From positions 36,865 to 100,864 of the forward strand of contig CAYPIQ010000006.1 of assembly GCA_964410865.1 (NCBI GenBank): 64,000 nucleotides of DNA. The letters run 5' to 3'. Shown here in pieces: positions 1 to 64,000 of the stretch. This DNA comes from an uncultured Spirochaetales bacterium (GTDB lineage Bacteria > Spirochaetota > Spirochaetia > JAFGDJ01). Made by a program: the position numbers and the translations under genes. Below the pieces are notes generated by a model. It saw only the letters and a list, made by a program, of their open reading frames with translations, searched no databases and had not been told where the DNA came from. How positions within the stretch are numbered: the first letter of the stretch is position 1; every line of letters starts with the position of its first letter.

Positions 1-59
1 TTACCTTTGGTGTTCTGACAATACGTACCTCCCTTCAGGATCTTGCGATTATCGAAAAA

Positions 60-2081
60 ATGCAGCTGAATGCCGATTTTATTGTCAGGAATGCCGACTA
101 CGTCAATGCTCTCCAGAGGGAGCGATTACTCAGCCAGAATTATATCGCCGGCGGAATTCCCTATTCGGAGGTAGCCGAAGCAGTCCGGGAAACGGACGCC
201 AAGGCCGAAGATTTTTCCACTGCCTTGGAAAGGTCCGAACTTCCCGCAGCCATCAAGTATGTAGGCAAGAGTGTTTCGGGCAATCTGGAGACCCTGAGGA
301 AGGAGATAAAAAACAAGCAAACCTTAGGCAGTATCTCCGTTTCCATCGGCTACAGCGTCGTTATCGAAGGACTTCTCCAGCTCAGCCAGGAAGCCGTGCG
401 CCAGGAGACAATCGGCAACATAGGAAAACTTTTTTCCAGCCTTACTATTATGCAGCAGGTGCAGGAATCGGCAGTCCAGTTTCGTGGATACTGCATGAAT
501 CTCTTCTCCGAGGAGCGGCCTGCCACGGTAACCGAGGCGATGATTATTATCCGGAATATTGATAGTATAGAGCTGAATTTTAAAAGCCCCGGTCTGGTCT
601 TGTCCGAGGAATCGAGGAATGAAGCCCTTGCTCTTACCGGAAACAAAGCATGGAAAATGTTGGAAAAAGTTTTTATTGATATACTGGAGAACTCTTACAC
701 CGGAGATTATGCTACCGATCCGGAGGATTTCACCGGGAAGTGCGACACGATCATACATACGGTTAATTCGATAATAGAAGGGGAGATAATCCATTTAGAG
801 ACACAGCTTGATGAGGTTAAAACGGGTATCCAACGCTTATTTCGTGCGGTTGTAATAGCTATCCTCGGTATCCTGGCGCTCATCCTGGTGCTGTCGATTG
901 TTTTTATCCGAGGTATTACCCGGCCGATCCGGGCGGTGGGCCGGTCTCTCAAGGCGATAGCCGAAGGGGAAGGGGATCTGAGCATAACCGTTGAAAAAAC
1001 CTCCCGGGATGAAGTAGGCGACCTGGCTGGCTATTTTAATCTCTTTACCGACTCCCTGAACCATCTTGTCAGGGAAATAAAACATGAGGCGGCTACTCTA
1101 CTGGATTTAGGCGATGACCTAGCCCGGCAGATGGGAGAGACCGCGGCATCACAGAATCAGATTTCAACGACCATAAACAGTATTCGCCGACAGGTGGAGG
1201 TGCAAAACCGCAATGTTGAAGATTCATCCGGGGCAATGACGGAGCTGGCGGCAAGTCTGAATGATCTTACGAAAAAAATAGACAACCAGGCCGCCGTGGT
1301 AAGCGAGTCGTCCGCCTCCGTCGAAGAGATGATATCGAATATATCGGGGATTTCAAAATCGAATAAAACCGCGGCACAGTACGCGGAGAAACTGGTTTCC
1401 GCTGCTGAAGAGGGGCGGGTCCATATGGACAGCGTTGTCTCCGAGGTAAGAGATATCGCCGTTCGCTCGGAGAATCTCCAGGAGGCAAACGACCTGATTT
1501 CAGACATCGCATCACAGACCAACCTGCTTGCAATGAACGCGGCCATCGAAGCGGCCCACGCAGGGGAACATGGCCGGGGATTTGCCGTAGTAGCCGACGA
1601 GATACGTAAATTGGCGGAGAACTCCTCCGAACAGTCCCGGAGTATCCTCGAAAACCTGCAGGCCATCATGTCGGTTATTAATAAGGTTGTAGATACGTCC
1701 CTGGAGGCAAGCGACAGGTTCGAGACCATCCGTGGTATGGTGCATGAAGTGGACAGGATCGAGAAAGAAGTGGACGGGGCCTTGACCGAGCAGAATACGG
1801 CCGGGTCCGAGGTCCTCGGCGCTCTTGGAGAGATGAACAGCCTCACTGTACAGGTGCGGGATTACGCGAAATCGATGAATGAGAAGAGCAAAACCGTGGG
1901 ATCATACATGGATACGCTGCGGGAGCTCTCCATCCAGCTGAAACAGGGTATGACCGAGATACTCTCGGGAGCACAGCATATCGGTGAGGCGGTGGAGAGA
2001 GTCCAGGATTTGAGCCGTGACAACCGGGAAAGCATAGACCGGGTGGTTGAAAAGATATCGGTATTCAAACTGAAGGAATAA
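60..2081 (+). CDS. Methyl-accepting chemotaxis protein (transmembrane segment, HAMP, MCP signalling domain); probably 5'-truncated by the window edge
   Basis: A transmembrane helix '[20 protein letters not shown]' is followed by a HAMP region and the conserved MCP signalling motif '[32 protein letters not shown]'. The same frame is open with no stop from nt 3 to 60 and the protein lacks a first transmembrane helix, so the true start probably lies upstream of the window. Confidence 0.85.
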
Positions 2082-2107
2082 CCTGTCTCTTAAAGATAAG
2101 CCTAACC

Positions 2108-2140
2108 GGGCAACGGATTGACGAGCCGGTGATTTTTACA
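2108..2140 (+). terminator. Weak hairpin plus T-run downstream of the chemotaxis protein gene
   Basis: The sequence 'accggg...ccggtgattttt' forms a 5-bp stem followed by a U-tract; it is weak. Confidence 0.3.
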
Positions 2141-2450
2141 CTTTTCTTTTCACATAAGGCGATCTATACTTAAAAGGGAGTCGACCCTCGACCGCCGGCT
2201 CGGTAACCTGAAGGGGTGTCACTCCCAAATCTGAGCGCTCCGTCCCGGCGGTCCGCACGAAAGACTGGTCCCGGGCTATCGAACACGCCGGCTACCCGCG
2301 CTAAGCCGTTCCCCGTCCCTATTTTGGTCCCTTCTGGAAAAGGGAGGTGGTGAACATTGATACACCCTCCCGGCAATGGTATAGTTACAGGACCGTTAAA
2401 GTACATCACGGGATAACCGTCCGACGGTTGTCCCGGGGAAAGGAAGCACC

Positions 2451-4736
2451 ATGCACAGACTCTCAGATTTTTCCTGCGGCCACGCGAAACCGGTTCTCTT
2501 GATCATCTTCATTCTCACGCTGTTTTTCGCTTATTTCGCCGTTCACATCAGGGTAGACCCGGACGTAACCGACATGCTCCCCTCCGATGAGAAGATGGCC
2601 GAACTCGAAGACGTTGCCCATGAAGAAAGCGGCCTGGGAACCCTGGTGGTCGCGGTAGAGAGCGAGGACCCCTTCACCCTCGAGGGGCTGAAGGCTTTCT
2701 CCCGGGCCCTGGAGGAGATAGAGGCGCTGCCGGGGGTGCTTCCCGGTCTTCACCCCTTTAATTTTCTCTCGTTCGAGCGTGTCGGCACGAAGATACAAGT
2801 CAGCTATTTCACCGAAACCCGGACAGCCCCGACGAACGTCTCCGAACTCGAACGTTTCAAGACCCGGGTCCTCTCCGACCCCTTTGCCTCGACGGTGGTT
2901 GTATCGGAAAGCGGCAAGATGCTCGCGGCCATCTTTCCCCTGGCGGAGATAGCCGATCCGGGAGAGACTGAGAAGATCCGTACCATCCTTGACGGGCTCG
3001 AACCCTATTTCAAGGTGTACGCCACCGGCGACAACCTCTTTACCCAGCGGATGACCGCCTATATTTTCGACGACCTTACGACGCTGCTCATACTCTCGGG
3101 TGTCCTCCTGCTCCTGTTCTACTTCATCGGGTTCAGGTCACGGCGGGCCATGCTTCTTCCCCTGGTTCTCATCGCCGTAAGTATGGTCTGGACCCTGGGA
3201 TTCATGCATCTCCTGGGGTTCACCATTTCCATGGTCAACATCATCCTGCCACCCTTGCTTCTGACCATCGGGAGTTCCTATACCGTTCACGTTCTCAACG
3301 CCTTCTACCGGGAATCGAAGACCGAGATGGAGGCGCGGGCCTGGATAGCCGAGGCGGTCTCCCGGGTGTCCCAGACGATCTTCCTAGCCGGCCTGACCAC
3401 CATCGTCGGATTCTCCAGCCTTCTCATGACCTCCACCGAGCAGACCCGGCAGTTCGGCGTTTCCATGAGCTTCGGCATTTTCGTGTGTGTCTTCTTATCC
3501 CTTACCTTCCTGCCGGCGGCCCTTTCCTGCATGCCTTCTCCGAAGGAGTTCCAGAAAAAACACGTAACCGAGGGATTCATTACGCAGTGGATGGGACGCC
3601 TGAGTTACCGGGTGTTGAAGAGAAAAACTGTCCTGCTCGTCCTCTTCGCGGGCATGGTGGTTCTGTTCATACTGCTGCTGCCCGGCCTGCAGCACCAGAG
3701 CGATTACATGGGCTATTTCCCCGACGACGACCCGCTCATACAGGATACCAATTACATACTCACCAATCTCGGCAGCTCCCAGCAGGTATACGTCACCCTC
3801 GATGCCCCCGGGGGGCAAAAGAACTACTTTCTCAGGCCCGAGGTGCTCGAGCGGGTAAGCGCGTGGGAAGAACAGATGCTCTCGAACCCGGACGTTGTAT
3901 CGGTGAACTCCTTTACCGGCTACGTTCGGGGACTGAACAGGATCATGTTCGGTGAATCCAGGGTCCCGGAACAGAAGGGGCTCATTCTTACGCTGGCCCG
4001 CTACTTCAAGATCATGATGCACATGGATGAGAACAGCAGCCTGGCCTTCCTTTCGAACGACGACTTCTCCCGCATAACCTGCTCATTCAGGGTATTCAAC
4101 CACGAAAACGGGAAATACCTCACCGAAGAACCCCTGAGAAACTTAACGACTGCTATGCAGGCATCGATGGAAGAACTGCTCCCCGAAGAGATAACACCGG
4201 TAATCTGGGGCAATTCGCTGAAATTCCTGAGGCTCTCCGATATCCTGAACCGAGACCAGGCGACATCGACCCTCCTGTCCCTGGTCATCATTTTCCTGAT
4301 AGCCGCGGTGTTCTTCAGGTCTCTCCTGTACGGCGCCATCGCCCTTATTCCCATTCTCTGCGGCGTCATGATCAATTTCATCGTTATGGTATTGGCGGGC
4401 ATTCCCCTGGATATGATTACCCTGATGGTCTCCAGTGTTACCATCGGTGTCGGGGTGGACGACGCGATTCACTTCCTCATCCAGTTCAAACACCAGGTCT
4501 CGCTACACGGCCCCGACCGGGAAAAGGTGTTTCATGAAACCTTCATAGTAACCGGAAGACCAATACTTCTCACCACCGTCACCATCATGGGAGGGCTCAT
4601 CGTATTCGTCTTCAGCAACTTCCTGGCTATAACATACTTCGGTCTTCTGCTCTGTCTCACCCTCTCCTCTACCCTGCTGGGAACACTCTTTATTCTCCCC
4701 TCCTTCTGTTCCCTCTTTATAAAAAAAATGGTATAA
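2451..4736 (+). CDS. RND-superfamily exporter, MMPL/HAE3-like (COG1033-type), with two repeated bundles of transmembrane helices
   Basis: A 761-aa protein whose two halves each show an N-terminal transmembrane helix, a large loop and then a cluster of about 5 transmembrane helices ('LLLFYFIGFRSRRAMLLPLVLIAVSMVWTLGFMHLLGF...' and 'LIAAVFFRSLLYGAIALIPILCGVMINFIVMVLAGIPLDMITL...'), which is the typical MMPL/RND topology. Confidence 0.75.
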   Translation: MHRLSDFSCGHAKPVLLIIFILTLFFAYFAVHIRVDPDVTDMLPSDEKMAELEDVAHEESGLGTLVVAVESEDPFTLEGLKAFSRALEEIEALPGVLPGLHPFNFLSFERVGTKIQVSYFTETRTAPTNVSELERFKTRVLSDPFASTVVVSESGKMLAAIFPLAEIADPGETEKIRTILDGLEPYFKVYATGDNLFTQRMTAYIFDDLTTLLILSGVLLLLFYFIGFRSRRAMLLPLVLIAVSMVWTLGFMHLLGFTISMVNIILPPLLLTIGSSYTVHVLNAFYRESKTEMEARAWIAEAVSRVSQTIFLAGLTTIVGFSSLLMTSTEQTRQFGVSMSFGIFVCVFLSLTFLPAALSCMPSPKEFQKKHVTEGFITQWMGRLSYRVLKRKTVLLVLFAGMVVLFILLLPGLQHQSDYMGYFPDDDPLIQDTNYILTNLGSSQQVYVTLDAPGGQKNYFLRPEVLERVSAWEEQMLSNPDVVSVNSFTGYVRGLNRIMFGESRVPEQKGLILTLARYFKIMMHMDENSSLAFLSNDDFSRITCSFRVFNHENGKYLTEEPLRNLTTAMQASMEELLPEEITPVIWGNSLKFLRLSDILNRDQATSTLLSLVIIFLIAAVFFRSLLYGAIALIPILCGVMINFIVMVLAGIPLDMITLMVSSVTIGVGVDDAIHFLIQFKHQVSLHGPDREKVFHETFIVTGRPILLTTVTIMGGLIVFVFSNFLAITYFGLLLCLTLSSTLLGTLFILPSFCSLFIKKMV

Positions 4737-4775
4737 ATCGGACTATTGTGATAACATAATGATGGGGGTGCATAC

Positions 4776-5459
4776 ATGAGATTCCGCAGCAGAGTAGTAT
4801 ACAGGGCCCTACGAAATGTCATATCCGTTGCCGCGAGAATTTTCCTCCGGGTGAAGGTCCGGGGAACGGAAAACCGCCCGCCCGGGGCAAAGATATACGC
4901 GGTGAACCATCCGACGGAGATAGACATGTTCCCGGTGTTCGTGTTTACCCGGGACTTTATCCATACGATGATCAATCCATACATCTTCGATATTCCCGTG
5001 CTTCGAACCATCCTGCGCCTGACCGAGCAGATCAAGATCCGCAGGACGATTCGGAAACATGAAACAATCGAAGAGGCCCGGCGAATCCTCCAGCGGGGAG
5101 AAGCCCTTCTCATTGCGCCCCAGGGCGCACGGGTGAAATTCGACGAATACCCGAGACCCAAGAAGGGAGTCGTGCGTCTCGCCCTGGAAAACCGGGTGCC
5201 CATCATTCCGGTAGGTATAGGCATTCCCCGGAACAAGATCCGGATCAAGAAGATATTCTTCAAGGAAGAAAAAGTATACCGTAACGCCTACTACCCGAGG
5301 TTCAGGGCCCCCTACGGTATCGTTTTCGGCAAGCCTATCTCCTTCGAAGGCTATTACGGGAAAAAGATCGACAAGGAGACAATGCAAAACCTGGCAAACA
5401 AGGTCATGGATGTCATCTACAGACTCCAGGGCGAAGCTGAAGAAATGCTGTCGAGCTGA
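4776..5459 (+). CDS. Lysophospholipid / 1-acyl-glycerol-3-phosphate acyltransferase family protein (PlsC-like)
   Basis: An HX4D acyltransferase motif 'NHPTEID' lies near the N-terminus, with a second conserved block 'LLIAPQGARV'; the length is 227 aa. Confidence 0.65.
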   Translation: MRFRSRVVYRALRNVISVAARIFLRVKVRGTENRPPGAKIYAVNHPTEIDMFPVFVFTRDFIHTMINPYIFDIPVLRTILRLTEQIKIRRTIRKHETIEEARRILQRGEALLIAPQGARVKFDEYPRPKKGVVRLALENRVPIIPVGIGIPRNKIRIKKIFFKEEKVYRNAYYPRFRAPYGIVFGKPISFEGYYGKKIDKETMQNLANKVMDVIYRLQGEAEEMLSS

Positions 5460-5482
5460 ATTCCACGTTCCAAGGAACCACC

Positions 5483-6592
5483 ATGAAAGAAGATATTGTT
5501 ATTGTAGGCGCCGGCCTGTCGGGGGCGGTTGCGGCGCGTGCCTGCGCCGAAAAGGGCCGGAAGGTCCTGATCGTCGAGAGACTCGGGCACCTGGCCGGTC
5601 ACTGCTACGATTACCGGAACGACGCCGGTATTACCGTTCACACCTATGGACCCCACATATTTCACACCCTGGACAGGGATATCTGGCGGTACGTTCACCG
5701 TTTCGCGAATTTCAGACCCTACCAGCACAGGGTCATGAGCTACGTGGAAGGACGCCTGGTCCCTTTTCCCATTAACCTGGATACGATAAACATTCTCTTC
5801 GGGAAACACCTGGAGAGGGGAGATCTCGATACATTCCTGAAAAAAGAGGTCGCCGGATCTTCCTACAGCCCCGGGGCCGATAATTTTCGCGACGCCGTGG
5901 TATCCCAGGTCGGGGAGCAGCTCTACAGCCTTTTCTTCGAGAAGTACACGATAAAACAATGGAACCGGGATCCCCGGGAACTGTCGGCCGATATTGCACG
6001 GCGAATTCCCGTCCGGGACAACCGGGATACGCGATACTTTTCAGACCCCTACCAGGGCATTCCCGTCGGAGGGTACACGACTATGGTAAAAAACATGCTC
6101 GACCATCCTTCGATATCACTCCTTCTCGGGACGGACTATTTCGATATTCAGGACGAGTTGGACCCGGTACTGACGGTGTATACCGGTGAGCTGGACCGGT
6201 TCTTCAATTACGAATACGGAAAGCTGGAATACAGGTCCCTGGAACTCGAGTTCGAAACCCACGATACCGAAAGATACCAGGAAGCCGCGGTTATCAACTA
6301 CCCGAACGATTACGACTGGACAAGGATAACCGAGTTTAAATACTTCCTCGGGGAGTCCTCGGAGAAAACGACGATCTGCAAAGAGTATCCCAGGGATACC
6401 GGCGAGCCCTACTACGTGGTACTTTCCAAAGATAATATCGAGAGAAGAACAGCCTACATGAACCGTGTGGAAGCACTGGAAAAAGACCGGACCCACCTGT
6501 TTATCGGCAGGCTTGCCGAGTATACCTACTATAATATGGATGCCGTCATCAAGCGCAGCCTGGAGAAAACCGGGGCTTTTTTCTCCTCCTGA
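5483..6592 (+). CDS. glf: UDP-galactopyranose mutase
   Basis: An N-terminal FAD-binding motif 'IVIVGAGLSGAVAA' is followed by Glf-typical blocks 'GHCYDY', 'GPHIFHT', 'INYPNDYDWTRITEFKYF' and 'YYVVLSKDNIERRTAYMNRV'; the length is 369 aa. Confidence 0.9.
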   Translation: MKEDIVIVGAGLSGAVAARACAEKGRKVLIVERLGHLAGHCYDYRNDAGITVHTYGPHIFHTLDRDIWRYVHRFANFRPYQHRVMSYVEGRLVPFPINLDTINILFGKHLERGDLDTFLKKEVAGSSYSPGADNFRDAVVSQVGEQLYSLFFEKYTIKQWNRDPRELSADIARRIPVRDNRDTRYFSDPYQGIPVGGYTTMVKNMLDHPSISLLLGTDYFDIQDELDPVLTVYTGELDRFFNYEYGKLEYRSLELEFETHDTERYQEAAVINYPNDYDWTRITEFKYFLGESSEKTTICKEYPRDTGEPYYVVLSKDNIERRTAYMNRVEALEKDRTHLFIGRLAEYTYYNMDAVIKRSLEKTGAFFSS

Positions 6593-6605
6593 ACCTGTTT
6601 CTGGT

Positions 6606-7790
6606 TCAGCCCTTTCCGGCCCGGTCTTTCAGGATATCCCGGTACCTCAGGATCACCTCATCCGCTACCGTTTCCCAGGACCGGTAGAGGGTTTTCATTG
6701 CCCCGCGGCCGGCGGTTTCGACAAGACCCGGATTCTCGAGGCAGTGCGCGAGCACCGCGCTGAAGCCTTCCGGATCGTTCTCGGACAGAATGCCGTTTAC
6801 GCCGTCTTCAATGCCCTCGGCAGTTGTAGCACCCCGGATGAAGACACAGGGCAGCGAAAAGGCCGCGGCCTCCCGCATGACCAGGCTTGCCGTATCGTAG
6901 AGTGAAGGAAACATGAAAAGATACGCCAGGGCGTAAAGGGCCTTTATGATCTCCCTGTCGCGAACGACTCCGAGAAAACGCACCCTGTCTTCCATACCCA
7001 GGGATGAGACGTACTTCTTCATTTCAGGAAGGTCCGGGCCGGTACCGACGAAGAGCATGTTGACATTCTTCCCGCTCCTTTTCAGTATCGCAAGGGAGTC
7101 GAGCACAAGGGCGAGGTTTTTCCCCCACCGTTGCTGGCCGATGTAGAGAAACACCGGATCGTCGTTCTCCAGTCCGGCGAACTCTTTTCCCCTGTTCCTG
7201 TATGCCGTGTATTCCTCCAGTGCCGGTACAGCCATATCGGTGCCGTTTTCCATAACCTCGATATTCCCGGTATATCCGTATTCTTCGAGGACTTCTTTCG
7301 TTTTTTCACTGGGCACCCAGACATAATCTACCGCTTCGTAGTAGGCCACGACTTTCCTGAGGGCCGGTTCAACCAGTGAATCCATTTTAAGGACCTTCTT
7401 GAAATCTTCACGGTACTTGCTGTGAAAGGTGGATACTATGGGTATATTGCGTTTCTTGGCGATATTCAGCGCCAGGTGCCCGCTGACAAAGGGACAGTGG
7501 CTGTGCACTATGTCGAAGGGGATGTCCTTAAGACGCCGGCAGAAAGAGGGGCTCAGAAAAGGCACCCCCACACGGTAGGGCTTCATGGCCGGCAGGGTGA
7601 AAGAGGGAAAACGGAGCAGGTCAAAGGGGTCGTCGTCGACATATCCCGGGACCTTGAAACAGACCATGGTACTCTTCCCGTATTTCTTATCGAGCCAGTA
7701 GGCGTAATTTCTCGCTACCAGGGCTACACCGTCTATAACCGGTGGGTATGAATCGTTGAACTGTCCTATATGTAGACCCGGTGTACTCAT
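6606..7790 (-). CDS. GT4-family glycosyltransferase, monoglycosyl-diacylglycerol synthase-like
   Basis: The N-terminal 'FNDSYPPVIDGVA' and GT4 core resemble diacylglycerol glucosyl/galactosyltransferases, and the C-terminal half has the GT4 motif 'FLGVVRDREIIKALYALAYLFMFPSLYDTASLVMREAAAFSLPCV'. Confidence 0.7.
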   Translation of the reverse strand: MSTPGLHIGQFNDSYPPVIDGVALVARNYAYWLDKKYGKSTMVCFKVPGYVDDDPFDLLRFPSFTLPAMKPYRVGVPFLSPSFCRRLKDIPFDIVHSHCPFVSGHLALNIAKKRNIPIVSTFHSKYREDFKKVLKMDSLVEPALRKVVAYYEAVDYVWVPSEKTKEVLEEYGYTGNIEVMENGTDMAVPALEEYTAYRNRGKEFAGLENDDPVFLYIGQQRWGKNLALVLDSLAILKRSGKNVNMLFVGTGPDLPEMKKYVSSLGMEDRVRFLGVVRDREIIKALYALAYLFMFPSLYDTASLVMREAAAFSLPCVFIRGATTAEGIEDGVNGILSENDPEGFSAVLAHCLENPGLVETAGRGAMKTLYRSWETVADEVILRYRDILKDRAGKG

Positions 7791-8187
7791 TAGTTGCTCC
7801 TTGTGCCTGTCCCGGCGGGTATGGCACCCCGACCCTCACACATATCGGCGTGTTATTCCAGTTCATCCCGCCGCCGGGGAGGGATGGGCGGAAAACTCTT
7901 CGCGGCTCAGTTTGAGGATACGTCCTTTCTTCTCTTTACCAAGGTGTAGAAATGTGTTTTTTTCCATTGGTATGATTCTTCTAATAAATTTTATCCCTTT
8001 TCATTGTTTTTATCAACACCGGGAGTGACAGCCGGCGTGTATTTATGGACAGGAAAATTCTCGAGGCCGCTCATGTTACCGGGACCCTGCAATCGGGAAA
8101 AATAGCCGGGCATATCGCGGTTACGCATCGAAAAGGTACAGTATGAAACCCGGGGAAGGTGTCCAGAACAAACTCCGGTCCGATAAT

Positions 8188-9633
8188 CTACAGAAGGGGG
8201 ACGATTATTTTGCAGAGAGCGTTTCGAAGACGTAGGGGGAACGAAACACCCCGGAAAAACTCGGCGGTTATCTCCGTGCAGCTGGTACAGTCGAAGGTAA
8301 ATCGTTCATCCAGTTCGGAAACAAGAGACGCGTCGTACAGCACCGCGTCCATTTCGTAGTCGATCTGCAGGCTCCGGACGTCGAGGTTGCAGCTCCCTAC
8401 AGCCGCTATCTCCCCGTCGGCGGATATCGTCTTGGCATGGAGAAACCCGGCGGTATACCGGAATATCCTCACACCCGCTTCAAGGAGGCTGGGAAAATAA
8501 TTCTCCGCCACCCAGAAGGGTACGCGCTTGTCGGGAACGCCGGCGATCATCAGGCGGACATCCACCCCCCCGAGGGCGGCCGTTTCCATAGCGCTCAACA
8601 CGCTTTCATCGGGCACAAAATAGGGACTCTGGATAAATACCCTCCTGCGAGCCCCGGTCAACAACGTTATATAGAGCTTTCTCAAGATATCCCAGCGGGA
8701 ATCGGGCCCGGAACACACGATCTGGACCGGTACACCGGGTTCAACATGAAGAACCTCCGGGACCTCCAGTGTCTCTGTAACGGCCCCACCACTATTGCTC
8801 CAGTCCGCGAAAAAAACAGCTTCCATAACGGACACGCAGTGTCCCGTCATTCTCATATGGGTGTCCCGCCAGGTGGTGAAACGCCTGCCTCCCGTTATGT
8901 ATTCATCACCGACATTCATGCCGCCGGTATACCCGATCCTGCCGTCGATGACAACGATTTTTCTGTGGTTACGGTAATTGACGAACCGTCTGCGTACGAC
9001 ACTCCTGGGGTCGAGAAAATATCGGTGTTCAATGTTCGAAGCCTTCAGCGCCTTTCTGTATGCCCGGGAGAGGGTGAAGAAGCATCCCACTCCGTCGAAC
9101 AGGAGCTGCACCTCCACGCCTTCCCGGACCTTCGCCTCCAGGAGATCGAGGAGCCGACGGCCGAGATTGTCGGAACGCCAGATGAAATACTCCATGCGGA
9201 TCGAATGCCGGGCAGCCTCGATGTCGTTCAGAAGGCTTTCGAAGTGATCCGCCCCGGAATAATGGAAGACGACTTCGTTCCCCATGGTTATGATCGAATG
9301 CCCCCCGTTGAGCAGCAGAAGGAGGTTCCTTCGAACATTTCCGTCCGTCTCCAGTGCTCCTTCGGCGATGAACGAACTCTGGGCCCGATGGATCTCCGAA
9401 AAATGCTGGAGAATGAGGTCTTCCGGCAGGGTCTTAACGATCTTCGTCCCGTTCCTATCCAGGCCGAACAGGAGATACAGGAGAATTCCGGCATAGGGCA
9501 GGAAATAGATAGTCAGGAGCCAGGAGATGATAATCTGGCTCTGCCGTTTCTTCAGGAGAATCTGGACCGTAACGAGAACCACATAACAGATATAAACGAT
9601 CGAGAGTATTAAACCCAGTCTGCTTCCACTCAT
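8188..9633 (-). CDS. cls: Cardiolipin synthase (phospholipase D family, two HKD motifs)
   Basis: Two N-terminal transmembrane helices are followed by two HxK(x)4D motifs, 'HRKIVVIDGRIGYTGGMN' and 'HAKTISADGEIAAVGSCNLD'. Confidence 0.9.
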   Translation of the reverse strand: MSGSRLGLILSIVYICYVVLVTVQILLKKRQSQIIISWLLTIYFLPYAGILLYLLFGLDRNGTKIVKTLPEDLILQHFSEIHRAQSSFIAEGALETDGNVRRNLLLLLNGGHSIITMGNEVVFHYSGADHFESLLNDIEAARHSIRMEYFIWRSDNLGRRLLDLLEAKVREGVEVQLLFDGVGCFFTLSRAYRKALKASNIEHRYFLDPRSVVRRRFVNYRNHRKIVVIDGRIGYTGGMNVGDEYITGGRRFTTWRDTHMRMTGHCVSVMEAVFFADWSNSGGAVTETLEVPEVLHVEPGVPVQIVCSGPDSRWDILRKLYITLLTGARRRVFIQSPYFVPDESVLSAMETAALGGVDVRLMIAGVPDKRVPFWVAENYFPSLLEAGVRIFRYTAGFLHAKTISADGEIAAVGSCNLDVRSLQIDYEMDAVLYDASLVSELDERFTFDCTSCTEITAEFFRGVSFPLRLRNALCKIIVPLL

Positions 9634-9835
9634 ATCCGCTTCCTGTATTCATCACCCCCGGGTTAGGGTGTAGACGGTACCCCGAAAAGATTCCGCCCAT
9701 TGTATCAAGGGCCCTTCGGATTGTACATAGATCAGAGCCGGATAGGAAAGAGAAGATCCATGGGGGGATTATTTTCATCGATGCTGGAGTAGCCCTTTTC
9801 CAGGATCCGCAGAGAGATGCGAATGTTGAAAAGCG

Positions 9836-10768
9836 CTATGATCGGCCGGCCCCGCATTCAGTTTTCGTCAAGCTTTCCACCACCGCCCGGTACGTATCAG
9901 TCAGGTCACCTAGGTTTTTTTCAAACAACCGCATCGACTCTTCATCCCGACTGAAGAAAATGCACGGCACCCTGTTCAGGGTATGGTTCCCGGTGGTGAT
10001 GTCCTCGGCGTTGCCGTGGTCGCTGACGATGAGCACGGCGTCCCGTTCCGGGTCGATTCTCTCAAGGACGCCGCTTAAAAAGCGGTTCAGTGTGTCCACG
10101 CAGGCGGCAATGTTTCCTCTGTCCCTTTTGTGACCGTACTTGTCCGTCATGAAATACTCGAAGATGATAAAATCGTACCCCTCCCAGGCGGCAAGGAGTC
10201 GTTTCGCGGCTTCTTCAGGGGTGATGATGGGGATGGGGAAGCCCCTCTGCTTTGCGAAATCACCGGTTATGTCGGCAAAAACAGCCCTTCCGGCGGTAAA
10301 ATCCTCCGGAAGTCGAAAGGGAACCTCCGCCGCCTTGATTGTAAGCGTGGTGGCGGAAAACATGTTCCTTCGGCGCCTGGCCCGAGCCTGGAAGTACTCC
10401 CTTGAATAAAGGTTTGCCGAGGTCACTTCTTTGCCGTGTTCCCGTAATACCCTCATGATGCTGTGTTCGGCTATAACCGGCAAAAGCCGCTGGTTGGGAA
10501 AGGCTGTTAGATGGAAGCCCAGCAGTTCCGGGGCGTTTATGCCTGTGAACAGGGAGGTTTGTCCGGTAGCCGACTGGGGAATACCGTCGACGCCCAGAAC
10601 GGCATCGGTGGGTATAATGACGCCACCGGGGAAACGAACGGGTTGGTCTATTTCGCAGAGGGATAAGCCGGTAAAGGGTTTGAACAACCCGGTTATCGGA
10701 TTTACCCCTTCTTTGCACCGGCCTAGGCCGATACCGTCTATAAAAAAGTAAAATAGTCGGCGTATCAT
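9836..10768 (-). CDS. Alkaline-phosphatase-superfamily metalloenzyme, short phosphopentomutase/iPGM-like
   Basis: The N-terminal 'FFIDGIGLG' matches DeoB 'LDSFGIGA', and the C-terminal metal-binding block 'VSDHGNAEDITTGNHTLNRVP' matches 'TADHG...HTREHIP'. The start overlaps the upstream DeoR gene stop (ATGA). Confidence 0.6.
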   Translation of the reverse strand: MIRRLFYFFIDGIGLGRCKEGVNPITGLFKPFTGLSLCEIDQPVRFPGGVIIPTDAVLGVDGIPQSATGQTSLFTGINAPELLGFHLTAFPNQRLLPVIAEHSIMRVLREHGKEVTSANLYSREYFQARARRRRNMFSATTLTIKAAEVPFRLPEDFTAGRAVFADITGDFAKQRGFPIPIITPEEAAKRLLAAWEGYDFIIFEYFMTDKYGHKRDRGNIAACVDTLNRFLSGVLERIDPERDAVLIVSDHGNAEDITTGNHTLNRVPCIFFSRDEESMRLFEKNLGDLTDTYRAVVESLTKTECGAGRS

Positions 10769-11571
10769 GAGGTAAAGTCCGGTTCGCCGCTGCCGGGATA
10801 CAGGTCGTAACCGTCCTGGTCCGCCGCGATGACTGCCACCCCGGCATCGGAGAATGCGCGGATAGTGTCAGGATTTACGGATTTTCCGGTTATGATAAAG
10901 TCGACCTCTTCCAGTGTGGCGAGTTTCCTCAGGGCTGTGCGGCCGAGCTTTTTGTGGTCGGCACAGGATATCATTTTTCGTTTGACCGCCGCTTCTTCCA
11001 TGGACCTTTCGCTTAAGCCGGTTTCAGCGGATACCCCGTCCAGGGAAAGAAACAGTCTGTCGGCATGGATGCCTGAAAAAAAGTCTTCCGCCGGAGGACC
11101 GGTACAGGAGTCCCCGGGCCCATGGACTATGCCCCCGGAAAGAATTACCGTAATGGACGGACGACCTTTCAGGATGCCCGCCACCTTCAGGGATGAAGTA
11201 ATAACCGTAATATGACTTTTTTTCGTTAGTTCCTCCGCCATGGGTATACTGACCAAACCCGAATCCAGGATAATCGTCTCGCCGCTCTGAACCCTGGAAG
11301 CGGCCGCCGCCGCCATGGACAGGTGCTGCGAAGTTATTTCGGAGACCGGCTCCGCACTCTGACCTGTTTCCTCTTTTAATACGGCTCCACCCTCTGTCCT
11401 GGGACAGAACCCCTGCTCCTCCAGGCGGATAAGGTCTCGCCGGATGGTATTCTCCGATATATCCGGAAGGCGACTGAACTCCGATACCCGGACGGCACCC
11501 CTTTCCAGAAGAATAGATCGTATCTTTTTGTGGCGTTCGAGCTGGAGGGGTTTGTGTTCATCCGCCGGCAT
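10765..11571 (-). CDS. DeoR-family transcriptional regulator (HTH plus sugar-phosphate-binding C-domain)
   Basis: A DeoR HTH 'IRSILLERGAVRVSEFSRLPDISENTIRRDLIRLEEQG' begins at an internal Met (CAT at 11569-11571 on the + strand). The ORF-track extension up to 11889 has no homologous content and is treated as non-coding. Confidence 0.8.
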   Translation of the reverse strand: MPADEHKPLQLERHKKIRSILLERGAVRVSEFSRLPDISENTIRRDLIRLEEQGFCPRTEGGAVLKEETGQSAEPVSEITSQHLSMAAAAASRVQSGETIILDSGLVSIPMAEELTKKSHITVITSSLKVAGILKGRPSITVILSGGIVHGPGDSCTGPPAEDFFSGIHADRLFLSLDGVSAETGLSERSMEEAAVKRKMISCADHKKLGRTALRKLATLEEVDFIITGKSVNPDTIRAFSDAGVAVIAADQDGYDLYPGSGEPDFTS

Positions 11572-11745
11572 ACAAGGAGTATAGGCTAAAAGGGTAAAAT
11601 GGAGCAAGGAGTATGGTGAAACATGATGCAATGGAGTGATAAATAATGAAAAATGCTTGATAAATGCTACTATATATTTGTTCATAATCACCATTAAAGG
11701 AGGAATGACCATTATGAGGTCCTCGCCGGCGTCCGACCGGATATC

Positions 11746-12342
11746 GTGCTCTGGCGAAACAGCGAATATATCAAGGATAACGAGATTAGCCTGGAGGCGA
11801 TGGATAAGGCTCTGGAGGATCTTCGGCGACGCGTGGGTGTTTCGACGGATAGGTATAATGATATTTTCCGGGCATATGCCCGGGATCATTTTTTACCTCT
11901 GCCCGGGGGTGCTTACCTGCGCCGGGATGAGCTGCAGGTAGTACCCGGAGTATTGTTTTTGTGGTCCTTCGGATGGAAGCTGAACGTTCTGTCCGCCGCC
12001 GAAGAGGAAGCGGTGACCCTGGGGTTAAGGGTTACCTTACTCAAGACGGTTCTCATGGGCCTGGCCGCGTATATAACTTCCCTCTGCGTTTCCGCCGTGG
12101 GGATTATCGCCTGGGTGGGGCTGATTATTCCCCATATTGCCAGGATGCTGATCGGTCCGGATCATCGGCGCCTTATACCCGCGGCTTCCCTCCTGGGAGC
12201 CGTGTTTATAGTATTCTGCGACACCCTTACCAGGGTACTTACCGACGGAGAGATACTAATTAGTATAATTACCGCGGTTACCGGCGCCCCGTATCTCTTC
12301 TTCCTGATACGAACCAACAGGAGAATCGGTTTTGCTTCATGA
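11746..12342 (+). pseudogene. C-terminal fragment of a FecCD-family (BtuC/FepD-like) ABC permease
   Basis: From about nt 11950 the translation matches the last third of FecCD permeases ('LNVLSAAEEEAVTLGLRV', 'GPDHRRLIPAASLLGAVFIVFCDTLTRVL', 'GAPYLFFLIR'). The N-terminal two thirds, an ATPase and a binding protein are absent, and the region upstream of about 11950 does not look permease-like. Confidence 0.55.
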
Positions 12343-12569
12343 AAGAAGTCTTCGACTCGAAAACTGCACTTTTATCTATTCCAACGGAACTGCAGCCGTA
12401 GTACATACATCGGGGTAATTCCCCGCCGGCAGCCTTACCGCCCTGGATGTTCACCACCAGCTCGGTATATGGCGGCTCCTGGGGGACCGGCGGACCGGGA
12501 TTAGCACCAGGGGGGCTAAAATATAGACACCAAAATTTAAAGATTTTTAAAAAATTCGTTATTTAATAC

Positions 12570-12598
12570 TTGACAGAAGGCTCTTTTCTCTTTAATGT
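12570..12598 (+). promoter_or_regulatory. Sigma70-like promoter (TTGACA-N17-TAATGT) upstream of trpB2
   Basis: TTGACA lies at 12570-12575 and TAATGT at 12593-12598, inside an AT-rich region 80 to 110 nt upstream of the start codon. Confidence 0.4.
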
Positions 12599-12614
12599 TT
12601 CTTCTAATAGTAAC

Positions 12615-12632
12615 GTTTCTATAAATAGAAAC
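12615..12632 (+). promoter_or_regulatory. Perfect 18-bp palindrome GTTTCTATAAATAGAAAC (operator-like) between the promoter and the RBS of trpB2
   Basis: The sequence gtttctat|aa|atagaaac is a perfect inverted repeat, seen directly in the sequence. Confidence 0.45.
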
Positions 12633-12679
12633 AATCAGACGGAAATTCCGTCACATTACTACGTACGAGGAGGATTTGG

Positions 12680-14062
12680 ATGTCAGTCAAAATATTTTTA
12701 CAGGAAGACGAGATGCCGAAGAAATGGTACAACCTGGCTGCAGATCTGCCCCACCCCCCGCAGCCCCCGCTCGGTCCGGACGGGAACCCCATCACCCCCG
12801 ATATGCTCTCGGCGGTATTCCCGATGAATCTCATTGAGCAGGAGGTGAGTACGGAGAGGTGGATAGATATTCCGGAAAAGGTCCTGGAGATTCTCTATCG
12901 CTGGCGTCCGAGCCCCCTTCATCGGGCAACATTTCTTGAAGAAGAGCTGAAAACACCTGCGCGAATTTATTTCAAGAATGAGAGCCTGTCCCCGGCGGGG
13001 AGCCACAAGCCAAATACGGCGGTTGCCCAGGCGTACTACAACAAAGAATTCGGAATTAAGAAGCTCACCACCGAGACCGGTGCAGGACAATGGGGTAGTG
13101 CCCTGGCGTTTGCCTGTGCTCTTCTGGGGCTTGAGTGCAAGGTGTATATGGTACGGATCAGCTATGACCAAAAGCCCTTCAGAAAGCTGCTGATGCAGAC
13201 CTGGGGAGCCACGTGTATTGCCAGTCCAAGTGATCAGACACAGGCAGGCAGAGATATCCTGGCAAGGGATCCGAATACTCCGGGAAGCCTGGGTATAGCC
13301 ATCAGCGAGGCTATTGAAGAGGCGGTCTCCGACCCTTCCGGGCAAACGAGATACTCCCTGGGAAGTGTTCTGAATCATGTCATGCTGCACCAGTCGATTA
13401 TCGGACTGGAGACCAAGAAACAGCTTGAAAAATTCGGAGAAAGAAAAACCGACATAGTTATCGGATGCGCCGGGGGCGGAAGCAATTTCGCCGGCCTTGC
13501 CTTTCCTTTCCTGGCGGATAAAATCGCCGGTGACGAGGTGACCGTAATACCCGTTGAACCGACCTCATGCCCGACCATGACCAGAGCCCCTTATGCTTAC
13601 GATCATGGTGACGTGGCTAAAATGACGCCCCTTCTGCCTATGCATTCCCTGGGGCATGAATTCATACCGCCTCCTATTCACGCCGGTGGATTGAGATATC
13701 ACGGTATGTCCCCCCTGGTTTCCCAGGCTATTATGGAAGGTCTCCTCGAGCCGAGGGCTTTACACCAGCTCGAATGCTATGAGGCGGCGGTTACCTTTGC
13801 CAGAACAGAAGGCATTGTTGTTGCACCGGAAACAAGCCACGCGGTGGCGGCAGCCATCCAGGAGGCGAAGAAAGCAAGAGAAGAAGGTAAAGAAAAGGTT
13901 ATTGTCTTTAATCTTTCCGGTCACGGCATGTTGGACCTGGCGGGTTACGAAGCCTATTTCCAGGGCAAACTCCACGATTACGCCCTGCCGGAGGAAGAAT
14001 TGGCCAAATCTACCCGGATACTCGAATCGTATCCGAAGCCCCGGGTACCGGTGGGAACCTGA
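12680..14062 (+). CDS. trpB: TrpB-like PLP-dependent enzyme (tryptophan synthase beta chain type 2, TrpB2)
   Basis: The PLP-lysine region '[19 protein letters not shown]' and the 460-aa length are typical of TrpB2, and a strong RBS 'gaggagg' precedes the gene. No trpA is adjacent. Confidence 0.85.
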
Positions 14063-14085
14063 AGTGGTTTTAGAATCCTATGATA

Positions 14086-14131
14086 ACCTGATGACCTACT
14101 GCAGCATGCTCGGTCATCAGGTGCCCTTTTC
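14086..14131 (+). terminator. Rho-independent terminator after trpB2
   Basis: An 11-bp stem 'acctgatgacc'/'ggtcatcaggt' is followed by 'gccctttt'. Confidence 0.6.
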
Positions 14132-14392
14132 CTATTGCAGGAGACCCGGGAGCAACACACCCTGTTCCTGGATTTTTAGCTGCCGGCGCGGAGCGATTCC
14201 GGAAGTAGCGTTGTGCGGATACCAGGAAGCCTGTTCCTCCTCAAGGCCGAAGAAGAGCCGCATGGACATGATCCTTCAGGCTGTAGAATTGGCAAAAAGC
14301 CGCTAGAGCGAAATTCAGCCGGTGGGGATTAGCGGGAACCGGTTCGGCACTCATTATTCATGTCCTAGGTCTCATGAGGGACCGTCGGTCGC

Positions 14393-16228
14393 TTATATCT
14401 CCATCTCTTCGGTTATCTCGGCTTTTTCGAACTGCAGGCTGTACAGGCGATGGTAGAAGCCCCCGGCGTCCATGAGCGTTTGGTGTGTTCCTTCTTCGAT
14501 AATACGGTGATTGTGCAGCACAATAACCTTGTCCGCGTTTTTTATAGTCGACAGGCGATGGGCGATAATAAAACTCGTCTTATCCTCCATAAGGCGGGAA
14601 AGCCCCTTTTGAATACGTTCTTCGGTAACACTGTCGACGCTGCTCGTTGCTTCATCCAGGATGAGAATTCGCGGGTTGGACAGCACCGTCCTGGCGATAG
14701 CCAAAAGTTGCCGTTCTCCCTGCGAAAGATTGAGTCCACGTTCGGAAAGAACGGTATCAAATTTGTCCGGTAATCTGGTAATAAAATGATGGGCTTCTGA
14801 GAGTATACATGCTTCCATCAATTCTTCTTCTGTTGCCCCCGGTCGCCCGTAGAGAAGGTTTTCGCGAATACTGGAAGCAAAGAAAAAGGGTTCCTGAAGC
14901 ACAACGCCCATGGACGACCTGAGAGTTTTTTTCGGGAACTCCCGGATATCCACCCCATCCACAGTAATCGAACCGGAATCGACATCGTAAAAACGCGAGA
15001 GCAGATTGATCAGTGTTGTTTTGCCGGCACCTGTAGGCCCTACTACCGCAATCACTTTTCCGGGTTCCGCCGTTAGACTTATATCCTCGAGGACGGGTTT
15101 GTTCGGGGAATACCGGAAGGACACATGAGAGAAATCCACCTTTCCTTGTATGCCGTCGGTCGCCGCCGGTTGGGTCGGTTCCGGAATAATTATATCCGAA
15201 TCCAGGATATTGAATACTCGTTCGGCTCCAGCCAGGGCTGTTTGGAAGATATTGTAGATCCCGGCTATGCGCTGGATGGGCTGGAAAAACCTGCGGGCAT
15301 AGACAATAAAGGCGGATATGAGTCCTACCGAATAGACTTCCGGATTCCTGACGCCCATGATGCCGCCGAAACCGATAATACATGCTATGGCCAGGGCATT
15401 CATGAAGAGCATAATCGGTGTCATAAGGTAACTGATCGTTTCCATACGCACACCGGCGTCCCGGGCTTTTGCGTTGATATCTTCATATTTTTCATACTCT
15501 TCTTCTTCCCTGTGGAAGCTCTGGATCACCTTCATGCCCGTTACCCCTTCCTCGATAGCTCCTGTCAGTGCGCCGATCTGTTTCTGGTTCTCCAGGGCTG
15601 CTTTTCTGACGCGTTTACCGATAATTAACACCGCCACGGCCATTAATGGAGCGGTAATGAGAACCGCGCCGGAAAGGAGAAGATTGAGAGACAACATTGC
15701 CACCAGGATTCCGATGAGGGTAAAAATAGCATTGGCAGCCTGGGACAGACCGCTGCTCAAAAAGTTCTGAATCGTTTCTATATCGTTGGTAAGCCGGGAG
15801 ATAACGTCTCCGGTCTGTGAAGAGTCGAAGAATGAAATAGAAAGCTTCTGGATGTGCTCGAAGGCCTCTTTACGCAGCTTGAAGATCAGTCGATTCGTCA
15901 TGATACTGATAAACACGCCGCTTATCGCATTGGCTACGAAAGCACCGAGATATACCCCCAGGAGGACGAGCATCTCCCGGACGAACTGGGTCAAATCAAG
16001 GTCCCGTTCCAGATGATCGGTAATTGCCTTTCCGAGCATAGCAGGTGCTATCGTGTTCAAAGCAACCTGCACGAGTATGAAAATAAGCGCCACCGCCAGG
16101 AAGACCTGCTCTCCCCGGAGGTACGAAACCATTCTGCGAAGCGATTTTCCGAGATTCTTTGGCTTTTCTATCCTGTGACCGTGCCCCCCGGGTCCCGGAC
16201 CTCTTCTACTGTTTCTCCCGTCGCTCAT
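14393..16228 (-). CDS. ABC exporter, fused permease-ATPase half-transporter (MsbA/LmrA-like)
   Basis: A six-helix transmembrane domain is followed by an NBD with Walker A 'GPTGAGKTT', signature 'LSQGERQ', Walker B 'ILILDEATS' and an H-loop; the length is 611 aa. Confidence 0.9.
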   Translation of the reverse strand: MSDGRNSRRGPGPGGHGHRIEKPKNLGKSLRRMVSYLRGEQVFLAVALIFILVQVALNTIAPAMLGKAITDHLERDLDLTQFVREMLVLLGVYLGAFVANAISGVFISIMTNRLIFKLRKEAFEHIQKLSISFFDSSQTGDVISRLTNDIETIQNFLSSGLSQAANAIFTLIGILVAMLSLNLLLSGAVLITAPLMAVAVLIIGKRVRKAALENQKQIGALTGAIEEGVTGMKVIQSFHREEEEYEKYEDINAKARDAGVRMETISYLMTPIMLFMNALAIACIIGFGGIMGVRNPEVYSVGLISAFIVYARRFFQPIQRIAGIYNIFQTALAGAERVFNILDSDIIIPEPTQPAATDGIQGKVDFSHVSFRYSPNKPVLEDISLTAEPGKVIAVVGPTGAGKTTLINLLSRFYDVDSGSITVDGVDIREFPKKTLRSSMGVVLQEPFFFASSIRENLLYGRPGATEEELMEACILSEAHHFITRLPDKFDTVLSERGLNLSQGERQLLAIARTVLSNPRILILDEATSSVDSVTEERIQKGLSRLMEDKTSFIIAHRLSTIKNADKVIVLHNHRIIEEGTHQTLMDAGGFYHRLYSLQFEKAEITEEMEI

Positions 16229-16239
16229 CCCTCTTTCCC

Positions 16240-17988
16240 TTATACGTGCGCGTTCTGGGTGCGCTCAATTTCGCTGTACAGCTCACTGGTTTGCAGCAGT
16301 TCTTCATGGGTTCCCGAATTCACAATCCTTCCCCGATCCATAACATAGATACGATCCGCCCTTCTCACGGCATTGACCTTCTGGCTGATGATAATAACGG
16401 TGGAATCTCGTGCCTGGTTATAGATGTTTTTTACAAGACGGGATTCGGTCTTCATGTCCAATGCGGATGTTACGTCGTCGAGCACCAGGATCCCCGGTTT
16501 CGCCAGAAGGGCACGGGCAACGGCAACTCGTTGACGCTGCCCGCCGGAAAGATTCATTCCCCGGGTCCCGACCTCTTCATCCCAGGCATTATCTTTCTCC
16601 AGGATAAATTCCTCTGCACATGCCGACCGGGCTGCCGCATATATTTCCTCAAGCGATGCTTCCGGACGTCCGAACCGTATGTTATCTATAATGGAGCCGT
16701 TGAACAGGACTGTTTCCTGCAGGGCTACGGTCACACAGGTTCTGACCGACCGAAGGGTGAGGTCCCGTACGTCGGAGCCGTCGAGAAGTACTGCCCCGTC
16801 GGTAACGTCGTAATACCGGGCTGCAAGATTGGCCAGGGTCGTTTTCCCTGAACCTGTTGTACCGATGATGCCGATGCGTTCCCCCGGTTCTATGGCTAAT
16901 TCGATATTCTGGACGGCGCATTCGCCGCTGCCGTAATGAAAGCTCACGTTTTTGAATTCCAGACGGCCGGGTAATCCCGGTCTGTCCAGGGCACTTGGTT
17001 TTTCACCCAGGGCGGGCTTTTCGGCCAGAAGCTCGCAGATACGTTTTGCCGAGGCCGAGGCCATGGCCATAAAATTGAGGACCATGGCGAGCATCAGGAT
17101 AGGGAAAACGGCCAGCATGGCATAGTTATTGAAGGCCAGCAATTGTCCCAGGGTTAAACCGGTTGTCCGCCCGTTATGGAGAAATCCCTGGCCGACGTGG
17201 ATTCCTCCTATCCAGGTAGCCGTAAGCAAGGCCAGGTTACCGATGAGCATGAGAAGGGGCATGAGAATGCCGATAATGATCCCCACTTTGAGGGAGACGG
17301 CATAGAACTCGTTGTTTTTCTCTGCAAATTTTTGTTTTTCTTCTTCCTGGCGGGAAAAAGCCCGGATAAGCTTTGCTCCTGCCAGGTTTTCCTGTAGTAC
17401 ATTATTCAGTCGGTCAAGGGCTTCTCTCACTTTAACAAAGAGGGGCCTGACAAATCGGGCGACGATAAAAAACAGCAGTAGTGTTCCAAGCATCAAAGCG
17501 GCCATATACGTAGCCAGACGAGTATCGATCAGGTACATACCGATAATTGCCCCGATGATCATAAAAAGAGACTGGAAGAGCATAAGGATGCCCATCCGCA
17601 CGAACATCCGTATCATGTTGACGTCGGAATTCATCCGGACCATGAGTTCGCCCGTTCGCCAGGCATCAAAGTTGGAAAAGGAAAAGGATGATACTTTTTT
17701 GTAGAGTTCGTTCCGGAGGTCATAACTCATTCCCTGGGCGCTGAGGATAAGGAATCGGCCGCTTGTAAACCCCGCCATACTTGCTATGGCGCCCAGTACG
17801 ATGAAACCTGCCGCGGTCAGGAGGATGAAACGAATATTTTCACTCAGTATTCCACGGTCTACGGCTAACTGTATCAGATTCGGCTGGAGCAACATGATAC
17901 CCGTAGACATGAGCAAAAAGAGTACCGAAAGTACGAGTTTCCCCGAGTAGGGTTTAAGGTGCTCGAAGATGCGTAAGAGGTTTTTCAT
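16240..17988 (-). CDS. ABC exporter, fused permease-ATPase half-transporter (heterodimer partner)
   Basis: The NBD carries 'GTTGSGKTT', 'LSGGQRQR' and 'ILVLDDVTS'; it is adjacent to, and in the same orientation as, the preceding half-transporter. Confidence 0.9.
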   Translation of the reverse strand: MKNLLRIFEHLKPYSGKLVLSVLFLLMSTGIMLLQPNLIQLAVDRGILSENIRFILLTAAGFIVLGAIASMAGFTSGRFLILSAQGMSYDLRNELYKKVSSFSFSNFDAWRTGELMVRMNSDVNMIRMFVRMGILMLFQSLFMIIGAIIGMYLIDTRLATYMAALMLGTLLLFFIVARFVRPLFVKVREALDRLNNVLQENLAGAKLIRAFSRQEEEKQKFAEKNNEFYAVSLKVGIIIGILMPLLMLIGNLALLTATWIGGIHVGQGFLHNGRTTGLTLGQLLAFNNYAMLAVFPILMLAMVLNFMAMASASAKRICELLAEKPALGEKPSALDRPGLPGRLEFKNVSFHYGSGECAVQNIELAIEPGERIGIIGTTGSGKTTLANLAARYYDVTDGAVLLDGSDVRDLTLRSVRTCVTVALQETVLFNGSIIDNIRFGRPEASLEEIYAAARSACAEEFILEKDNAWDEEVGTRGMNLSGGQRQRVAVARALLAKPGILVLDDVTSALDMKTESRLVKNIYNQARDSTVIIISQKVNAVRRADRIYVMDRGRIVNSGTHEELLQTSELYSEIERTQNAHV

Positions 17989-18076
17989 TTTAATTTATTG
18001 ACACGCTGCAAAACGATGTTCATTATGTTTATACTGTAACCGTGTTGTCCGGTAGAATTAATATACGGAGATATCC

Positions 18077-18619
18077 ATGGAAAGTAAAGTATCCTGTGTA
18101 AAACGTTTTAAATGGTACTTCGCCTGGCAGGATAGGGAGGAATGTGCCTGGTTCGAGGAGATGTCAAAAAAGGGATACCACCTGAAAAGTACTTTTTTCG
18201 GCCTTTATACCTTTTGCCCCGGCAAGCCCGGTGAGTATGTCTACAGGATTGATTTCTGTGACGTCAGGAGAAACTTTTCCCGAGTGGAGGCAATCGAAAA
18301 GACCGGGTGGGAACGTGCCGCCGTATTCGGCAGCTGGGTGTATTACCGGGGCAGACCGGAATCCGCCGATCCTTATCCTTTTTTCGACTCTCCCGCTGCG
18401 AGAAGGGAACATTACAAAGCCGTATTAAAGGCTGTTCTGTTTCCGGGGCTTCCGCTCTTTTTATATTTTCCGTTGTTGTCCTTGCCCGTGCGACGGAGAA
18501 TGGGAGGCAGTGTCCCTCTCCTGGTTCTCGATCTTATTATTATACTGGCCATGGTTTTTGTCGTTTTTGGAACCATCAAGCTTCGTAAGAGGGTCAAAGC
18601 ACTTGACAACACCGGTTAG
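18077..18619 (+). CDS. Hypothetical membrane protein (DUF2812-like architecture)
   Basis: A soluble N-terminal domain ('KRFKWYFAWQDREECAWFEEMSKKGYHLKSTFFGLYTF') is followed by two C-terminal transmembrane helices, and no catalytic motif was recognised. Confidence 0.45.
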   Translation: MESKVSCVKRFKWYFAWQDREECAWFEEMSKKGYHLKSTFFGLYTFCPGKPGEYVYRIDFCDVRRNFSRVEAIEKTGWERAAVFGSWVYYRGRPESADPYPFFDSPAARREHYKAVLKAVLFPGLPLFLYFPLLSLPVRRRMGGSVPLLVLDLIIILAMVFVVFGTIKLRKRVKALDNTG

Positions 18620-18785
18620 TGTGCCGGGAGTTCGGAAAAGGACGTTTAGCATGTGGCTATGTACAGGTCTAAAATGGAAGGAAGAAACAGGACAACGATA
18701 TTCAGCGGAGAAATTTGAGGTTCATTCGTTTCCGAGGAAGAACATCAAGAGCCTGGAAAGGCCGTCAATCCGTTTCCAGTTCAAT

Positions 18786-19276
18786 TTATAGGTTATGTTC
18801 CTGTTGTCCTCTCAGCCCGAATTCCTGCTCGGAAATCAGCTTGAGAATCTGAAGACGTTTATTGTCTCCCAGGGCACGGGCAATCCGGAGGGCGTCTTTT
18901 CCCGCCTCTTCCTTGGACTGTTCATATGCCGTGTTGCGTTTGCAGTCGTAGAGTATGGTAATATTCCCGTACCCAAAGTATTTCACATCCGAACTGAAAG
19001 GATGGTACACGGGGATATACCGTATTACCGAGTAGGGTACACCCTCCGGGACCTGTGGGGGGAGTTTTTTACCGGATTTTCCCGGGTTACTTCTTCCGGG
19101 AGAAGCTCACGGGGATACAATCTACCGAGGAGATAAAATGCCGGGTCCTTCGTACTCATGGTTCGTACCCATTCGATAAAACCGGGTACATCATGGTGGT
19201 CCGGGTAATCCACGGTCAGTTCTATAAAGGCTGTTCCCAGCTGATACTGCTCGGCGAATTTCTTGAGCGATTCCAT
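18786..19276 (-). pseudogene. Two out-of-frame ORF pieces; the downstream piece carries an ArsR/SmtB-like HTH start that terminates prematurely
   Basis: The piece 'DALRIARALGDNKRLQILKLISEQEF' matches the ArsR pattern 'ALxDxxRLxILxLL' but stops before the recognition helix, and the upstream 83-aa ORF is in a different frame. Confidence 0.3.
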
Positions 19277-19288
19277 GTGTTCAATAAT

Positions 19289-19705
19289 TCATGATTTTCT
19301 TTTTTGAAAAAGGATGTATTTCCGGGCATAAAAATTCCAGAAAAATACCGTGGATCCGCTTATGATTTTGGAAACGAGATAATGGATTCCGACAGTCTCC
19401 GTAAAGAACCACAGTATCAGTGAATTCAGTCCTACCCCTATGGTACCCACTGCGAAAAAAAGAAAGTATTCCACCATCTTCCTGCGGATGGCCCGGTAGG
19501 GGAAGATCCAGGTTACCGAGAGAATATAGGTAATGTTGGTCCCGACGTAGAAACCGACACACGCGGAGATCTGGTAGTGTATGCCGAAGACCTCGGTCAG
19601 AAAGGCGAGAATGCCGAAATCAACACAGTAGGCGATAAAGCTTGCCGGGACCGCTTTGGATAGATAGGGGAAAAGTAGCATGATCCGCCGTATTGTGCCC
19701 TTCAT
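19289..19705 (-). CDS. GtrA-family membrane protein (polyisoprenol-linked sugar translocation)
   Basis: A 138-aa protein with four transmembrane helices and the GtrA-like blocks 'ASFIAYCVDFGILAFL' and 'SKIISGSTVFFWNFYARKYILF'. Confidence 0.75.
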   Translation of the reverse strand: MKGTIRRIMLLFPYLSKAVPASFIAYCVDFGILAFLTEVFGIHYQISACVGFYVGTNITYILSVTWIFPYRAIRRKMVEYFLFFAVGTIGVGLNSLILWFFTETVGIHYLVSKIISGSTVFFWNFYARKYILFQKRKS

Positions 19706-19718
19706 TACCTGTGTTCTA

Positions 19719-21938
19719 TTATGGATTTTTTAGAATATCAACCAGTTCGTGCAGGGTTTTCGGCTTCACTCCCGGCAACCGCTTGAATAATCCCGGGGAG
19801 ATAATCCAGCACCTGTGACCCGACCGCTTTCGCCCGAAGTCCGGTGCACCGGTAAGCTTAGTGATCTCCAGGGCGTCTAATCCCGATATGTTCTCGGGTG
19901 ACAGAATAAAACGCCGTGCGTGGGTAGAAAAGATAAGGTATCCTCCCTTTTCCAGTGTCTCCGAGGCCCGTGTGATAAGGGCTGCATAATCACGCTGAAG
20001 ATCAAAGGTCCCCCTTCTGTCCTTGGAATTGGAAAACGTGGGAGGGTCTATAAGAATGAGTCCGTATCTTTCCCGGTTTTCGCGGAGGAATTCAAAACAA
20101 TCCTGTCGGGCCATACGATGCCTTTCCCCCTGGAAACCGTTATTAAGAAGGTTGTCCCCGGTCCAGTCCAGGTAGGTCCTGGAAGTATCCACGCTCATTG
20201 TTCTTGATGCCCCGCCGGCGGCGGCATATACGGTAGCGGTACCGGTATATGCAAAGAGGTTAAGAAATGATGCGCCCGGTGAGAGCAGTCGGACAAGGGT
20301 GCGTATATACCGGTGATCTGGGAAAATACCCGTGTCCAGATAATCCTGGAGGTTTATGTAAAAACGCAGGCCGTTTTCCTCTATTTCATAGCGTTCGGCC
20401 GTTTGCGCGTATTTATCATACTGTGAAGCCCCCCTCTGCCGCCGGCGGATCTGCAGGACGAGGTCTTGCCGTCCCAGTCCCAGTTCCTGCCGTATAACCG
20501 CACATGCTTCCTTTAACCTTCCGGCGGCGGTCGATTTTTCAATTTCCCGGGGGGGAGCATATTCCTGTACATATACGCGCCTTTTGCCGTACACGTCTTC
20601 GTATACATCAAGAGCCAGGGCGTATTCCGGCATGTCGGCGTCATAGAGACGATAACATGAAACAGCTTCTTCCCGTCTCCACCTTTCGAGGCGCTTTCTG
20701 TTTTTTCGTAGGCGGTTTCGGAACATCTCCGCCCCGGTCGAGAGAGACGCTTCGGCCTGTTCTTTCAGTTCCATGCGCTTATCGGTGCTGAAAATATGGA
20801 AACGATAGAGGGTGCATTGAATGGGGCCGTTGTAGATAATGTTTTTTCTATCGGCCTTCATGCCGGCGGCCGATTCAAACCGGTCGTCCGGTGACAGTAT
20901 CGCCGCATTCCATCCGGGAAAGGAGGTTCGTAGGGTTGTACCGATAACGGCGGGAAGCCTGTCGCCGGCACTGCTTCCTAGGCGTATTCCATAGGGCGGA
21001 TTTGTTACCACCAGCCCTGTCCGCCCGGGGCACGGATTTTCGAGCGTTCTGATGGAACGCTTGCTGAAGGTGATTTTCCCGGCAAGTCCCGCGGCCGCGG
21101 TATTTTCTTCTGCGCCTTCCAGGGATTTCTTCTGGATATCGAAGCCGTAAAGCGGCGGAATTCGCGATAGCCCCTGTTGTCTCCGTTTTTCCGCTTCCTT
21201 TGTAATACCTCCCCAAAGACCGGGGCTGAAGCCCTTCCAGGATATGAATCCGTACTGACGGCGGAGGAGACCCGGTGCTATGTCCCCTGCCATCAGAGCG
21301 GCTTCGATGAGTATTGTTCCGGAACCGCACATCGGGTCCACCAGAGGTCGGTTTTCCTTCATGCAGGTTTCCCAGTGCGCCCGCAGGAGAATGGCCGCGG
21401 CAACAGTCTCCTTCAAGGGGGCGTCTCCGCCGATCAACCTGTAGCCCCTGCGGTGAAGCCCGCCGCCGGAAATATCCAGTGATACGGTGGCTTCTCCCCG
21501 CTCTACATGTACGTGAACGATTATATCGGGATTCTTCCCGTCTACCGAAGGCCTTTTGCCGGTACGGCCGCGAAAATAATCGGCAATACCGTCCTTCGCT
21601 TTCAGGGCGGTAAAGTCCGGCGTATCAGGAAACCGTTTCCCGGTAATGGAAGCCTGGACAGCGAAAGAAGAGGAGGGATCGAAGTGATCCGTCCAGTCGA
21701 TACCTCCGGTAATGCCGTATACCTCCCCGGCGGATTCCGCGGGGGCGGCAGCCAGTTCGAGGTACACCCTCGAAGCCGTCCGGGACCACATGCAGACCCT
21801 GTACGCGGTTTCATCAGTTCCGGAAAACCGGACCCCGGCCGGTCGTCGGACAGTATTCCGGCCGCCCAGTGTGGTAATCTCGGCTTCAAGAAGATCTTCG
21901 ATATGCCTGGAACATGAAGCAAAAAAAATGTGGTTCAT
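19719..21938 (-). CDS. rlmL: Bifunctional 23S rRNA (guanine2445-N2 / guanine2069-N7) methyltransferase RlmKL
   Basis: A 739-aa protein with THUMP plus two SAM-methyltransferase modules ('PMCGSGTILIEAA', 'VVTNPPYG', 'LNLFAYTGTATVYAA', 'IDPPTFSNS') and the RlmK-type C-terminal 'HRCW'. Confidence 0.85.
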   Translation of the reverse strand: MNHIFFASCSRHIEDLLEAEITTLGGRNTVRRPAGVRFSGTDETAYRVCMWSRTASRVYLELAAAPAESAGEVYGITGGIDWTDHFDPSSSFAVQASITGKRFPDTPDFTALKAKDGIADYFRGRTGKRPSVDGKNPDIIVHVHVERGEATVSLDISGGGLHRRGYRLIGGDAPLKETVAAAILLRAHWETCMKENRPLVDPMCGSGTILIEAALMAGDIAPGLLRRQYGFISWKGFSPGLWGGITKEAEKRRQQGLSRIPPLYGFDIQKKSLEGAEENTAAAGLAGKITFSKRSIRTLENPCPGRTGLVVTNPPYGIRLGSSAGDRLPAVIGTTLRTSFPGWNAAILSPDDRFESAAGMKADRKNIIYNGPIQCTLYRFHIFSTDKRMELKEQAEASLSTGAEMFRNRLRKNRKRLERWRREEAVSCYRLYDADMPEYALALDVYEDVYGKRRVYVQEYAPPREIEKSTAAGRLKEACAVIRQELGLGRQDLVLQIRRRQRGASQYDKYAQTAERYEIEENGLRFYINLQDYLDTGIFPDHRYIRTLVRLLSPGASFLNLFAYTGTATVYAAAGGASRTMSVDTSRTYLDWTGDNLLNNGFQGERHRMARQDCFEFLRENRERYGLILIDPPTFSNSKDRRGTFDLQRDYAALITRASETLEKGGYLIFSTHARRFILSPENISGLDALEITKLTGAPDFGRKRSGHRCWIISPGLFKRLPGVKPKTLHELVDILKNP

Positions 21939-22573
21939 GGTGTATTATACTAACTTGATGAATTGAATAAATAGATATACCAGGTTTTTCGGGAGGAATA
22001 TTAGGGATACATATATCGCGTATGGTAAAAAGATAGCTGAAACCCCGTGTTCTTTCGGAAACCACGAACGCTTGTGCTGCCGTTGATTTGAATTATCTTT
22101 CCGGGTCCTTCAGCCGGAGGTCTACCTGCGAAGCCTGGATCAAACCCTTGACCCCGCCACCTGAAAACAACAGTTCTGGGGCAGCGGAAGAATCGTATCC
22201 GCGGTGGACCTGTATGGGGAGATACGCTTTCTTCAGTAAGGGAAGAATATCGGTGCGGTGCTCGCCATGCTGGATTTGGAGCTGTAAGGATTACAGGAGA
22301 AGTTCCGGGCGGTTGTAACGCAGGAAGTCCGGGATCTCGAGGGTATAACAGCTGTTCTGGTAAATATAAATAAGTGAATATTTTCTTCAAATCCTCATTT
22401 TTCATTTTTGAGCAATTATATTTATTTTCTCCATTTAATAGTTAGAAGAGAGTTAAAAATACATGTTTTTTTCCTCTAAGAGTTTCTTGGTTGAATAATA
22501 TTTTACTTCAATACTGGTACTTCAATACCGGCGTGGATTATTCAAATGCTATCAGTAAAGGAAGGTTATAAAT

Positions 22574-23356
22574 ATGATACGAGAATTGTATATTTTCGGA
22601 GGACGGAACAAGTCCGGTGATATGGAACCCCTCAGAGAGTTGAACATTCGTGCGGGAGAAATAATTGGAATAGTTGGGCCCACCGGAAGCGGAAAGAGTT
22701 CACTTATAGCGGATATAGAACAGTTGGCTCAGGAAGATACCCCTACAAAACGAAAAATACTTGTGAATGGACACGTACCGGACCAGGAATTGAGAAACTC
22801 CACCCGTAAAAAAATTGTTGCTCAACTTTCACAGAATATGCATTTCTTCGCCAATATGACGGTTTTCGAGTTTATTCAACTACATGCTAAGTGCAGAGAC
22901 AAACCGGGGTCGGTAATCAACAGGGTTATTGACCTGGCAAATACCCTGACTGGAGAACCTTTACAACCGGCGGACGAGCTCAGCATGTTGAGCGGAGGAC
23001 AATCCCGGGCATTAATGGTCGCCGATATCTCTCTGATCAGCGACTCACCGATTGTACTTATAGACGAGATAGAAAACGCCGGTATAAAGAAGCACGAAGC
23101 CCTTCAGATCCTCGCCGGACATGGGAAGATTGTTCTGGTGGTTACTCATGATCCCGTTCTTGCTCTCCTGGCGTCGAGGAGAATTATTATGAAGAACGGG
23201 GGAATGATAGGCATGGTAGATACCAACGGACTGGAACAGAAGGTTGTATCGCGATTAAACGAATTTGATTGCTGGTTGCTCTCCCTCCGGGATCAGGTGC
23301 GAAGGGGTGAGCGAATCGAGAACTTATCTTTAGTGTCTCCGGAAGTCGGTTCATGA
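22574..23356 (+). CDS. Orphan ABC-type ATPase (transporter-like NBD fold with no permease partner)
   Basis: Walker A 'GPTGSGKSS', signature 'LSGGQSRAL', Walker B 'IVLIDEIE' and H-loop 'VTHD' are present; the length is 260 aa, it is preceded by a roughly 630-bp AT-rich non-coding stretch, and its stop overlaps the next start (ATGA). Confidence 0.7.
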
Positions 23357-23805
23357 GGCTGATTATTGTAGCCGGAACTCCGGGTTCAGGAAAAACATCA
23401 ATTCTCATCCATGTACTGAAACGTCTTACTGAAGCGGGATCGCGGCCTTCAATTATAAAGATAGACTGTTTGTATACCGGCGACGACGCGCGGTTCAGGA
23501 AACTGGGGATTCCTGTCAGGGTTGGGTTATCCAAGGATGTCTGCCCTGATCATTTTACCATCTAAATAATGAATCCAGGATGTAGAATTGTAAACGCCAA
23601 TGGCACGACCGGACAAGGGGCCACGGAGATAGTCGGAATCATACAAACGGGCGGAGATATAGTAGATATAACCGAAGAGAGACTTCGGCATAACGCGCCA
23701 CTTTGTGTATGCACCCTTTGTGTCGGTGAAACAAGGGTCGGGAAGGCGTATCACCGGGGAATACTTCGCAGAATAGACGGGTTCGAGACCTATCTGGGAG
23801 AATAA
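23353..23805 (+). CDS. P-loop NTPase-like protein interrupted by one in-frame TAA (70-aa and 78-aa ORFs in the same frame)
   Basis: Walker A '[10 protein letters not shown]' lies at the N-terminus; TAA at 23563-23565 is in frame with the downstream '[22 protein letters not shown]...' (23569-23805). It may be a pseudogene, a sequencing error, or two genuine small ORFs. Confidence 0.45.
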
Positions 23806-24491
23806 TGGAGAATACTAATAAAAGGACAATCGAATCACTTGTTCAAATTCTTCCCGGATATAATTGCGGTGTCTGCGGTTTTGTCCGGTGTGATATGTTC
23901 GCCAAAGCGTTGCTGGAGGAGAAAACGACGATTGATCTTTGTAAACCACTCATGCAGGAGAGGTTTGTGGGGAAAAGAAGGGCAATCCAGGAAATACTCA
24001 CCGGTAAAACCACCAGGATACCCAAAGCTGTACCAGGAGGTGTGATTGACAAGTATGAAGCCGACTTTATTCTGAAACCCCTGGAGGGTGAAACCTCATG
24101 TCGGGAGATGCTTCACATCTTCGCGCCGATACATATTACCGCCGGTGACATAATTCGCTACAGACCCCTGGGATGCCCGATAACCCATATTGCGGAGGTT
24201 GTCGCGATGAAGATGGGGTTGGCGACAGTTAGGATCATTGGACCGCGGAACCGAATGGGTGAGCAGTTAACAATAAAAGAGGCAGGTATTTGTTTGGTCC
24301 TTGGTTTTGAAGGCACCGTTTCAGGAGATTTGCCTTCGGTGGGAGCCACTGTTCGGTTTGTACCCGGTGAGTGTATGATGCAAAAAGTTCATTCCGGTGT
24401 AATTGTTGGTTGTGAAGGACACCGCGTGGTGATGGAATGTGTCGATCTCAAGGTATGGGCTCCACCGGTTTCCCTACCGGAAACCGAGTAA
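23805..24491 (+). CDS. Fe-S protein with an RnfB-N-terminal-type cluster-binding domain (CxxCxxxxC...C) plus an uncharacterised C-terminal domain
   Basis: The motif 'LPGYNCGVCGFVRCDMFAKALLEEKTTIDLC' matches the RnfB/CFeSP 'FeS' domain pattern; the length is 228 aa and the start overlaps the upstream stop (TAATG). Confidence 0.6.
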   Translation: MENTNKRTIESLVQILPGYNCGVCGFVRCDMFAKALLEEKTTIDLCKPLMQERFVGKRRAIQEILTGKTTRIPKAVPGGVIDKYEADFILKPLEGETSCREMLHIFAPIHITAGDIIRYRPLGCPITHIAEVVAMKMGLATVRIIGPRNRMGEQLTIKEAGICLVLGFEGTVSGDLPSVGATVRFVPGECMMQKVHSGVIVGCEGHRVVMECVDLKVWAPPVSLPETE

Positions 24492-24520
24492 GAGATGCCC
24501 CTGTTTCGTTATGGGATATT

Positions 24521-24562
24521 TAAAAAAAAGGGGCCGCCTTACTTCTAAGAAAGCCCCCTTTG
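24521..24562. terminator. Bidirectional hairpin terminator between the convergent Fe-S gene and the pyruvate:ferredoxin oxidoreductase gene
   Basis: An A-run, the hairpin 'aaggggccgcc...agccccctt' and a T-run; the stem is imperfect. Confidence 0.45.
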
Positions 24563-24582
24563 GAATAAGAATTATTCAAGAA

Positions 24583-27500
24583 TCAGTACTGCCGGTCGGC
24601 CAGGTACTTGTAGGTTTCCCACTGGTCCTTTACGTCCTTCCTGACCTTGTTCAAGAGCATCTCGGCCCTTTCCGGGCTGCTCTGTTTAAGGCCCCGGAAA
24701 CGAATCTCGTTGTACATGTATTCGGCTATGTCTACCGACGGCTCTTTATAATCCAGGGTCAGCGGGTTCTTACCCTCCGCCAGGTTGTCCGGATTATACC
24801 GGTACAGCGGCCAGGCGCCGGAGTTGACGGCCAGTTTTTGCTGATCCATGCCCAGGGTCATATTGATGCCGTGATTGATACAGTGGCTGTATGCAATGAT
24901 CAACGACGGGCCGTCGTAGGCCTCGGCTTCCAGGAAGGCTTTGATCGTCTGCATTCTGTTGTATCCCATGGCAACCTGTGCCACATACACGTATCCATAA
25001 CTCATGACCATCATTCCCAGGTCTTTTTTCTTGACGCCCTTCCCCGCGGCGGCAAACTTGGCGGTGGCGCCCATCGGGGTTGCCTTGGACATCTGGCCGC
25101 CGGTATTGGAATATACACCGGTGTCTAGCACCAGGGCGTTGACGTTTCTTCCCGAAGCCAGCACGTGGTCGAGACCGCCATACCCGATGTCATATGCCCA
25201 GCCGTCTCCGCCCAGGATCCATACGCTGCGGCGTATCAGATAATCTGCCACCGAGAGAAGCTCCGCGGCATCGGGGTCTTCGCTCTTTTCAAGCTGCCTT
25301 TTCAGCTCGTCCACCCAGGATCTCTGGTTTTCTATCTCTACCTGCTCCTTCTGGGGGTTATCCTTTATTTTCTTGAGCAGGTCGGTGTCGATGCCCTTCG
25401 GTTTAGAAGACACCAGGCGGTCCAGGAGCTCCCCGGAATAGGTAACCATCCTATCGGCGGTGAGCCTCATGCCCATACCGAATTCCGCGGCGTCTTCGAA
25501 CAGAGAATTTGACCAGGCCGGTCCACGTCCGTCCTCTCGCCTGGTATACGGCGTAGTGGGCAGATTTCCACCGTAAATGGAAGAGCACCCTGTGGCGTTG
25601 GCTATAACGGCCCGGTCACCGAAAAACTGGCTCAGCAGCTTTACGTAGGGCGTTTCGCCGCAGCCGGCACAGGCCCCCGAGAATTCGAACAGCGGCTGGA
25701 GCAACTGGCTGCCCTTGGTGGTATGCCGTTTGATAAGAGAAGCATCGGTGTTGGGGATAGAGAGGAAGTAATTCCAGTTTTCGACCTCCTGATCCCTCAA
25801 GGGGAGCTGAGTCTCCATATTGATGGCCTTTTCTTCCGTTTTTTCTCCGTTAACCTTCTTGTACGCGGGGCAGATATTCACGCAGGAACCGCAGCCGGTA
25901 CAGTCCTCGGGGGCTACCTGGAGGGTGAATTTCATCCCGGAGAATTCTTTGCCCTTGGCGTCGGTGCTCTTGAAGGTTTCGGGAGCATCTTCCAGGTACT
26001 TCGGGTCGTAGACCTTCATCCGGATAACCGCGTGGGGACAAACGGTCGAACAGTCCCCGCACTGGATACAAGTATCCGGATCCCAGACAGGAATATTTTC
26101 GGCGATGTTGCGTTTCTCGTACTTTGTTGTACCGGTGGGATAGGTGCCGTCTTCCGGTAACTTGGATACGGGGATTTCCGTACCCCGAAAGGCGATTATT
26201 TCGCCGGTGACTTCCTTGACGAAGTCCGGGGCGTCATCAGGAACCGGGGGAATCATGTGGATGGTTCCGCCGGTTTCCTTCGGGTAGTTCACTTCTTCTA
26301 TCCTGGTTCTGGCCGCTTCAATGGCATCCATATTCAGTTTGACAATGTCGGAGCCCTTGGAGCCGTAGGTGTCTTCCACTGATTTTCTGATGAGTTCCAG
26401 GGCTTTATCTTCAGATAGGATGCCGGAAATGAGAAAGAAGGCGGTTTGCATTATCGTGTTGATTCTGCCCCCGAGCCCGATATTCTGGGCGATATTGATG
26501 GCGTCTATGACATAGAATCGTAATTTCTTGTCGATGATCGCCTGCTGGACTTCTACCGGAATATTTTCCCAGACCTCGTCTGCGCCGAAGGGGGCATTGA
26601 GCAGGAATACGCCTCCTACATCGGCGTATTTAAGCATGTCGTATTTTTCGAGAAAAGAGAATTTATGGCAAGCGACGAATTGGGCTTTCTGAATGAGATA
26701 GCTCGATTTGATTGGACGTTTACCGAAGCGCAGGTGGCTGGTCGTCATGGCGCCCGCTTTTTTCGAGTCGTATACAAAGTACCCCTGGGCGTAGTTTTCC
26801 GTGGCCTTACCGATAATCTTTATCGAGTTCTTGTTTGCGCTTACGGTTCCGTCCGAACCGAGACCGAAGAAAACCGCGCGGTGAACATCCTCCGGTTCTA
26901 TGGAGAGGTCCTTGTCCCATTCAAGGCTGGTAAAGGTACGATCGTCATGAATACCGACGGTAAAATGATTCATGGGAGATTCTTTTTTCAGGTTGTTGAA
27001 TACCGAAATAGCCATGGCGGCGGTAAACTCGTTGGACCCGAGACCGTAGCGTCCGCCGACGATAACGGGGTAGTCTGAGAAGGGTGCTTTTCCGGAGGCC
27101 ATTACTTCACCCACGGCGGTGCGAACATCTTCGTACAGCGGTTCGCCCAGGGCTCCCGGTTCCTTTGTCCTGTCCAGGACGGCTATTTTTTGTGCCGTCG
27201 CAGGAAGGGCCGCCACGAGGGCTTCGGTGTCGAAGGGACGGAAAAGCCGCACCTTTATCATTCCGACTTTTTCGCCCTTACCCGAGAGGTATTCGACTGT
27301 CTCCTCCACCGTGTCGGCGGAACTCCCCATGAGGATGACCACTCGTTCGGCGTCCGGTGCCCCCAGGTAGTCGAACAACCGGTATTGCCGCCCGGTAAGA
27401 GAGGCGAAACGGTCCATCATATCCTGTACATGCTTCGGTGCCTCCAGGTAGTACTTGTTGACGGTTTCCCGGGCGGCAAAAAACACGTCCGGATTCTGGC

Positions 27501-28164
27501 TGGTCCCGCGGAGTGCGGGATTCTCCGGATTAAGCCCCCGCTTTCTGTGGGCTCGTACAAGGTCGTCGTCTATCATTTTACGAAGGACCGATTCGGGAAT
27601 TTCTTCGACCTTACTTATTTCATGGCTTATCCTGAAACCGTCGAAGAAATGTAAAAAGGGCACCCGCGACTTAAGAGTCGCAGCCTGGGAAATTAACCCG
27701 AGGTCCAGTACTTCCTGCACGGAATTGGAGGCAATAAGCCCGAATCCCGTGGACCGCGCCGCCATAACGTCGGAATGATCGCCGAAGATGGACAGGGCCT
27801 GGCAAGCCACTGACCTGGCGGCAATATGAAAGACCGTCGGGGTGAGTTCCCCGGCAATCTTGAACATATTGGGCAGCATCAGGAGAAGCCCCTGGGATGC
27901 GGTAAAGGTTGTTGTTAAAGCGCCGGTGGTCAGAGCACCGTGAACGGCGCCGGAAGCTCCGCCTTCCGATTGCATTTCGATAACATCCGGGATGGTGCCC
28001 CAGATGTTCTTTTTGCCCTGCGCGGAGTAGAGGTCTGCGAGTTCCCCCATGGGAGAAGAGGGGGTTATCGGATAAATAGCTATAACCTCGTTGGTTGGAT
28101 GAGCAACCATGGCAGCGGCAGTGTTCCCGTCAATTGTAATCATGTTTTTATCAGACATATTCAA
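24583..28164 (-). CDS. Pyruvate:ferredoxin (flavodoxin) oxidoreductase, single-chain PFOR/NifJ type
   Basis: A 1193-aa protein with conserved PFOR N-terminal ('IDGNTAAAMVAHPTNEVIAIYPITPSS'), two 4Fe-4S ferredoxin motifs ('CIQCGDCSTVCPHAVIR', 'CTGCGSCVNICPA') and the TPP-binding C-terminal domain ('GGDGWAYDIGYGGLDHV'). Confidence 0.95.
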   Translation of the reverse strand: MNMSDKNMITIDGNTAAAMVAHPTNEVIAIYPITPSSPMGELADLYSAQGKKNIWGTIPDVIEMQSEGGASGAVHGALTTGALTTTFTASQGLLLMLPNMFKIAGELTPTVFHIAARSVACQALSIFGDHSDVMAARSTGFGLIASNSVQEVLDLGLISQAATLKSRVPFLHFFDGFRISHEISKVEEIPESVLRKMIDDDLVRAHRKRGLNPENPALRGTSQNPDVFFAARETVNKYYLEAPKHVQDMMDRFASLTGRQYRLFDYLGAPDAERVVILMGSSADTVEETVEYLSGKGEKVGMIKVRLFRPFDTEALVAALPATAQKIAVLDRTKEPGALGEPLYEDVRTAVGEVMASGKAPFSDYPVIVGGRYGLGSNEFTAAMAISVFNNLKKESPMNHFTVGIHDDRTFTSLEWDKDLSIEPEDVHRAVFFGLGSDGTVSANKNSIKIIGKATENYAQGYFVYDSKKAGAMTTSHLRFGKRPIKSSYLIQKAQFVACHKFSFLEKYDMLKYADVGGVFLLNAPFGADEVWENIPVEVQQAIIDKKLRFYVIDAINIAQNIGLGGRINTIMQTAFFLISGILSEDKALELIRKSVEDTYGSKGSDIVKLNMDAIEAARTRIEEVNYPKETGGTIHMIPPVPDDAPDFVKEVTGEIIAFRGTEIPVSKLPEDGTYPTGTTKYEKRNIAENIPVWDPDTCIQCGDCSTVCPHAVIRMKVYDPKYLEDAPETFKSTDAKGKEFSGMKFTLQVAPEDCTGCGSCVNICPAYKKVNGEKTEEKAINMETQLPLRDQEVENWNYFLSIPNTDASLIKRHTTKGSQLLQPLFEFSGACAGCGETPYVKLLSQFFGDRAVIANATGCSSIYGGNLPTTPYTRREDGRGPAWSNSLFEDAAEFGMGMRLTADRMVTYSGELLDRLVSSKPKGIDTDLLKKIKDNPQKEQVEIENQRSWVDELKRQLEKSEDPDAAELLSVADYLIRRSVWILGGDGWAYDIGYGGLDHVLASGRNVNALVLDTGVYSNTGGQMSKATPMGATAKFAAAGKGVKKKDLGMMVMSYGYVYVAQVAMGYNRMQTIKAFLEAEAYDGPSLIIAYSHCINHGINMTLGMDQQKLAVNSGAWPLYRYNPDNLAEGKNPLTLDYKEPSVDIAEYMYNEIRFRGLKQSSPERAEMLLNKVRKDVKDQWETYKYLADRQY

Positions 28165-28250
28165 TCCTTATCCTTAAAAGTTACGATTTCATTAAAGTAT
28201 AGGCCGATCTTCTAGTTTGTTCAAGGAAACCGGAAGGCCGAAACGGCATT

Positions 28251-29495
28251 TTATGCCGGATATCGGAGCCATTTGAGAATTTCTCCGAAACTGAAGCGTT
28301 TACCGGTCATCAGGATTCCCACCCGGAATATCTTCGCCGCCCCGTAGATCGTCAGCAGTATTGTGGCTGTGAGAATCCCGAAACACAGCCCCAGTTCCCA
28401 GGCCTTCGGCATGGATACCAGCACCCGGGTAAACATCACCACCGGGGCGGTAAGGGGAAAGTAGGAAAGTACCTGGGTGAAGGTGGATGCCGGGTTCATG
28501 ACGATGGGTGATATCATCACCATGGGTATGACGAGAAATATAATGAGGGGCCAGGCGAGCTGTCCGAGATTCTGTTCGTCCTCCGCCACCGAACCCAGGG
28601 CGGCATAGGCCCCGGAGTAGATCAGAAAGGCGGCAACGAAGAAAAGTACCAGGAACACCAGGTTTGTAGTGTTCAGGGCTTCCGGCAGGTTCAACTCCAG
28701 GGCGGGTCCGACCACCTTGATCATCAAGAGACCCATACCGATCCACACGGCGTATTGCAGCAGACCGGCGGCTCCCAGGCCGAAGATCTTTCCGAACATA
28801 ATCTGGTTCGGTTTGGCGGAGGACAGGATAATTTCCACGGTTTTCGAGGTCTTCTCGGTAATCACCGAACGGCCGATCATCTGGCCGTAGAGAAGGATGG
28901 TCATGTAGAGCATCATAATAAAGGCAATGGAGGTCATGATGATGCTGAAGAAGTCCTGATCCTGTTCTTCACCACCCTTGCTTACCTTTTTTACCTCCAG
29001 GCTCGGCATAGACGAGATCTGCCGTATCTGTTCCGGTTCGAACCCTGCTTCCCGCATACGCTGGGATACAGCCAAGTTACCCAGGACCGCCCTTAAGGTT
29101 TCGGAGACCGCCACATCGGTTCCCGTTTTGGAATAGTACTGGAACACCCGGGCGTTGGTCAGGTCTTCCGGTATGACCAGGACCCCCTGCATGGTCTCCT
29201 CTTCCAGGACCCGCTGCTTCATGGATTCAAGGTCGGAACCTTCTTCTATTATAATACCGTCCTTATCCACCGCCGACTGCAGGATGGCCGTTATCTGCGG
29301 ACTGGAACCAACGACCCCGATCCTGGTGCCCTCTTTCACCATGTTCACCCGGGTTGACAGCAGGCTGGGCAGCACAGCCACGGCCAGGATAAGGAAGGGG
29401 CCGAGGATGGTAATGATGATGAAAGCCTTGGTGGATGTGATTCCGCTGAACTCGTGTCGGGCAATGGTAAGCATCTTGTTCCGTTTCGTACTCAT
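28251..29495 (-). CDS. ABC-2 family exporter permease
   Basis: A 414-aa protein with an N-terminal transmembrane helix, a large extracytoplasmic loop and five C-terminal transmembrane helices; it is adjacent to its ATPase. Confidence 0.75.
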   Translation of the reverse strand: MSTKRNKMLTIARHEFSGITSTKAFIIITILGPFLILAVAVLPSLLSTRVNMVKEGTRIGVVGSSPQITAILQSAVDKDGIIIEEGSDLESMKQRVLEEETMQGVLVIPEDLTNARVFQYYSKTGTDVAVSETLRAVLGNLAVSQRMREAGFEPEQIRQISSMPSLEVKKVSKGGEEQDQDFFSIIMTSIAFIMMLYMTILLYGQMIGRSVITEKTSKTVEIILSSAKPNQIMFGKIFGLGAAGLLQYAVWIGMGLLMIKVVGPALELNLPEALNTTNLVFLVLFFVAAFLIYSGAYAALGSVAEDEQNLGQLAWPLIIFLVIPMVMISPIVMNPASTFTQVLSYFPLTAPVVMFTRVLVSMPKAWELGLCFGILTATILLTIYGAAKIFRVGILMTGKRFSFGEILKWLRYPA

Positions 29496-29505
29496 GGCTT
29501 TCCTC

Positions 29506-30393
29506 CTATTCCTTTACCAGGTCCACAAAGATCTTGTGGAGCGACGGTGCGACGATTTCGAACCTGCGGATGGAGATCTTTCCCACCATGGCCGACAACA
29601 GTGTATCCGGATCGGATCCCTCGGCCAGGGTTATCTCCACGTATCGCGGATAGCGGACCATCGCGGCAACCTGCGGCAGGTCGTCTATAAATGCACCGTC
29701 GCCGGAGAACTCCACGATTACCGAGCGCCGGCCGAAGCGGTCCTTTATCTCGTCCATGGGGCCATAGGCCACCTCCCGGCCGTGGTTCATCAGGAGAATC
29801 TTGCTGCAGATCTTCTCCGCCTGGTCCATGATGTGGGTGGAAAAGAGCACCGTTTTTCCGTCGGCGGCCATGGCATGAATGGTCTCCCGGAGCATGTCGG
29901 TGCTTACCGGATCCAGCCCCGAGAAGGGCTCGTCGAAGAACATGATCTCCGGATCGTGGACCACCGAGGCGATAAACTGGATTTTCCGGCTCATTCCCTT
30001 GGATAGTTCATCCACCTTGCTGTTCTTCCATGCCCTCAGGTCGAAACGCTCGAGCCAGGTGTCGATGCTTTTCTGTAGGAGGTCATCGGGTTTGTCCTTC
30101 AGCCGGCCCAGGTAGAGGAGCAGGTCGTTGACCTTCCGATTCTTGTACAGCCCCCGTTCCTCCGGTAGGTAGCCGATGCGGTTTTTATCCTCCTCGGTAA
30201 TGGGGGTGCCCTCGAAGAGGATCGTCCCCTCGTCGGGAGCAAGGATATTCATGATCATCCTGATGGTAGTAGTTTTCCCCGCACCGTTGGGCCCGAGGAG
30301 CCCGAAGATCTCTCCCCTGTCCGTGGTAAAGGAAATTCCGTCCACGGCGGTTACCGTGTCGAACCGTTTTCTAACATTTCTCAATTCTATCAT
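29506..30393 (-). CDS. ABC transporter ATP-binding protein (ABC-2 type partner)
   Basis: Walker A 'GPNGAGKTT', signature 'LSKGMSRK' and Walker B 'IMFFDEPFSGLD'. Confidence 0.9.
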   Translation of the reverse strand: MIELRNVRKRFDTVTAVDGISFTTDRGEIFGLLGPNGAGKTTTIRMIMNILAPDEGTILFEGTPITEEDKNRIGYLPEERGLYKNRKVNDLLLYLGRLKDKPDDLLQKSIDTWLERFDLRAWKNSKVDELSKGMSRKIQFIASVVHDPEIMFFDEPFSGLDPVSTDMLRETIHAMAADGKTVLFSTHIMDQAEKICSKILLMNHGREVAYGPMDEIKDRFGRRSVIVEFSGDGAFIDDLPQVAAMVRYPRYVEITLAEGSDPDTLLSAMVGKISIRRFEIVAPSLHKIFVDLVKE

Positions 30394-30403
30394 GTCATCT
30401 TCC

Positions 30404-31942
30404 TTATCCCTGGAATTCGTAGAGTAACCGTATTATATCGGCTTCAGCGAACAGGTCTACCAGTTTTTCCTGGATTATCGAACGTACCGTCGCCGGAGAA
30501 GACCTTCGCTCGAAAGAGTCCGCAATGCGCGAAAAGGTATCATAAAACGCTTCGGGACCGAACCGGGTGAATACACCGGGATCGGGGTTGCAGGATGATT
30601 CATCAATAGCCCGAATGTTCTCGAAAAGCCGGTAATTCAAACTTCTCAGTTCGTCACGAAAGGCCTGATCCCCGAGGCGTTCCAGCACTGTTACCTGCAA
30701 GTCCACATGCAGCATGGCAAAATCAGCCGTCCCTTCGTTCAGGCCGTCCAGGAATGCGGCTAATATGTCCGTGTTGAATCCCAACCTCTCGGAACGCCGA
30801 GTATAGCGTTGTTTGAGGGCAAGTATATCCCTGGATGTGAGGGGAATATTGAAATAGGTATAAAAGATTGCAGGGTACCGATGGAAAAAATCCCGAATAC
30901 CCTCGAGGATGTCGAGGTTACGGGCTATCAGCGGTTTTCTCCACTGTACGGCATCGGTATACAGGTACCCGAACCCCTCCTGTACGGAAGAAGAAATAAT
31001 GACGTCGGATGAGACCGCCAGCCGGTTGAAGCCTATACCGGCTTCATCGAGCCGCCGCCCGATTCCCCACATACCGGGTATTATCCCCCTGTGGTACAGA
31101 TCCTGGACCAGGGCGGAGTAGGGTTGTTCCTGTTTTGACACGCCGGGAAGCGTCAGCAGAAGGTTTGCACCCTGGAGAGCACATATGAGCCCTGCTTCCA
31201 GAACGTTTTTTCGGCGGATAGTCCTGACCGGATAGAGCCACAGGGGTTTATCCGGGTCATAGGAGGGAAAGGTATGTCCGAAAGCGTGCTCCAGGCGGCG
31301 GCGGAGGTCGGCAGGATCAGCCTCCGGCGGGGCGCGCAGTTCCACCGGGTTGTTGAGCAGAAAAACACAGTCCTCCGGTAAGCCGGCCCGGATAAGTAAC
31401 CGGTAATCCCGGTTGTTTATCACAGCATAACGGACATTCGGCAGAACAGGGTATACCTCTTTTCCTGCAAAATGCTGCAAAAACGAAAGATTGTAATAGC
31501 GGCCGTTCTCCGGAAAATCGTGGATGTGCAGAAGAATAGGCTGGTCCGAATTCTCTCCCGCGGCTTCCAAAAGCGTTGCTGTGAACACCGGGTTCTTCCC
31601 CAGGTGATAGTTGTGAACCCACCATAGGAAACCGTCGTAGTCGGAAACCAGCCGGTTCTTCAGGCCTCGTCGGTCGATGGACTCCGCCTCCTCCGGAGTG
31701 ACATAGCCGATTTCGGGGACAACCGACACGCCGATCCGGATATCCCTGCCCGCCGTCTGAACCTCCTTCCGCAGCCGGTCGGCCACCGTGCCGGCGTTTT
31801 CCGCCGTGCCGACCACCAGGAGTACCTCACCTAGAGCGGGGTGATTGTGTATCAGTGCCTTGAGGGAGAGGAAGATCACATTGGTCACACCGCCGGGAAG
31901 AAGGTGATAATGGAAGACGGCGATTCGGTTTGTAGAGCTCAT
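30404..31942 (-). CDS. GT4-related glycosyltransferase-like protein with a roughly 150-aa C-terminal extension (distant paralog of the genes at 38205 and 60814)
   Basis: The internal Met start 'MSSTNRIAVFHYHLLPGGVTNVI' resembles the 'IGFISTRFSGTDGVTLE' N-terminus of the paralogs, and an 'EGFG' motif 'SSVQEGFGYLYTDAVQWRKPLIARN' aligns with their 'EGFGNAFLEAVYFQKPILVNRY'. Confidence 0.5.
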   Translation of the reverse strand: MSSTNRIAVFHYHLLPGGVTNVIFLSLKALIHNHPALGEVLLVVGTAENAGTVADRLRKEVQTAGRDIRIGVSVVPEIGYVTPEEAESIDRRGLKNRLVSDYDGFLWWVHNYHLGKNPVFTATLLEAAGENSDQPILLHIHDFPENGRYYNLSFLQHFAGKEVYPVLPNVRYAVINNRDYRLLIRAGLPEDCVFLLNNPVELRAPPEADPADLRRRLEHAFGHTFPSYDPDKPLWLYPVRTIRRKNVLEAGLICALQGANLLLTLPGVSKQEQPYSALVQDLYHRGIIPGMWGIGRRLDEAGIGFNRLAVSSDVIISSSVQEGFGYLYTDAVQWRKPLIARNLDILEGIRDFFHRYPAIFYTYFNIPLTSRDILALKQRYTRRSERLGFNTDILAAFLDGLNEGTADFAMLHVDLQVTVLERLGDQAFRDELRSLNYRLFENIRAIDESSCNPDPGVFTRFGPEAFYDTFSRIADSFERRSSPATVRSIIQEKLVDLFAEADIIRLLYEFQG

Positions 31943-32008
31943 ACCCCGCAATAATACAAAAAACACGGCGGGCTTACAACATGAGAAGGTTTCCCTTATC
32001 GAAACCAA

Positions 32009-33106
32009 TTAACCCCGAGTGCGGGCAAATTCCTTCATAAAATCTGCCAGGGCTTGTGCCCCTTCCGGCGGCATGGCGTTATAGATGGAGGCTCTGCAAC
32101 CGCCGACACTCCGGTGTCCTTTTAAACCAATCATGCCCTTTTCAGCCGCTTCAGCAATAAAGGCCTTTTCCAGGTCCTCCGAGGGAAGCCTGAAGACCAC
32201 GTTCATATCGGAACGGACGGCCTTATCCACCGGGCAGCGGTAGAACCCGCCGCTGGAATCGATTGCATGGTACAGGGCATCGGCCTTCCGCCGGTTCAGT
32301 TCCTGCACCGTCGGGATGCCGCCGGAGTCTTTCAACAGCCGTAGGACATGGTGCACGGCATAGACCGAGAAGACCGGCGGGGTGTTGTACATGGAGTCTT
32401 TTTCAGCGTGGGTTTTATAGGAGAGGTAGGCCGGAAGGCTGTCCGGGGATGTCTCCACCAGGTCCTTCCGGATAATGACGACGGTAATACCCGCCGGACC
32501 GATGTTCTTCTGTGCCCCGGCATAAATAAGACCGAAGGTATCGATATCTACCGGGCGACTGAGGATGTCGCTGGACATATCCGCCACCAGGGGTATGTCC
32601 CCCGTATTGGGAAAGCTTTTCCACTGCACCCCGCCGATGGTTTCGTTGGAGGTGAGGTGTACATAGGCCGAACCGGGACTTGGTTGTATCGAACCGGGGT
32701 CGGGCAGGCTAGTGTATCCGCCCTCCTTGCCGTCGAAAAGAACATTCACCTTTCCTATCTTCTGCGCGTCGGTACATGCCTTCTTTGCCCAGGATCCGCT
32801 CAGGATATAGTCGCAGCACGTACCCTTCGGCAGAAGATTCATGGGAACCATGGCAAACTGTAAGGTTGCTCCCCCGCCGAGGAACAGGACGGTGTAGTTC
32901 TTGGGAATGTCCAGAAGTTCGGCCAGGAGTCCGATGGTCTCCATGTGAATATTTTCGTACATCCTGCTCCGGTGGCTCGTTTCTATCATTGAAAGGCCTT
33001 CGCCGTGGTAGTCGATCATTTCGTCCCGGAGCTGTTCCAGAACCTTTAACGGCAGAGTTGCCGGTCCTGCATAAAAATTAATCTTTCTATTCATAATATT
33101 CCTCAC
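32009..33106 (-). CDS. serC: Phosphoserine aminotransferase
   Basis: The sequence 'INFYAGPATLPLKVLEQLRDEM...SHRS' and the PLP-lysine region are class-V aminotransferase features typical of SerC; the start is probably the Met 4 codons downstream (MNRKINF). Confidence 0.85.
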   Translation of the reverse strand: MRNIMNRKINFYAGPATLPLKVLEQLRDEMIDYHGEGLSMIETSHRSRMYENIHMETIGLLAELLDIPKNYTVLFLGGGATLQFAMVPMNLLPKGTCCDYILSGSWAKKACTDAQKIGKVNVLFDGKEGGYTSLPDPGSIQPSPGSAYVHLTSNETIGGVQWKSFPNTGDIPLVADMSSDILSRPVDIDTFGLIYAGAQKNIGPAGITVVIIRKDLVETSPDSLPAYLSYKTHAEKDSMYNTPPVFSVYAVHHVLRLLKDSGGIPTVQELNRRKADALYHAIDSSGGFYRCPVDKAVRSDMNVVFRLPSEDLEKAFIAEAAEKGMIGLKGHRSVGGCRASIYNAMPPEGAQALADFMKEFARTRG

Positions 33107-34317
33107 TCTATTTCATTCATGACGGCTTCGTATATATCCTTGCTCGAAGCGGCCAGTTCTTTAAGCTGTTCCGGACTCAGGGCGTCGTCGATCTGGATGT
33201 TGGCACACGCACCGTCGGCACCGGAAAATATGATATTTTCCATCCTCTCGATGTTGATACCATGGTCGCGAATGACCCGCAGGATATCTGCCAGTACACC
33301 AACCCTGTCCCGATGACGGACTGAGACCATGTATTTAGCCGGGGTTTTTTCCATGACGTTAACACAGTTGGGGACGTGGCCCGTTACAAGGAAGTCGCTG
33401 ATAATCCTTACCGTTTCATCGGCCACAGCATCCTGAGCCTGGTTTGTTGATGCGCCGATATGGTGGGTACCATATACGGAGGGATGAGAGGCCAGGGGGC
33501 TGGAAAAATCTCCCTGCTTTGCGGATGGTTCTCCCTCGAACACGTCGAGTCCGGCCTTGATCTTTTTAGTGTCCAGGGCTTTGATGAGGGCATCTTCATC
33601 CACAATTTCCGCCCGGGATGTATTGATAAAGACGCTTCCCTCCTTCATGGCTTCGAAGAAAGCCTTTCCTATACACTTGCGGGTATCCGGTGTCAAGGCG
33701 AGATGTACAGAAACAATATCCGCATCCGCCGCAGCCGCTTCCGGCGTTTCACGGTAGCCGATACCCATAAAAGCCGCCTTTTCCAGGGTCAGGGACCGGC
33801 TCCAGGCAATAATCCTCATGCCGAAAGCCCGGGCGCGCGTTATGACCTCCCGGCCGATTCGGCCGGTACCTATGACGGCCAGGGTCTTCCCGTATATGCC
33901 GTCGGCTTTTGAATACTCTTTCTTGTTCCAGATGCCGTTTCTCAATTCCATGACATTATCGGGAATACGCCGGTCTATGCTCATTATCAGTCCCATGGCG
34001 AGTTCCGCCACCGCTACTGCGTTTTTCCCGGGGCAGTTGGCCACGTAGATACTCTTGGCCGACGCGGCATCCACGTCGATGGTATTAAAACCGGCACCGG
34101 CCCGGACAATGAGAGAGAGATCCTTTGCAGCCTCGATCATCTCTTTTGTTACCCTTGTAGAGCGGACAATAATTATGGACGGGTTATCATCCTTTATTAC
34201 CTGTAATAGGGTTTCATCCGCTAGTTCCGGCTTGTTGATTACCGGTCGTCCCAGGGATTCCAACCGCCGGACGGCTGATTCCGGCAGTTTGTCCGCTATG
34301 AGAATTGTTCTTTTCAT
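33103..34317 (-). CDS. serA: D-3-phosphoglycerate dehydrogenase with a C-terminal ACT domain
   Basis: NAD-binding 'GTGRIGREV' and the catalytic 'SVHLALTPDTRKCIG...GASTNQA' are present. The real start is the Met of 'MKRTILIAD' (CAT at 34315-34317), preceded by an AGGAGG RBS; the ORF-track N-terminal extension is just a translation of the upstream repeat element. Confidence 0.9.
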   Translation of the reverse strand: MKRTILIADKLPESAVRRLESLGRPVINKPELADETLLQVIKDDNPSIIIVRSTRVTKEMIEAAKDLSLIVRAGAGFNTIDVDAASAKSIYVANCPGKNAVAVAELAMGLIMSIDRRIPDNVMELRNGIWNKKEYSKADGIYGKTLAVIGTGRIGREVITRARAFGMRIIAWSRSLTLEKAAFMGIGYRETPEAAAADADIVSVHLALTPDTRKCIGKAFFEAMKEGSVFINTSRAEIVDEDALIKALDTKKIKAGLDVFEGEPSAKQGDFSSPLASHPSVYGTHHIGASTNQAQDAVADETVRIISDFLVTGHVPNCVNVMEKTPAKYMVSVRHRDRVGVLADILRVIRDHGINIERMENIIFSGADGACANIQIDDALSPEQLKELAASSKDIYEAVMNEIE

Positions 34318-34330
34318 ACTCGTTCCTCCT

Positions 34331-34496
34331 GATTCGCACGGGGGATTCATACCCCGCGGCTTGCTGCTCTCTTTGTAGCCGAGCCGGCTGACTGCCTCGC
34401 CAATGGTTGCGGTACGGGGTATGAATCCCGTATACAATCCATACCTTGCAAAACCGACATACCCCGCCCCTTGGGACGGGGTATGTCGGTTTTTTA
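34331..34496 (+). repeat. Copy A of a roughly 165-nt structured intergenic repeat element
   Basis: It contains the long-range stem 'gggattcataccccg'/'cggggtatgaatccc', a constant core 'gccgagccggctgactgcctcgccaatggttgc' and a 3' hairpin 'cgacataccccgcccc-ttgg-gacggggtatgtcg' followed by TTTTTT. It is near-identical to the copies at 49150 and, in reverse orientation, 58737. Confidence 0.85.
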
Positions 34497-35714
34497 AAAC
34501 CTGTGAATTAATAATCCCGACCTCAGCTTTGGAGCAAACCACGTTGACTTCGGGGGCATCACCATACCGGCATCGGCTACCGCCAGGAGCTCTTCCACAT
34601 CTACCGGGTAGAAGGTGAACGCCACGCCGCCCTCGGTGTCCACGCGTCTGCGTAGTTTATCCGGGCTGCCGATACCACCTTCGAAATCGATCCTCGGGTC
34701 CTTACGTTGATCCGTTATACCCAGTATGGGTTCCAGGAGTTTCTTCTGAAACTTGGAGAGGTCCAGGGCGGCCACCGGATCTCCTCCGGGGGAGGGAACC
34801 CGCTCCTTCAGTTCATACCAGTGTCCGTCAAGGTACATGCAGAAGGCTCCCTTGCCCTCCGGTTCGGTAACTTCGGTTTCCCGCAGCTCGAAGGAATTTG
34901 TTACCGTGCTCAGAAAATCGGCGGTGGAAAGGCCGCCGAGGTCACGGATGTACTTGTTGTACGGATAGATGGCCATCCGGTCCGACGGAAAGGTGACTGT
35001 GAGAAAGTAATTGAACTCGGCATCTGTTTTAGCACCGGTTTCCGATTTCATCATTTCCGCCTTCACTCGGCTTGCTCCCGCCGCCCGGTGATGCCCGTCC
35101 GCGATATAGAGGGCCGGAATATGTTGAAAAGCCCGTTCCATCTCTTCCGACTCTTCGCATTTCCATAGGGTATGACGTATCCCGTCGGTGTCGGTAAAAT
35201 CGTAGAGGCTTTCATGCTGCATTTCATTTTTCAAAAGCCGATCCGTCTCTTCGGAAGCCCGGAAGGTAAGAAGAACAGGGCCTGCGTGAGCCCGGAGGGT
35301 CAGCATATGACGGAGACGGTCGTCTTCCTTCTCCTTTCTCGTGTGTTCGTGTTTTTTGATGGTTCCGTCGTCATATTCATCCACTGCGCAGCAGCCGGCT
35401 ATTCCGACCTGTTCCCTCCCGCCCATAATCAGTCTGTACACGTAGAGGGAAGGTTCTTCATCCTGCACCAGGAATCCCCCCTCGATGAAGCGGCTGAAAT
35501 TTTCCCCTGCCTTTTTGTATACCCCGTCGTCGTAGAGGTCGGTCCCCGGAGGCAGATCTATCTCCGGGCGTACGATATGAAGAAAGCTGTACGGATTGCC
35601 GGCGGCAAGGGCGCGAGCTTCGTCGGTAGTTACCACGTCATAGGGTACACTGGCGAGTCTTTCCGCCAGATCCGCCCTTGGTCTCAGGGCTTTGAAACTT
35701 CGTATGGTTGCCAT
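34494..35714 (-). CDS. DUF1015-family protein
   Basis: The N-terminal 'IRSFKALRPRADLAERLASVPYDVVTTDEARALAAGNPYSFLHIVRPE' is the DUF1015 hallmark; the length is 406 aa and it sits upstream of serA-serC. Confidence 0.75.
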   Translation of the reverse strand: MATIRSFKALRPRADLAERLASVPYDVVTTDEARALAAGNPYSFLHIVRPEIDLPPGTDLYDDGVYKKAGENFSRFIEGGFLVQDEEPSLYVYRLIMGGREQVGIAGCCAVDEYDDGTIKKHEHTRKEKEDDRLRHMLTLRAHAGPVLLTFRASEETDRLLKNEMQHESLYDFTDTDGIRHTLWKCEESEEMERAFQHIPALYIADGHHRAAGASRVKAEMMKSETGAKTDAEFNYFLTVTFPSDRMAIYPYNKYIRDLGGLSTADFLSTVTNSFELRETEVTEPEGKGAFCMYLDGHWYELKERVPSPGGDPVAALDLSKFQKKLLEPILGITDQRKDPRIDFEGGIGSPDKLRRRVDTEGGVAFTFYPVDVEELLAVADAGMVMPPKSTWFAPKLRSGLLIHRF

Positions 35715-35869
35715 AGTACTCCCCTTCCCGTCTCTTTACTCCATGATAGTCCCAGATGCGCAGGAATGTCAAATTAAAATACGCAAATAATAAAATATTT
35801 TTATATTTACTTTGCATTCAGGCAATTTTATATTGCACGATAGCTCCAATTGGGTGTACAATAGGGTGC

Positions 35870-36331
35870 ATGAACGGTGAGCAGTACGAACTGGATGATA
35901 TTGACAGACAAATTCTCCGGGAGCTGCAAAGGGACGGAAGGGCTTCCTTCCGCCTTATTGCCGAGAAACTCGAGATTGCGGACGGTACGGTCCGCGCCCG
36001 GGTGAACAGAATGACCGACCTGGGGATTCTCAAGATTTCCGCCCTTATCAATCCCTTCTACTTCGAGAACAGCATCCTTGCCCATATCGGTATGCAACTG
36101 GAAAGCAGAACCCACCATGAGGCAATGAAAAAGATCGCCGAGCTCGAAGGCGTCTTGTCGGTCTGTAACGCGGCGGGTGAGTACGATCTGGTGGTAGAGG
36201 TGTTTCTCCATTCGAGGGACGAATTGAACCGCTTTCTCTTCGGCAGGTTGCCGAAGATAGATGGGATAAAGAGCACCCACACCTTTGTGTACCTCGATGC
36301 CCGTAATAAATGGATAGAGCCGAAGTTCTGA
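35870..36331 (+). CDS. Lrp/AsnC-family transcriptional regulator
   Basis: HTH 'LQRDGRASFRLIAEKLEIADGTVRARVNRM' plus a RAM domain; the start is the internal ATG at 35870. Confidence 0.85.
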   Translation: MNGEQYELDDIDRQILRELQRDGRASFRLIAEKLEIADGTVRARVNRMTDLGILKISALINPFYFENSILAHIGMQLESRTHHEAMKKIAELEGVLSVCNAAGEYDLVVEVFLHSRDELNRFLFGRLPKIDGIKSTHTFVYLDARNKWIEPKF

Positions 36332-36434
36332 TTACGATCTCATCATGGCATGGATAATCTATAGCCGCAATTGGAATGGAGTCATACCATAATTTTGCCT
36401 TGCAAAAGGTGAATGCCCGGCGTACCATATCGGT

Positions 36435-38153
36435 ATGAGTGAAAGAATACGTGAATTAATTGAAGAGATTTACGGGAAAGAACGGTCCGATGAGGTGTAC
36501 CGGCGGCTCATGGCGGGGATTAAAGAGCGGCTCGAGTCTATCGAACCTCCGGCGGTAAGAGGATCGGGGGATCTACCCTTGAGTGAGGAGGATGCCTTCG
36601 TCATCACCTACGGAGACCAGTTCAGGAAAGATAAGGCCGAGCCTCTGAAGGTCCTGGGCGAATTTGCGGGTCGGTTTCTTCAGGGGATTGTGTCCGGAAT
36701 CCATATCCTTCCGTTCTTTCCATACACCTCCGACGACGGTTTTTCCGTTTCCGATTACCGGCAGGTGAACCCGGCATGGGGCACCTGGGATGATATCCGG
36801 AGAATCGGCACAGAATTCAGATTGATGAGCGACCTGGTTTTGAACCACTGTTCGGTCTCCAACGAGTGGTTTAAGCGGTTTCTGAAAGGTGAAGGCAAGT
36901 ACGCCGATTATTTTATCACCGCGGATAAAGACGAAGACCTCTCCATGGTCGCCCGGCCGCGGGCCCTCCCGCTGCTCACCCCCTTCGAGACCCCCGGGAA
37001 AACCCTGTACGTGTGGACGACCTTCAGCGCGGATCAGGTGGATCTGAATTTCGGTTCTCCGGAGGTATTGATCGAGATGATAGACATATTCCTGTTCCAC
37101 GTCCGGAACGGAATACAGGTTATACGACTTGATGCCATTGCCTATCTATGGAAGGAACCCGGTCATTCCTGCATCCATCATCCGAAAACCCACGCGGTGG
37201 TAAAACTCTTCCGGGCCGTGGTGGACGAGTTTGTTCCCTGGGTGGTTATCATCACGGAAACCAATGTTCCCCACAGAGAAAATGTTTCCTATTTCGGAAA
37301 CGGAACAGATGAAGCCCATATGGTCTATCAGTTTGCCCTGCCGCCCTTGGTGCTGGACGCCTTTTTGAGGGAAGACGCCGGGCACTTGAGGGATTGGGCT
37401 GCAACCCTGCCACCACCCGACGGCCGGACAACGTATTTTAATTTCCTCGCTTCCCACGACGGCGTCGGTCTGCTCCCGGCCCACGGTATCCTGTCCGAAG
37501 AAGAACTGGAAGGGCTCATCAACAGCGTCAGGAACAGGGGAGGGCTTATCTCCTACAAGGCCGGTGCTTCCGGGAATATCCCCTACGAGATGAATATAAA
37601 CTACTGTGATGCCGTGGCCGAAACAACCTTACCCGTGGAAACCCGCGTACGAAAATTCCTCGCCTCCCAGGCCTTTCTGCTCATTATGCCCGGTGTGCCC
37701 GGAATCTACATTCATAGTATCATCGGGTCTGGAAACTGGAGGGAAGGTGTAGAAATAACCGGAATGAACAGGACCATCAATCGTCGGAAGCTCGATCTCG
37801 AAGAAACCTCCGCTGAACTGGAACGCAAAGGCAGCCTTCGAAACCTGGTGTATACGGGGTATGCCGCCATGCTCGAGGTCCGACGGACCCGGAGGGCCTT
37901 CCATCCCGCCGCGTCCTTCAGGATACTGCCGGCTGCAGGTCCGCTGTTTGCGGCGGAACGCGTCTCCCCGGAGGGCTCTGAGCGGCTGGTATGCGTGGTG
38001 AACACCTCCGGCGGCCGGGTGGAATACCCGATGCCGGCAGATTTCAAAGTGACGGCTGTGGCGGATATTCTTACCCTGCGGGAGATCCCACTATCCGCCG
38101 GGGGCACTGTTTCAGTGCCTCCCTACGGTGTACTGTGGCTGGAGGCTTTATAA
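36435..38153 (+). CDS. GH13 subfamily-18 glucoside phosphorylase (sucrose phosphorylase / glucosylglycerate phosphorylase-like)
   Basis: The blocks 'ILPFFPYTSDDGFSVSDYRQVNPAWGTWDD', 'DLVLNH' and 'RLDAIAYLWK' are present; the length is 572 aa. Confidence 0.8.
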   Translation: MSERIRELIEEIYGKERSDEVYRRLMAGIKERLESIEPPAVRGSGDLPLSEEDAFVITYGDQFRKDKAEPLKVLGEFAGRFLQGIVSGIHILPFFPYTSDDGFSVSDYRQVNPAWGTWDDIRRIGTEFRLMSDLVLNHCSVSNEWFKRFLKGEGKYADYFITADKDEDLSMVARPRALPLLTPFETPGKTLYVWTTFSADQVDLNFGSPEVLIEMIDIFLFHVRNGIQVIRLDAIAYLWKEPGHSCIHHPKTHAVVKLFRAVVDEFVPWVVIITETNVPHRENVSYFGNGTDEAHMVYQFALPPLVLDAFLREDAGHLRDWAATLPPPDGRTTYFNFLASHDGVGLLPAHGILSEEELEGLINSVRNRGGLISYKAGASGNIPYEMNINYCDAVAETTLPVETRVRKFLASQAFLLIMPGVPGIYIHSIIGSGNWREGVEITGMNRTINRRKLDLEETSAELERKGSLRNLVYTGYAAMLEVRRTRRAFHPAASFRILPAAGPLFAAERVSPEGSERLVCVVNTSGGRVEYPMPADFKVTAVADILTLREIPLSAGGTVSVPPYGVLWLEAL

Positions 38154-38204
38154 GTATCCTGTGTACGTGGAATAAAATCATTACCGCGTGAAGAGAGATA
38201 TACT

Positions 38205-39479
38205 GTGAACGGAACAGGCAGACAGAGAAACATTGGATTTATATCCACCAGGTTTTCCGGGACCGACGGCGTAACCCTGGAGACAGCCAAATGGGAGCAA
38301 ATCTTTACGGAGTTCGGTCACCGCTGTTTCCGTTTCGCCGGGCTCCTGGACACCGACAACGGCCGATCCATGACGGTACCGGAGGCATTCTTCGGACATC
38401 CGGACAATCTCGCGCTCAATGAGCAGATCTTCGGCAGAAAGGTGAGGAGCCGGGAGGTCACCGACCGAATTTACTCCGTAAAGGAATACCTGAAGGAAAG
38501 GCTTTACGAGTTTATCCGATCCTTCTCGATAGACCTGCTGGTGGCCGAGAACTGCCTGGCTATTCCCATGCATATCCCCCTGGGGATCGCCCTGACGGAA
38601 GTCATCGCGGAAACGGGAATACCCGCCATTGGGCATCACCACGATTTCTGGTGGGAACGCAGTCGGTTTCTTATCAATGCCGTTCCTGAAATTATCGAGC
38701 AGTGCTTTCCACCCCGTCTACCGACCGTCCACCATGTGGTGATTAACTCGATGGTACAGTCCGAACTCGCCTCCCGCCGGGGCATGTCCGCTTCGGTTAT
38801 CTACAATGTCTTCGATTTCGACGCCGGGAAACCGGTACCCCGGGAAACGAACGAAGAATTCCGGAAGGATTTCGGATTCGATCCGGAGGATATCCTGATT
38901 CTACAGCCCACCAGGGTTGTGGCAAGAAAGGGGATCGAGCAGGCATTGCACCTGGTACAACAGTTGAAGCTGCCGAGGGCCAAGCTCCTGATCAGCCACT
39001 CCGTCGGTGACGAAGGCGACGCCTACCTGGACTGGATACTCGATATGGCCCGGCAGCAGCAGATAGACGTACATTTGCTCTACAACCGCCTGGACGAGAC
39101 CCGTCGGGTGGATGATAAGGGAAACCGCCTTTACTCACTCTGGGACGTATACCCCCATGTCGACCTGGTGACCTACCCCAGTCTTTATGAAGGATTCGGC
39201 AATGCCTTCCTGGAGGCGGTCTACTTTCAAAAACCCATCCTGGTAAACCGATACTCCGTCTATATAGTCGATATCGAACCGAGGGGGTTCGAGGTGGTTT
39301 CCATGGACGGATTCCTGACGCCGGATACAATCAACGCCGTTCGAAGAGTTCTGTCGGACCCGGAAAAACAGAGACGGATGACCGAACACAATTTCCAAAT
39401 TGCCCGGCGCTTTTTCTCTTACAGTGTGCTTAGAAAGAGACTCCAGAACATACTCTACGATTTTTTCGGAGGTCCGTAA
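38205..39479 (+). CDS. GT4-family (retaining) glycosyltransferase, uncharacterised subfamily
   Basis: N-terminal 'IGFISTRFSGTDGVTLE' and the C-terminal E-x7-E motif 'YPSLYEGFGNAFLEAVYFQKPILV' are present; the length is 424 aa. It is about 45% identical by eye to the 60814..62115 product. Confidence 0.65.
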   Translation: MNGTGRQRNIGFISTRFSGTDGVTLETAKWEQIFTEFGHRCFRFAGLLDTDNGRSMTVPEAFFGHPDNLALNEQIFGRKVRSREVTDRIYSVKEYLKERLYEFIRSFSIDLLVAENCLAIPMHIPLGIALTEVIAETGIPAIGHHHDFWWERSRFLINAVPEIIEQCFPPRLPTVHHVVINSMVQSELASRRGMSASVIYNVFDFDAGKPVPRETNEEFRKDFGFDPEDILILQPTRVVARKGIEQALHLVQQLKLPRAKLLISHSVGDEGDAYLDWILDMARQQQIDVHLLYNRLDETRRVDDKGNRLYSLWDVYPHVDLVTYPSLYEGFGNAFLEAVYFQKPILVNRYSVYIVDIEPRGFEVVSMDGFLTPDTINAVRRVLSDPEKQRRMTEHNFQIARRFFSYSVLRKRLQNILYDFFGGP

Positions 39480-40330
39480 TGATCAGGCCTGACAAGAAAC
39501 GCATTATCACGTTTATTCGAGACTGTATCGAAGCCTACGATTACGGCGGTGTCGTTATCGGGATCAGCGGTGGTATAGATTCCACGGTAACCGGGGCTCT
39601 CCTGAAGGAAGCCCTGGGTCCGGAAAGAGTTTTCGGCCTCCTGATGCCGGAACGGGATTCGTCGAAGGACACCCTCCGGGACTCGAGGCTGGTATGCGAC
39701 TGGCTGGGGATTACATACAAGGTCCAACCGGTTACTCCCCTGGTCCGGCGGCTGGGGGTGTACCGGATGAAACCGCCGGCATGGCTGTTCCCCAGGAAGA
39801 TCCAGGAGCGCTATGTAGAGAAGCAGTGGTTCAATGTGGAGAACCCCTACATAAGCGACCTGAAAACCTCGGGGGGAGAGAAAAACAGGAAAAACCTAGC
39901 CTACTACCGCACAAAGCACCGGTTCAGGATGCTCCTTTTGTATTATGAAGCGGAAAAACGGGGGTATGCCGTGTCGGGCGCAACCAACAGGACGGAGAAA
40001 AAAACGGGGTTTTATATCAAGTGGGGCGACGACTCGAGCGATATCGAGCCCATTCTTCATTTATACAAAACCCAGGTATATGCCCTGGCGGAGGAGCTCG
40101 GGGTGCCCCACGCCATTGCCGAGAAAAAACCGAGCCCCGACATAGCTCCCGGTATTACGGATGAGTTTGCCCTCGGCATGGACTACGAAACCCTGGACAG
40201 GATACTGGAAAAGCTGGACACCGGCACCTCCCTGTCGGATGAACAACCCGAAAGGGTCGAACGGGTCAGGGACATTCTGGAAGCGGCGAAGTACCGGGAT
40301 GTCAGGAACCTCAACATGGGGGGCGAATAA
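39479..40330 (+). CDS. nadE: NH3-dependent NAD+ synthetase
   Basis: The PP-loop 'GISGGIDS' and C-terminal NadE blocks are present; the start overlaps the upstream stop (TAATG). Confidence 0.85.
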   Translation: MIRPDKKRIITFIRDCIEAYDYGGVVIGISGGIDSTVTGALLKEALGPERVFGLLMPERDSSKDTLRDSRLVCDWLGITYKVQPVTPLVRRLGVYRMKPPAWLFPRKIQERYVEKQWFNVENPYISDLKTSGGEKNRKNLAYYRTKHRFRMLLLYYEAEKRGYAVSGATNRTEKKTGFYIKWGDDSSDIEPILHLYKTQVYALAEELGVPHAIAEKKPSPDIAPGITDEFALGMDYETLDRILEKLDTGTSLSDEQPERVERVRDILEAAKYRDVRNLNMGGE

Positions 40331-40337
40331 AAACATA

Positions 40338-41672
40338 ATGAAGAAACTGCTGTTTTTCCTTTTGCTCCCGGCAGTCACACTCTCGGTTTCAGCCCTGGAA
40401 GGGACGGAAGGTAAGAAAGCCCTGGTTCTTTCCGGCGGGGGAGGGAAAGGTGCGTATGAGATCGGGGTGTGGAAGGCTCTGTCTGATCTGGATGTCGATA
40501 TAGGCGGTGTGTACGGGGCTTCCGTGGGTTCCATAAACGGAGCTGCCGTCATCATGGATGATTTCGAACGTGTGCGGGATCTCTGGCTCGATACCTCCTA
40601 TCTGTCCATTATGAATATTTCTCAGCCCTTTAGAATGCTGCTGCAGGGGAATTTCGAAGAACTGTCGCTGAATGATTACTTTACTATACTGAAGGATCTC
40701 CGAAAGAGTGGGGGCATCGATGTCTCTCCCCTTGAGAGCCTGTTAACGTCGATCATATCCGAGGATACCATCCGCTCTTCCAATGTCGATTACGGGCTGG
40801 TAGTGTTTTCTGTTTCGAGCCTGGAACCGATGAGCCTCTATATCGAACAGATTCCCCGGGGAAAACTGGTGGATTATATTCTTGCCAGTGCCAATTTTCC
40901 ACTCTTCAAGCGGCATGAGCTGGGAGGGGAGAAGTATATCGACGGTGGTGTATACAGTAACATCCCGATACATATGGCGGTGGACAGGGGATTTAAGGAT
41001 ATTATCGTTGTCGAGGTCGGGATTCCGACTCCCGTGGATATCCTGAACTCTCTCACCCGGGATAGCGGCGGTGCGGTCCGGTTTACCCGTATCAAGCCCC
41101 GGGAGCAGTACGGTACGGTCCTGACCTTCGAGAGGGAGGTTTCCCGGAAGTACCTACTCGAAGGATACCTGGATACCATGAAGGTATACGGAAGGCTTCA
41201 GGGAAACAATTACTACATCTACGGATCGGAGGATGTGCTGCGGCGGATGTTCGCCTGCTTGAACATGGATGAACGGTCCGAAGCGCTCTCGATTCTCGAT
41301 GTCAAAGATACGGAAGACCGGGACCCCGGGGATGTCTTTTCGGAGGTTGTTGTTCCCGTCTTCGAAGGCGCGCTCCTGGACATATTTCCCGGCGGATCGG
41401 AGGACGTCAGCCTTGTTCTGCTGGAACGCCTGGCCGGGGGAACGGGGGTGGAACCCCTGGCGCTATATACCCGGGAGGAACTCCTCGAGGCCGTTCTTGA
41501 ACATGCTGAAGAAGGAAACTACGAGTCCGCCATTGCAGAAGAGCTGATTTCGCTGCGGTTCTCCCGCATTCTCGATTTTCTCAGATTCCTGGACGCCCAC
41601 TGTGAAACCGCCCCCCCGGTTCCCGAAGGATACGCGGATTTCAGGGAAGGATACTCCGGGCTCCTGGAATAA
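40338..41672 (+). CDS. Patatin-like phospholipase, secreted
   Basis: A signal peptide 'MKKLLFFLLLPAVTLSVSA' is followed by the oxyanion 'LSGGGGKGAYEIG', the nucleophile elbow 'GASVGS' and the catalytic-Asp region 'IDGGVYSNIP'. Confidence 0.8.
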   Translation: MKKLLFFLLLPAVTLSVSALEGTEGKKALVLSGGGGKGAYEIGVWKALSDLDVDIGGVYGASVGSINGAAVIMDDFERVRDLWLDTSYLSIMNISQPFRMLLQGNFEELSLNDYFTILKDLRKSGGIDVSPLESLLTSIISEDTIRSSNVDYGLVVFSVSSLEPMSLYIEQIPRGKLVDYILASANFPLFKRHELGGEKYIDGGVYSNIPIHMAVDRGFKDIIVVEVGIPTPVDILNSLTRDSGGAVRFTRIKPREQYGTVLTFEREVSRKYLLEGYLDTMKVYGRLQGNNYYIYGSEDVLRRMFACLNMDERSEALSILDVKDTEDRDPGDVFSEVVVPVFEGALLDIFPGGSEDVSLVLLERLAGGTGVEPLALYTREELLEAVLEHAEEGNYESAIAEELISLRFSRILDFLRFLDAHCETAPPVPEGYADFREGYSGLLE

Positions 41673-41741
41673 ATATCCCGCAGCCCCTTTTCCCTTTTTA
41701 CCGGGCATCGGTCCAGGTGTTCTATTTTTGTAACGATACCC

Positions 41742-42590
41742 CTATTCGTTCTCTTTATTTCCCATTACCGCCACGAGCAACAGCCCAGGGCCGGTATGGA
41801 CACCGATGACCGGGGTCATCTTTGATACATATATTGTCTGCCCGGGAAGCATGGCCTGAAGGCGATCGGTAAGCTGTGCCGCCTCCTCCGGACAGGCAGT
41901 ATGTTCCACCGCGATATAATCGATGGAAGAGTATCCGCCGACAAAATCGCACAGCTTGTCTACCGCTTTGGCCCGGGACCTGGTTCTTCCGGCCGGGGCG
42001 ACGATCCCGTCCTTCAATGTTATGAGGGGGTTTATCTTCAAGACCGACCCCATAAAAGCCTGGGCTGCTCCGATACGCCCACCCCTGTGGAGATATTCCA
42101 GGGTATCGAAGGTGGAGAGAAAATCCACCCGTTTTTTGGCCGCCTCCGCGATACGGATGCATTCGTCCAGAGGTGCGCCTTCCCGCGCAGCCTCAGCCGC
42201 CTTCATGACTATAAACCCTTCCGTCATGGTGGCTGTTTCCGAATCCAACACTTCTATCCGGCATTCTTTTTTTACCAGGTCTCTCCCGTTAAGGGCTACA
42301 TCGCAGGTCCCGCTCAACCTGGATGATAGAAGAATAACCAGAATTTCGTCGGTTTCATCGGAAAGGCGGTTGTACGCTTCGGCAAAGGCTCCGGGAGGGG
42401 GTGTGGATGTGACGGGAAAATCTTTGCAGTCCTGAAGTTTTTGGTAGAATTCCTCGTTTGATATATCGATACCGTCCTTGAATTCCTCTTCTCCGAAACG
42501 CAGGATAAGAGGAATGACGGTAATCCCGAGGTCCTCCGCAATAGTGGGCGGGAGGTCCGCGACTGAATCGGTGACAATTTTTACCGCCAT
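41742..42590 (-). CDS. degV: DegV-family fatty-acid-binding protein
   Basis: The N-terminal 'KIVTDSVADLP' and the DegV fold are present; it is paired with YloV as in many Firmicutes and spirochaetes. Confidence 0.85.
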   Translation of the reverse strand: MAVKIVTDSVADLPPTIAEDLGITVIPLILRFGEEEFKDGIDISNEEFYQKLQDCKDFPVTSTPPPGAFAEAYNRLSDETDEILVILLSSRLSGTCDVALNGRDLVKKECRIEVLDSETATMTEGFIVMKAAEAAREGAPLDECIRIAEAAKKRVDFLSTFDTLEYLHRGGRIGAAQAFMGSVLKINPLITLKDGIVAPAGRTRSRAKAVDKLCDFVGGYSSIDYIAVEHTACPEEAAQLTDRLQAMLPGQTIYVSKMTPVIGVHTGPGLLLVAVMGNKENE

Positions 42591-42603
42591 GGTTGTAACC
42601 TCC

Positions 42604-44274
42604 TTATTCCAGTGAAATTATGTAGAGAGAACTTTGCTGTCCACCGGAAACAGCCTCTACCCTCGCATGAGGATACAGTTTTTTTAAAAGAGCCTCGGCA
42701 GCGGTGTTTATACGTTTCCTGGTGTGCGAACCGTAGTAAATGGTGATTACATCGAATTGTCCCGATCTCAAGGAAGCAAGGGCTCTCCCGATGGTGTGAA
42801 CGGCACCGCTCTCCGCCGCAACCAGGGTACCGTCGAGAAAAGCCATGGTCTGACGATTTCTTATGCGTATGCCGTTGATGTGGGCGTACCGGGCGGCCCG
42901 GATGATCTCCAGGGTACGCACGGATGCTATCGAATTCCGCATAACCCTGATATTTTCTTCATATCCTGCTGATGTATCAAAGGAAATGAGGGCACAGACG
43001 CCCTGGGGTACCGATGCTGAAGGAATAACTGTTATATTCTTTTCGGTCAGGCTTTTCAGGTTTTCCGCAGCGGGGATAAGATCCGAATTATTGGGCAGGA
43101 TAATTACCCTGTTGGAAGGGACCGCATCTACAGCGTTGAGAAAATCGCCGGTGCTGGGATTCATTTTCGGGCTTACCAGAATAACCTGTGAAGCGCCCAG
43201 GGATTCAAAAACGTCACCGATGGGGGTTGCCGGAACAGCCGCAATTATGTCCACCGATTCGTCGGGGTATTCCCTTCTCCTGCGCGCCAGGAATTCTTTC
43301 TGCTGTTCGTCCATGTTCCGGACCGATACCTGATGCAGTGTTCCCCGACGGGCGGCAAAGGAGAGTACCCGGCCGGGATCGGCGGTATGGATATGTATCC
43401 TGACGGCTCCTGCATCACCGGCAACGATAATAGAAGAACCCTTCTTCCGCAATGATGCGCGCAGTTTATCCGGCCGTATGGAAACCTTTCCGGGTTTTCT
43501 CTTGAGAATAAATTCCGTACAGTAGCCGTATTTTGTATGGTTTAATATTGTTTTCTGGATAAACCGGACCGGCTGCAGTCTCCCCACAAAGGATGCTATT
43601 CTCCGACGTGTATTGGGGTCGTCCTTTTCCCGCAGGAATCTGAAGGCCCCATAGGTCAGGGTGTACAATCCCTGCCCCCCGGCATCCACTACACCTGCTT
43701 CCCGCAGTAAAGGTAGTAGATCCGGAGTACGGGAGACGGACCTTTCCGCGGTTGTAACGAGGATTTCAAATAATTCAAGTATGTCGTCCCTGCCCGATGC
43801 CGGAAACGATTCCGCGGCTGAAGCCATGTCGGAGACAACCGTGAGAATAGTACCTTCTACAGGATTACTGACTCCGCGATATGCTTCTTGCGATGCTTTT
43901 ATTGTCCCCCTGACGAAAACCCCTGCGTCCCACCGGTCGTTGCCCCGGCCGGCTTCGGCAAAACCGGTGAGGATCTGAGAGAGGATGACTCCGCTGTTAC
44001 CCCGGGCACCGTAGAGGGCGCCACGGGCAAGGGAATCGGCAATACCTCCGGCATCGTTTTTTGAATAATGTGCCAATTGTTCAAGCCCCGACTGTATGGT
44101 CAGGAGCATATTTGTGCCCGTATCTCCGTCGGGAACGGGAAAGACGTTCAGGGCGTCGATGGTGTCGGCGTTTGCTTTAAGCCACTCCGCCGCGGCGGCA
44201 AAGATCTCCCGGAGGTTATCTCCATCCACCTGGGACAGTACCGATCGGTTCTCCATACTCATCTCCTGTTCCAT
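42604..44274 (-). CDS. yloV: DAK2-domain fusion protein YloV
   Basis: The N-terminal Dak2 domain ('NVFPVPDGDTGTNM') and the C-terminal DegV-like/YloV region are present; the length is 556 aa. Confidence 0.85.
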   Translation of the reverse strand: MEQEMSMENRSVLSQVDGDNLREIFAAAAEWLKANADTIDALNVFPVPDGDTGTNMLLTIQSGLEQLAHYSKNDAGGIADSLARGALYGARGNSGVILSQILTGFAEAGRGNDRWDAGVFVRGTIKASQEAYRGVSNPVEGTILTVVSDMASAAESFPASGRDDILELFEILVTTAERSVSRTPDLLPLLREAGVVDAGGQGLYTLTYGAFRFLREKDDPNTRRRIASFVGRLQPVRFIQKTILNHTKYGYCTEFILKRKPGKVSIRPDKLRASLRKKGSSIIVAGDAGAVRIHIHTADPGRVLSFAARRGTLHQVSVRNMDEQQKEFLARRRREYPDESVDIIAAVPATPIGDVFESLGASQVILVSPKMNPSTGDFLNAVDAVPSNRVIILPNNSDLIPAAENLKSLTEKNITVIPSASVPQGVCALISFDTSAGYEENIRVMRNSIASVRTLEIIRAARYAHINGIRIRNRQTMAFLDGTLVAAESGAVHTIGRALASLRSGQFDVITIYYGSHTRKRINTAAEALLKKLYPHARVEAVSGGQQSSLYIISLE

Positions 44275-44372
44275 GGTAATGGTTTACACCGCGTTAGTCA
44301 AAGCCGAAATTTTCAGCTGCCAGTATGCGATGATAACGGGTTTTGAAATCCCGAGGCCCGGGTATTGAAATG

Positions 44373-44386
44373 TGCACTTAAGTGCA
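44373..44386. promoter_or_regulatory. Perfect 14-bp palindrome TGCACTTAAGTGCA in the -35/-10 spacer upstream of the first NifX-like gene
   Basis: It lies between TTGAAA (44364-44369) and TAAACT. A half-site 'TGCACTTAAGTT' recurs at 44839-44850 inside a TTGACA-N18-TATATT promoter upstream of the DUF134 gene. Confidence 0.5.
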
Positions 44387-44419
44387 TTAAACTCAATGAT
44401 GTATACACAATGGAAGTGA

Positions 44420-44833
44420 GTGAGGTATGTATGTATGGTTATCAGGGCGGCCTTTGCAACGGACGACGGTGAAAAATTCATAAACAGGCATTTTGGTGAT
44501 GCACGGTATTTCCGGTTGTACGAGATAGACGGACATGGGTACCGGTTTCTTCGACAGATTGAAAATTCCAGTGATGATGAGAGGGAAGGAGTACACGCGG
44601 ATCCGAAAAAGGCTCGAAGCGTGGCCGGGATACTCCTGAATGAAGGGGTGAATACCGTCGTATCACGGGTGTTCGGCCCCAATATTAAGCGAATTCGTAC
44701 AAAATTTGTCTGTATAGTTATGGACGATCTTTCTATTGAGACATCCGTAGATTTGATACAAAAGCACCGTGCCGACATCGAAGAGGAATGGAATAAGGGA
44801 GAAAGTCGAAAACATCTTAAGATTTCTTCTTGA
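44420..44833 (+). CDS. NifX/NafY-type dinitrogenase FeMo-cofactor-biosynthesis-domain protein (COG1433-like), copy 1
   Basis: The sequence 'IRAAFATDDGEKFINRHFGDARYFRLYEIDGHGYRFLRQIEN...' matches the NifB/NifX-family small-protein pattern; the length is 137 aa. Confidence 0.7.
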   Translation: MRYVCMVIRAAFATDDGEKFINRHFGDARYFRLYEIDGHGYRFLRQIENSSDDEREGVHADPKKARSVAGILLNEGVNTVVSRVFGPNIKRIRTKFVCIVMDDLSIETSVDLIQKHRADIEEEWNKGESRKHLKISS

Positions 44834-44885
44834 CATTATGCACTTAAGTTCAATATATTAGGATTGAAGGCACAGGGATGAATGT

Positions 44886-45344
44886 ATGCCGAGACCGCAG
44901 AAAGAAAGGATTGTAAGCAGACCACCTCTGTATTCGTCTTTCAAGCCCACCGGGGTGAGAAAAAACGAGCTAGGGCAAATTTCGCTTACCCTTGATGAAT
45001 ATGAAGCCATTCGTCTTGCGGATTATCTCCAGTTGGAGCACGAAGAGGCTTCTATTGAAATGGATATATCCCGCTCGACCTTTACAAGGCTTTTAGAAAG
45101 GGCGAGACAAAAGGTATCTGCGTTTATTATCGAAGGGAAGGAACTAAGTATCGAAGGCGGCCGCGTTCATTTCCGGGCAAATATCATGCGGTGTGCAGGG
45201 TGCGGGAATATATTCAGTGCCGGTTTCGAGCGTAATGTTACATCATGTCCGGCCTGCGGATCCCGGGATCTTGTAGATATGGCCGGTGGATACGGTCACG
45301 GAAGGTGTTGTCTTCAATTCAATATATCAAAGGAGAACAAATAG
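44886..45344 (+). CDS. DUF134 (UPF0251) predicted DNA-binding protein with a C-terminal CxxC...CxxC zinc ribbon
   Basis: 'MPRPQKERIV...FKPTGV...LTLDEYEAIRLADYLQLEHEEASIEMDISRSTFTRLLERARQKV' is the DUF134 hallmark, followed by 'CAGCGNIFSAGFERNVTSCPACG'. Confidence 0.8.
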   Translation: MPRPQKERIVSRPPLYSSFKPTGVRKNELGQISLTLDEYEAIRLADYLQLEHEEASIEMDISRSTFTRLLERARQKVSAFIIEGKELSIEGGRVHFRANIMRCAGCGNIFSAGFERNVTSCPACGSRDLVDMAGGYGHGRCCLQFNISKENK

Positions 45345-45346
45345 AT

Positions 45347-45607
45347 ATGCCCAGAGGAGACGGAACAGGGCCTGCGGGACAGGGACCCGGAACAGGGAAA
45401 GGATTGGGAAGAAAACCCGGAGGCGGAGGCCGGGGACGTCATAGCGGAGGTGCTTTTGGTCCCGGCGGAATGTGTATATGCGCGAAATGCGGGACTAAAA
45501 TTCCTCATCAACAGGGAACATCATGTACGGAACTAAAGTGTCCGAATTGCGGGCAAACCATGATTCGCGAAGAGTTGCTCGAAGAAAAAAGAAAGAGAAA
45601 AGAATGA
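45347..45607 (+). CDS. DUF5320-family small glycine-rich protein
   Basis: 'MPRGDGTGPAGQGPGTGKGLG...GGMCICAKCG...CPNCG' followed by a coiled-coil tail matches DUF5320; the ATG at 45347 follows RBS 'aaaggag', and the ORF-track 5' extension is rejected. Confidence 0.75.
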   Translation: MPRGDGTGPAGQGPGTGKGLGRKPGGGGRGRHSGGAFGPGGMCICAKCGTKIPHQQGTSCTELKCPNCGQTMIREELLEEKRKRKE

Positions 45608-46473
45608 AAATCGCCATTGCCAGCGGGAAGGGTGGTACAGGAAAAACCACCCTTTCGGTAAACCTGGCGGCGTATCTCGCGGAGACCCGGCCGGTTATAT
45701 TAACCGATCTCGATGTGGAGGAGCCGAACTCGGGACTTTTTCTCAAAAAGGGGAGAGCTGAATTCCGAAAAGATGTATTCAGGATGGTCCCGTCATGGAA
45801 ACAGTCATCCTGTACCCTCTGCGGATTATGCCAGGAGGTGTGTAACTTCAATTCGATAATAAAAATGGGGGACGAGGTAATGATATTCCCCGAACTCTGC
45901 CATGGATGTTACGCCTGCAGCGAGCTCTGTCCGACGGATTCACTCCCCATGGTTCCGGAAAAAATCGGTGAATTGGCGAGTTATACGGCAGGCGATATTT
46001 CTTTTATCGACAGCCGACTCGATATCGGGCAGGAACAGGCGGTACCGCTGATTGCCGAGACACTCTCCTACGTGGAAGATGAATTCCCCCGGGATGTCCT
46101 TAAAATATATGACGCTCCGCCGGGTACGTCCTGCCCTGTTATAGAAGCGGTAAAGGACGCGGATTTTATTCTGCTTGTAACCGAGCCAACCCCCTTCGGG
46201 CTTCACGATCTCCGGCTTGCCCTCGAGACGGTCAGGAGCCTGGGAAAAAGATGCGCGGTTGTGGTCAACAGGTACGGTCTCGGGAATGCCGATGTCGATG
46301 AATACTGCCGGCGGGAAGGTATCGACATCGTGGCGAAGCTGCCGAACAGGCGGCAGGTGGCGGAGCTTTATTCCCGGGGAAGGCTTGTCTACCCGGAGGT
46401 GCCGGAGATTGCCGCGGAGCTGGAAAATTTAGCTGCGTATATCGACGGGCTGGAAAAGGAGATGCGGGGATGA
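45604..46473 (+). CDS. MinD/ParA-superfamily P-loop ATPase with an inserted 2x[4Fe-4S] ferredoxin domain (COG1149-like), copy 1
   Basis: The deviant Walker A 'ASGKGGTGKTT' and the ferredoxin insert 'CTLCGLCQEVCNFNSI...CHGCYACSELCPTDS' are present; the start overlaps the upstream stop (ATGA). Confidence 0.85.
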   Translation: MKIAIASGKGGTGKTTLSVNLAAYLAETRPVILTDLDVEEPNSGLFLKKGRAEFRKDVFRMVPSWKQSSCTLCGLCQEVCNFNSIIKMGDEVMIFPELCHGCYACSELCPTDSLPMVPEKIGELASYTAGDISFIDSRLDIGQEQAVPLIAETLSYVEDEFPRDVLKIYDAPPGTSCPVIEAVKDADFILLVTEPTPFGLHDLRLALETVRSLGKRCAVVVNRYGLGNADVDEYCRREGIDIVAKLPNRRQVAELYSRGRLVYPEVPEIAAELENLAAYIDGLEKEMRG

Positions 46474-47357
46474 AAGAGATTGTCGTGATTTCCGGCAAAG
46501 GCGGAACCGGCAAAACCTCGGTGACGGCTTCTTTTTCAGTACTCGCAGGCCCCGAGGTGATAACCGCTGATTGTGATGTGGATGCGGCGGATATGCATCT
46601 GCTTTTACAGCCGGATTTCGCCGAAGCCCATGATTTCTTCAGCGGCCTGAAAGCCCGTATCGATGCTTTACAGTGTTCGGGCTGCGGGAGGTGTGCGGAG
46701 GTCTGTCGTTTCGGAGCCGTGGACCTAGTCGATGATGTGTATTCAGTCGTTTCCCTGGATTGTGAAGGCTGCGGATACTGCGCCCGGATCTGTCCGGAGA
46801 AGGCTATAGTTATGGAAGAGCAGAACGTCGGAGAGTGGTATCGGTCGTCCATTAAAACCGCCGGTATAATGATCCACGCTCGTCTCGGCATAGGCGCGGA
46901 CAATTCCGGAAAACTTGTAGCCAAGGTGAAAAACGAGGCAAAACGGGTAGCGGAAGAAACAGGTAAGAATATCGTCCTTGTAGACGGATCGCCGGGTATC
47001 GGATGCCCGGTGGTCTCCTCTCTTTCGGGGGCCGATTTTGTTGTATTTGTTACTGAACCGACGGTATCCGGTCTCCATGATGTTAAACGGGTTCATGAGG
47101 TGGTAAAGAACTTCGATATCCCTTCGGGATGCATCATAAATAAAGCCGATTTGAATCCGGAGATAACAGGGCAGTTGAAGGATTTTTTTGCCGAAGAAGG
47201 CATTGTCCATCTTGCCGACCTCCCCTATGACGAAAGCTTTACGGAAGCGATGGTCATGGGCCAAACGATTGTGGAATTCGCCGGCGGCAGACTCACCTCG
47301 GAGATCTCCGCATGCTGGCAGCGTATAAAAACTATAGTTCATACAAAAGGAGAATGA
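46470..47357 (+). CDS. MinD/ParA-superfamily P-loop ATPase with an inserted 2x[4Fe-4S] ferredoxin domain, copy 2
   Basis: 'ISGKGGTGKTS' with the insert 'CSGCGRCAEVCRFGAV...CEGCGYCARICPEKA'; the start overlaps the upstream stop (ATGA). Confidence 0.85.
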   Translation: MKEIVVISGKGGTGKTSVTASFSVLAGPEVITADCDVDAADMHLLLQPDFAEAHDFFSGLKARIDALQCSGCGRCAEVCRFGAVDLVDDVYSVVSLDCEGCGYCARICPEKAIVMEEQNVGEWYRSSIKTAGIMIHARLGIGADNSGKLVAKVKNEAKRVAEETGKNIVLVDGSPGIGCPVVSSLSGADFVVFVTEPTVSGLHDVKRVHEVVKNFDIPSGCIINKADLNPEITGQLKDFFAEEGIVHLADLPYDESFTEAMVMGQTIVEFAGGRLTSEISACWQRIKTIVHTKGE

Positions 47358-47360
47358 TAT

Positions 47361-47699
47361 ATGAGGATTGCTTTCACCAGTAAAGGCGCCGGGCCGGATT
47401 CAGCGATAGATCCGCGGTTCGGAAGAACGGAGTATATTCTACTCTACGATGAAGAGAAGGACGAGTATACTCCTGTGGATAACCGGGCGATAGGCGGGGT
47501 CGCCCACGGGGCCGGGCCTCAGACAGCCCAAAAATTGTTTGACCTCCAGCCGGATGTACTCATTACCGGCAATGGACCGGGGGGGAATGCAGCCGCCGCT
47601 CTGCAAAAGGCAAACCTGGATATATATACCGGAGCCGGGCAGATGACCGTTAAACAAGCCTATGATGCATATAAAAAAGGTGAACTGAAAAAGTTTTAG
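47361..47699 (+). CDS. NifX/NafY-type FeMo-cofactor-biosynthesis-domain protein, copy 2
   Basis: 'MRIAFTSKGAGPDSAIDPRFGRTEYILLYDEEKDEYTPVDNRA...LQPDVLITGNGPGGNA' matches the NifX-family pattern; it is 112 aa and starts 3 nt after the upstream stop. Confidence 0.75.
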   Translation: MRIAFTSKGAGPDSAIDPRFGRTEYILLYDEEKDEYTPVDNRAIGGVAHGAGPQTAQKLFDLQPDVLITGNGPGGNAAAALQKANLDIYTGAGQMTVKQAYDAYKKGELKKF

Positions 47700-47775
47700 T
47701 AGTTTCGTTAGACACGCCGGCGGCTTGACCGGCTGCCGGTATGTCGTTCCAGCGGTTGTAGAAGAGGAGGCTCCT

Positions 47776-48723
47776 GTGTATTCATATTTATTCGGTCCGG
47801 TCCCTTCCCGGCGCCTAGGCATGTCCCTCGGCGTTGATCTGGTTCCACACAAGGTATGCACCTTCAACTGTGTATACTGCGAGTGCGGCAGGACAACCCA
47901 TTTGACCAGGCAACGGGATGAATACGTTCCGGTTAATGCCGTGATGGAAGAATTGGGGCGGTTTTTTATCGATAATCCGAAACCGGATTATGTCACTTTT
48001 TCAGGAGCCGGTGAACCAACATTGAACTCCGGGATCGGTACGGTGCTCGACTTTATCAAAACCGAACACGAGGGTATGCCCGTGGCGGTGCTTACCAATG
48101 GAAGTCTGCTCTCGGATCCGGAAGTGCGGTCGGAGATCCTGGCTGCCGATGTTGTTCTGCCATCGCTGGATGCGGCTTCGGAGTCGACCTTCCGCAGGCT
48201 GGACAGACCAGTCCACAGTATCGTTCTGTCTGAGTACATTCAAGGCCTTGTTGATTTCAGGGAGGAATACGCGGGCAGAATATGGCTCGAGGTAATGATG
48301 CTGCCGGGTTATAACGACAACCCGGATGATCTCAGGTTACTGAAGGAAGCGTTTTTGAGAATACGGCCCGATCTTATACAGCTCAATACCCTTGACAGAC
48401 CCGGCACGGTGAAGGACCTCCGGCCTGCGTCACGGGAGGACCTGGAACGGATTATCGATACCTGGGCATTGGACAATGTAGAGATCATCGCCGCGGCGCC
48501 GGAACGAAAGAATATTCAGTCATACAGAAAAGATACGGAGACGGCGATCCTCGAGACCATTGCCAGGCGGCCCTGCACTCTCGAGGACCTCGGCAGTATT
48601 CTCGGCACCCATATTAACGAAGTCAATAAGTATCTCGGTGTTCTCGAGGAAGAAGGGAAAATAGAGACCCTGCGTCAGGAAAGAGGTGTGTTTTACCAGC
48701 TGAAAAAAAACCACCGGGCGTGA
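47776..48723 (+). CDS. Radical SAM protein with a C-terminal winged-helix-like tail
   Basis: The N-terminal 'YLFGPVPSRRLGMSLGVDL' is followed by 'CTFNCVYCECG' (CxxxCxxC); the GTG start at 47776 sits 6 nt after 'GAGGAGG', and the ORF-track 5' extension is rejected. Confidence 0.7.
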   Translation: MYSYLFGPVPSRRLGMSLGVDLVPHKVCTFNCVYCECGRTTHLTRQRDEYVPVNAVMEELGRFFIDNPKPDYVTFSGAGEPTLNSGIGTVLDFIKTEHEGMPVAVLTNGSLLSDPEVRSEILAADVVLPSLDAASESTFRRLDRPVHSIVLSEYIQGLVDFREEYAGRIWLEVMMLPGYNDNPDDLRLLKEAFLRIRPDLIQLNTLDRPGTVKDLRPASREDLERIIDTWALDNVEIIAAAPERKNIQSYRKDTETAILETIARRPCTLEDLGSILGTHINEVNKYLGVLEEEGKIETLRQERGVFYQLKKNHRA

Positions 48724-48761
48724 TGCACCGGCGGTTCCATCCAGGGGGGAATTTTTTCCGG

Positions 48762-49136
48762 TTAATGGTGGCCGTGGTCCCGTCCCGTTCCGTCACCCTT
48801 CCCCTCTCCGCGGACACAGGTGCTTTCTCCTGATTCCAAGGAGCCGTTGATATAGTCCTTTATTACCTGTTCTACGTCACCCTGCACGCCGGAAATACAT
48901 TCCATATTGTACTGCTGAAAGAAACCCTGGGCTCTCCGGCCCATCCCGCCGGTAATAATAACATTACAGCCGTTATTATGAAGAAACTCTGGGATAGCGC
49001 CGGGAGCGTGGCCGGGATTCGCCAGGATGTTTTTATTCGCCACGGTTGACCCTTCTATATCGAAGACCGTATATTCCGAACATCGTCCGAAATGCTCCGC
49101 TACACTGCCGTTTTCCGTTGCTATGGCAATTTTCAT
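48762..49136 (-). CDS. NifX/NafY-type FeMo-cofactor-biosynthesis-domain protein, copy 3 (convergent)
   Basis: 'MKIAIATENGSVAEHFGRCSEYTVFDIEG...GCNVIITGGMG' matches the NifX-family pattern; the start CAT at 49134-49136 has RBS GGAG, and the ORF-track N-terminal extension is a translation of repeat copy B. Confidence 0.75.
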   Translation of the reverse strand: MKIAIATENGSVAEHFGRCSEYTVFDIEGSTVANKNILANPGHAPGAIPEFLHNNGCNVIITGGMGRRAQGFFQQYNMECISGVQGDVEQVIKDYINGSLESGESTCVRGEGKGDGTGRDHGHH

Positions 49137-49149
49137 TTTCTTCTCCTGT

Positions 49150-49323
49150 ATGTACATATGATTCGCACGCGGGATCCATACCCCGCGGCTTGCCGCGCTC
49201 TTCGGAACCGAGCCGGCTGACTGCCTCGCCAATGGTTGCTGTACGGGGTATGAATCCCGCATACAATCCATACCTTGCAGAACCAACATACCCCCGCCCC
49301 TTGGCGCCGGGGTATGTTGATTA
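49150..49323 (+). repeat. Copy B of the roughly 165-nt structured repeat element
   Basis: It is near-identical to copy A with scattered substitutions and one indel. Confidence 0.85.
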
Positions 49324-49337
49324 TTAGTGACTATAAA

Positions 49338-50306
49338 TTACTTTAATTCGTCCTGCCGGGCAAGAATTGTCTGTAACCAGGTTATAAATTTTCCAACGAA
49401 GGACCACTGTATACGTTCTCTTGTTGTATGAACATCGAAAAGATTCGGGCCCATGGATACGGCTTCGATTCCGCCGGCTTTCGCGGAAAGAATACCGCAC
49501 TCCAGGCCTGCATGAACGGTTACAATTTCTACCGGTTCAGTAAAGATGCCCTCTCTGCAGCTCCGGCAGAGTGATACGAGGCGGGACCCAGGGGCGGGGG
49601 GCCAGGGAGGGTAGGTGGTTGTGTTGGAGACGTGCAGACCCGCGCGCCCGATGAGTTCCTTGATGTTCCTTTCGCCCTCGTCGAGTTCTTCCTGTTGATC
49701 CGAACGGAGGCTTATTTCCAGGTGGGTATTGTTCAGACCGTCGACCCTCAGGACACCGGGGTTGGCCGAGGTACTTACCTGGCCGCCCATCTCTTCATTT
49801 CTCCTCAGGACACCGGCCGGCAGATTCAGGATGAGGTCCGGCAGGGTTTTGAGGCCCTGGTCTGTAAGGGCTCCGACCCTGGCGGTATCTGTTTTTGTGA
49901 GTGATATCCGGGGGGTTGAATCGGGATTGGAATAGATATCGTTGAACTCTTTTTCGAAACGCCGGTAGAGTGGTAAGAGGAGCTTTTCCCCCTCCTCCGG
50001 TATAAAGAAGGTGACGGTGCAGTTGGTCGGGATTGCATTTATCTTTCCTTCGCCCTTAATATCGGTAACCGCAGGTTTCAAGTCGGAAAGACCGGAAAGA
50101 AAAGAAGCAAAGCGACGGTACAGATTCTCAGGACTTGTCCCGATATCCATGCCGGAATGGCCGCCTTTGAGCCCGTCGGCGGTTATATAGTCTCCCTCCC
50201 GCAAGGGGATGACGGGGTCTTTAGTAAAATCATGGGAAGAACCGGTATCTTTAACGCACACCATGTCCAGGTGTCCCTGAAGGATAACGGCGGGGGCATC
50301 TTCCAT
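49338..50306 (-). pseudogene. pepD: Aminoacyl-histidine dipeptidase (PepD, M20 family) remnant lacking the N-terminus and with a large internal deletion
   Basis: 'ILQGHLDMV...HDFTKDPV' and the C-terminal 'HAGLECGIL...SMGP...HTTRERI' match PepD, but roughly 130 aa between 'KDPV...' and 'LKGGHSG' are missing and the N-terminal roughly 70 aa are absent. Confidence 0.6.
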
Positions 50307-50575
50307 TCCCGCAGAGGGCGGGGAGGACCTTCATTTTATCCAGTTGCCGTTGGGCAGCCAGATCCCGAAGAAGATCGTCGTGGACCACCGAGTCCTTAGA
50401 TGGAGTAGAGGGTTATATCATCCTAGATGACGAGAAAACCCCCCGGCGTTACCTCGGGTGTCGTTTACATTCACTTCTCCCCGGCCGAACCAGTACTGCA
50501 TATTATATTGTAAACCGCGTCATGTAATTCTGCCATATCAGCGGGGTAGGACTGCGAGGGGCTTTTTTATTCACC

Positions 50576-50900
50576 CTAGTAGAACGAACGGCCTACACCG
50601 GCATGTATATTAACGATGTCTTCCATGAGGTTGTAAATGAAGGCACCGGAACCCATGGCGAGCCAGTTCTTGTAGTATCCACCAATTCTTAATACAGGGT
50701 GAATACCGCTGCTGCCGTAGAAAACGCCGACTTCCAGTGATACGGCCAGGTCGTCCACCTTGTTGCCCTAGACACCTTTTACGGCGGCATCCAGTACGGC
50801 ATCCGTTGCCGTCATGGGATAATGGACCCATTCCTCGGAGGCCGGGTCATGGGCGGTGCGGTGAAGGGCACCGAATGCTCGACGGTAAGAGTATACTTGC
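50576..50900 (-). pseudogene. Gene remnant with an in-frame amber stop (possible beta-barrel OMP C-terminus)
   Basis: The minus-strand frame reads '...EEWVHYPMTATDAVLDAAVKGV*GNKVDDLAVSLEVGVFYGSS...HAGVGRSFY', with TAG at about 50766-50768; no intact gene model is possible. Confidence 0.3.
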
Positions 50901-51172
50901 CGGTGGGGAGGGTCGTCGGTTCTACTGAGTTACATATAATTCGCCGGTTTCTTCCGCAGCCTCCCCAGCCACGTATTTCATACCGGCAAGGCTGTAAGCG
51001 GCACGGTATGCCGCATCCTGCGTATCATCGACGAACTCGATGACGACGGTTTCCGCGGCTTTGGTTGTACCTGTTAATACGTCGATCATCCTGATAAACA
51101 GATTCATTTTCTCCCCCAGGCCGGAGAGTTCGCCGACCAGGGTGGTACCGGCGGCCGGGAGTTTTTTTATTT

Positions 51173-51345
51173 AGTTGCTCATGCCGCCGCGCGGCAACCG
51201 AAAGGATGAAAACAGGCGGGTATAGCAATTCCGGTGTGGCTATTTTCGTAATAGTTGCTCATGCCGCTGCGCGGCAACCGAAAGGATGAAAACAGCCGGG
51301 TGCGGCTATTCCGGTGCGGCTATTTTTGTATTAGTTGGCACAGCT
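51173..51345. repeat. Tandem direct repeat, roughly 78 bp x 2.2, each unit carrying a GC hairpin (gttgc...gccgccgcgcggc...aac)
   Basis: 'agttgctcatgccgccgcgcggcaaccgaaaggatgaaaacaggcgggtatagcaattccggtgtggctattttcgta' is followed by a near-identical second unit and a partial third. Confidence 0.8.
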
Positions 51346-51477
51346 TTCGTCCGTACAGCCGGACAGTGAAAAAGCCTGGGCGGAAGGAATTTCTTCGACG
51401 TACGCTGTAAAAGAAACATGCCCTCGAAGTGCGTCTTCGAGGACATGTTGAATCAGGTTTCCCGTAGCCACTTTCAT

Positions 51478-51912
51478 CTAGTCCACGGTTGATGTAACGT
51501 TAACCCCTTTCAGGGTATCCGATACGGGGCACCGCTCTTCGATCATTTTTACCAATTTTTGGATATTTTCCTTCGGGGACGGTGAATCGATATGCATGTT
51601 GTAACGAATTTCCTGATATCCCTTTCTTACTGAAGGGTCCTTTCCCAGAAATCCGTCCGTGTCAAGATCACCCTCTATATCTACCGAGTATCCTTTGAGC
51701 TCTACTCCGCATTGGCCTGCGAACGCGGCTGCACAGATACCCATACATCCTCCCAGGGATGAAAGGAGCATCTCCACCGGACTCATAGCCTTGTTCGAGC
51801 CCCCGAGGTTTTTCGGTTCATCCATGGCCACCTCGAAACTCCGTGCGTTGCTTTCTACATACACTCCGTTCCCCGACCATGTTGTTGTTGCTTTAAAGGT
51901 TTGTATCGCCAT
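51478..51912 (-). CDS. OsmC/Ohr-family peroxiredoxin-like protein
   Basis: A 144-aa protein with OsmC blocks 'MSPVEMLLSSLGGCMGI' and 'ERCPVSDTLKG' carrying the two conserved Cys. Confidence 0.85.
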   Translation of the reverse strand: MAIQTFKATTTWSGNGVYVESNARSFEVAMDEPKNLGGSNKAMSPVEMLLSSLGGCMGICAAAFAGQCGVELKGYSVDIEGDLDTDGFLGKDPSVRKGYQEIRYNMHIDSPSPKENIQKLVKMIEERCPVSDTLKGVNVTSTVD

Positions 51913-52232
51913 ATTTCCTCCTATAGCCTAGTATATTACTAAGGTAATATTCGGCCTGAGAAAAGGCAATGCATTTCTTGACTAACTTACTGCCCCCGAT
52001 CTGAGGATTTATCGGCTCGGCTGACCGACAGTAAAGCCGGTCCGGAAGACCGACAGGTTGCGCTGCCTGCAGCAGGAAGTGAAAGCGGTGAGGGGAAGAA
52101 CGCCGCGGCCGGGATACGGCCTTCCAAAGGATCGGCCGATCTTGATTCCTACGGCCTGGGCAAGGCCATCGGCAGGAAAATCCGGATAACCGGGGCAGAT
52201 AAACTCCCCGAGAGTATGGTATAGTACCGGGC

Positions 52233-52763
52233 ATGCTGTTCAACCTCTATGTAACCTTTTTTAAAATATCCGCCCTGACCCTCGGCGGTGGAGCCGTGAT
52301 GCTCCCCTTCATGGACGAGGAATTCGTGGAAAAGAAGAAATGGCTCACCGAGGGCGAAATGGTTGATATCTATGCCCTGACCAACAGCCTACCCGGTACG
52401 ATAGCCTTTAACGCTTCTCTTCTCATAGGGCGAAAGATAAAAGGATTCGCCGGCGCCCTCTGTTCGGTCCTGGGAGTTATGACTCCGCCGATCCTCATTA
52501 TTATCCTGATTGCGGAAGGCCTTTCCAGGATGAGCTCTCATCCCCTGGTGGAAGCGGCCTTCACCGGTGTCCGAGCCGGAGTAACCGCTCTCCTTTTGCT
52601 GGTCATGATCAAAATAGGATTAAAAACCTTCCAGGGTTTAAGGGAGGTCCTCCTGGCGCTTTTTGCTTTTTTACTGGTGGAGGTTCTCGAGTTAAACGCG
52701 GTCATGGTCATTCTTATATGTGCGGGTATAGGCTTTTTTCTGTTTTGGGGAAACGGCGAATGA
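52233..52763 (+). CDS. chrA: Chromate-transporter (CHR) family protein, short form, subunit 1
   Basis: 'FFKISALTLGGGAVMLPFMDEEFVEKKKWLTEGEMVDIYALTNSLPG' is a CHR signature; the stop overlaps the next start (ATGA). Confidence 0.8.
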   Translation: MLFNLYVTFFKISALTLGGGAVMLPFMDEEFVEKKKWLTEGEMVDIYALTNSLPGTIAFNASLLIGRKIKGFAGALCSVLGVMTPPILIIILIAEGLSRMSSHPLVEAAFTGVRAGVTALLLLVMIKIGLKTFQGLREVLLALFAFLLVEVLELNAVMVILICAGIGFFLFWGNGE

Positions 52764-53359
52764 TTCAGTTGCTCAGACTTTTCTGGGTTTTTTGCAAGAT
52801 CGGAGCGGTTACATTCGGCGGCGGTTACGGAATGATAACCCCCATCGGTCAGGAGGTGGTCTCCCGCGGGTGGTGTTCACAGGAGATGTTCGTGAATATC
52901 GTGGCTATATCACAGATGACTCCCGGACCTGTGGGCCTGAATGCTGCAACCTACGTGGGGAAGCTCACGGCCGGTGTTCCCGGTGCTTTGGTTGCTTCTC
53001 TGGGTCTGGTTTTTCCGGCCCTCTGTATTACTACAGTTCTCGGATTTTTCCTTGGCTCACCGAGTAAATTGAAGGTTTTGAAAGGAGCCGTTCGTGGAAT
53101 CCGGGCAGCAGCCCTAGGCCTTATCATGACCGCGGTGATATTCTTTGCCGAGAATTCTATCTTCAGTTCGGAGCTTCCTCTGAACAGGAGGGTGGTGGAA
53201 GCCGCCGGTTCGTTTCGGGAAGCTCTTCCAGATTTGAATTTTTTTGCCCTTGGTATCTTTGCCTTTATTCTCTTTCTGCGAAAAAAATATCGCCTATCCT
53301 CGGTCTACTGTATCCTGATCTCCCTTGCAGCCGGGCTGGTTCTCTTCGGTTTTCTTTAA
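52760..53359 (+). CDS. chrA: Chromate-transporter (CHR) family protein, short form, subunit 2
   Basis: 'FCKIGAVTFGGGYGMITPIGQEVVSRGWCSQEMFVNIVAISQMTPGP'; the start is the internal ATG at 52760. Confidence 0.8.
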   Translation: MIQLLRLFWVFCKIGAVTFGGGYGMITPIGQEVVSRGWCSQEMFVNIVAISQMTPGPVGLNAATYVGKLTAGVPGALVASLGLVFPALCITTVLGFFLGSPSKLKVLKGAVRGIRAAALGLIMTAVIFFAENSIFSSELPLNRRVVEAAGSFREALPDLNFFALGIFAFILFLRKKYRLSSVYCILISLAAGLVLFGFL

Positions 53360-53667
53360 AAACCCCTGGAATTATATAGAGCGCTGTAATAGCCGACCTC
53401 GGTTTCGAACCCTTCGGGCAATGAGACGATGAAGTCGTAGATGTTCGCCACCCGGGCAGCCTCGATCAGCTCTTCTTCGCGTCTTCAGGGTTACCGTATT
53501 TTTCACGGAACTGTTGATCTCGGCGATTGTTTTCCTCACCCTTCTAAAGCCCTTTCGCATTCGGCCTCCGATGGCCAGTGCCCGGAGAATCATCGTGAGG
53601 TCCTTGTTCGGGATGTATCCCCTTAGGAGATTCCAAGTTATATACGAAAGAGAAAAAGCTTTAAAAA

Positions 53668-54444
53668 TCAGAACCCCCGCTCTTTCCTGATCGCCTCGTA
53701 GGCGGACTGGATTTCCCGGAATTTATCTGCAGCAAACTGCATGAATTCCTCCGGCACCCCCTTGGAGGCTATCTTGTCCGGGTGGTACTCCGATACCAGC
53801 CGGCGGTAGGCCTTTTTTATTTCGTCGTTGGAGGCGGTGGGCGGCACTTCCAGGACGGCGTAGTTCCGGTCGGATACCACGCCGTAGCGGCGCTTGATGG
53901 TCTCATACTTGGTGTCGCTGAAATGGAAAATCCGCACCGCTTCCAGAATCATGTCTTCTTCAGCCCGGGACATTCCGCCCTCGGTGGCCGCAACCCGAAC
54001 GAGAATGTCTATCATGAGATCCAGCACTTGCGGGTTCGACCGAAACTGGTTGTAGAACTGGGTCGCGAAGCTGCTAAATTTTTCCGTTGACGCTTGAGCT
54101 GAGTTGAAAACCTGGACGGCGCTGTTGCGGCTTATCGGGTCCAAGCGAAGGTCGTTGTCCATGAAGTCTTCCACCGAACGGACTTCCGCCTGCGAGATGG
54201 TTCCGTCGGCCTGGGCTAGTTTTGCCAGCATGGAAAAGCAGCCGACGAAGAAGGTCATGTTAGCCCTCTGAGTATAATTGAGTCTCTGATTGTAAGCGCG
54301 GGTATAAAAACTCTGCTGGGCCGTTCCCGCGGTTTCCCGCATTTTATCGGACAGGTGGCCAAAGGCCATACCGGCTACAGCCCCCAGAGGGCCTCCGAGA
54401 ATGAGCCCGATAGTACCGCCGACTATTTTCCCGAACCAGGGCAT
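53668..54444 (-). CDS. djlA: DjlA-type co-chaperone (N-terminal transmembrane helix, TerB-like domain, C-terminal J-domain)
   Basis: 'MPWFGKIVGGTIGLILGGPLGAVAGMAFG' is followed by the J-domain 'YAVLEVPPTASNDEIKKAYRRLVSEYHPDK'. Confidence 0.85.
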   Translation of the reverse strand: MPWFGKIVGGTIGLILGGPLGAVAGMAFGHLSDKMRETAGTAQQSFYTRAYNQRLNYTQRANMTFFVGCFSMLAKLAQADGTISQAEVRSVEDFMDNDLRLDPISRNSAVQVFNSAQASTEKFSSFATQFYNQFRSNPQVLDLMIDILVRVAATEGGMSRAEEDMILEAVRIFHFSDTKYETIKRRYGVVSDRNYAVLEVPPTASNDEIKKAYRRLVSEYHPDKIASKGVPEEFMQFAADKFREIQSAYEAIRKERGF

Positions 54445-54779
54445 GGAATCTCCTTGAATACCGATGTTTACTTAAAGATAGGGTTTTTAAACCTTTCGGG
54501 CAAGGGGTTTCCCCGGGATTGCATCGATGCCCGCAAGTCTCGTCGCCGTATTTCGAATTTTGTAGCCTTCAAGATAGGTCTTTTTCTTCTTTACATTCCT
54601 GAAATTAGAAACTGTTCAGGAATAAGAGCCCAAACAGTCGTAAAAACTAATTCAGGCTGTTCCGCAACCCAACCCGAAAAAAGTAATTTCCCCGGCACAT
54701 AGTACGTGGATAGCCCATGGCTTCTTTTCCCGGTAGAAAGGAACCGGTATCTGAGCGCTTGCAGGATCTATCCTGCACC

Positions 54780-55640
54780 GGCATCATCCCGCCGCCATTA
54801 CCAATAGTTCGCTACTTTTGGACTTTACTATCTTCCCCAGGTTTGTAGCTATCCGGCGCAATTACCGCTACCCTGACAACCCTTATCATGGGTACACTCA
54901 GCGACAGGATCCGGTCCAGGTGGGGACGGGGAAAGTCGTATATTCTCATCAGCTATCTTCTCCGGGGTCTGTCGACAATCCTCTTCCCCATGGTTGCCTA
55001 TAAAAGACGGTAAGTCCTAGGAATACTCATGGTTGTCATAGCCGATTCTGTAATGATTTTTTTCCGTACCACCGCGAATGACGCGGCCTTCAATGCCTGT
55101 ACGGTGGATATCGCAACCAGTGAAACCCGCGGCAGGGTAGAGGGGGTGCTCAACCTGAGCCTTTTTCCCGGTCTGGACGATTTCCATGGCAGCGGTGGGG
55201 AATTCTGATAGATTCATTCGGCTACTTTATATTTTTCTACAGCCCGGGAGGCATGGTTATGCTGGTTGGTCTTGTTGCCGGCAGTTTTCCAAAGGACGTC
55301 CCGGTTCCCGAGAGCAATATACCCCGGGGCTCTTTCCCGGCCGAATTCGCAGAACTCCTTGATCCGGAGATCCTCAAACAAAACCGAAGACTTTTTATAC
55401 TCCTGCTTTTTATCATGATAAGCGGTATCAGTATGTAGGTTTCACGCCCTACCTCATTGTCTGCCTGGAGTATTATGTGGGGGTAACCAAGACCCAGTTC
55501 AGTATCATCGGCGGAGCGGTGATGGTAGGCAGTACCGCACCGGCAATTCCCTTCGGTATTCCGGCCGACCGGTGGAACAAGTTCTGGTTTTTCACGGATT
55601 CGGATGCATACAAGTAGCTGGAAGCGGCAATCCGGACGCT
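54780..55640 (+). pseudogene. GPH/MFS-family sugar:cation symporter, heavily degraded (multiple frameshifts and stops)
   Basis: The frame with 'TLIMGTLSDRIRSRWGRGKSYILISYLLRGLSTILFP' carries the GPH/MFS 'G-x-LSDR-x-x-SRWGR' motif, but the reading frame breaks repeatedly across 54780-55640. Confidence 0.55.
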
Positions 55641-56237
55641 GGATCGATATAGCGGCCCGGAACTATCCGTGCTCATGAAGGAATTCGTCGATTTCCTGGG
55701 CAGGTCCCGGGAGATCGACGGCTATCTTATCTCTATACTTATAATCGAGCACGAACTCTACCGCCACGGGCACCTGATAGAGGCCGGGATATCCGACTTC
55801 GAGCTCAACGGCGAGGTGGTGGATGTCTCGGAGGCTCCCTTGTTTCCTGCTACGGGGCGGGCGTGGATCCGAGGAAGAGCCGATGGCCGCACCTGCAACG
55901 GACCTGGTCGGCGGGTGACCGGATCGAAGTCTGCTTCGACATGGGCGTCAGGCTCCGGCATGCTCATCCGCGGGTCGCCGACTGTCGCGGAAAGGCGGCC
56001 GGAGTGGATCAATCTGAACGGTCGGTGGCATTACTCCATTCTGTCCGGGGACAGAGAAACACCCGATGAATGGGATGGTGATACCATGGTACCCTATCCG
56101 GTTGAATAGGTTCTCTCCGTGATATAACGACCGCTGCTACCGGGCCAGGTACTCTGGTACCGCTTAACGAGAACTGGGGACAGTTCAATGCCTGGGATAC
56201 GGCCGATTGGATAAAGAAGTACGAGTACCAGCGAGCC

Positions 56238-57092
56238 CTAGGGCTTTAGTTCGATCTCTTCGTCTATTAATGAACAGGTGTCTTCATCACAGGCTATGAG
56301 AGAAAGGGAGCAGGTTACAACGGGGGCTTGTGCAGCCTCCCCGGAAAGGAGGAATTCCATTGTCATGGTCTGCCCCTCCTGGATGCCATGAAAGGAATAC
56401 TCCTCCGGTTCAACGGTCAGACTGCTGCCGGCGTTGATTGTAACGGTCAGGGGGGGGTATCCGGGTCCGTTCAGATGAAAACCCTCCTTCGGCGCCAGCC
56501 CTAGGGTAATAACCGATCCGCCGTAGACATGGTCGGCAAAGGTATACACCAGGGTATATCGTGGTTGTTCGATAACCGAATCGATCTGTTCCATGGTATC
56601 GTCGGCGGAAGCCAAATGATATTCTAACCGTTCAGCGAAAAAATCGTAGTCTCGTTTACCTTCTATTTTCTCTACCACCACTCCGTCCTTAATAATAAAG
56701 GTGGTCGGATATCCGATGATCTTTTCATTGTTGAAAAAGGCTTCCGCGCCGTACAGGATGGGGTAAGTGACTCCCAGGGATGCGGCGATTTTTTCCACCA
56801 GATCCTTCTTATCCTCCGGATCCGTATTTACACCAAGGATCAGTACATCCCTGTCCCGGTAGGTGTCGTACAGCCTCGACAGGTCAATCATTTCTTTTTT
56901 ACAGGGCGCGCAAAAACTCGCCCAGTAGTTGAGTACAACAAGATCGTACGAACCGGTGCTGTAGTAGTCTGAAACGTGCTTACCTGTGTAGTTCTCCATG
57001 GTGACAGGTGTTGTCTCCGGGTTGTTTTCAGATCGGCCTGAACAACCGAACAACAGTATACCGGCGGCAATAAGAAGAGTGAGTCTTTTCAT
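56238..57092 (-). CDS. Lipoprotein fusing a TlpA/ResA-like thioredoxin domain to a DsbD-N-terminal (nDsbD)-like domain
   Basis: The lipobox 'LLFGCSG' is followed by the thioredoxin 'WASFCAPCKKE' (CxxC) and a C-terminal region with the Cys pair 'TCSLSLIACDEDTC'. The start CAT at 57090-57092 has RBS AGGAAG and overlaps the upstream gene stop (ATGA). Confidence 0.65.
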   Translation of the reverse strand: MKRLTLLIAAGILLFGCSGRSENNPETTPVTMENYTGKHVSDYYSTGSYDLVVLNYWASFCAPCKKEMIDLSRLYDTYRDRDVLILGVNTDPEDKKDLVEKIAASLGVTYPILYGAEAFFNNEKIIGYPTTFIIKDGVVVEKIEGKRDYDFFAERLEYHLASADDTMEQIDSVIEQPRYTLVYTFADHVYGGSVITLGLAPKEGFHLNGPGYPPLTVTINAGSSLTVEPEEYSFHGIQEGQTMTMEFLLSGEAAQAPVVTCSLSLIACDEDTCSLIDEEIELKP

Positions 57093-58033
57093 GGTGATTT
57101 CTTCCTGGTCTTTATTGTTTTTATCTGTACTGTTTCCCTTCCGGAAAAGGTGATGCAGTGTACCGGGCAGACCCGGACACAATCGAGGCACCGGATGCAC
57201 TCTCTGCTGTTCGGTGTGCTCCGGACCGGAATATTCATGGGGCAGACTTCTTCGCATTTTCCGCACTGGATGCACTTTCCCGTATCCACCGAGATCTGCA
57301 GAAAACTGAGCTTATTGAACAGGCCCCAGTAAGCCCCCAGGGGACACATGATTTTGCAGAAGGACCTGCGTGAAAACAGGAAACTGATGAGAAATACTAC
57401 TAAAATAGATATTTTTAATACGGTAAGCCCCGACGCGGCCTGCCTCAGACCCTCATCCACCGCCAGCAGGGGAATACCGGCGGTGAGTGTACCCGCAGGG
57501 CATATCCATTTACAGAACCAGGGTCCAATATATCGTATATCGGTAATAAACAAAGGCAGAACTATGACGAACAGTACGAGGACCGGGTATTTTACATATG
57601 TGAGGATGCGGGGGAGGGGAATGTTTTTCGAGGTAATTCTGTTGATGAGATCCTGGATAAAACCGAAAGGGCAGACCCATCCGCAGAAAAATCTGCCCGT
57701 GGTAATACCTATCAGGGTGAGAAACCCGATGATATAAAAACCGGCATAGTTTAATCGTTCTTTCAGGCGAATCCGTTCGTTTACGTCGTTCAGCCAGAAT
57801 TGTAGTGAACCCAGGGGACATGAAAGCACAGACATGGGACATGAATAGCAGTGAAGCCCCGGAAGACAGAACTGTTTCGATGAAAACTGGCTTATAAGGG
57901 CTTTGTTCCGACGTATGGATTCCAGGAAAGTTGCAATATCCAGGTTGATGAGGGCGAAAGAAGCCGCCTGAATGAGTAATCTGAAGCGAATCAGCTTGTT
58001 TCTGAATGGAGTTTTCATCCTAGGCCTATACAT
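57089..58033 (-). CDS. NapH/MauN-like integral-membrane ferredoxin (two CX3CP motifs plus two [4Fe-4S] motifs)
   Basis: 'FFCGWVCPFG' and 'FCKWICPAG' are CX3CP motifs, and 'CIQCGKCEEVCP' and 'CIRCLDCVRVCP' are 4Fe-4S motifs; four transmembrane helices are visible. Confidence 0.7.
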   Translation of the reverse strand: MYRPRMKTPFRNKLIRFRLLIQAASFALINLDIATFLESIRRNKALISQFSSKQFCLPGLHCYSCPMSVLSCPLGSLQFWLNDVNERIRLKERLNYAGFYIIGFLTLIGITTGRFFCGWVCPFGFIQDLINRITSKNIPLPRILTYVKYPVLVLFVIVLPLFITDIRYIGPWFCKWICPAGTLTAGIPLLAVDEGLRQAASGLTVLKISILVVFLISFLFSRRSFCKIMCPLGAYWGLFNKLSFLQISVDTGKCIQCGKCEEVCPMNIPVRSTPNSRECIRCLDCVRVCPVHCITFSGRETVQIKTIKTRKKSP

Positions 58034-58211
58034 TCGTAACAGAGGTTAATGGCTTTCCGCAGGATTCCTTCTACCAGGTCTCCCTGCCAAAGACCGAAAA
58101 CCAGCAGTAGAATCGAGACAATGAAAATACCGTACCGTAATATATTCTTCATCCCGGTTAAATTACCATATAACTTTTTCTTTATACAAGAGAAAAACAG
58201 TTCTGTTTGCC

Positions 58212-58736
58212 CTACATAACTTCCAGGGTGCCCGTCTTCTTTGCTCTTACCTCGAACCGTCGGAAGAGAGAATAGCCCATGAGAAGGTAGAGGGTCCCGA
58301 CCAGGAGTTCTTTGAGCGGTAGAATGCCGACCTGTCCGGATGCGGCGCCTTCGGATATTATAAGCCGGGCTGCGGCGATGCCGTGGGAGAGGGGAAGAAA
58401 GGAGGATGCATCCCTGATCCATCCGGGTAGATCGCTCAGGGGCACATTAGCCCCGGAGAAGAGCAGGAGGAGAAAATATACAGTATTGTTTACGAACATC
58501 ACGTTGCGGGTTATCAGGCCGATGCAACCCATCAACAGCCCCAGCCCGGAGGTGCTGAAAACCGAAACCAGAACAGCCAGGGACAGCATTCCCAGCCGGT
58601 CCGAGGGTATATGCAGGCCGAAAAGGATAATGCCCCAGGTAAAGGCAATGGCCACCCCCATCATCTTGAACGCGAGATCCGTGGAAGGTCGAAACCGGCG
58701 GAACAGCGCGCGGTTATCAAAAAAATCGAGAAAATC
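58212..58736 (-). pseudogene. C-terminal portion of an ABC-2-type permease whose 5' end is replaced by repeat element copy C
   Basis: Four transmembrane helices ('MMGVAIAFTWGIILFGL...', 'LSLAVLVSVFSTSGLGLLMG') match the C-terminal half of ABC-2 permeases; the ORF-track N-terminus 'MQNQHTPPLGAGYV' is a translation of the repeat. Confidence 0.5.
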
Positions 58737-58893
58737 AACATACCCTGCCCCAAGGGGCGGGGTATGTTGGTTCTGCAAGGTATGGATTTTATGCGGGATT
58801 CATACCCCGTACCGTAACGGTTGTCGAGGCAGTTAGCCGGCTCGGCTCCGAAGAGCGCGGCAAGCCGCGGGGTATGAATCCCGCGTGCGAATC
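58737..58893 (-). repeat. Copy C of the roughly 165-nt structured repeat element (reverse orientation)
   Basis: It is the reverse complement of copies A and B: 'aacataccctgccccaaggggcggggtatgttgg...ccggctcggctcc...ccgcggggtatgaatcccgcgtgcgaatc'. Confidence 0.85.
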
Positions 58894-59001
58894 ATCCACC
58901 GGGTCGGGAGAGAGTGGTTTAATTGTAACGGTCATATTAACCTTCCGCCCTATAGAATTATTCCCCCCGGGTCCGTTGGATGGACCCGGGAGGTAGGCCC
59001 T

Positions 59002-59880
59002 TCAACCGCGGGAGTTCATCCGCTCGAAGACCTTATAGAGGCTGTGGGTTCCCATGTTCTCCAGACCTTCGGCCATGGCGGCGATGTAGAACTGCTGGGC
59101 CATGGCAAGGCCGGGAAGGGAGAGGTTCATTCGTCCGGCTTCCTTCAGCGCTATCCCCATATCTTTGACGAAGTGTTTAACAAAAAAGCCGGGATCGAAA
59201 TTTCCCTTTGCTATACGAGGTCCGTAATTCGAGAGGGACCAGGTACCGGCGGCACCTTTTTCTATTACCGAGATTACCTCCATCATGTCGAGTCCGGCCC
59301 GGTGGGCGTACAGAAGACATTCAACCAGCCCTATCATGGTTGTGGCTATATGGATCTGGTTTACCGCCTTGGTGTGCTGCCCAGCTCCGGCGCCACCGAG
59401 TAAGGAGATGTTCTTACCCATAATCTGGAAAAAAGGAAGTACTTCATCGAAGACTTCCCGGTCTCCCCCGACCATGATCGCCAACCGTGCTTCCTTTGCG
59501 CCCACGTCGCCGCCGGAAACCGGAGCGTCGAGAACGGGTACACCCTTTTCTTTCCCCGCCGCATAAATCTCCTCAGCCATGCTCGGTTCCGAGGTGGTCA
59601 TATCGACAAGAATAGTGCCGCTCTTTGCACCGGCTACCAGGCCGTCTTCGCCGAGAAAGACCTCCCGGACATCCTGTGGATATCCTACAATGGCAAAGGC
59701 TATATCACTGTTTTCCGCCACCGCCTTGGGGCTGTCACACCACCGGGCGCCGGCATCGAGAAGTTCCTCCGCCTTTGATCTGGTTCGAGTATACACGCTC
59801 ATGGGGTAGCCTGCGGCGATGATATGACCGCACATCGATTTTCCCATGACTCCTGTTCCTACCCATCCTATCTTCTTCAA
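59002..59880 (-). CDS. NAD(P)-dependent beta-hydroxyacid dehydrogenase (3-hydroxyisobutyrate dehydrogenase / tartronate semialdehyde reductase family)
   Basis: The N-terminal Rossmann 'IGWVGTGVMGKSM' and family-typical core are present; the length is 292 aa. Confidence 0.85.
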   Translation of the reverse strand: MKKIGWVGTGVMGKSMCGHIIAAGYPMSVYTRTRSKAEELLDAGARWCDSPKAVAENSDIAFAIVGYPQDVREVFLGEDGLVAGAKSGTILVDMTTSEPSMAEEIYAAGKEKGVPVLDAPVSGGDVGAKEARLAIMVGGDREVFDEVLPFFQIMGKNISLLGGAGAGQHTKAVNQIHIATTMIGLVECLLYAHRAGLDMMEVISVIEKGAAGTWSLSNYGPRIAKGNFDPGFFVKHFVKDMGIALKEAGRMNLSLPGLAMAQQFYIAAMAEGLENMGTHSLYKVFERMNSRG

Positions 59881-59977
59881 TGTTTTCTCCTTATATAAAC
59901 GAGTGTTAATTACAGTGTAGCACTTCAGCTTGCATCATGAAAGGCTCTTAACGAGGTTTTCTTTTCTATTCAACTTT

Positions 59978-60026
59978 ATTCGCACGGGGGATTCATGCCC
60001 CGCCCCTTGTGGCGGGATATGTTGGT
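59978..60026 (+). repeat. Copy D: internally deleted mini version of the repeat element
   Basis: In 'attcgcacgggggattcatgccccgccccttgtggcgggatatgttgg' the 5' end of the element joins directly to the 3' hairpin. Confidence 0.7.
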
Positions 60027-60072
60027 TAAGTATCTTATACTTTACCTGCATCCTGCACGGCAGCCGCGGCAT

Positions 60073-60155
60073 CGGCGGTTTAACGGAATCTATCCCGGGG
60101 ACCGGGGGATGTAATCGGCGGTTTAACGGAATCTATCCCGGGGACCGGGGGATGT
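60073..60155. repeat. Tandem direct repeat, 41 bp x 2 (cggcggtttaacggaatctatcccggggaccgggggatgta)
   Basis: Two contiguous identical units are seen directly, each containing the inverted repeat 'cccggggaccggggg'. Confidence 0.85.
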
Positions 60156-60281
60156 ATCAGCGTATGGGGTTGCACCGCTGCACATCCGAGGTTCCTCTTT
60201 TACCAAAACCGGTTCTCAATGTAGTAGACGCCTGTATATCTGCCGAGCTGGAACTCGGGTCGGCGAACCTGGATTCCCCGG

Positions 60282-60845
60282 TCATTGAAAGGATTCGCCT
60301 GTGAAAACACCCGGCTGGGGGAATCTCGGCGAGGGAGCGGGAAACAAGCCCGTCAGGGGAAGCCAATACCCCGGCAAGGCTATTTGGTCCCGGAGACTTG
60401 CAGCGCACGTCACGGCGGAGGTCCGTTCACCCCTGTACAAGGATCCCATGGAACGGACCGCATTCAGGGAAAGGTCCGGATCCGGCAGGGTATATAACCG
60501 GTTGAGGATCTCCCGCTCCGGCCGGACAATACCTGCCAGGTATACAGGTCGGCCTTCCCTTAGCTGACTGAGCATTCGGCGGGCATGCTGTTCGGCCTCG
60601 TTCTTATTCATGATAAGACCGAAGATCCTGTTGATCTCCACATCCGGCCGCCGGCCCTTTACCTCCTGATAGTAATATTCGATTGGATAGACGCCCTTAC
60701 TTTCATCATCCCGGTAGACCGCCGAGGTGGGCAGGGTTTTGAGCACCCCATCGCAGAATCGGGCTGCAGTATCGTAGTTTAGTTTGACGGGGTTGAAGAT
60801 GTATTCCGCCGGGTCACTCCAGCAGGATCTTGGTTCTAAATGCAT
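60282..60845 (-). CDS. Hypothetical protein (no recognisable motif)
   Basis: A 187-aa ORF of protein-like composition that overlaps the 3' end of the upstream GT4 paralog by 32 nt; the function is unknown. Confidence 0.35.
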   Translation of the reverse strand: MHLEPRSCWSDPAEYIFNPVKLNYDTAARFCDGVLKTLPTSAVYRDDESKGVYPIEYYYQEVKGRRPDVEINRIFGLIMNKNEAEQHARRMLSQLREGRPVYLAGIVRPEREILNRLYTLPDPDLSLNAVRSMGSLYRGERTSAVTCAASLRDQIALPGYWLPLTGLFPAPSPRFPQPGVFTGESFQ

Positions 60846-62115
60846 CGGTGGCTTCCTTGCCCCAGAAGGTAGTTATAAGGTGATACAGCTTGGCTTCGAG
60901 TATCTGGAACGAATAATACTGCAGGCCGAGGTTATAATTCTTCTCGGTAATCTCCTGCACGCGCCGGGGGTTTTTTAAGAGTTCCCGGGTGTAATCCACC
61001 GTGCTCTTGGATATATACCCGTCCATTTCGATTACCTGAAATCCCTTTGGTTTTATATCATGAGAATAGATCGAGTAGTTGTTTACAAGGATCGGCTTAC
61101 GGAAATAGATGGCCTCCAGAAAGGCGTTTCCGAATCCCTCGAATATAGAAGGGTAGGTCACCAGGTCGGCATGGGGATAAATATCCTGCATGGTGTACAC
61201 CTTTTTACCGTCCGGGGTCGTTCCCCTCTCGTTGTCGATACGGTTTTCTACAAAGATCGATTTTATACCCAGAAGATCGCTGTATTCCCGCACCCTTTGT
61301 TCATACTCAAACCCTTCGTCACCGGAGGCGTGGGATATTACCAGTACAGCGCTCATGTCGAGGCGTGCTACGAGTTCTATGGCATGTTCAATGCCCTTGC
61401 GTTGAACAACCCGGGTAGGCTGCAGGATCAGCAGCTGGTCTTTATCGATACCGAGTTCTTCCCGCACGTCCGCGTTATACTCGTCGATATAGTTGGTTGG
61501 GCGCTCGAAGGGCATAACGTTTGGTATGAGGGTTGAAGAGATCCCGGTGCGAAGGGCAAGCTGGTTCTGGGCCGAAGAATTTATGACGACATGTCGAATC
61601 GAATTAAGGTGAGGCGGATAACTGGAATTAAAATAATCCCAGACACAGTTTCTCAGGAAACGCTTGCGCTCCCAGAAAAAATCGTGATGATGGGCTATAG
61701 TGGGGATTCCGCTCTCGGCTATGACCTCGGTTAATGCCAGGCCCAGGGGTATGTTGAGCGGGATCGTCAGCGTATTCTGGGGGACCAGGAGGTCTATATT
61801 GAAGGTGTTGATAAAATCGTAAATCTTCTTTTTCAGGATTTCACGGTACGTATGGATAAGGGTAGTTATTTCAGCGGGCCGCCTTTCGAAATCGAAGGCA
61901 GCCTGGCAAATTCTGTTCAGATCGGGAATGTCCGGAGTCTTGAAGTGGGCTTCCGGTACTGTGAACGATTTCTCCGGGGGAGTATCCAGCTCTCCGGCCA
62001 TATAGAAGCAGGGGAAACCGTTGGCTTCCAGTACTTCGGCCCATTTTTTTGTTTCCAGGGAAACGCCGTCGGTCCCCGAAATCCTGAATGAAAGAAAACC
62101 TACATTCTTGCTCAT
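60814..62115 (-). CDS. GT4-family glycosyltransferase, paralog of the 38205..39479 gene
   Basis: 'VGFLSFRISGTDGVSLETKKW' and 'YPSIFEGFGNAFLEAIYFRKPILVNNY' are co-linear with the 38205 product. Confidence 0.65.
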   Translation of the reverse strand: MSKNVGFLSFRISGTDGVSLETKKWAEVLEANGFPCFYMAGELDTPPEKSFTVPEAHFKTPDIPDLNRICQAAFDFERRPAEITTLIHTYREILKKKIYDFINTFNIDLLVPQNTLTIPLNIPLGLALTEVIAESGIPTIAHHHDFFWERKRFLRNCVWDYFNSSYPPHLNSIRHVVINSSAQNQLALRTGISSTLIPNVMPFERPTNYIDEYNADVREELGIDKDQLLILQPTRVVQRKGIEHAIELVARLDMSAVLVISHASGDEGFEYEQRVREYSDLLGIKSIFVENRIDNERGTTPDGKKVYTMQDIYPHADLVTYPSIFEGFGNAFLEAIYFRKPILVNNYSIYSHDIKPKGFQVIEMDGYISKSTVDYTRELLKNPRRVQEITEKNYNLGLQYYSFQILEAKLYHLITTFWGKEATDAFRTKILLE

Positions 62116-62187
62116 CGTCTTTCCACCCTTTGTATGTGCATATGTAATAATAACGGCACGAACCCCGTTATTTTTAAGGAACAGTTC

Positions 62188-63171
62188 TTACCGCAGCGGC
62201 GATATTTCCACCCGCCTGTTCAGGTGCTGTTTATCGCTTTCCTCAACGGCGGGCGCGGTACTGCCGTAACCTTCTATATGGGGCTTCTGCTCAGGCTCCC
62301 ATCCGCAGTCGAGAAGATAGTTATACACGACCTTCGCCCTCCGTCGGGAAAGTTCCATCCTCCCGGCTTCGGTGCCGTAGGATGCGCAGTGTCCGGAAAT
62401 TTTGACCGGCCCGCCGTACTCATTCAACAAGACGGCCGTCTCCGACAGGATATTCCGTGTTTCCGGGGTCAGAACGGCCTTATCCGGTTCGAAGTAAACG
62501 GTAACCGTATCAAAGCGGACTATCCTGTCCCCCTCTTCCCGCCGTGTCTGCTGACTGCCGGGGGCGGGGCTCTCCTCGACGGCGGTAGGCGTACCAGCGG
62601 GTTCCTGCGGAGGTCCAGGGGGTGTGCCGGTTTCCTGCGTATCCCCGCCGTTCGTATCCCGGAAAGGTCCAGCAGGCGGCTCTTCTTTTTCCTGCTCTTC
62701 ATTCCTCGCCTGACGGGCGGAGGGGAGGGCCTGTACATCTTTTCCCATATCCGACTCCCGCATACGGGGAAGAAAGAACAATACGAACACGAGTACCGCG
62801 ACGCCGGCAGCCGCAGGAGGCAGGATACGGCGAAGAAACACCTGCTGCGGCATGTAGGTGGCCAAGGATATAGTCCGGGTTTCGTAGACCTTACCGTTCA
62901 GTATAAGGGTGAATCTAAGGGTGAAACGCCCGTTATATTCCGCCGACAGGTCTATAGCCGGGTTCCGCTTCGGGTCCCGGTCCAGATTTTGCAGGCGGAA
63001 TTCGGTTATACATACCTTTGAATAATGTCGTACCAGGAAGACTTTTATGGACGCCCTGCGCTGTTTGGGCTTTAACGTAGTGAGTTTTAGGAGCCCTTCC
63101 GTTTTCCCTTGCAGTACACAGAGTTCCACCAGGTGCCTGTTTTCGATTTCTACTCCGATAATCGGACGCAT
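62188..63171 (-). CDS. OmpA-family peptidoglycan-binding membrane protein (N-terminal cytoplasmic domain, transmembrane helix, Pro-rich linker, OmpA_C)
   Basis: The C-terminal 'VYFEPDKAVLTPETRNILSETAVLL...GHCASYGTEAGRMELSRRRAKVVYNYL...NRRVEI' is an OmpA_C motif, preceded by the transmembrane helix 'AAAGVAVLVFVLFFL' and a P/E-rich spacer. Confidence 0.8.
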   Translation of the reverse strand: MRPIIGVEIENRHLVELCVLQGKTEGLLKLTTLKPKQRRASIKVFLVRHYSKVCITEFRLQNLDRDPKRNPAIDLSAEYNGRFTLRFTLILNGKVYETRTISLATYMPQQVFLRRILPPAAAGVAVLVFVLFFLPRMRESDMGKDVQALPSARQARNEEQEKEEPPAGPFRDTNGGDTQETGTPPGPPQEPAGTPTAVEESPAPGSQQTRREEGDRIVRFDTVTVYFEPDKAVLTPETRNILSETAVLLNEYGGPVKISGHCASYGTEAGRMELSRRRAKVVYNYLLDCGWEPEQKPHIEGYGSTAPAVEESDKQHLNRRVEISPLR

Positions 63172-63252
63172 AATGGTAGTGTACTACCTTGAGCCGTACC
63201 GTCAAGGACCATTTTTCAGATTGATTCAAGTAGATTGATATGCAATAATACT

Positions 63253-64000
63253 GTGGAGATTGAATATACGTACGGGGGCGGAGGTACGTTAGCGTTACAG
63301 GTTATTTTAAAGATTATCAACGATATCTCTGAAGGACTCATTATTCTGAGCGATGACGAGGAAATAGTATTCTTTAACGATGTCTTTCTCCGGATAACCG
63401 GATGGAAGAGTTCCGATATTTTTACCCGCGAGAGAGAATTTATCAGTTACCTCAATCTCGAACTTCTAAAGGGAAGTGAGCTGAAGGTGCAAATTCCTAA
63501 TTCATCGGGGATATTTCAGTCATTCATCTGTACGTACTTCGAGGTCCATTCCGTTGACGAGGGTTCTTATGCCCTTATAAAAATACGGCCGGAGGATTCC
63601 GGCCATAACGGCGAGCAGCTCGAGTATAAGCGGAATTTTGACTTACTATTCAATAATATCGACGATCCGCTTTTTACTGCCGATCTTCACGGGCGTATAC
63701 TGACGGCAAACAGTGCTTTTTTCCGTCTCTTCGGTTATGAGAATGTCGATGAACCGCCGCCCCGTTCAATTGCGTCGATGTACGTGTATGGTGATGACCT
63801 GGACGACAAGATTATGAAACTTTTCTCCGGGCACCGGGTGGAAAATCTGGACACCCATCTCTACACTGCGGATAAAAGAATAAAACGAGTTCTGGATACC
63901 TCCTGGTCCATCAGGAACCAGGCAGGAGAGGTTATCGGATATGCGACCCAGTTCAAAGATGTCACCTACGTAAAAAATCTCGAATCCAGGCTCAGAATAT
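63253..64000 (+). CDS. PAS-domain sensor protein, N-terminal part (runs off the window; the start is uncertain, GTG 63253 or TTG 63235)
   Basis: The frame is open from 63193 to the window end; two PAS-like segments ('IILSDDEEIVFFNDVFLRITGW' and 'FNNIDDPLFTADLHGRILTANSAFFRLFGYE') are visible. Confidence 0.5.
   Translation, partial: MEIEYTYGGGGTLALQVILKIINDISEGLIILSDDEEIVFFNDVFLRITGWKSSDIFTREREFISYLNLELLKGSELKVQIPNSSGIFQSFICTYFEVHSVDEGSYALIKIRPEDSGHNGEQLEYKRNFDLLFNNIDDPLFTADLHGRILTANSAFFRLFGYENVDEPPPRSIASMYVYGDDLDDKIMKLFSGHRVENLDTHLYTADKRIKRVLDTSWSIRNQAGEVIGYATQFKDVTYVKNLESRLRI

Follow-up and report, generated by a model that had tools for sequence, protein, structure and literature searches.

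Conserved gene pairs at a spirochaetal locus point to a possible galactofuranose glycolipid made with an MGS-like GT4 glycosyltransferase

The gene for UDP-galactopyranose mutase (glf) is paired with that for a galactofuranosyltransferase in two classical systems, glf-glfT2 of mycobacteria and glf-wbbI of E. coli K-12. Glycosyltransferases of family GT4 are retaining enzymes, and those that act on lipids include alMGS/alDGS of Acholeplasma, Spr0982/CpoA of Streptococcus pneumoniae and BB0454 of Borrelia. Among RND transporters, MmpL3 and HpnN move other lipids out of the cytoplasmic membrane. Acyltransferases serve as partners in lipid glycosylation or transport, as in PatA with PimA (acyl-PIM), TmaT with CmpL1 and LplT with Aas.

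Those galactofuranosyltransferases of known structure that PMC11538602 cites are inverting GT-A enzymes, namely GlfT2 of family GT2 and GfsA of family GT31. Beta-galactofuranosyl (Galf) diacylglycerols, which are simple glf-dependent membrane glycoglycerolipids, are reported from Mycoplasma mycoides, Acholeplasma axanthum and Streptococcus mitis. In S. mitis the linkage is beta, and the synthase was reported as not identified (2021 preprint); the Mycoplasma synthase has been assumed to be a GT2 enzyme. Given these precedents, a Galf-diacylglycerol lipid is less unusual than an earlier note on the DNA studied here had held.

The window is a stretch of 64,000 nucleotides from an uncultured Spirochaetales bacterium. 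The earlier note had singled out five of its genes as a membrane-lipid island, and an open reading frame check with profile scoring found all five at the positions claimed and in the families claimed. The genes for an MMPL-type transporter, an acyltransferase and Glf lie on the + strand, and those for a GT4 glycosyltransferase and a cardiolipin synthase (cls) lie on the - strand and converge on this unit; the region is not one operon. Nor was a compositional island seen, the GC and GC3 of glf being equal to those of neighbouring genes. The full five-gene set was found only in the window. Comparative genomics linked glf with GT4, MMPL with the acyltransferase, and MMPL with an adjacent GT4 or glf, and left cls separate. 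Recurrence of these pairs elsewhere puts the grouping of four genes beyond chance, and the membership of cls is no more than chance. What stands of the island is the gene families and this grouping of four, while cls, a distinct composition and a single operon drop out. Conserved two-gene modules meet in this region, and together they most likely make and handle a Galf-bearing membrane glycolipid.

Two promoter-like sites were located, and both are candidates only, since such sites are no more numerous here than chance would give. The first (TTGATA-17-TATAGT, TG-extended, 10/12 positions matched; 2357..2385, + strand) lies in the 370-bp intergenic gap upstream of the MMPL-acyltransferase-glf unit. 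The second (TTGATA-17-TAAAAT; 7988..8016, - strand) lies in the 397-bp gap between cls and GT4 and suggests that GT4 is transcribed from a promoter of its own and not from that of cls.

In the reading that we favour, at a probability of about one half, Glf provides the UDP-Galf from which a retaining GT4 of the Thr type makes a Galf glycolipid, which is then handled by the MMPL protein and the acyltransferase. The UDP-Galf would be formed by Glf from UDP-galactopyranose. The convergent GT4, predicted to be a peripheral retaining GT-B enzyme in whose D-x7-E motif the donor-site Asp is followed by Thr in place of Asn, would use it to glycosylate diacylglycerol or a glycosyl-diacylglycerol, giving an alpha-Galf lipid. 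The HAE3/MMPL-type RND protein might move this lipid out of the cytoplasmic membrane in the manner of MmpL3 and HpnN, and the small LPLAT acyltransferase might acylate or reacylate this lipid or a related one. Synthesis and export of a Galf glycolipid, as proposed in the earlier note, thus gains from the conserved glf-GT4 link and the MMPL and acyltransferase links. It loses from a score far below the cut-off of the best lipid glycosyltransferase model, from the absence of glf in two relatives, and from the literature, as the papers searched described neither a GT4 galactofuranosyltransferase nor a spirochaete Galf lipid.

The glf gene (5483..6592, + strand; 369 aa) starts 23 bp after the end of the acyltransferase gene. 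Its product scores 341.2 bits on TIGR00031, above the cut-off of 303.75, and matches Pfam GLF (228 bits) and NAD_binding_8 (66.9 bits); this family membership shows the predicted protein to be a mutase of UDP-galactopyranose to UDP-galactofuranose. The stop codons of glf and GT4 are 13 bp apart. The immediate neighbourhood of the two genes, to which the earlier note had drawn attention, proved to be strongly conserved, with GT4 orthologues (42-50% identity) directly adjoining glf in ~20 other loci from Spirochaetota MAGs. Three orders were found (GT4->glf, glf->GT4 and, as in the window, convergent), with gaps ranging from an overlap up to about 110 bp. The flanks vary, and housekeeping genes are the usual case (redoxin, topoisomerase, FTHFS, ABC transporter, DUF218). 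There is usually no other glycosyltransferase near the pair, in most loci none within several kb, and galE was not found accompanying it.

A survey of glf neighbours revealed a WbbI-like galactofuranosyltransferase adjoining glf in Fervidobacterium (207 bits on PRK09814, the NCBIfam model of the WbbI-type transferases, a separate sequence family), a UgtP-like diacylglycerol glycosyltransferase adjoining it in four loci, and a flippase-like protein 3' of it in Thermotogaceae, where one locus (L005) also has an MMPL gene ~1 kb upstream. Judged from these genes, the neighbour of glf often appears to be its transferase or another lipid-type gene. At the site of the window's glf, the gene is absent from L162, the closest relative, a clean presence/absence difference, and from L172; therefore GT4 can persist without adjacent glf. 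In L162 position 300 of GT4 is Met, in an assembly with many frameshifts, and in L172 both Thr300 and synteny are intact. The GT4 family is widespread without glf (79/80 metagenome loci, although 29 of those 79 end too close to GT4 on one or both sides for this to be judged).

The GT4 gene (6606..7790, - strand) encodes a protein of 394 aa, MGS-like and of the Thr300 type, which is the candidate Galf transferase acting on a membrane lipid. It has the Pfam domains Glyco_transf_4 and Glycos_transf_1 (79.8 and 83 bits) and the acidic-x7-Glu motif of GT4 GT-B enzymes, and its AF2 model (pLDDT 92.9) has MshA, BshA and PimB' as top Foldseek folds in the PDB. The donor-site motif D299-T-A-S-L-V-M-R-E307 (6870..6896, - strand), the family equivalent of EX7E, aligns with EX7E of BshA, and its first acidic residue is Asp, not Glu. 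Position 300 (Thr300 codon, 6891-6893) aligns with the E-S-F-G loop of that motif in BshA and so falls in the donor site. Among ~100 conserved columns, this position alone separates all three glf-linked clades from the rest, being Thr in 22/22 members of these clades and Asn in 77/77 non-glf-linked members. Where the flanks could be assessed, loci with Thr300 are adjacent to glf in 20 cases and not adjacent in 2, whereas 47/48 of those with Asn300 are without adjacent glf. The one Asn-type exception, L048, is adjacent to glf; the Thr-type enzymes that are intact without adjacent glf are those of L172 and L150.

Bootstrapped NJ trees gave at least three separate Thr lineages. Treponemataceae genomes carry both GT4 types, and only the Thr paralogue abuts glf. 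A low-GC lineage, L173 (38% GC), has both the glf-GT4 pair and the Thr change, although the relatives among which it is nested are non-linked. In a prospective test, the sequence P0059 was picked solely for its Thr motif, and glf was found 17 bp downstream, which confirmed the prediction; its nearest relatives (65% identity) are Asn-type with no adjacent glf. These comparisons of sequence and gene order suggest that Thr300 tracks glf linkage.

Thr versus Asn at position 300 could equally mark galactose versus glucose pyranose specificity. On this alternative, GT4 is an ordinary alpha-glycosyl-diacylglycerol synthase with UDP-Galp or UDP-Glc as its pyranose donor, Thr300 is the mark of galactose over glucose, and Glf draws on the same UDP-Gal pool to supply a galactofuranosyltransferase encoded elsewhere, for a second lipid sugar or a polysaccharide. 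Among the major lipids of Treponema and Borrelia is alpha-galactosyl-diacylglycerol, made in Borrelia by the GT4 enzyme BB0454; a retaining fold like those of MshA, BshA and PimB', a family that is common without glf, the Thr-type enzymes of L172 and L150, and the lack of a GT4 Galf transferase in the papers searched also fit. It accounts poorly for the tight two-gene unit of glf and GT4, with no second transferase within several kb in most loci and no galE beside it, and for an Asn-to-Thr change with three or more origins, all of them accompanied by glf. In Fervidobacterium, as in the classical glf-glfT2 and glf-wbbI pairs, the recognisable galactofuranosyltransferase adjoins glf. We consider this alternative less likely than the Galf-glycolipid reading.

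The acceptor is the second element of the Galf-glycolipid reading. The best NCBIfam model for GT4 is alpha-monoglucosyl-diacylglycerol synthase (Mgs, NF049988), with a full-length alignment and 110.9 bits against a cut-off of 400; other members of the family score 64-98 bits. GT4 is not an Mgs equivalog, because its score is far under the cut-off, and, with scores of only 64-111 bits, diacylglycerol is an inferred rather than an established acceptor. Among curated models Mgs (111 bits) is followed by GlcN-PG synthase (80), MshA (76) and IagA/BgsA (73), and exopolysaccharide glycosyltransferase models give 57 bits or less. No model other than Mgs aligns with the N-terminal acceptor domain, so the MGS-like N-terminus described earlier is borne out, at a score below the cut-off. 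Clustering of GT4 with polysaccharide glycosyltransferases, which would have spoken against a lipid role, was not seen, the best models being lipid and small-molecule GT4s, as judged by model scoring and not by a phylogeny with characterised enzymes. Profile search gave no match to known galactofuranosyltransferases (PRK09814 or GT2 models). No transmembrane segment was found in GT4, and the window protein is mildly acidic, its pI giving no clear membrane-binding signal. Many homologues bear the JGI label 1,2-diacylglycerol 3-alpha-glucosyltransferase, an automatic name. GT4 is a member of a stand-alone family that is widespread and is most like alpha-monoglucosyl-diacylglycerol synthase. In L150 a flippase-like LPG_synthase_TM protein lies 38 bp 3' of the Thr-type GT4; with the UgtP-like glycosyltransferase and the flippase-like protein beside glf, lipid-type genes are paired with glf or GT4 elsewhere too.

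The proposed glycolipid carrier is an MMPL/HAE3-like RND membrane transporter of 761 aa (2451..4736, + strand). Pfam MMPL matches it in 2 stretches (126.6 bits, above the Pfam cut-off), and its hydropathy agrees with the RND arrangement of two large loops. Its best NCBIfam model, HAE3 (TIGR00921), gives 221 bits, below the cut-off of 352 (351.9), and the HpnN model 117 bits versus 752. The acyltransferase gene (4776..5459, + strand) follows after 39 bp and encodes a small soluble protein of the LPLAT/PlsC family (227 aa, pI 10.5). A PF01553 score of 73.8 bits and the HX4D motif HPTEID (4908-4925) make it a member of the LPLAT superfamily; a PlsC identity is not established, because it scores 58.4 bits on TIGR00530 (cut-off 102.95) and 26.9 on PRK15018 (cut-off 501). 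Its second-best NCBIfam match is an Aas-type acyl-ACP phospholipid acyltransferase, and its sole PDB sequence match is PlsC 5kym (E 4e-4). The subfamily is small and rare (8 clusters at E<=1e-30 among 1.84 billion representatives).

MMPL and acyltransferase genes are adjacent in 4/7 other contexts (L162, L166/L167, L168 and L170/L171), in two orientations. From this recurrence the acyltransferase is a conserved partner of the transporter, and its place in the group holds on that ground. An MMPL homologue adjoins GT4 or glf in two further lineages with different arrangements, MMPL->GT4 with a 34-bp gap in L089 and GT4->glf->MMPL in L020, and in the window and L162 the MMPL-acyltransferase pair converges on GT4. 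The flanking position of the transporter, pointed out in the earlier note, seems to be a recurring one. The contigs that carry the MMPL-GT4 links are short and come from possibly related lineages. Periplasmic or outer-membrane partner genes for the transporter were not seen.

These links bear on a further alternative, in which glf and GT4 cooperate on an acceptor other than diacylglycerol, such as a soluble metabolite (as in BshA/MshA-type GT4s), a polyprenol-linked primer or a protein, with MMPL, the acyltransferase and cls as unrelated lipid-housekeeping neighbours. The Mgs score is compatible with it, as are the similar scores of the BshA and GlcN-PG synthase models for other family members, the small-molecule GT4s among the nearest solved structures, and the charge of the window protein. 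We hold it to be improbable, given the N-terminal alignment unique to Mgs, the MMPL genes that adjoin GT4 or glf in L089, in L020 and in the lineage of the window and L162, the flippase-like proteins of L150 and Thermotogaceae, and, by glf elsewhere, the MMPL gene of L005 and the UgtP-like lipid glycosyltransferase.

The fifth gene (8188..9633, - strand) encodes a ClsA-type cardiolipin synthase of 481 aa, with 426.9 bits on TIGR04265 (cut-off 290), PLDc_2 in 2 stretches (two PLD domains), PLDc_N and two N-terminal transmembrane segments, as in bacterial ClsA. It adjoins GT4 only in the window and L162, so its assignment to the glycolipid group does not survive; it is probably an ordinary phospholipid enzyme next door, outside the pathway. 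A last alternative takes all five for unrelated envelope genes brought together by chance, and the recurring adjacency for functionally meaningless synteny inherited among related spirochaetes. In its favour, one phylum accounts for most glf-adjacent cases, the complete set occurs only in the window, and cls is linked only there and in the nearest relative. It is very improbable, since the glf-GT4 pair survives three gene orders and changing flanks, the independent L173 lineage has both pair and Thr change amid non-linked relatives, and the MMPL-acyltransferase and MMPL-GT4 pairs recur in different orientations.

If the Galf-glycolipid reading is true, what is new is the enzyme family (GT4) and the host phylum, not Galf-diacylglycerol lipids themselves. 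It would also supply an enzyme type for a Galf membrane lipid, reported as not identified in the 2021 preprint.

Compared with known systems, GT4 is like Mgs in its GT-B fold, in having it as best curated model over the full length, and in a gene that stands alone among housekeeping genes; two GT4 paralogues in one Treponemataceae locus recall the MGS/DGS pairs. It is unlike Mgs in its low score, in having D-x7-E rather than E-x7-E, and in its glf linkage. The acyltransferase, beside a predicted lipid transporter and near a GT4, is like PatA/PimA, TmaT/CmpL1 and LplT/Aas; no PDB sequence match to PatA was detectable, and it belongs to a small and rare subfamily. The transporter resembles MmpL3 of the MmpL family and HpnN of the HAE3 group in its MMPL and sterol-sensing-type domains, its best subfamily model and its linkage to lipid-synthesis genes, but falls under both the HAE3 and HpnN cut-offs. 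As in glf-glfT2 and glf-wbbI, glf lies beside a candidate consumer of its thermodynamically disfavoured product; unlike the known galactofuranosyltransferases, that partner is a retaining GT4 GT-B protein with no similarity to the GT2, GT31 or WbbI types. A retaining enzyme would not make the beta linkage of the S. mitis lipid and would give an alpha linkage instead, and, unlike Mycoplasma, Acholeplasma and S. mitis, the host of the window is diderm and spirochaete-like.

The five genes claimed in the earlier note were all found between positions 2451 and 9633, with coordinates exactly as it gave them, and model scores confirmed their families. The plus strand carries an MMPL/RND transporter gene assigned by family models (2451-4736), the gene of a 227-aa LPLAT/PlsC-family acyltransferase (AT) with an intact HX4D motif (4776-5459), and glf (5483-6592), whose product, UDP-galactopyranose mutase (Glf), scores above the equivalog cut-off. 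These three genes are co-directional and closely spaced, with 39 bp and 23 bp between them, and make up a unit preceded by a promoter-like site (2357-2385, +) that is a candidate by sequence match. The proposed layout as a single island holds only in part, as the GT4 glycosyltransferase gene (6606-7790) and the ClsA-type cardiolipin synthase gene cls (8188-9633), both assigned by family models, lie on the minus strand and converge on this unit, with 13 bp between the stop codons of glf and GT4. The 397-bp gap between cls and GT4 holds a second promoter-like site, as well as a 34-codon ORF, MEKNTFLHLGKEKKGRILKLSREEFSAHPSPAAG (7862-7966, -), which by eye resembles the start of a TetR-type regulator and could thus be what is left of a gene; in another locus, L168, the AT-MMPL pair is preceded by a TetR_N gene. 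A search with Rfam found no structured RNAs in the window. Glf, GT4 and AT all have their nearest relatives in Spirochaetales/Spirochaetia MAGs, the closest Glf matches, from Spirochaetales MAGs, being only 64-65% identical; the host is thus probably an anaerobic, uncultured representative of Spirochaetota. Horizontal transfer of glf was rejected because the gene does not differ from its neighbours in GC or GC3.

To follow the genes across genomes, 80 genomic loci around Glf relatives were taken and the window proteins were mapped onto each of them (L-numbers denote the homologous loci compared). In about 20 Spirochaetota loci an orthologue of the GT4 (42-50% identity) directly adjoins glf on the same strand. 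Of the gene-order conservation put forward as a check on the idea of a galactofuranose (Galf) glycolipid, the adjacency of this pair is thus borne out. GT4 precedes glf in L003, L007, L010, L020, L021, L033, L035, L048 and L053, glf precedes GT4 in L012, L016, L018, L026-L028, L038, L041, L045 and L068, and the two genes either overlap or lie up to about 110 bp apart. The flanks vary by group and are mostly housekeeping genes (redoxin, topoisomerase, formate-THF ligase, deoxynucleoside kinase, DUF218, ABC transporters); annotation of the genes around the pairs revealed no polysaccharide cluster or further glycosyltransferase. A pair that persists in three arrangements and in varied surroundings bears the signature of functional coupling, and glf and GT4 are therefore regarded as functionally coupled.

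Other neighbours of glf were also found. A WbbI-like galactofuranosyltransferase adjoins glf in Fervidobacterium, so the gene beside glf can encode the enzyme that consumes UDP-Galf. In Thermotogaceae MAGs, an LPG_synthase_TM/TIGR00374 flippase-like protein is encoded directly after glf (L029:1191-2192 and five other loci). Genes for UgtP-like GT28 proteins (MGDG_synth) abut glf in four loci, L009:1824-2978, L023:6856-8004, L039:417-1556 and L058:1316-2503, the hosts being a Treponema MAG, a Ruminiclostridium MAG and two others. Their best NCBIfam model is the diglucosyl-DAG (diacylglycerol) synthase PRK13609, on which they reach 95-124 bits (cut-off 500), and these inverting DAG glycosyltransferases are candidate beta-Galf-DAG synthases.

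The reverse test used 80 metagenome loci picked because they carry GT4 orthologues (42-51% identity). A single one contained glf, and it is a duplicate of L020; 48 of the remainder extend 700 bp or more to either side, which suffices to exclude an adjacent glf. Some of these GT4s are solitary among unrelated genes (SHMT, DUF512 radical-SAM, PHO4) and others lie beside a distant paralogue and an alpha-amylase. The GT4 family is thus widespread and stand-alone and, as a whole, is not glf-linked; many of its members are labelled 1,2-diacylglycerol 3-alpha-glucosyltransferase by the JGI pipeline. This result ruled out a Galf role for the entire family and led to a split of its members by a single residue.

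About 100 conserved GT4 columns were scanned for differences between glf-linked clades and the rest, and among them only position 300 separates all three glf-linked clades from the other sequences, being Thr in 22/22 of the former and Asn in 77/77 of the latter. The residue lies in the D299-x7-E307 motif (window 6870-6896), which aligns with the E-S-F-G...E (EX7E) loop of BshA, a loop that lines the donor sugar in GT4 structures. Among loci with assessable flanks, glf is adjacent to 20 Thr-type GT4s and not to two (L150, L172), while it is adjacent to one Asn-type GT4 (L048) and not to 47. Bootstrapped neighbour-joining (NJ) trees show separate Thr lineages. Bootstrap support for a monophyletic Treponemataceae Thr clade is 95%; in 100% of replicates a low-GC Thr clade (proteins P0059, P0053 and P0086 and the L085 protein) falls with Asn-type relatives and away from the spirochaete clades, and the two spirochaete Thr groups never form one exclusive clade. 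Treponemataceae genomes hold both types, with a YDTSS paralogue adjoining glf and a YDNAP paralogue 0.5-3.7 kb upstream on the opposite strand. In a prospective test, P0059 was selected by its Thr motif alone, and glf was found 17 bp downstream on its contig (L173); the closest relatives of P0059 (65% identity) are Asn-type and have no adjacent glf.

The main rival explanation is that the GT4 is a pyranose-using alpha-glycosyl-DAG synthase and that glf serves an unlinked transferase. Thr versus Asn at position 300 could then encode Gal versus Glc pyranose specificity instead. This explanation is considered less probable than the Galf reading, against which loci where the GT4 stands without an adjacent glf also count. 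In L162, the closest relative of the window (77% nucleotide identity), MMPL-AT converge on GT4-cls, glf is cleanly absent and the stop codons of AT and GT4 are only a few bases apart; its GT4 has Met at position 300, on a contig with many frameshifts. In L172, the DUF218-GT4-ABC synteny of L033/L035 is kept with an intact Thr-type GT4 and no glf. Presence or absence of glf as a single gene at the same site is therefore seen in two lineages (window 5460-6627 versus L162:11164-11178, and L033/L035 versus L172:2320-2470), and these sites carry no compositional trace of recent transfer. It follows that glf is gained or lost here and that GT4 persists without an adjacent copy, unless glf lies elsewhere in those genomes.

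The biochemistry of known enzymes likewise counts against the Galf reading. GT4 enzymes are retaining. Few galactofuranosyltransferases have been characterised so far, and structures have been solved for two of them, both inverting GT-A enzymes (PMC11538602); the Galf-DAG lipid of S. mitis is beta-linked (10.1101/2021.05.06.441962). The literature searched yielded no report of a galactofuranosyltransferase from GT4 and none of Galf lipids in spirochaetes.

An AlphaFold model of the window GT4 (pLDDT 92.9) matches the retaining GT4s MshA, BshA and PimB', and a fold search of the PDB confirmed GT4 with no information on donor or acceptor. The best curated model, and the only one aligning residues 7-389, is alpha-monoglucosyl-DAG synthase, on which the window protein scores 111 bits against a cut-off of 400 and is thus a non-member; other members of the family score 64-98 bits. 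Lipid and small-molecule GT4s rank on top and EPS glycosyltransferases reach at most 57 bits, so the model scores do not show the grouping with polysaccharide enzymes that the earlier note had named as counting against its proposal. Heuristics of pI and amphipathic helices were uninformative on membrane binding. The acceptor would be a lipid, a view that draws indirect support from gene neighbours, including the flippase-like and UgtP-like genes beside glf described above. In L150, a Thr-type GT4 gene is followed after 38 bp by that of a flippase-like LPG_synthase_TM protein (L150:3026-3700).

The acyltransferase belongs to a small and rare LPLAT subfamily, with 8 clusters at E<=1e-30 in a profile search of 1.84 billion representatives and 5 proteins in a word-indexed homologue search. 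It scores under the PlsC cut-offs, and its sole match among PDB sequences is a weak one to PlsC, with none to PatA. Its homologues adjoin an MMPL gene in 4/7 independent contexts: co-directionally in L162, convergently in L166/L167 and L168 (Spirochaetales MAGs), and co-directionally with a 41-bp gap in L170/L171, where the MMPL is 40% identical to that of the window; L164, L165 and L169 have AT without an adjacent MMPL. In L162 and L166-L168, the AT-MMPL pair lies beside glycerol-metabolism genes (FGGY glycerol kinase, GlpA-like DAO/Fer2_BFD dehydrogenase with DUF1667), and these contigs hold NuoE/NuoF-like genes too. In L089, the 3' end of an MMPL gene lies 34 bp upstream of a co-directional Thr-type GT4 gene, the fragment being 37% identical to window MMPL residues 559-755 (E 2e-39), and L020 has the order GT4->glf->MMPL. 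These adjacencies give comparative support to a partnership of the RND transporter with the GT4, and of AT with the RND protein. Placement of cls in the membrane-lipid cluster did not survive comparison, as it adjoins GT4 only in the window and L162; because adjacency is not conserved, cls was excluded from the pathway and treated as a neighbour.

Elsewhere in the window, a patatin-like phospholipase gene (40161-41672, +) lies about 30 kb from the cluster, next to genes for DegV/FakB (41742-42590, -) and FakA (42604-44274, -), a fatty-acid kinase system for exogenous fatty-acid incorporation. A 424-aa Glycos_transf_1 protein (38205-39479, +), downstream of an alpha-amylase-family gene (36435-38153, +), was considered as a second member of the studied GT4 family and found unrelated; many metagenome loci have a distant GT4 paralogue, a metallophosphoesterase and an alpha-amylase close to the studied GT4. 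The gene of a DeoR-family regulator that carries about 115 additional aa at its N-terminus (10765-11889, -) shares 4 bp with that of a 310-aa protein (9836-10768, -), of which only the C-terminal half matches the metalloenzyme (phosphopentomutase/iPGM) superfamily.

That glf and GT4 make a Galf glycolipid with involvement of the MMPL protein is given a probability of about one half. In this pathway, Glf produces UDP-Galf, as its family membership shows, and the Thr-type GT4 would move Galf, with retention, onto DAG or monoglycosyl-DAG at the inner face of the cytoplasmic membrane. The MMPL/HAE3 protein might then extract the lipid or move it outward, and the LPLAT partner might acylate it or re-acylate a lyso form; MmpL3/HpnN, PatA-PimA and LplT-Aas offer analogies for these steps. 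A more far-reaching version is considered less likely than not. On this view no retaining (alpha-) galactofuranosyltransferase would precede the Thr300 GT4 branch, which would also be the first Galf-DAG synthase to be identified, and an Asn-to-Thr change in the donor loop, gained independently at least three times, would serve as a pyranose-to-furanose switch. An HAE3-type RND protein would take the product, perhaps after acylation by the LPLAT, in the direction of the spirochaete outer membrane.

Mammals lack galactofuranose, whose biosynthesis is a target for drugs and diagnostics. Many spirochaetes lack LPS and have exposed glycolipids, and the recurrent RND link suggests a route by which these could reach the outer membrane. 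If the more far-reaching version is true, Spirochaetota would have an envelope glycolipid pathway that had not been recognised before. According to a 2021 S. mitis preprint, no galactofuranosyl-DAG synthase had been described (10.1101/2021.05.06.441962), and no later report of one was found in the literature searched. The present analysis offers sequence-defined synthase candidates, the Thr-type GT4 and, in other genomes, the UgtP-like GT28, together with a one-residue specificity hypothesis that can be tested by a simple residue swap.

The components of the locus, Glf, GT4, RND, LPLAT and Cls, are all of known kinds. Galf-DAG lipids are already known from Mollicutes and S. mitis, so a lipid of the kind that the earlier note called unusual is not in itself unprecedented. 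What would be new is that an MGS-like GT4 family has a branch coupled to glf and recognisable by a recurrent signature of one residue, that this branch is linked to an RND transporter, and that it occurs in Spirochaetota.

Follow-up and report, generated by a model that had tools for sequence, protein, structure and literature searches.

Four kinds of described protein come closest to the genes analysed here: the UreG and HypB GTPases, the soluble ABC proteins SufC and A2 (AtwA), the Fe-S proteins RnfB and the large subunit of CFeSP, and the archaeal fusions of MobB to an Fe-S domain (PRK14494). We compared with them an operon from an uncultured Spirochaetales bacterium, contained in a stretch of 64,000 nucleotides (hereafter the window), and its relatives in other genomes, in which three genes encode an ABC-type ATPase, a UreG/HypB-like G3E GTPase and an Fe-S protein (hereafter the trio, with ABC, G3E and FeS genes). 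Like UreG and HypB, which are SIMIBI P-loop proteins (PF02492), an intact orthologue of the trio GTPase carries a Walker A motif (GxxGxGKT), a Cys-Pro-(Asp)-His motif, ExxG and [NT]KxD. Unlike them, the trio family has additional cysteine motifs (DCL, LCHRC and CTLC...H) and extends by ~45 residues at the C-terminus. It is partnered by an ABC ATPase and an Fe-S protein in place of HypA or UreEF, and in the window the catalytic core is deleted.

The ABC protein of the trio resembles SufC and A2 in being a soluble nucleotide-binding domain (NBD) that has no membrane partner and is encoded beside Fe-S proteins (PMC12176620). However, no specific sequence relationship to either was detected, the best matches being generic NBDs; the trio protein has a single domain where A2 has two, and its D-loop reads ENAG. 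The FeS protein shares with RnfB and the CFeSP large subunit the CxxCxxxxC...C motif (PF04060, E=5.5e-11), but the shared part is a cluster domain of about 35 residues only, and the protein has neither the membrane anchor and ferredoxin domain of RnfB nor the TIM barrel of CFeSP. The archaeal MobB fusions combine a small P-loop GTPase with a PF04060 domain, which in the trio are unfused neighbours. Here too the likeness is partial, as the trio GTPase belongs to the G3E family and not to MobB, the matches are weak (E=0.004-0.09) and cover generic segments, and the PRK14494 models, which span ~230-245 positions (roughly MobB plus the FeS domain), aligned with the window protein in its FeS-domain segment only.

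We conclude that this operon represents a degraded version of a three-gene module (ABC ATPase, UreG/HypB-like G3E GTPase and FeS protein) that is widespread and uncharacterised, and that the module in the window organism is most likely non-functional. The best explanation as a whole, to which we give a probability of roughly 0.6, is such a degraded copy of a module that is linked to sulfite-dependent sulfonate synthesis. Irrespective of what it does, the trio is an NTPase/Fe-S system conserved across domains and yet to be characterised, and the window copy is a natural knock-out, with the GTPase gene lost and the flanking ABC and FeS genes intact.

Gene content and conservation of the trio

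The operon lies on the plus strand. It begins with the ORF of the ABC-type ATPase (22574-23356, 260 aa; PF00005, E=2.3e-17), which is apparently intact and orthologous to MJ0121 and MTH1673, continues with two short ORFs of 70 and 78 aa, and ends with the ORF of the FeS protein (23805-24491, 228 aa), an orthologue of MJ0119 and MTH1671. A preliminary description of this DNA had reported four coupled ORFs, with an ATGA at 23353 (the overlap of the ABC and G3E genes), an in-frame junction at 23563 and a TAATG at 23805 (the overlap of the G3E and FeS genes), all of which are present in the window. The two short ORFs, which it read as a split P-loop protein, are instead the two ends of one gene with an internal deletion of 249 bp.

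The trio was found in all 160 related loci examined (80 species-representative and 80 metagenome loci), which come from Methanobacteriaceae, Methanocaldococcus, Methanothrix, Spirochaetota, Bacteroidota and Bacillota, and in practically all of them its ABC, G3E and FeS genes lie side by side. The same adjacency holds for four far more divergent members of the FeS family wherever the contig is long enough. The trio corresponds to MJ0121-0119 in M. jannaschii and to MTH1673-1671 in M. thermautotrophicus; MJ0120 is the M. jannaschii G3E member, AAB86144 and AAB86145 are the G3E and ABC members of M. thermautotrophicus Delta H, and the numbers MJ0119/MJ0121 and MTH1671-1673 were derived from gene order, consecutive accessions and the assignment of ComA to MTH1674. 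We regard the identities of the genes and the conservation of the trio as practically certain.

No paper on the trio, on MJ0119-0121 or on MTH1671-1673 was found in the literature searched. The functional assignment of the trio draws on gene neighbourhood and family analogy; the identification of the genes is firm, and the function of the trio is one that we infer. Of the two readings first put forward for the operon, a soluble ATP-driven redox or maturation module and a decaying cluster, each is right in part: the module is conserved without a permease, and the window copy is decaying, with the catalytic core of the GTPase lost and the adjacent M28 gene wrecked.

Sulfite-consuming enzymes adjoin the trio

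ComA (phosphosulfolactate synthase) and cysteate synthase are non-homologous sulfite-consuming enzymes that open the pathways to coenzyme M and sulfonolipids, and genes for both are found beside the trio. The ComA gene (TIGR03849, 340 bits; cut-off 280) precedes the ABC gene, with a median of 3 nt between its end and the ABC start, and abuts the trio in 92 loci (55 of the 80 species-representative and 37 of the 80 metagenome loci), all of Methanobacteriaceae type; because it is confined to loci of this type, the linkage may reflect a single evolutionary event. Nine loci have the cysteate synthase gene (TIGR03844, 437-586 bits; cut-off 325) beside the trio, in two arrangements. It lies 3' of the FeS gene in six loci (L009, L076, L077, L089, L147 and L167), in five of which a BioF/SPT-like acyltransferase gene comes next, with an SDR confirmed in L077, and immediately 5' of the ABC gene in three loci of archaeal type (L085, L165 and L166). 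The first three sulfonolipid enzymes are cysteate synthase, cysteate acyltransferase and an SDR reductase (PMC11211663).

Of the 160 related loci, 101 encode one of these two enzymes together with the trio, as a sulfonate-biosynthesis cluster would. Against a link to sulfonates, both enzymes are missing from the flanks of 33 informative loci, which include the window, a close relative of it (L001), Methanocaldococcus and ~20 Bacteroidota-type loci. A sulfonate link inside the window itself was considered and rejected: tblastn searches of the 64 kb found no ComA, cysteate synthase, cysteate acyltransferase-like or CysP-like gene, and the PALP enzyme encoded at 12680-14062 is TrpB-like. Several other neighbours of the trio point in different directions, among them two-component systems, an HMA P-type ATPase, a TOBE domain and a PstS-type phosphate-binding protein; those seen to recur in more than one phylum are only ComA or cysteate synthase, and two-component systems. 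The source of sulfite for ComA and cysteate synthase in sulfide-grown methanogens is an acknowledged gap, for which a reverse-acting Dsr-LP or alSir has been suggested, and some methanogens have neither Dsr-LP nor Fsr (PMC3448663, PMC6286981).

Proposed function of the intact module

On our best reading, the intact trio would be an NTP-driven metallocentre module linked to sulfite-dependent sulfonate synthesis. Its recurrent and independent gene joins with ComA and cysteate synthase would place the product or substrate of the trio at the sulfite-consuming first step. Taken by itself, a functional link to sulfite and sulfonate metabolism is in our judgement evenly balanced between holding and failing.

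The division of labour among the three proteins can be specified only tentatively, and in this particular form it is somewhat doubtful. To our knowledge, every characterised G3E GTPase loads metal into a partner, and by analogy the trio GTPase would do the same, with the Cys2His2-type site in the C-terminal part of the FeS protein as its natural client. The ABC ATPase would act as a dimer, as a soluble nucleotide-driven clamp or energiser comparable to SufC in SufBCD or A2 in MCR activation, a parallel that makes an ATP-driven conformational or redox role plausible. The N-terminal [4Fe-4S] domain of the FeS protein would move electrons in or out.

It is conceivable, and in our view unlikely, that the intact trio is the missing system by which strict anaerobes provide sulfite, or pass it on safely, for making sulfonates; the products served would then be coenzyme M in methanogens (through ComA or cysteate synthase) and, in bacteria, cysteate destined for sulfonolipids. 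In that case the FeS protein would represent a small metalloenzyme of a new kind, with a GTPase of its own for maturation and a soluble ABC protein as energiser, and the window would document the loss of the module in a spirochaete that no longer needs it. Since the trio adjoins two non-homologous sulfite-consuming enzymes in different lineages and includes a domain without known relatives, it is a concrete and genetically testable candidate.

In an alternative reading the trio is dedicated to delivering Ni, Co or Zn to a corrinoid protein or to a known metalloenzyme (for example hydrogenase, CODH/ACS or urease), without a particular sulfur link and with the FeS protein as a redox-sensing adaptor. 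The G3E protein is indeed closest to HypB and UreG and keeps a CPH-type motif, the corrinoid/FeS protein has PF04060 as its cluster domain, a divergently oriented gene upstream of the trio in one divergent locus encodes an HMA heavy-metal P-type ATPase, and the JGI family annotation reads 'Ni2+-binding GTPase involved in maturation of urease and hydrogenase'. Yet no hyp, ure, coo or acs gene is found among the neighbours listed, clustered or scanned, the HypB and UreG equivalog models score 45-54 bits against a cut-off of 121 (TIGR00073) and 24-28 bits against 204 (TIGR00101), and the neighbours seen to recur across phyla are only ComA/cysteate synthase and two-component systems, so that we consider dedicated metal delivery improbable.

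The GTPase gene of the window carries an internal deletion

The close relative L001, a metagenome contig that is 91-93% identical to the window, encodes an intact UreG/HypB-like G3E GTPase of 233 aa. By blastn, window positions 19943-22072 align to L001 128-2256 and 22065-23568 to L001 3845-5336, and the comparison leaves two clean gaps in the window, L001 2257-3844 and L001 5337-5586. The G3E gene of the window has lost 249 bp (83 codons) in frame and gained an in-frame TAA (23563-23565) at the deletion junction, after which the 78-aa ORF continues in the same frame. Absent are family residues 71-153, which comprise Walker B/switch II (ETAG), LCHRC, GPN and the TKGD guanine-specificity motif.

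Of the two fragments, both on the plus strand, the 5' one (23353-23565, 70 aa; family residues 1-70; PF02492, E=6.4e-5) is 93% identical in amino acids to L001 residues 1-70 and keeps the Walker A sequence GTPGSGKT and the CPDH metal motif. The 3' fragment (23569-23805, 78 aa; family residues 157-233), with its CTLC and HRG motifs, aligns to the C-terminus of 19 full-length family members and starts at a methionine that is internal in the intact protein. In an alignment with UreG, CPDH falls on the Ni-binding CPH motif, ETAG on ESGG and TKGD on NKTD. The intact orthologues have Walker A, the Cys/His metal motif, an ExxG Walker B and [NT]KxD, and those of L001, L002 and L005 match HypB (TIGR00073) along its full length (residues 6-183; E=1e-12 to 2e-14); the window copy has no complete core in one reading frame. 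Judged from its sequence, this copy is a pseudogene, and its two ORF stubs are predicted to be incapable of forming a GTPase.

Rescue of the fragments by frameshifting was considered and rejected, the other two frames of 23353-23830 being full of stops. Selenocysteine at the in-frame stop was likewise discarded, as the codon is TAA and sits exactly at the deletion junction, and the CobW-related selenoprotein model (NF041053) matches the P-loop only (residues 1-36 or 1-39; 20-27 bits against a cut-off of 180). The best 120 G3E homologues are all 231-244 aa long. Of the 160 related loci, 154 have the complete gene and five lose part of it to a contig end; one contig starts downstream of its expected position, and no internal truncation was found. 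The refuting condition named at the outset, pseudogenised ORFs in related genomes, turned out inverted: the relatives are intact, and the window carries the pseudogene.

Upstream of the operon, a supposed 630-bp AT-rich non-coding stretch (635 bp, 21939-22573) proved for two thirds of its length to be the remnant of an M28 peptidase gene (22004-22378, plus strand, from the alignment to L001); only the last 195 bp are AT-rich and intergenic, and an unusual non-coding leader was rejected as a reading of the whole. In L001, positions 2187-4151 form an ORF of 654 aa whose product matches Peptidase_M28. The remnant joins ~69 nt of the 5' end, near 22072, to ~306 nt of the 3' end, and roughly 1.59 kb of the gene interior is missing from the window. 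An AGG stands in place of the ATG start codon, and the remnant contains one frameshift and three in-frame stops.

The deletion is very probably genuine and not produced by the assembly. A Logan contig that was assembled independently (L007, run SRR2187629) shows 100% identity over 5404 bp, both junctions included; should the NCBI record and this contig share reads, the confirmation comes from a second assembler but not from another sample. The sequence, a contig of 106,540 bp, probably belongs to a MAG, and the two records may derive from one run, which leaves some room for the reading that the truncation and the upstream gap arose by collapse or chimerism during assembly and that the organism has an intact trio and M28 gene. 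We think this quite unlikely, given that two assemblers agree at 100% across both junctions, that the nonsense changes, the frameshift and the lost start codon of the M28 remnant are those expected of real decay, the nonsense changes and the frameshift being of a kind that misassembly would not create, and that the G3E junction is a clean in-frame loss of 83 codons.

The intergenic DNA (22379-22573, plus strand), the presumed promoter region of the operon, stands out in the GC profile (0.32 in the 300-nt interval 22300-22599, against 0.43-0.51 in intervals across the M28 remnant) and is 90% identical to the L001 intergenic sequence 4152-4340. A direct repeat at 22504-22531, considered as a regulatory element, was rejected as a 14-nt tandem duplication specific to the window, its unit TACTTCAATAC occurring once in L001. 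No Rfam riboswitch or leader RNA family was found for the upstream region (E<=1), the whole window or 13 related loci, and scans for sigma-70 consensus promoters and terminators gave counts no higher than in shuffled sequence.

The FeS protein

The N-terminal [4Fe-4S] domain of the FeS protein (PF04060, residues 16-48, positions 23850-23948) has C21, C24, C29 and C46 as its cluster cysteines, and profile matches to RnfB (7zc6_B) and CFeSP (4djd_C) extend over residues 11-51. A C-terminal domain of two beta-barrels (24036-24488, plus strand) follows, with conserved C99, C124, H128, C163, C190 and H196 and several conserved Arg/Lys residues; searches with these 150 residues found no Pfam family and no PDB structural relative. 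The initial characterisation of the protein, as an RnfB/CFeSP-type N-terminus joined to an unrecognised C-terminal domain, stands. C124, H128, C190 and H196 are invariant in 120 sequences, and their motifs persist, as judged by eye, in divergent superfamily members; by analogy with the clients of other G3E GTPases, we regard this Cys2His2-type arrangement as a putative metal client site.

As a whole the protein does not score as RnfB, since only the PF04060 segment matches TIGR01944 (30 bits against a cut-off of 69), and no rnf genes lie adjacent to the FeS gene. Decay of the window FeS gene was also considered and rejected, all five departures from conserved columns being common to L001. Like the ABC gene, whose dN/dS against L001 is 0.07, the FeS gene still looks constrained, so that either the deletion is very recent or both proteins are useful without the GTPase.

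The weak resemblance to MobB-FeS fusions raises the further alternative of a module for handling molybdate or tungstate cofactors, analogous to those archaeal proteins. Besides the FeS protein's matches to the PRK14494 MobB/FeS-domain models, the G3E fragment matches MobB (E ~1e-4), a TOBE (molbindin) gene lies near one divergent trio, and PiT-type and PstS-type oxyanion transporter genes adjoin some loci. However, the matches cover only a generic P-loop and a 33-residue cluster domain, the TOBE association is confined to a single locus, and the binding protein of L009, entertained as a sulfate or tungstate binder, was found to be a PstS-family phosphate binder (258 bits). With no moa, moe or mob gene among the neighbours listed, clustered or scanned, a molybdate or tungstate module is very improbable.

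The ABC ATPase and the boundary of the operon

The window protein is a clear ABC ATPase (PF00005, 64 bits against a cut-off of 25), with Walker A (GPTGSGKS, residues 35-42), the Q-loop (LSQN, 85-88), LSGGQ (139-143), Walker B (IVLIDE, 160-165) and the H-loop (THD, 191-193). The claim that all canonical motifs are present holds for these; the D-loop is atypical (ENAG, not SALD). All NCBIfam transporter families score at most 54 bits, with cut-offs of at least 245 among those listed, and the nearest PDB chains are generic NBDs at ~50 bits (LolD, ArtP and MJ0796). As first noted, no permease lies near the operon, and no permease is conserved beside the ABC gene in the 160 related and four divergent loci.

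Conservation of the gene set without a permease in 160 loci rules out an ordinary ABC importer fragment, and the wider proposal of an ordinary transporter fragment with its permease encoded elsewhere and the GTPase and FeS genes as unrelated neighbours, for which the PF00005 match, the transporter NBDs among the nearest PDB chains and an ABC-2 permease 5 kb away in the window (28251-29495, minus strand) might speak, is scarcely credible, because that permease has its own DrrA-type ATPase directly upstream (29506-30393), no permease or binding protein is conserved beside the trio in two domains of life, the ABC and G3E genes overlap or directly adjoin each other in nearly all loci, and every transporter model falls far below its own cut-off.

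Downstream, the operon is convergent with the PFOR gene (24583-28164, minus strand). This adjacency, highlighted in the preliminary description, recurs only in L001 among the loci with genes listed or clustered. At the boundary, a bidirectional terminator had been proposed, of which the hairpin (24526-24561) is real and the bidirectionality is not borne out: on the plus strand it folds at -11.9 kcal/mol (z +0.62), no better than shuffled sequence, whereas on the minus strand, that of the PFOR gene, it is followed by a T8 tract and folds at -19.4 kcal/mol (z -2.45 against shuffled sequence).

Degradation of the window operon

Comparison with related loci firmly identifies the locus as a pseudogenised copy of a conserved module that comprises an ABC-type ATPase, a G3E GTPase (UreG/HypB-like) and a 228-aa FeS protein. 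The four forward-strand ORFs of the preliminary description, with its ATGA overlap at 23353 and TAATG overlap at 23805, encode a 260-aa ABC ATPase (22574–23356; PF00005, E=2.3e-17), a 70-aa P-loop product with a weak PF02492 (CobW/HypB/UreG) match (23353–23565), a 78-aa product with no family match in the profile search (23569–23805, in the frame of the preceding ORF with TAA-ATA between them) and the FeS protein (23805–24491), in which profile searches recovered the expected Fe-S domain (PF04060 [4Fe-4S], residues 16–48) and an unrecognised C-terminal part. The ATPase had been credited with all canonical motifs; Walker A, Q-loop, LSGGQ, Walker B and H-loop were found, but the D-loop is atypical. 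No RNA genes were found in the window.

L001, a JGI metagenome contig with intact G3E and M28 genes, was found via an 89%-identical relative of the FeS protein and aligns with the window in three blocks at 90–93% nucleotide identity (window 19943–22072, 22065–23568 and 23568–29500 on L001 128–2256, 3845–5336 and 5587–11514, respectively), so the window is without two segments that L001 has. One, of 249 bp, lies inside a 233-aa PF02492 gene (L001 5120–5821), and the supposed split P-loop protein is in fact the two ends of this one gene: family residues 1–70 and 157–233 are retained in one frame, with a TAA at the junction. Alignment with 19 full-length relatives indicates loss of the ETAG Walker B/switch II, LCHRC, C110, GPN and the TKGD guanine-specificity motif. 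Judged from sequence, the two stubs cannot yield a GTPase, and the window copy is a natural loss-of-function allele.

The other missing segment (~1.59 kb) is the interior of a 654-aa L001 ORF whose product matches Peptidase_M28. The corresponding remnant in the window (22004–22378, GC 0.43–0.51) has AGG in place of the start codon, one frameshift and three in-frame stops at Gly or Glu codons of L001. The ~630-bp AT-rich stretch taken as a non-coding leader is therefore mostly a dead peptidase gene, and true intergenic DNA amounts to only 195 bp (22379–22573; 90% identity with the 189-bp equivalent in L001); GC is 0.32 over the 300 nt at 22300–22599. With the G3E gene pseudogenised and the adjoining M28 gene dead, the decaying-cluster reading holds for this copy. 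That both gaps were instead created by misassembly is improbable, since a contig assembled by Logan from run SRR2187629 (L007) matches 5404 bp of the window, both junctions included, at 100% identity, and the further nonsense mutations that the M28 remnant carries favour real decay.

The ABC and FeS genes look intact. Their dN/dS values against L001 are 0.07 and 0.25 (0.04 for the convergent pyruvate:ferredoxin oxidoreductase gene, PFOR, 24583–28164, −), and all deviations of the window FeS protein from conserved family columns are common to L001.

Microhomology at the M28 deletion junction is only ~4 nt (CGAA). A perfect-register 14-nt tandem duplication (TACTTCAATACTGG / TACTTCAATACCGG; 22504–22531) lies ~45 bp upstream of the ABC start codon; the unit is single-copy in L001, which rules out a conserved operator and identifies a recent slippage event. 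An RlmKL-type gene (THUMP plus two methyltransferase domains) encodes 739 aa in the window (19719–21938) and is called at 518 aa with a different C-terminal sequence in L001 (566–2122), which suggests a frameshift or assembly error in L001 and not in the window.

Conservation of the trio

Genes were placed by tblastn on 80 one-genome-per-species GTDB contigs and 80 JGI metagenome contigs. In essentially all of these 160 loci that are long enough to cover them, the ABC, G3E and FeS genes lie side by side in one orientation. The carriers are Methanobacteriaceae, Methanocaldococcus, Methanothrix, Spirochaetota, Bacteroidota (Marinilabiliales and relatives) and Bacillota, with identities to the window or L001 proteins of ~57–65% (ABC), 55–70% (G3E) and 46–55% (FeS). 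Pseudogenisation in relatives, which the preliminary description had considered, was not seen for the G3E gene: 154 loci have it at full length, five have it cut by the contig end, in one it falls upstream of the contig start, and none has an internal truncation; the best 120 homologues in a 5.8-billion-protein collection are all 231–244 aa. Adjacency to PFOR, part of the original definition, is common only to the window and L001 among loci with genes listed or clustered. Seven Methanobacteriaceae loci (L008, L012, L022, L025, L090, L100, L101) carry a 0.7–2 kb insert between ABC and G3E.

The M. jannaschii G3E member is annotated ‘Uncharacterized protein MJ0120’, and the M. thermautotrophicus Delta H members are AAB86144 (G3E) and AAB86145 (ABC). 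Gene order, the consecutive accessions and the identity of ComA (phosphosulfolactate synthase) as MTH1674 imply that the remaining trio numbers are MJ0121/MJ0119 and MTH1673–1671. Full-text search returned no papers mentioning the tags MJ0119–0121 or MTH1671–1673.

Features of the three proteins

The intact G3E protein is closest to HypB (TIGR00073, full-length match, E as low as 2e-14) and UreG, but scores far under the cut-offs of both. Aligned to Klebsiella UreG, the family's CPDH falls on the Ni-binding CPH, ETAG on ESGG and TKGD on NKTD. In the alignment of 19 relatives, further cysteines (DCL, LCHRC, CTLC...H) are strictly conserved, and the C-terminus is extended. The ABC ATPase has no close characterised relative in NCBIfam or the PDB: every NCBIfam transporter model scores ≤54 bits, and among PDB chains the top matches are generic NBDs.

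In RnfB and CFeSP, the PF04060 domain holds an electron-transfer cluster. Beyond it, the FeS protein has ~180 residues, including a ~150-residue C-terminal domain, that match no Pfam or NCBIfam family. An AF2 model (mean pLDDT 84.6) places a linker between a small helical cluster domain and a C-terminal part that is all beta. Among 120 sequences, C99, C124, H128, C163, C190 and H196 are (near-)invariant besides the four cluster cysteines, as are the basic residues R100, R118, R120, R150, R184 and K194. When 1.84 billion cluster representatives were searched exhaustively with HMMER, only ~20 strong clusters emerged, along with a divergent fringe with the architecture of core members. By eye, GCPxxH and CMMxxxH alone persist in the divergent members, which suggests a putative Cys2His2-type site in the C-terminal domain. 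Of five divergent members looked up, the four on long-enough contigs all lie beside ABC- and cobW-type or -size genes (the contig of the fifth is too short to show neighbours), so the three genes co-travel well beyond the core family.

Linkage to sulfite-consuming enzymes

ComA (TIGR03849, 340 bits vs. cut-off 280) lies directly upstream of the trio in Methanobacteriaceae-type loci, with a median of 3 nt from its end to the ABC start and a one-base overlap in Methanothermobacter; it is present in 55/80 species and 37/80 metagenome loci. Cysteate synthase (TIGR03844, 437–586 bits vs. cut-off 325 in five copies scanned) adjoins the trio in nine other loci, 3′ of the FeS gene in Bacillota/Spirochaetota loci L009, L076, L077, L089 and L147 and in L167, and immediately upstream of ABC in archaeal-type L085, L165 and L166, the last with a gene run continuing into AglB. 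The two enzymes are non-homologous and differ in carbon substrate, with sulfite in common. In the five Bacillota/Spirochaetota loci a BioF/SPT-type acyltransferase gene comes next, followed in L077 by a confirmed SDR gene; the first three steps of sulfonolipid synthesis are catalysed by cysteate synthase, cysteate fatty-acyltransferase and an SDR ketocapnine reductase (PMC11211663). In class II methanogens the route to coenzyme M likewise begins with cysteate synthase (PMC12713407).

The trio has repeatedly and independently come to lie next to two analogous enzymes that consume sulfite, which suggests a role for the module in acting on sulfite, making it or passing it on. Published work treats the origin of this sulfite in sulfide-grown methanogens as unresolved (PMC3448663, PMC6286981). 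Counting against this role, many trio carriers have neither neighbour, the ComA linkage may be one ancestral event, and no sulfite-forming chemistry is identifiable in the trio sequences. The window has no sulfonate gene within 64 kb. A lone PLP enzyme gene in the window (12680–14062, +) is TrpB-like (TrpB2, NF009057, 717 bits), which rules it out as cysteate synthase.

Proposed function

The module is an undescribed combination of known kinds of parts with one novel domain, and is best read as an NTPase-assisted metallocentre system. To our knowledge, all G3E GTPases characterised so far hand a metal to a client protein, and because the FeS protein is an obligate partner with a putative Cys2His2 site, it would be the obvious client here. 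SufC offers precedent for a soluble ABC ATPase. A further precedent is the A2 component of the ATP-driven MCR activation complex (PMC12176620), and it is by analogy that we infer the mechanism of the module. A generic Ni/Co/Zn chaperone serving a known enzyme would agree with the GTPase, but the neighbours do not agree and we consider it unlikely. A Mo/W-cofactor role, based on generic-domain hits and single loci, is very unlikely. An orphan transporter ATPase is hardly credible, since it fails on synteny: in the 160 loci, the trio has neither a permease nor a binding protein as a conserved neighbour, in keeping with the missing permease partner originally reported.

Other neighbours and window genes

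Two unrelated two-component systems have been recruited to this operon type: a HisKA_3 kinase (~318 aa, all-transmembrane sensing region) with a LuxR/NarL-type regulator upstream of the trio in ~20 Bacteroidota-type loci (L057, L075, L079–L081, L086, L134, L139, L148, L149, L151, L154–L160, L162, L164), and an AgrC-like kinase with a LytTR regulator instead in Bacillota loci. In three loci the gene 3′ of the trio encodes a PiT-family permease nearest the CysP sulfate permease. HcyBio, a YeiH-family transporter, a TOBE protein and an HMA P-type ATPase occur at single divergent loci. In L168 (1268–8185), a divergent trio (FeS protein P0308) has a divergently transcribed HMA-domain P-type ATPase gene on one flank and, on the other, convergent genes for HcyBio (COG1900 homocysteine-biosynthesis sulfur-incorporation protein), NadA and a small ferredoxin.

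Elsewhere in the window, a 533-aa ORF (30404–32008, −) with no Pfam or NCBIfam match lies between an ABC-2 exporter ATPase gene and a serC–serA pair (32009–34542), and appears co-directional with and tightly packed against both neighbours. The best named relatives of the window SerC are from a Spirochaetales MAG (75%) and Marispirochaeta (68%).

Follow-up and report, generated by a model that had tools for sequence, protein, structure and literature searches.

A dispersed structured repeat of about 160 nucleotides between genes of uncultured Treponema-like Spirochaetota, probably a small mobile element

The DNA analyzed here (the window) is a stretch of 64,000 nucleotides from an uncultured Spirochaetales bacterium, in which a structured sequence recurs between genes, raising the question of what kind of element this is and how its copies came to lie there. 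In the original prediction, three full copies and one shortened copy were described, and all four are present essentially where they had been placed, with refined boundaries (Table 1). The element is 160-164 nt long, and the full copies are 88-90% identical, which is less than the near-identity that had been ascribed to them. Motif searches returned 4-7 matches versus 0-0.44 in dinucleotide shuffles, and the observed count was reached in 0 of 100 shuffles. A covariance model built from seven copies detected no further copies in the 64-kb window. The predicted indels between copies are real (as in c2) and break every frame, and the element has no coding frame, in agreement with the view that it is non-coding. 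The proposal of a repeat family acting as DNA or as RNA, which has a long-range stem and one deleted derivative, is supported.

Table 1. Repeat copies in the window, structural parts of copy c1 and adjoining features.
Feature	Position	Strand	Remarks
c1, full copy	34330..34493	+	between DUF1015 stop codon and serA Shine-Dalgarno; covariance-model score 176 bits
c1 P1 left arm	34340..34355	+	16-bp long-range stem, sequence-invariant across the family
c1 P1 right arm	34416..34431	+	followed by conserved linker ATACAATCCATACCTTGCAAAAC
c1 3' hairpin	34450..34493	+	extended by A-run and T-run; terminator-like on both strands, -35.5 and -38.8 kcal/mol
DUF1015 gene stop codon TAA	34494-34496	-	directly adjoins c1
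c2, full copy	49159..49322	+	covariance-model score 172.5 bits; 2-nt insertion in 3' hairpin
ABC-2 permease C-terminal remnant	58212..58680	-	context of c3, outside the element; Pfam profile positions 103-209 of 211 only
c3, full copy	58731..58894	-	covariance-model score 182.5 bits; abuts ABC-2 permease remnant
c4, mini copy, internally deleted	59977..60027	+	51 nt; 5' module fused to 3' hairpin at CATACCCCG

Four parts can be recognized in a full copy: an invariant 5' module, a long-range stem (P1) with a variable tip, a 25-nt linker and a 3' hairpin. The predicted long-range stem GGGATTCATACCCCG / CGGGGTATGAATCCC was confirmed as a perfect 16-bp helix, and the copies fold with -75 to -91 kcal/mol (z of -4.8 to -8.3 versus shuffles). 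Pairwise identity differs by module, with 87-100% in the 5' module, 88-98% in the middle part, 52-89% in the tip and 50-89% in the 3' hairpin, and the same modular conservation is observed even between two copies of one MAG that are 72% alike overall. When the proposed stems were analyzed for covariation, compensatory changes were found in 5 of the 13 pairs of the 3' hairpin across the family, where the sequence is variable and the pairing is kept, and also in P2, but none in P1, in which 13 of the 16 pairs lack any variation (7 copies, 5 assemblies). Wobble pairs are without strand bias, with 10 G-U and 8 A-C mismatches. In the folds, the loops read CUUG, UUCG and CUUG on the element strand; such CUUG and UUCG loops are typical stable RNA tetraloops. 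A terminator with a U-tract had been predicted for each copy. The hairpin is indeed present in all copies (-17 to -39 kcal/mol), but the U-run is inconstant: it is clear in c1 and c3, the only such copies in the window, weak at loci L003 and L007, and absent in c2 and at loci L001, L004 and L005. The element starts with TGATTCGCACG and ends with GTYGAT(T), and these ends are not mutual inverted repeats; the inverted repeat lies within the element (alignment columns 10-25 and 87-102), and about 60 nt follow it. The motif TCGCACG comes after YGAT in 9 of 10 copies, and the 3' end reads YGAT or YGGT.

The mini copy c4 corresponds to the product expected from a deletion between two direct CATACCCCG 9-mers, and an ungapped alignment with the product predicted from c1 gives identity at 46 of 52 positions. 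The two copies also have private variants in common (G at element position 11 and GTYGGT at the 3' end), and two sub-lineages evidently coexist in one genome. Mini forms are found in two different genomes (c4 and L005). From a comparison of these sequences, the long palindrome evidently decays recurrently to a form of about 50 nt via deletion between the internal 9-nt direct repeats.

The DUF1015-serA junction allows for a comparison of filled and empty sites. In L008, L011 and L012, the gene order AsnC-DUF1015-serA-serC is the same as in the window, and serA is 79% (L008) and 63% (L011 and L012) identical to that of the window. The spacer between DUF1015 and serA is 14-19 nt in these three loci versus 176 nt in the window, and the extra sequence is exactly the element, located between TAA and AGGAGG. 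Because of this difference in spacer length, c1 is evidently an insertion between stop codon and ribosome-binding site, in an otherwise tight operon junction. It represents a clean case of a structured insertion at such a position in an amino-acid biosynthesis operon. Since this is a single comparison, at one site and against species that are 21-37% diverged in the serA protein, the exact boundaries and the target are uncertain by a few bases. No target-site duplication is seen at the filled c1 site versus the empty sites. YGAT was considered as such a duplication and rejected, because the 3' GGT variant is common to c1 and c4 at different loci and was therefore inherited with the element. If YGAT is instead the target, the predicted empty site of c1 would be TAA-AAAAATCA-GGAGG, an A-rich natural spacer that resembles the one in L011. 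The original prediction left a choice between a REP/MITE-like element and a small-RNA family; the former is directly supported by the empty sites, whereas a small-RNA gene would be one without a shared promoter or strand bias.

Related copies are present in at least seven other assemblies, and all named ones are Spirochaetes or Treponema MAGs. At the DNA level, copies were found at L001 and L004 (one MAG), L003 and L006 (another MAG), L005 and L007; L006 ends within a copy. In further assemblies, the element is translated in four spurious ORFs (P0001, P0002, P0123 and P0124), which were the only matches when four translated element frames were searched against 5.8 billion proteins. The copies always lie at gene boundaries, in unrelated loci and in both orientations, and those outside the window are located downstream of genes or between convergent genes. 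Their neighbours are unrelated housekeeping genes, such as frr-uppS, PIN, DUF434, nitroreductase and a TPR gene. An orthologous copy has been retained in two diverged genomes (P0002 and P0123). In two genomes, the upstream gene ends at a TGA stop codon contributed by the element, and in one genome it possibly supplies the uppS start codon. No match to the element was found in the phage, plasmid and IMG/VR collections, and a full-text literature search with the motif found no paper. Two SdrD-like repeat adhesins from an exhaustive representative search are chance matches via 'DAGFIPKTAGLG' repeats. The Sulfuritalea locus L002 matches a 25-nt pattern only and was taken as chance, because it is not recognized by the covariance model.

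The repeat is probably a mobile DNA element, non-coding, non-autonomous and about 160 nt in length, which has dispersed in low copy number within one clade of uncultured Treponema-like Spirochaetota. It would be mobilized by an enzyme encoded elsewhere in the genome, which would recognize the invariant parts, namely the 5' module TGATTCGCACGCGGGATTCATACCCCG, its inverted partner and the linker, and which would need the 3' hairpin by shape only. Effects on the host would be by-products: a strong bidirectional hairpin placed between genes, stop codons and possibly a start codon for host genes, and, in the window, a position at a gene-truncation breakpoint. Among the approximately 45 ORFs of the window, no transposase, integrase or reverse transcriptase was detected with Pfam, nor did the 64 kb reveal a composite parent element. 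Two features that usually mark transposition, a target-site duplication and a terminal inverted repeat, are both absent. Copies that differ by about 50% elsewhere are near-invariant over about 70 nt, which could alternatively mean that each copy is selected for some function. The modular conservation, with invariant arms and a 3' hairpin kept by shape only, offers a defined substrate for finding the moving enzyme, which would be of interest if it lies outside the known transposase families.

The element is best read as a new member of a well-known class of small bacterial repeats, comparable to ERIC, Correia or SPRITE, and not as a new kind of system; it opens no long-standing question. Classical MITEs have, by definition, terminal inverted repeats and target-site duplications (PMC3184786). 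The spirochete element has neither, although it is likewise short and non-coding, with evidence of mobility from empty and filled sites and from unrelated insertion contexts. ERIC sequences (~127 bp) are non-coding imperfect palindromes of low-to-moderate copy number, located in short spacers between genes, in many cases within an operon, and oriented either way; they have shorter variants formed by internal deletion, can alter the fate of mRNA, are mobilized by an unknown enzyme, and carry terminal inverted repeats and TA target duplications (PMC3184786). The spirochete element is similar in its low copy number, intergenic location, imperfect palindrome and deleted variants. It differs in lacking both the terminal repeats and the duplications and in the sequence outside its palindrome, where a conserved linker and a 3' hairpin of about 60 nt are additionally found. 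It also belongs to another host clade, and no similarity was found in 5,426 E. coli genomes (blastn, word size 11). The Correia/NEMIS elements of Neisseria (~104-157 bp) occur in full and internally deleted forms, insert beside genes and form a long hairpin in transcripts (PMC3184786). In size, full and deleted forms, gene-adjacent location and long hairpin, the spirochete element is like them. In Correia elements, the ends are 26-bp terminal inverted repeats, and a TA duplication, an IHF site and outward promoters are present; the spirochete element has ends that are not inverted repeats, shows no duplication and is without a predicted promoter. SPRITE is a dispersed repeat with an intrinsic-terminator-like 3' part, located downstream of genes (PMC3184786). 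It is unrelated in sequence and host, and in the spirochete element the U-run is inconsistent and a long conserved palindrome lies in front of the hairpin. REP sequences measure 20-40 nt and occur in hundreds of copies. Like REP/BIME/REPIN with RAYT transposases, the element would be an extragenic palindrome at gene 3' ends that is mobilized in trans, but its unit of about 160 nt has distinct modules and is present in 4 copies in 64 kb.

A more specific form of the mobile-DNA reading, which we regard as tentative although it is the likeliest among specific mechanisms, is that the element is a PATE of an IS200/IS605-type IS, moved by the single-strand 'peel-and-paste' of a Y1 (HUH) transposase, inserting 3' of YGAT and with the end hairpins as predicted binding sites. 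The suggestion arises because the ends are non-inverted, no duplication is visible, hairpins at both ends follow CATACCCCG and YGAT is found at both boundaries. The two hairpins lie on the same strand, and in L003 and L007 both have GCTTGC as the loop region. IS200/IS605-derived PATEs/MITEs (e.g., Nezha in cyanobacteria) likewise lack terminal inverted repeats and target duplications and have hairpins at both ends, and they are alike in size (130-170 nt) and in a possible fixed tetranucleotide at the left junction. On the present copies, YGAT is inseparable from the element sequence, and the A-rich empty site predicted for c1 fits this type of insertion. However, the left and right hairpins differ in geometry and appear non-equivalent, the orientation in the window is 3:1 and not uniform, and neither tnpA nor a linked Y1 transposase is seen in the 64 kb. 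The long invariant P1 is also atypical: the 16-bp stem and the conserved linker have no known counterpart in described IS200/IS605 ends, such as those of IS608 and ISDra2.

It is rather unlikely that the copies are dispersed functional structured RNAs, either trans-acting small RNA genes or cis-acting 3'/5'-UTR modules that stabilize, process or terminate transcripts, with conserved modules under selection in each copy and the 3' hairpin as a terminator. The strong folds, the compensatory changes in the 3' hairpin and P2, and the tetraloop-like CUUG and UUCG on the element strand would be expected of such an RNA, as would the conservation of the single-stranded linker and the 5' module even between the 72%-identical copies of one MAG. 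The unit is also transcript-like, running from a fixed 5' base to a hairpin that is often followed by Ts, and the orthologous copy behind P0002 and P0123 has been kept. These points are countered by a promoter scan that finds no promoter in place; the upstream flanks are unrelated, and no promoter is shared, because the flanks diverge immediately upstream of the copies. A promoter on the element strand would fall within the beginning of the coding region of serA for c1, or of the NifX-like gene for c2. In addition, copies run in either direction relative to their operons, G-U mismatches are about as frequent as A-C mismatches, the largest helix is without any covariation and four copies lack the U-run. 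Rfam 15 gave 0 hits at gathering score for the window and six loci; at E<=10, c1 had generic hairpin matches only, at <=35 bits versus thresholds of 40-135 bits. A related possibility, which we consider improbable, places the RNA first and the repeat second: a structured small RNA of about 160 nt, with long stem, CUUG/UUCG tetraloop hairpins, single-stranded linker and its own terminator, whose gene copies were dispersed and whose modules are kept by selection at each locus. An RNA intermediate is conceivable here, because the inserted unit extends from a fixed 5' base to a hairpin plus a T-run of variable length.

Integron attC sites have RYYYAAC...GTTRRRY cores and extrahelical bases and form arrays beside cassettes. 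It is very improbable that the copies are immobile remnants of a larger element (IS, integron cassette site, prophage or integrative island), either its solitary ends or scars of its attachment site: several truncated genes lie next to copies at 49-60 kb, and the hairpin base AACCAAC...GTTGATT is one mismatch per side from the attC core, but the two ends are present in each full copy and always lie about 160 nt apart, at c1 exactly one unit has been inserted cleanly in an operon junction, the copies are scattered among housekeeping genes without arrays, phage, viral and plasmid collections gave no match, and the hairpin is (near-)perfect, without extrahelical bases and shorter than described attC sites.

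Other candidates were also rejected. A tRNA-like reading of GGGGTATGAATCCCG-CATACAA-T-CCA was not retained, as ARAGORN finds no gene, and an outward promoter driving serA was discarded for want of a convincing -35/-10. Template/variable repeats of a diversity-generating retroelement do not fit, as copy differences are not adenine-specific and the copies are intergenic, nor does an IS110 bridge RNA, since the second hairpin lacks an internal loop and the vicinity contains no recombinase.

For the annotation of spirochete MAGs, the mobile element favoured here matters because it creates false N-terminal extensions and small false ORFs, of which four are present in public protein sets. Assemblies are also broken by the element (e.g., L006), and gene calls would benefit if it were masked with a covariance model. 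In the window, the N-terminal extensions attributed to the element proved to be artefacts of the ORF listing. The serA start is at 34317, and an identical 404-aa protein (P0003) is on record. The Nitro_FeMo-Co (NifX-like) gene probably starts at 49136, judging from an ATG preceded by AGGAG and a Pfam domain that begins at residue 60 of the long ORF. Copy c1 is antisense to both of its flanking genes, DUF1015 and serA, and c2 to the Nitro_FeMo-Co gene and the truncated M20-peptidase ORF (stop at 49338), between which it is located. Copy c3 is located 108 nt downstream of the stop of the dehydrogenase gene (59002) and has the same sense. Over the window, three copies are antisense and one is sense to their neighbours. 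The placement of every copy directly 5' of a minus-strand gene, which had been pointed out, is incidental: each copy is equally 3' of a gene, because all neighbouring genes are on the minus strand. Several truncated genes adjoin copies in the 49-60 kb region. The ABC-2 permease, whose 5' end c3 was proposed to have replaced, is indeed truncated, but the element as its cause is inferred; the listed ORF start of this remnant falls inside c3.

The original prediction had described four copies of a structured intergenic repeat, and all four were confirmed in the window at the sites predicted, as three full copies (c1, c2 and c3) and one mini copy (c4). Three diagnostic motifs match only these four sites in the window; dinucleotide shuffles gave 0-0.44 motif matches, and the observed counts were reached in 0 of 100 shuffles. 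An unbiased repeat search of the window returned the same family, and a covariance model based on seven full copies found no additional copies in the window and about 69 kb of related loci. The full copies in the window are 88-90% identical to each other, and the absence of a preserved reading frame, as had been proposed, holds because c2 carries a 2-nt insertion. The repeat family is real and was correctly spotted, and its interest is modest.

Positions of the repeat copies and of the other features discussed (window coordinates unless a locus is named)
Feature	Position	Strand	Remark
c1, full copy	34330-34493	+	refined limits
c2, full copy	49159-49322	+	refined limits
c3, full copy	58731-58894	-	refined limits
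c4, mini copy	59977-60027	+	refined limits
Stop codon of PIN gene	L003 3058-3060		TGA of the element's TGATTCG
Stop codon of DUF434/DUF5616 gene	L005 3878-3880		TGA of the element's TGATTCG
Element and uppS region	L004:3943-4793		OH_SDB_12
M20-peptidase-like ORF	49338-50306		dimerisation domain match only
Stretch without long ORFs	50306-51478		1.1 kb
Tandem 80-nt units	51172-51331		two units, 89% identical
2 x 43-nt tandem repeat	60071-60156		perfect
"nif" genes	44886-49136
Group-1 glycosyltransferase gene	38205-39479	+
Group-1 glycosyltransferase gene	60814-62115	-

In the element orientation, the 5' module (T)GATTCGCAC is followed by P1, a perfect 16-bp long-range stem (GCGGGATTCATACCCC / GGGGTATGAATCCCGC), which encloses a variable tip of about 55 nt with P2 (a 5-bp hairpin with a CUUG loop) and a small UUCG-loop hairpin. 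A conserved 25-nt linker, ATACAATCCATACCTTGCAGAAC, leads to the 3' hairpin, CAAC-ATACCCCG...CGGGGTAT-GTTG, and then to AT and 0-4 T. Base pairing of the linker's AATC(C) is possible with the 5' GATT or, in c3 and in two copies from other assemblies (L003 and L007), with an upstream GGATT. Folding energies of individual copies lie between -75 and -91 kcal/mol (z from -4.8 to -8.3 relative to shuffles), whichever strand is folded. Two direct repeats of the 9-mer CATACCCCG are present, in the left arm of P1 and on the 5' side of the 3' hairpin, and excising the sequence between the two yields the mini form exactly. The deletion product predicted from c1 matches c4 at 46 of 52 positions without gaps, and an independent mini form joined at the same point is present in a different genome (L005). 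Deletion between short direct repeats around a long palindrome is a well-known form of instability.

The junction upstream of serA provides a filled and an empty site. The window gene order is AsnC, DUF1015, c1, serA and serC, and the same order minus c1 is found in three relatives, L008 (serA 79% identical) and L011 and L012 (63%), in which 14-19 nt separate the stop codon of DUF1015 from the start of serA. The window serA is 100% identical to an NCBI protein, and among named organisms the closest is Gracilinema caldarium (63%), which places the window in an uncultured spirochete. The junction reads TAAcaAGGAGaatcgacATG in L008 and TAA, about 163 nt of element and AGGAGGaacgagtATG in the window. 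Since both a near and a far relative have the short spacer, it is the ancestral state and c1 an insertion. The inserted unit is antisense to the operon and fits precisely into the gap between stop codon and ribosome-binding site, and the comparison of filled and empty junctions shows no target duplication.

Related copies were sought with the 5' motif in 185,579 species genomes, and six loci were found. L001 and L004 lie in the Spirochaetes MAG OH_SDB_12, L003 and L006 (the latter at a contig end) in an uncultured Treponema MAG, and the mini form L005 in another Spirochaetes MAG; L002, from Sulfuritalea, was rejected as a chance match that shares the 25-nt pattern only and is not recognised by the covariance model. 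Scanning JGI metagenomes with an independent mid motif added one more full copy, L007. In public protein sets, four spurious ORFs translate the element (P0001, P0002, P0123 and P0124), with P0002 and P0123 representing one locus in two diverged genomes. Two very long SdrD-like adhesins from the representative protein library (P0125 and P0126) were rejected as relatives: they reach E values of about 1e-16 only via the stretch 'DAGFIPKTAGLG', and because it recurs 8-12 times in them, the scores are a repeat-summing artefact, which calls for caution with translated non-coding queries. Nothing similar to the element was found in the IMG/VR, phage, plasmid and E. coli collections, nor in Rfam and the searchable literature.

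Pairwise comparison of seven copies from five assemblies gives identities of 87-100% for the 5' module and 88-98% for the mid module (right arm and linker), against 52-89% for the tip and 50-89% for the 3' hairpin. L001 and L004, from one MAG, are 72% alike overall, yet show the same module split. Compensatory changes affect 5 of the 13 pairs of the 3' hairpin and one pair of P2; P1 has none, and 13 of its 16 pairs are invariant. Paired cells amount to 93% overall versus 32-44% with the partners slid, and the covariation score of 0.146, compared with 0.084 in shuffles, was reached in 0 of 500. From these patterns, about 70 nt are held in sequence and the 3' hairpin is held in shape only. c1 and c4 have two private variants in common, a G at position 11 and a 3' terminal GTYGGT, which indicates that at least two sub-lineages inserted in this genome and that the 3' YGRT is the element's own sequence, ruling it out as a target duplication.

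All copies are intergenic and lie close against gene ends. c1, c2 and c4 run antisense to the minus-strand genes beside them; c3, L001 and L004 (in the frr-uppS spacer) have both neighbours in sense; and L003, L005 and L007 come after a gene of the same sense, with a convergent gene on their far side. Since the orientations vary, the earlier rule placing each copy 5' of a minus-strand gene is a by-product of local gene orientation. At L003 and L005, the element itself contributes the stop codon of the upstream gene. At L004, the uppS frame contains no ATG, GTG or TTG from the element end to the HVGIIMDGNGRWA motif, and the earliest start codon in frame is the ATG of GGGGTATGAATCC in the right arm of the element, preceded by GAGG; judging from this frame, uppS, an essential gene, may owe its start codon and 27 additional N-terminal residues to the element. 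The ABC-2 permease beside c3 aligns to no more than positions 103-209 of a 211-position profile and is thus truncated at the element, as had been predicted; the element may have caused the truncation, for example by recombination between two copies. The M20-peptidase-like ORF, which starts near the conserved HLDMV motif, also looks N-terminally truncated, and together with the permease remnant this suggests a gene-decay zone around the repeats at 49-60 kb.

The element has inserted, spread to unrelated sites and orientations, formed sub-lineages and decayed to mini forms, and we lean towards reading it as non-autonomous mobile DNA that is mobilised in trans; the invariant modules would then be the parts recognised by the mobilising protein. 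No transposase was found among about 45 window ORFs scanned. A single-strand mechanism of the IS200/IS605 type is a tentative guess, prompted by ends that are not inverted repeats, the lack of duplication, a hairpin close to each end with CATACCCCG in front of it, and YGAT at both boundaries (9 of 10 copies have it at the left junction, and it also stands at the right terminus). A functional RNA family, the main alternative, is unlikely: strong conservation at each locus, element-strand loops of the tetraloop type and the resemblance of the unit to a transcript speak for it, but there is no common promoter, orientations are mixed, strand bias is absent, and the U-run of the terminator originally assigned to each copy is inconsistent among copies. 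Likewise, the mismatches (10 G-U vs 8 A-C) give no sign of selection on one RNA strand. That the element is an RNA which functions or spreads in a way of its own is more doubtful still and, if true, would be the only route to greater interest. The copies are unlikely to be scars of a larger element, given that no unit is incomplete and that c1 represents one unit cleanly inserted.

The element resembles ERIC, Correia, RUP and SPRITE, which are likewise small, structured, intergenic and co-transcribed and have deleted variants (PMC3184786), and spirochaete genomes are reported to be generally rich in MITEs (PMC11602168). In contrast to a classical MITE, it has neither terminal inverted repeats nor a target duplication. 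With these two hallmarks absent and no sequence relative in any library searched, it is best classed as a new member of the broad kind of small non-autonomous structured intergenic repeats, and not within a named family. Its main value lies in spirochete MAG annotation and as a defined substrate for finding the mobilising enzyme.

Other repeats and genes in the window were also noted. The tandem 80-nt units lie downstream of an OsmC-like gene, within the stretch without long ORFs, and have no match in Rfam. The 2 x 43-nt tandem repeat is situated 45 nt from c4, in a 400-nt spacer upstream of the dehydrogenase gene. The "nif" genes comprise DUF134, two MinD/ParA-type 4Fe-4S ATPases, a radical SAM gene and two small Nitro_FeMo-Co (NifX/NifB-like) genes, and no nitrogenase structural gene is found among the scanned window ORFs. 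The two glycosyltransferase genes are inverted paralogues, with 71% identity over 168 nt and 77% over 61 nt.
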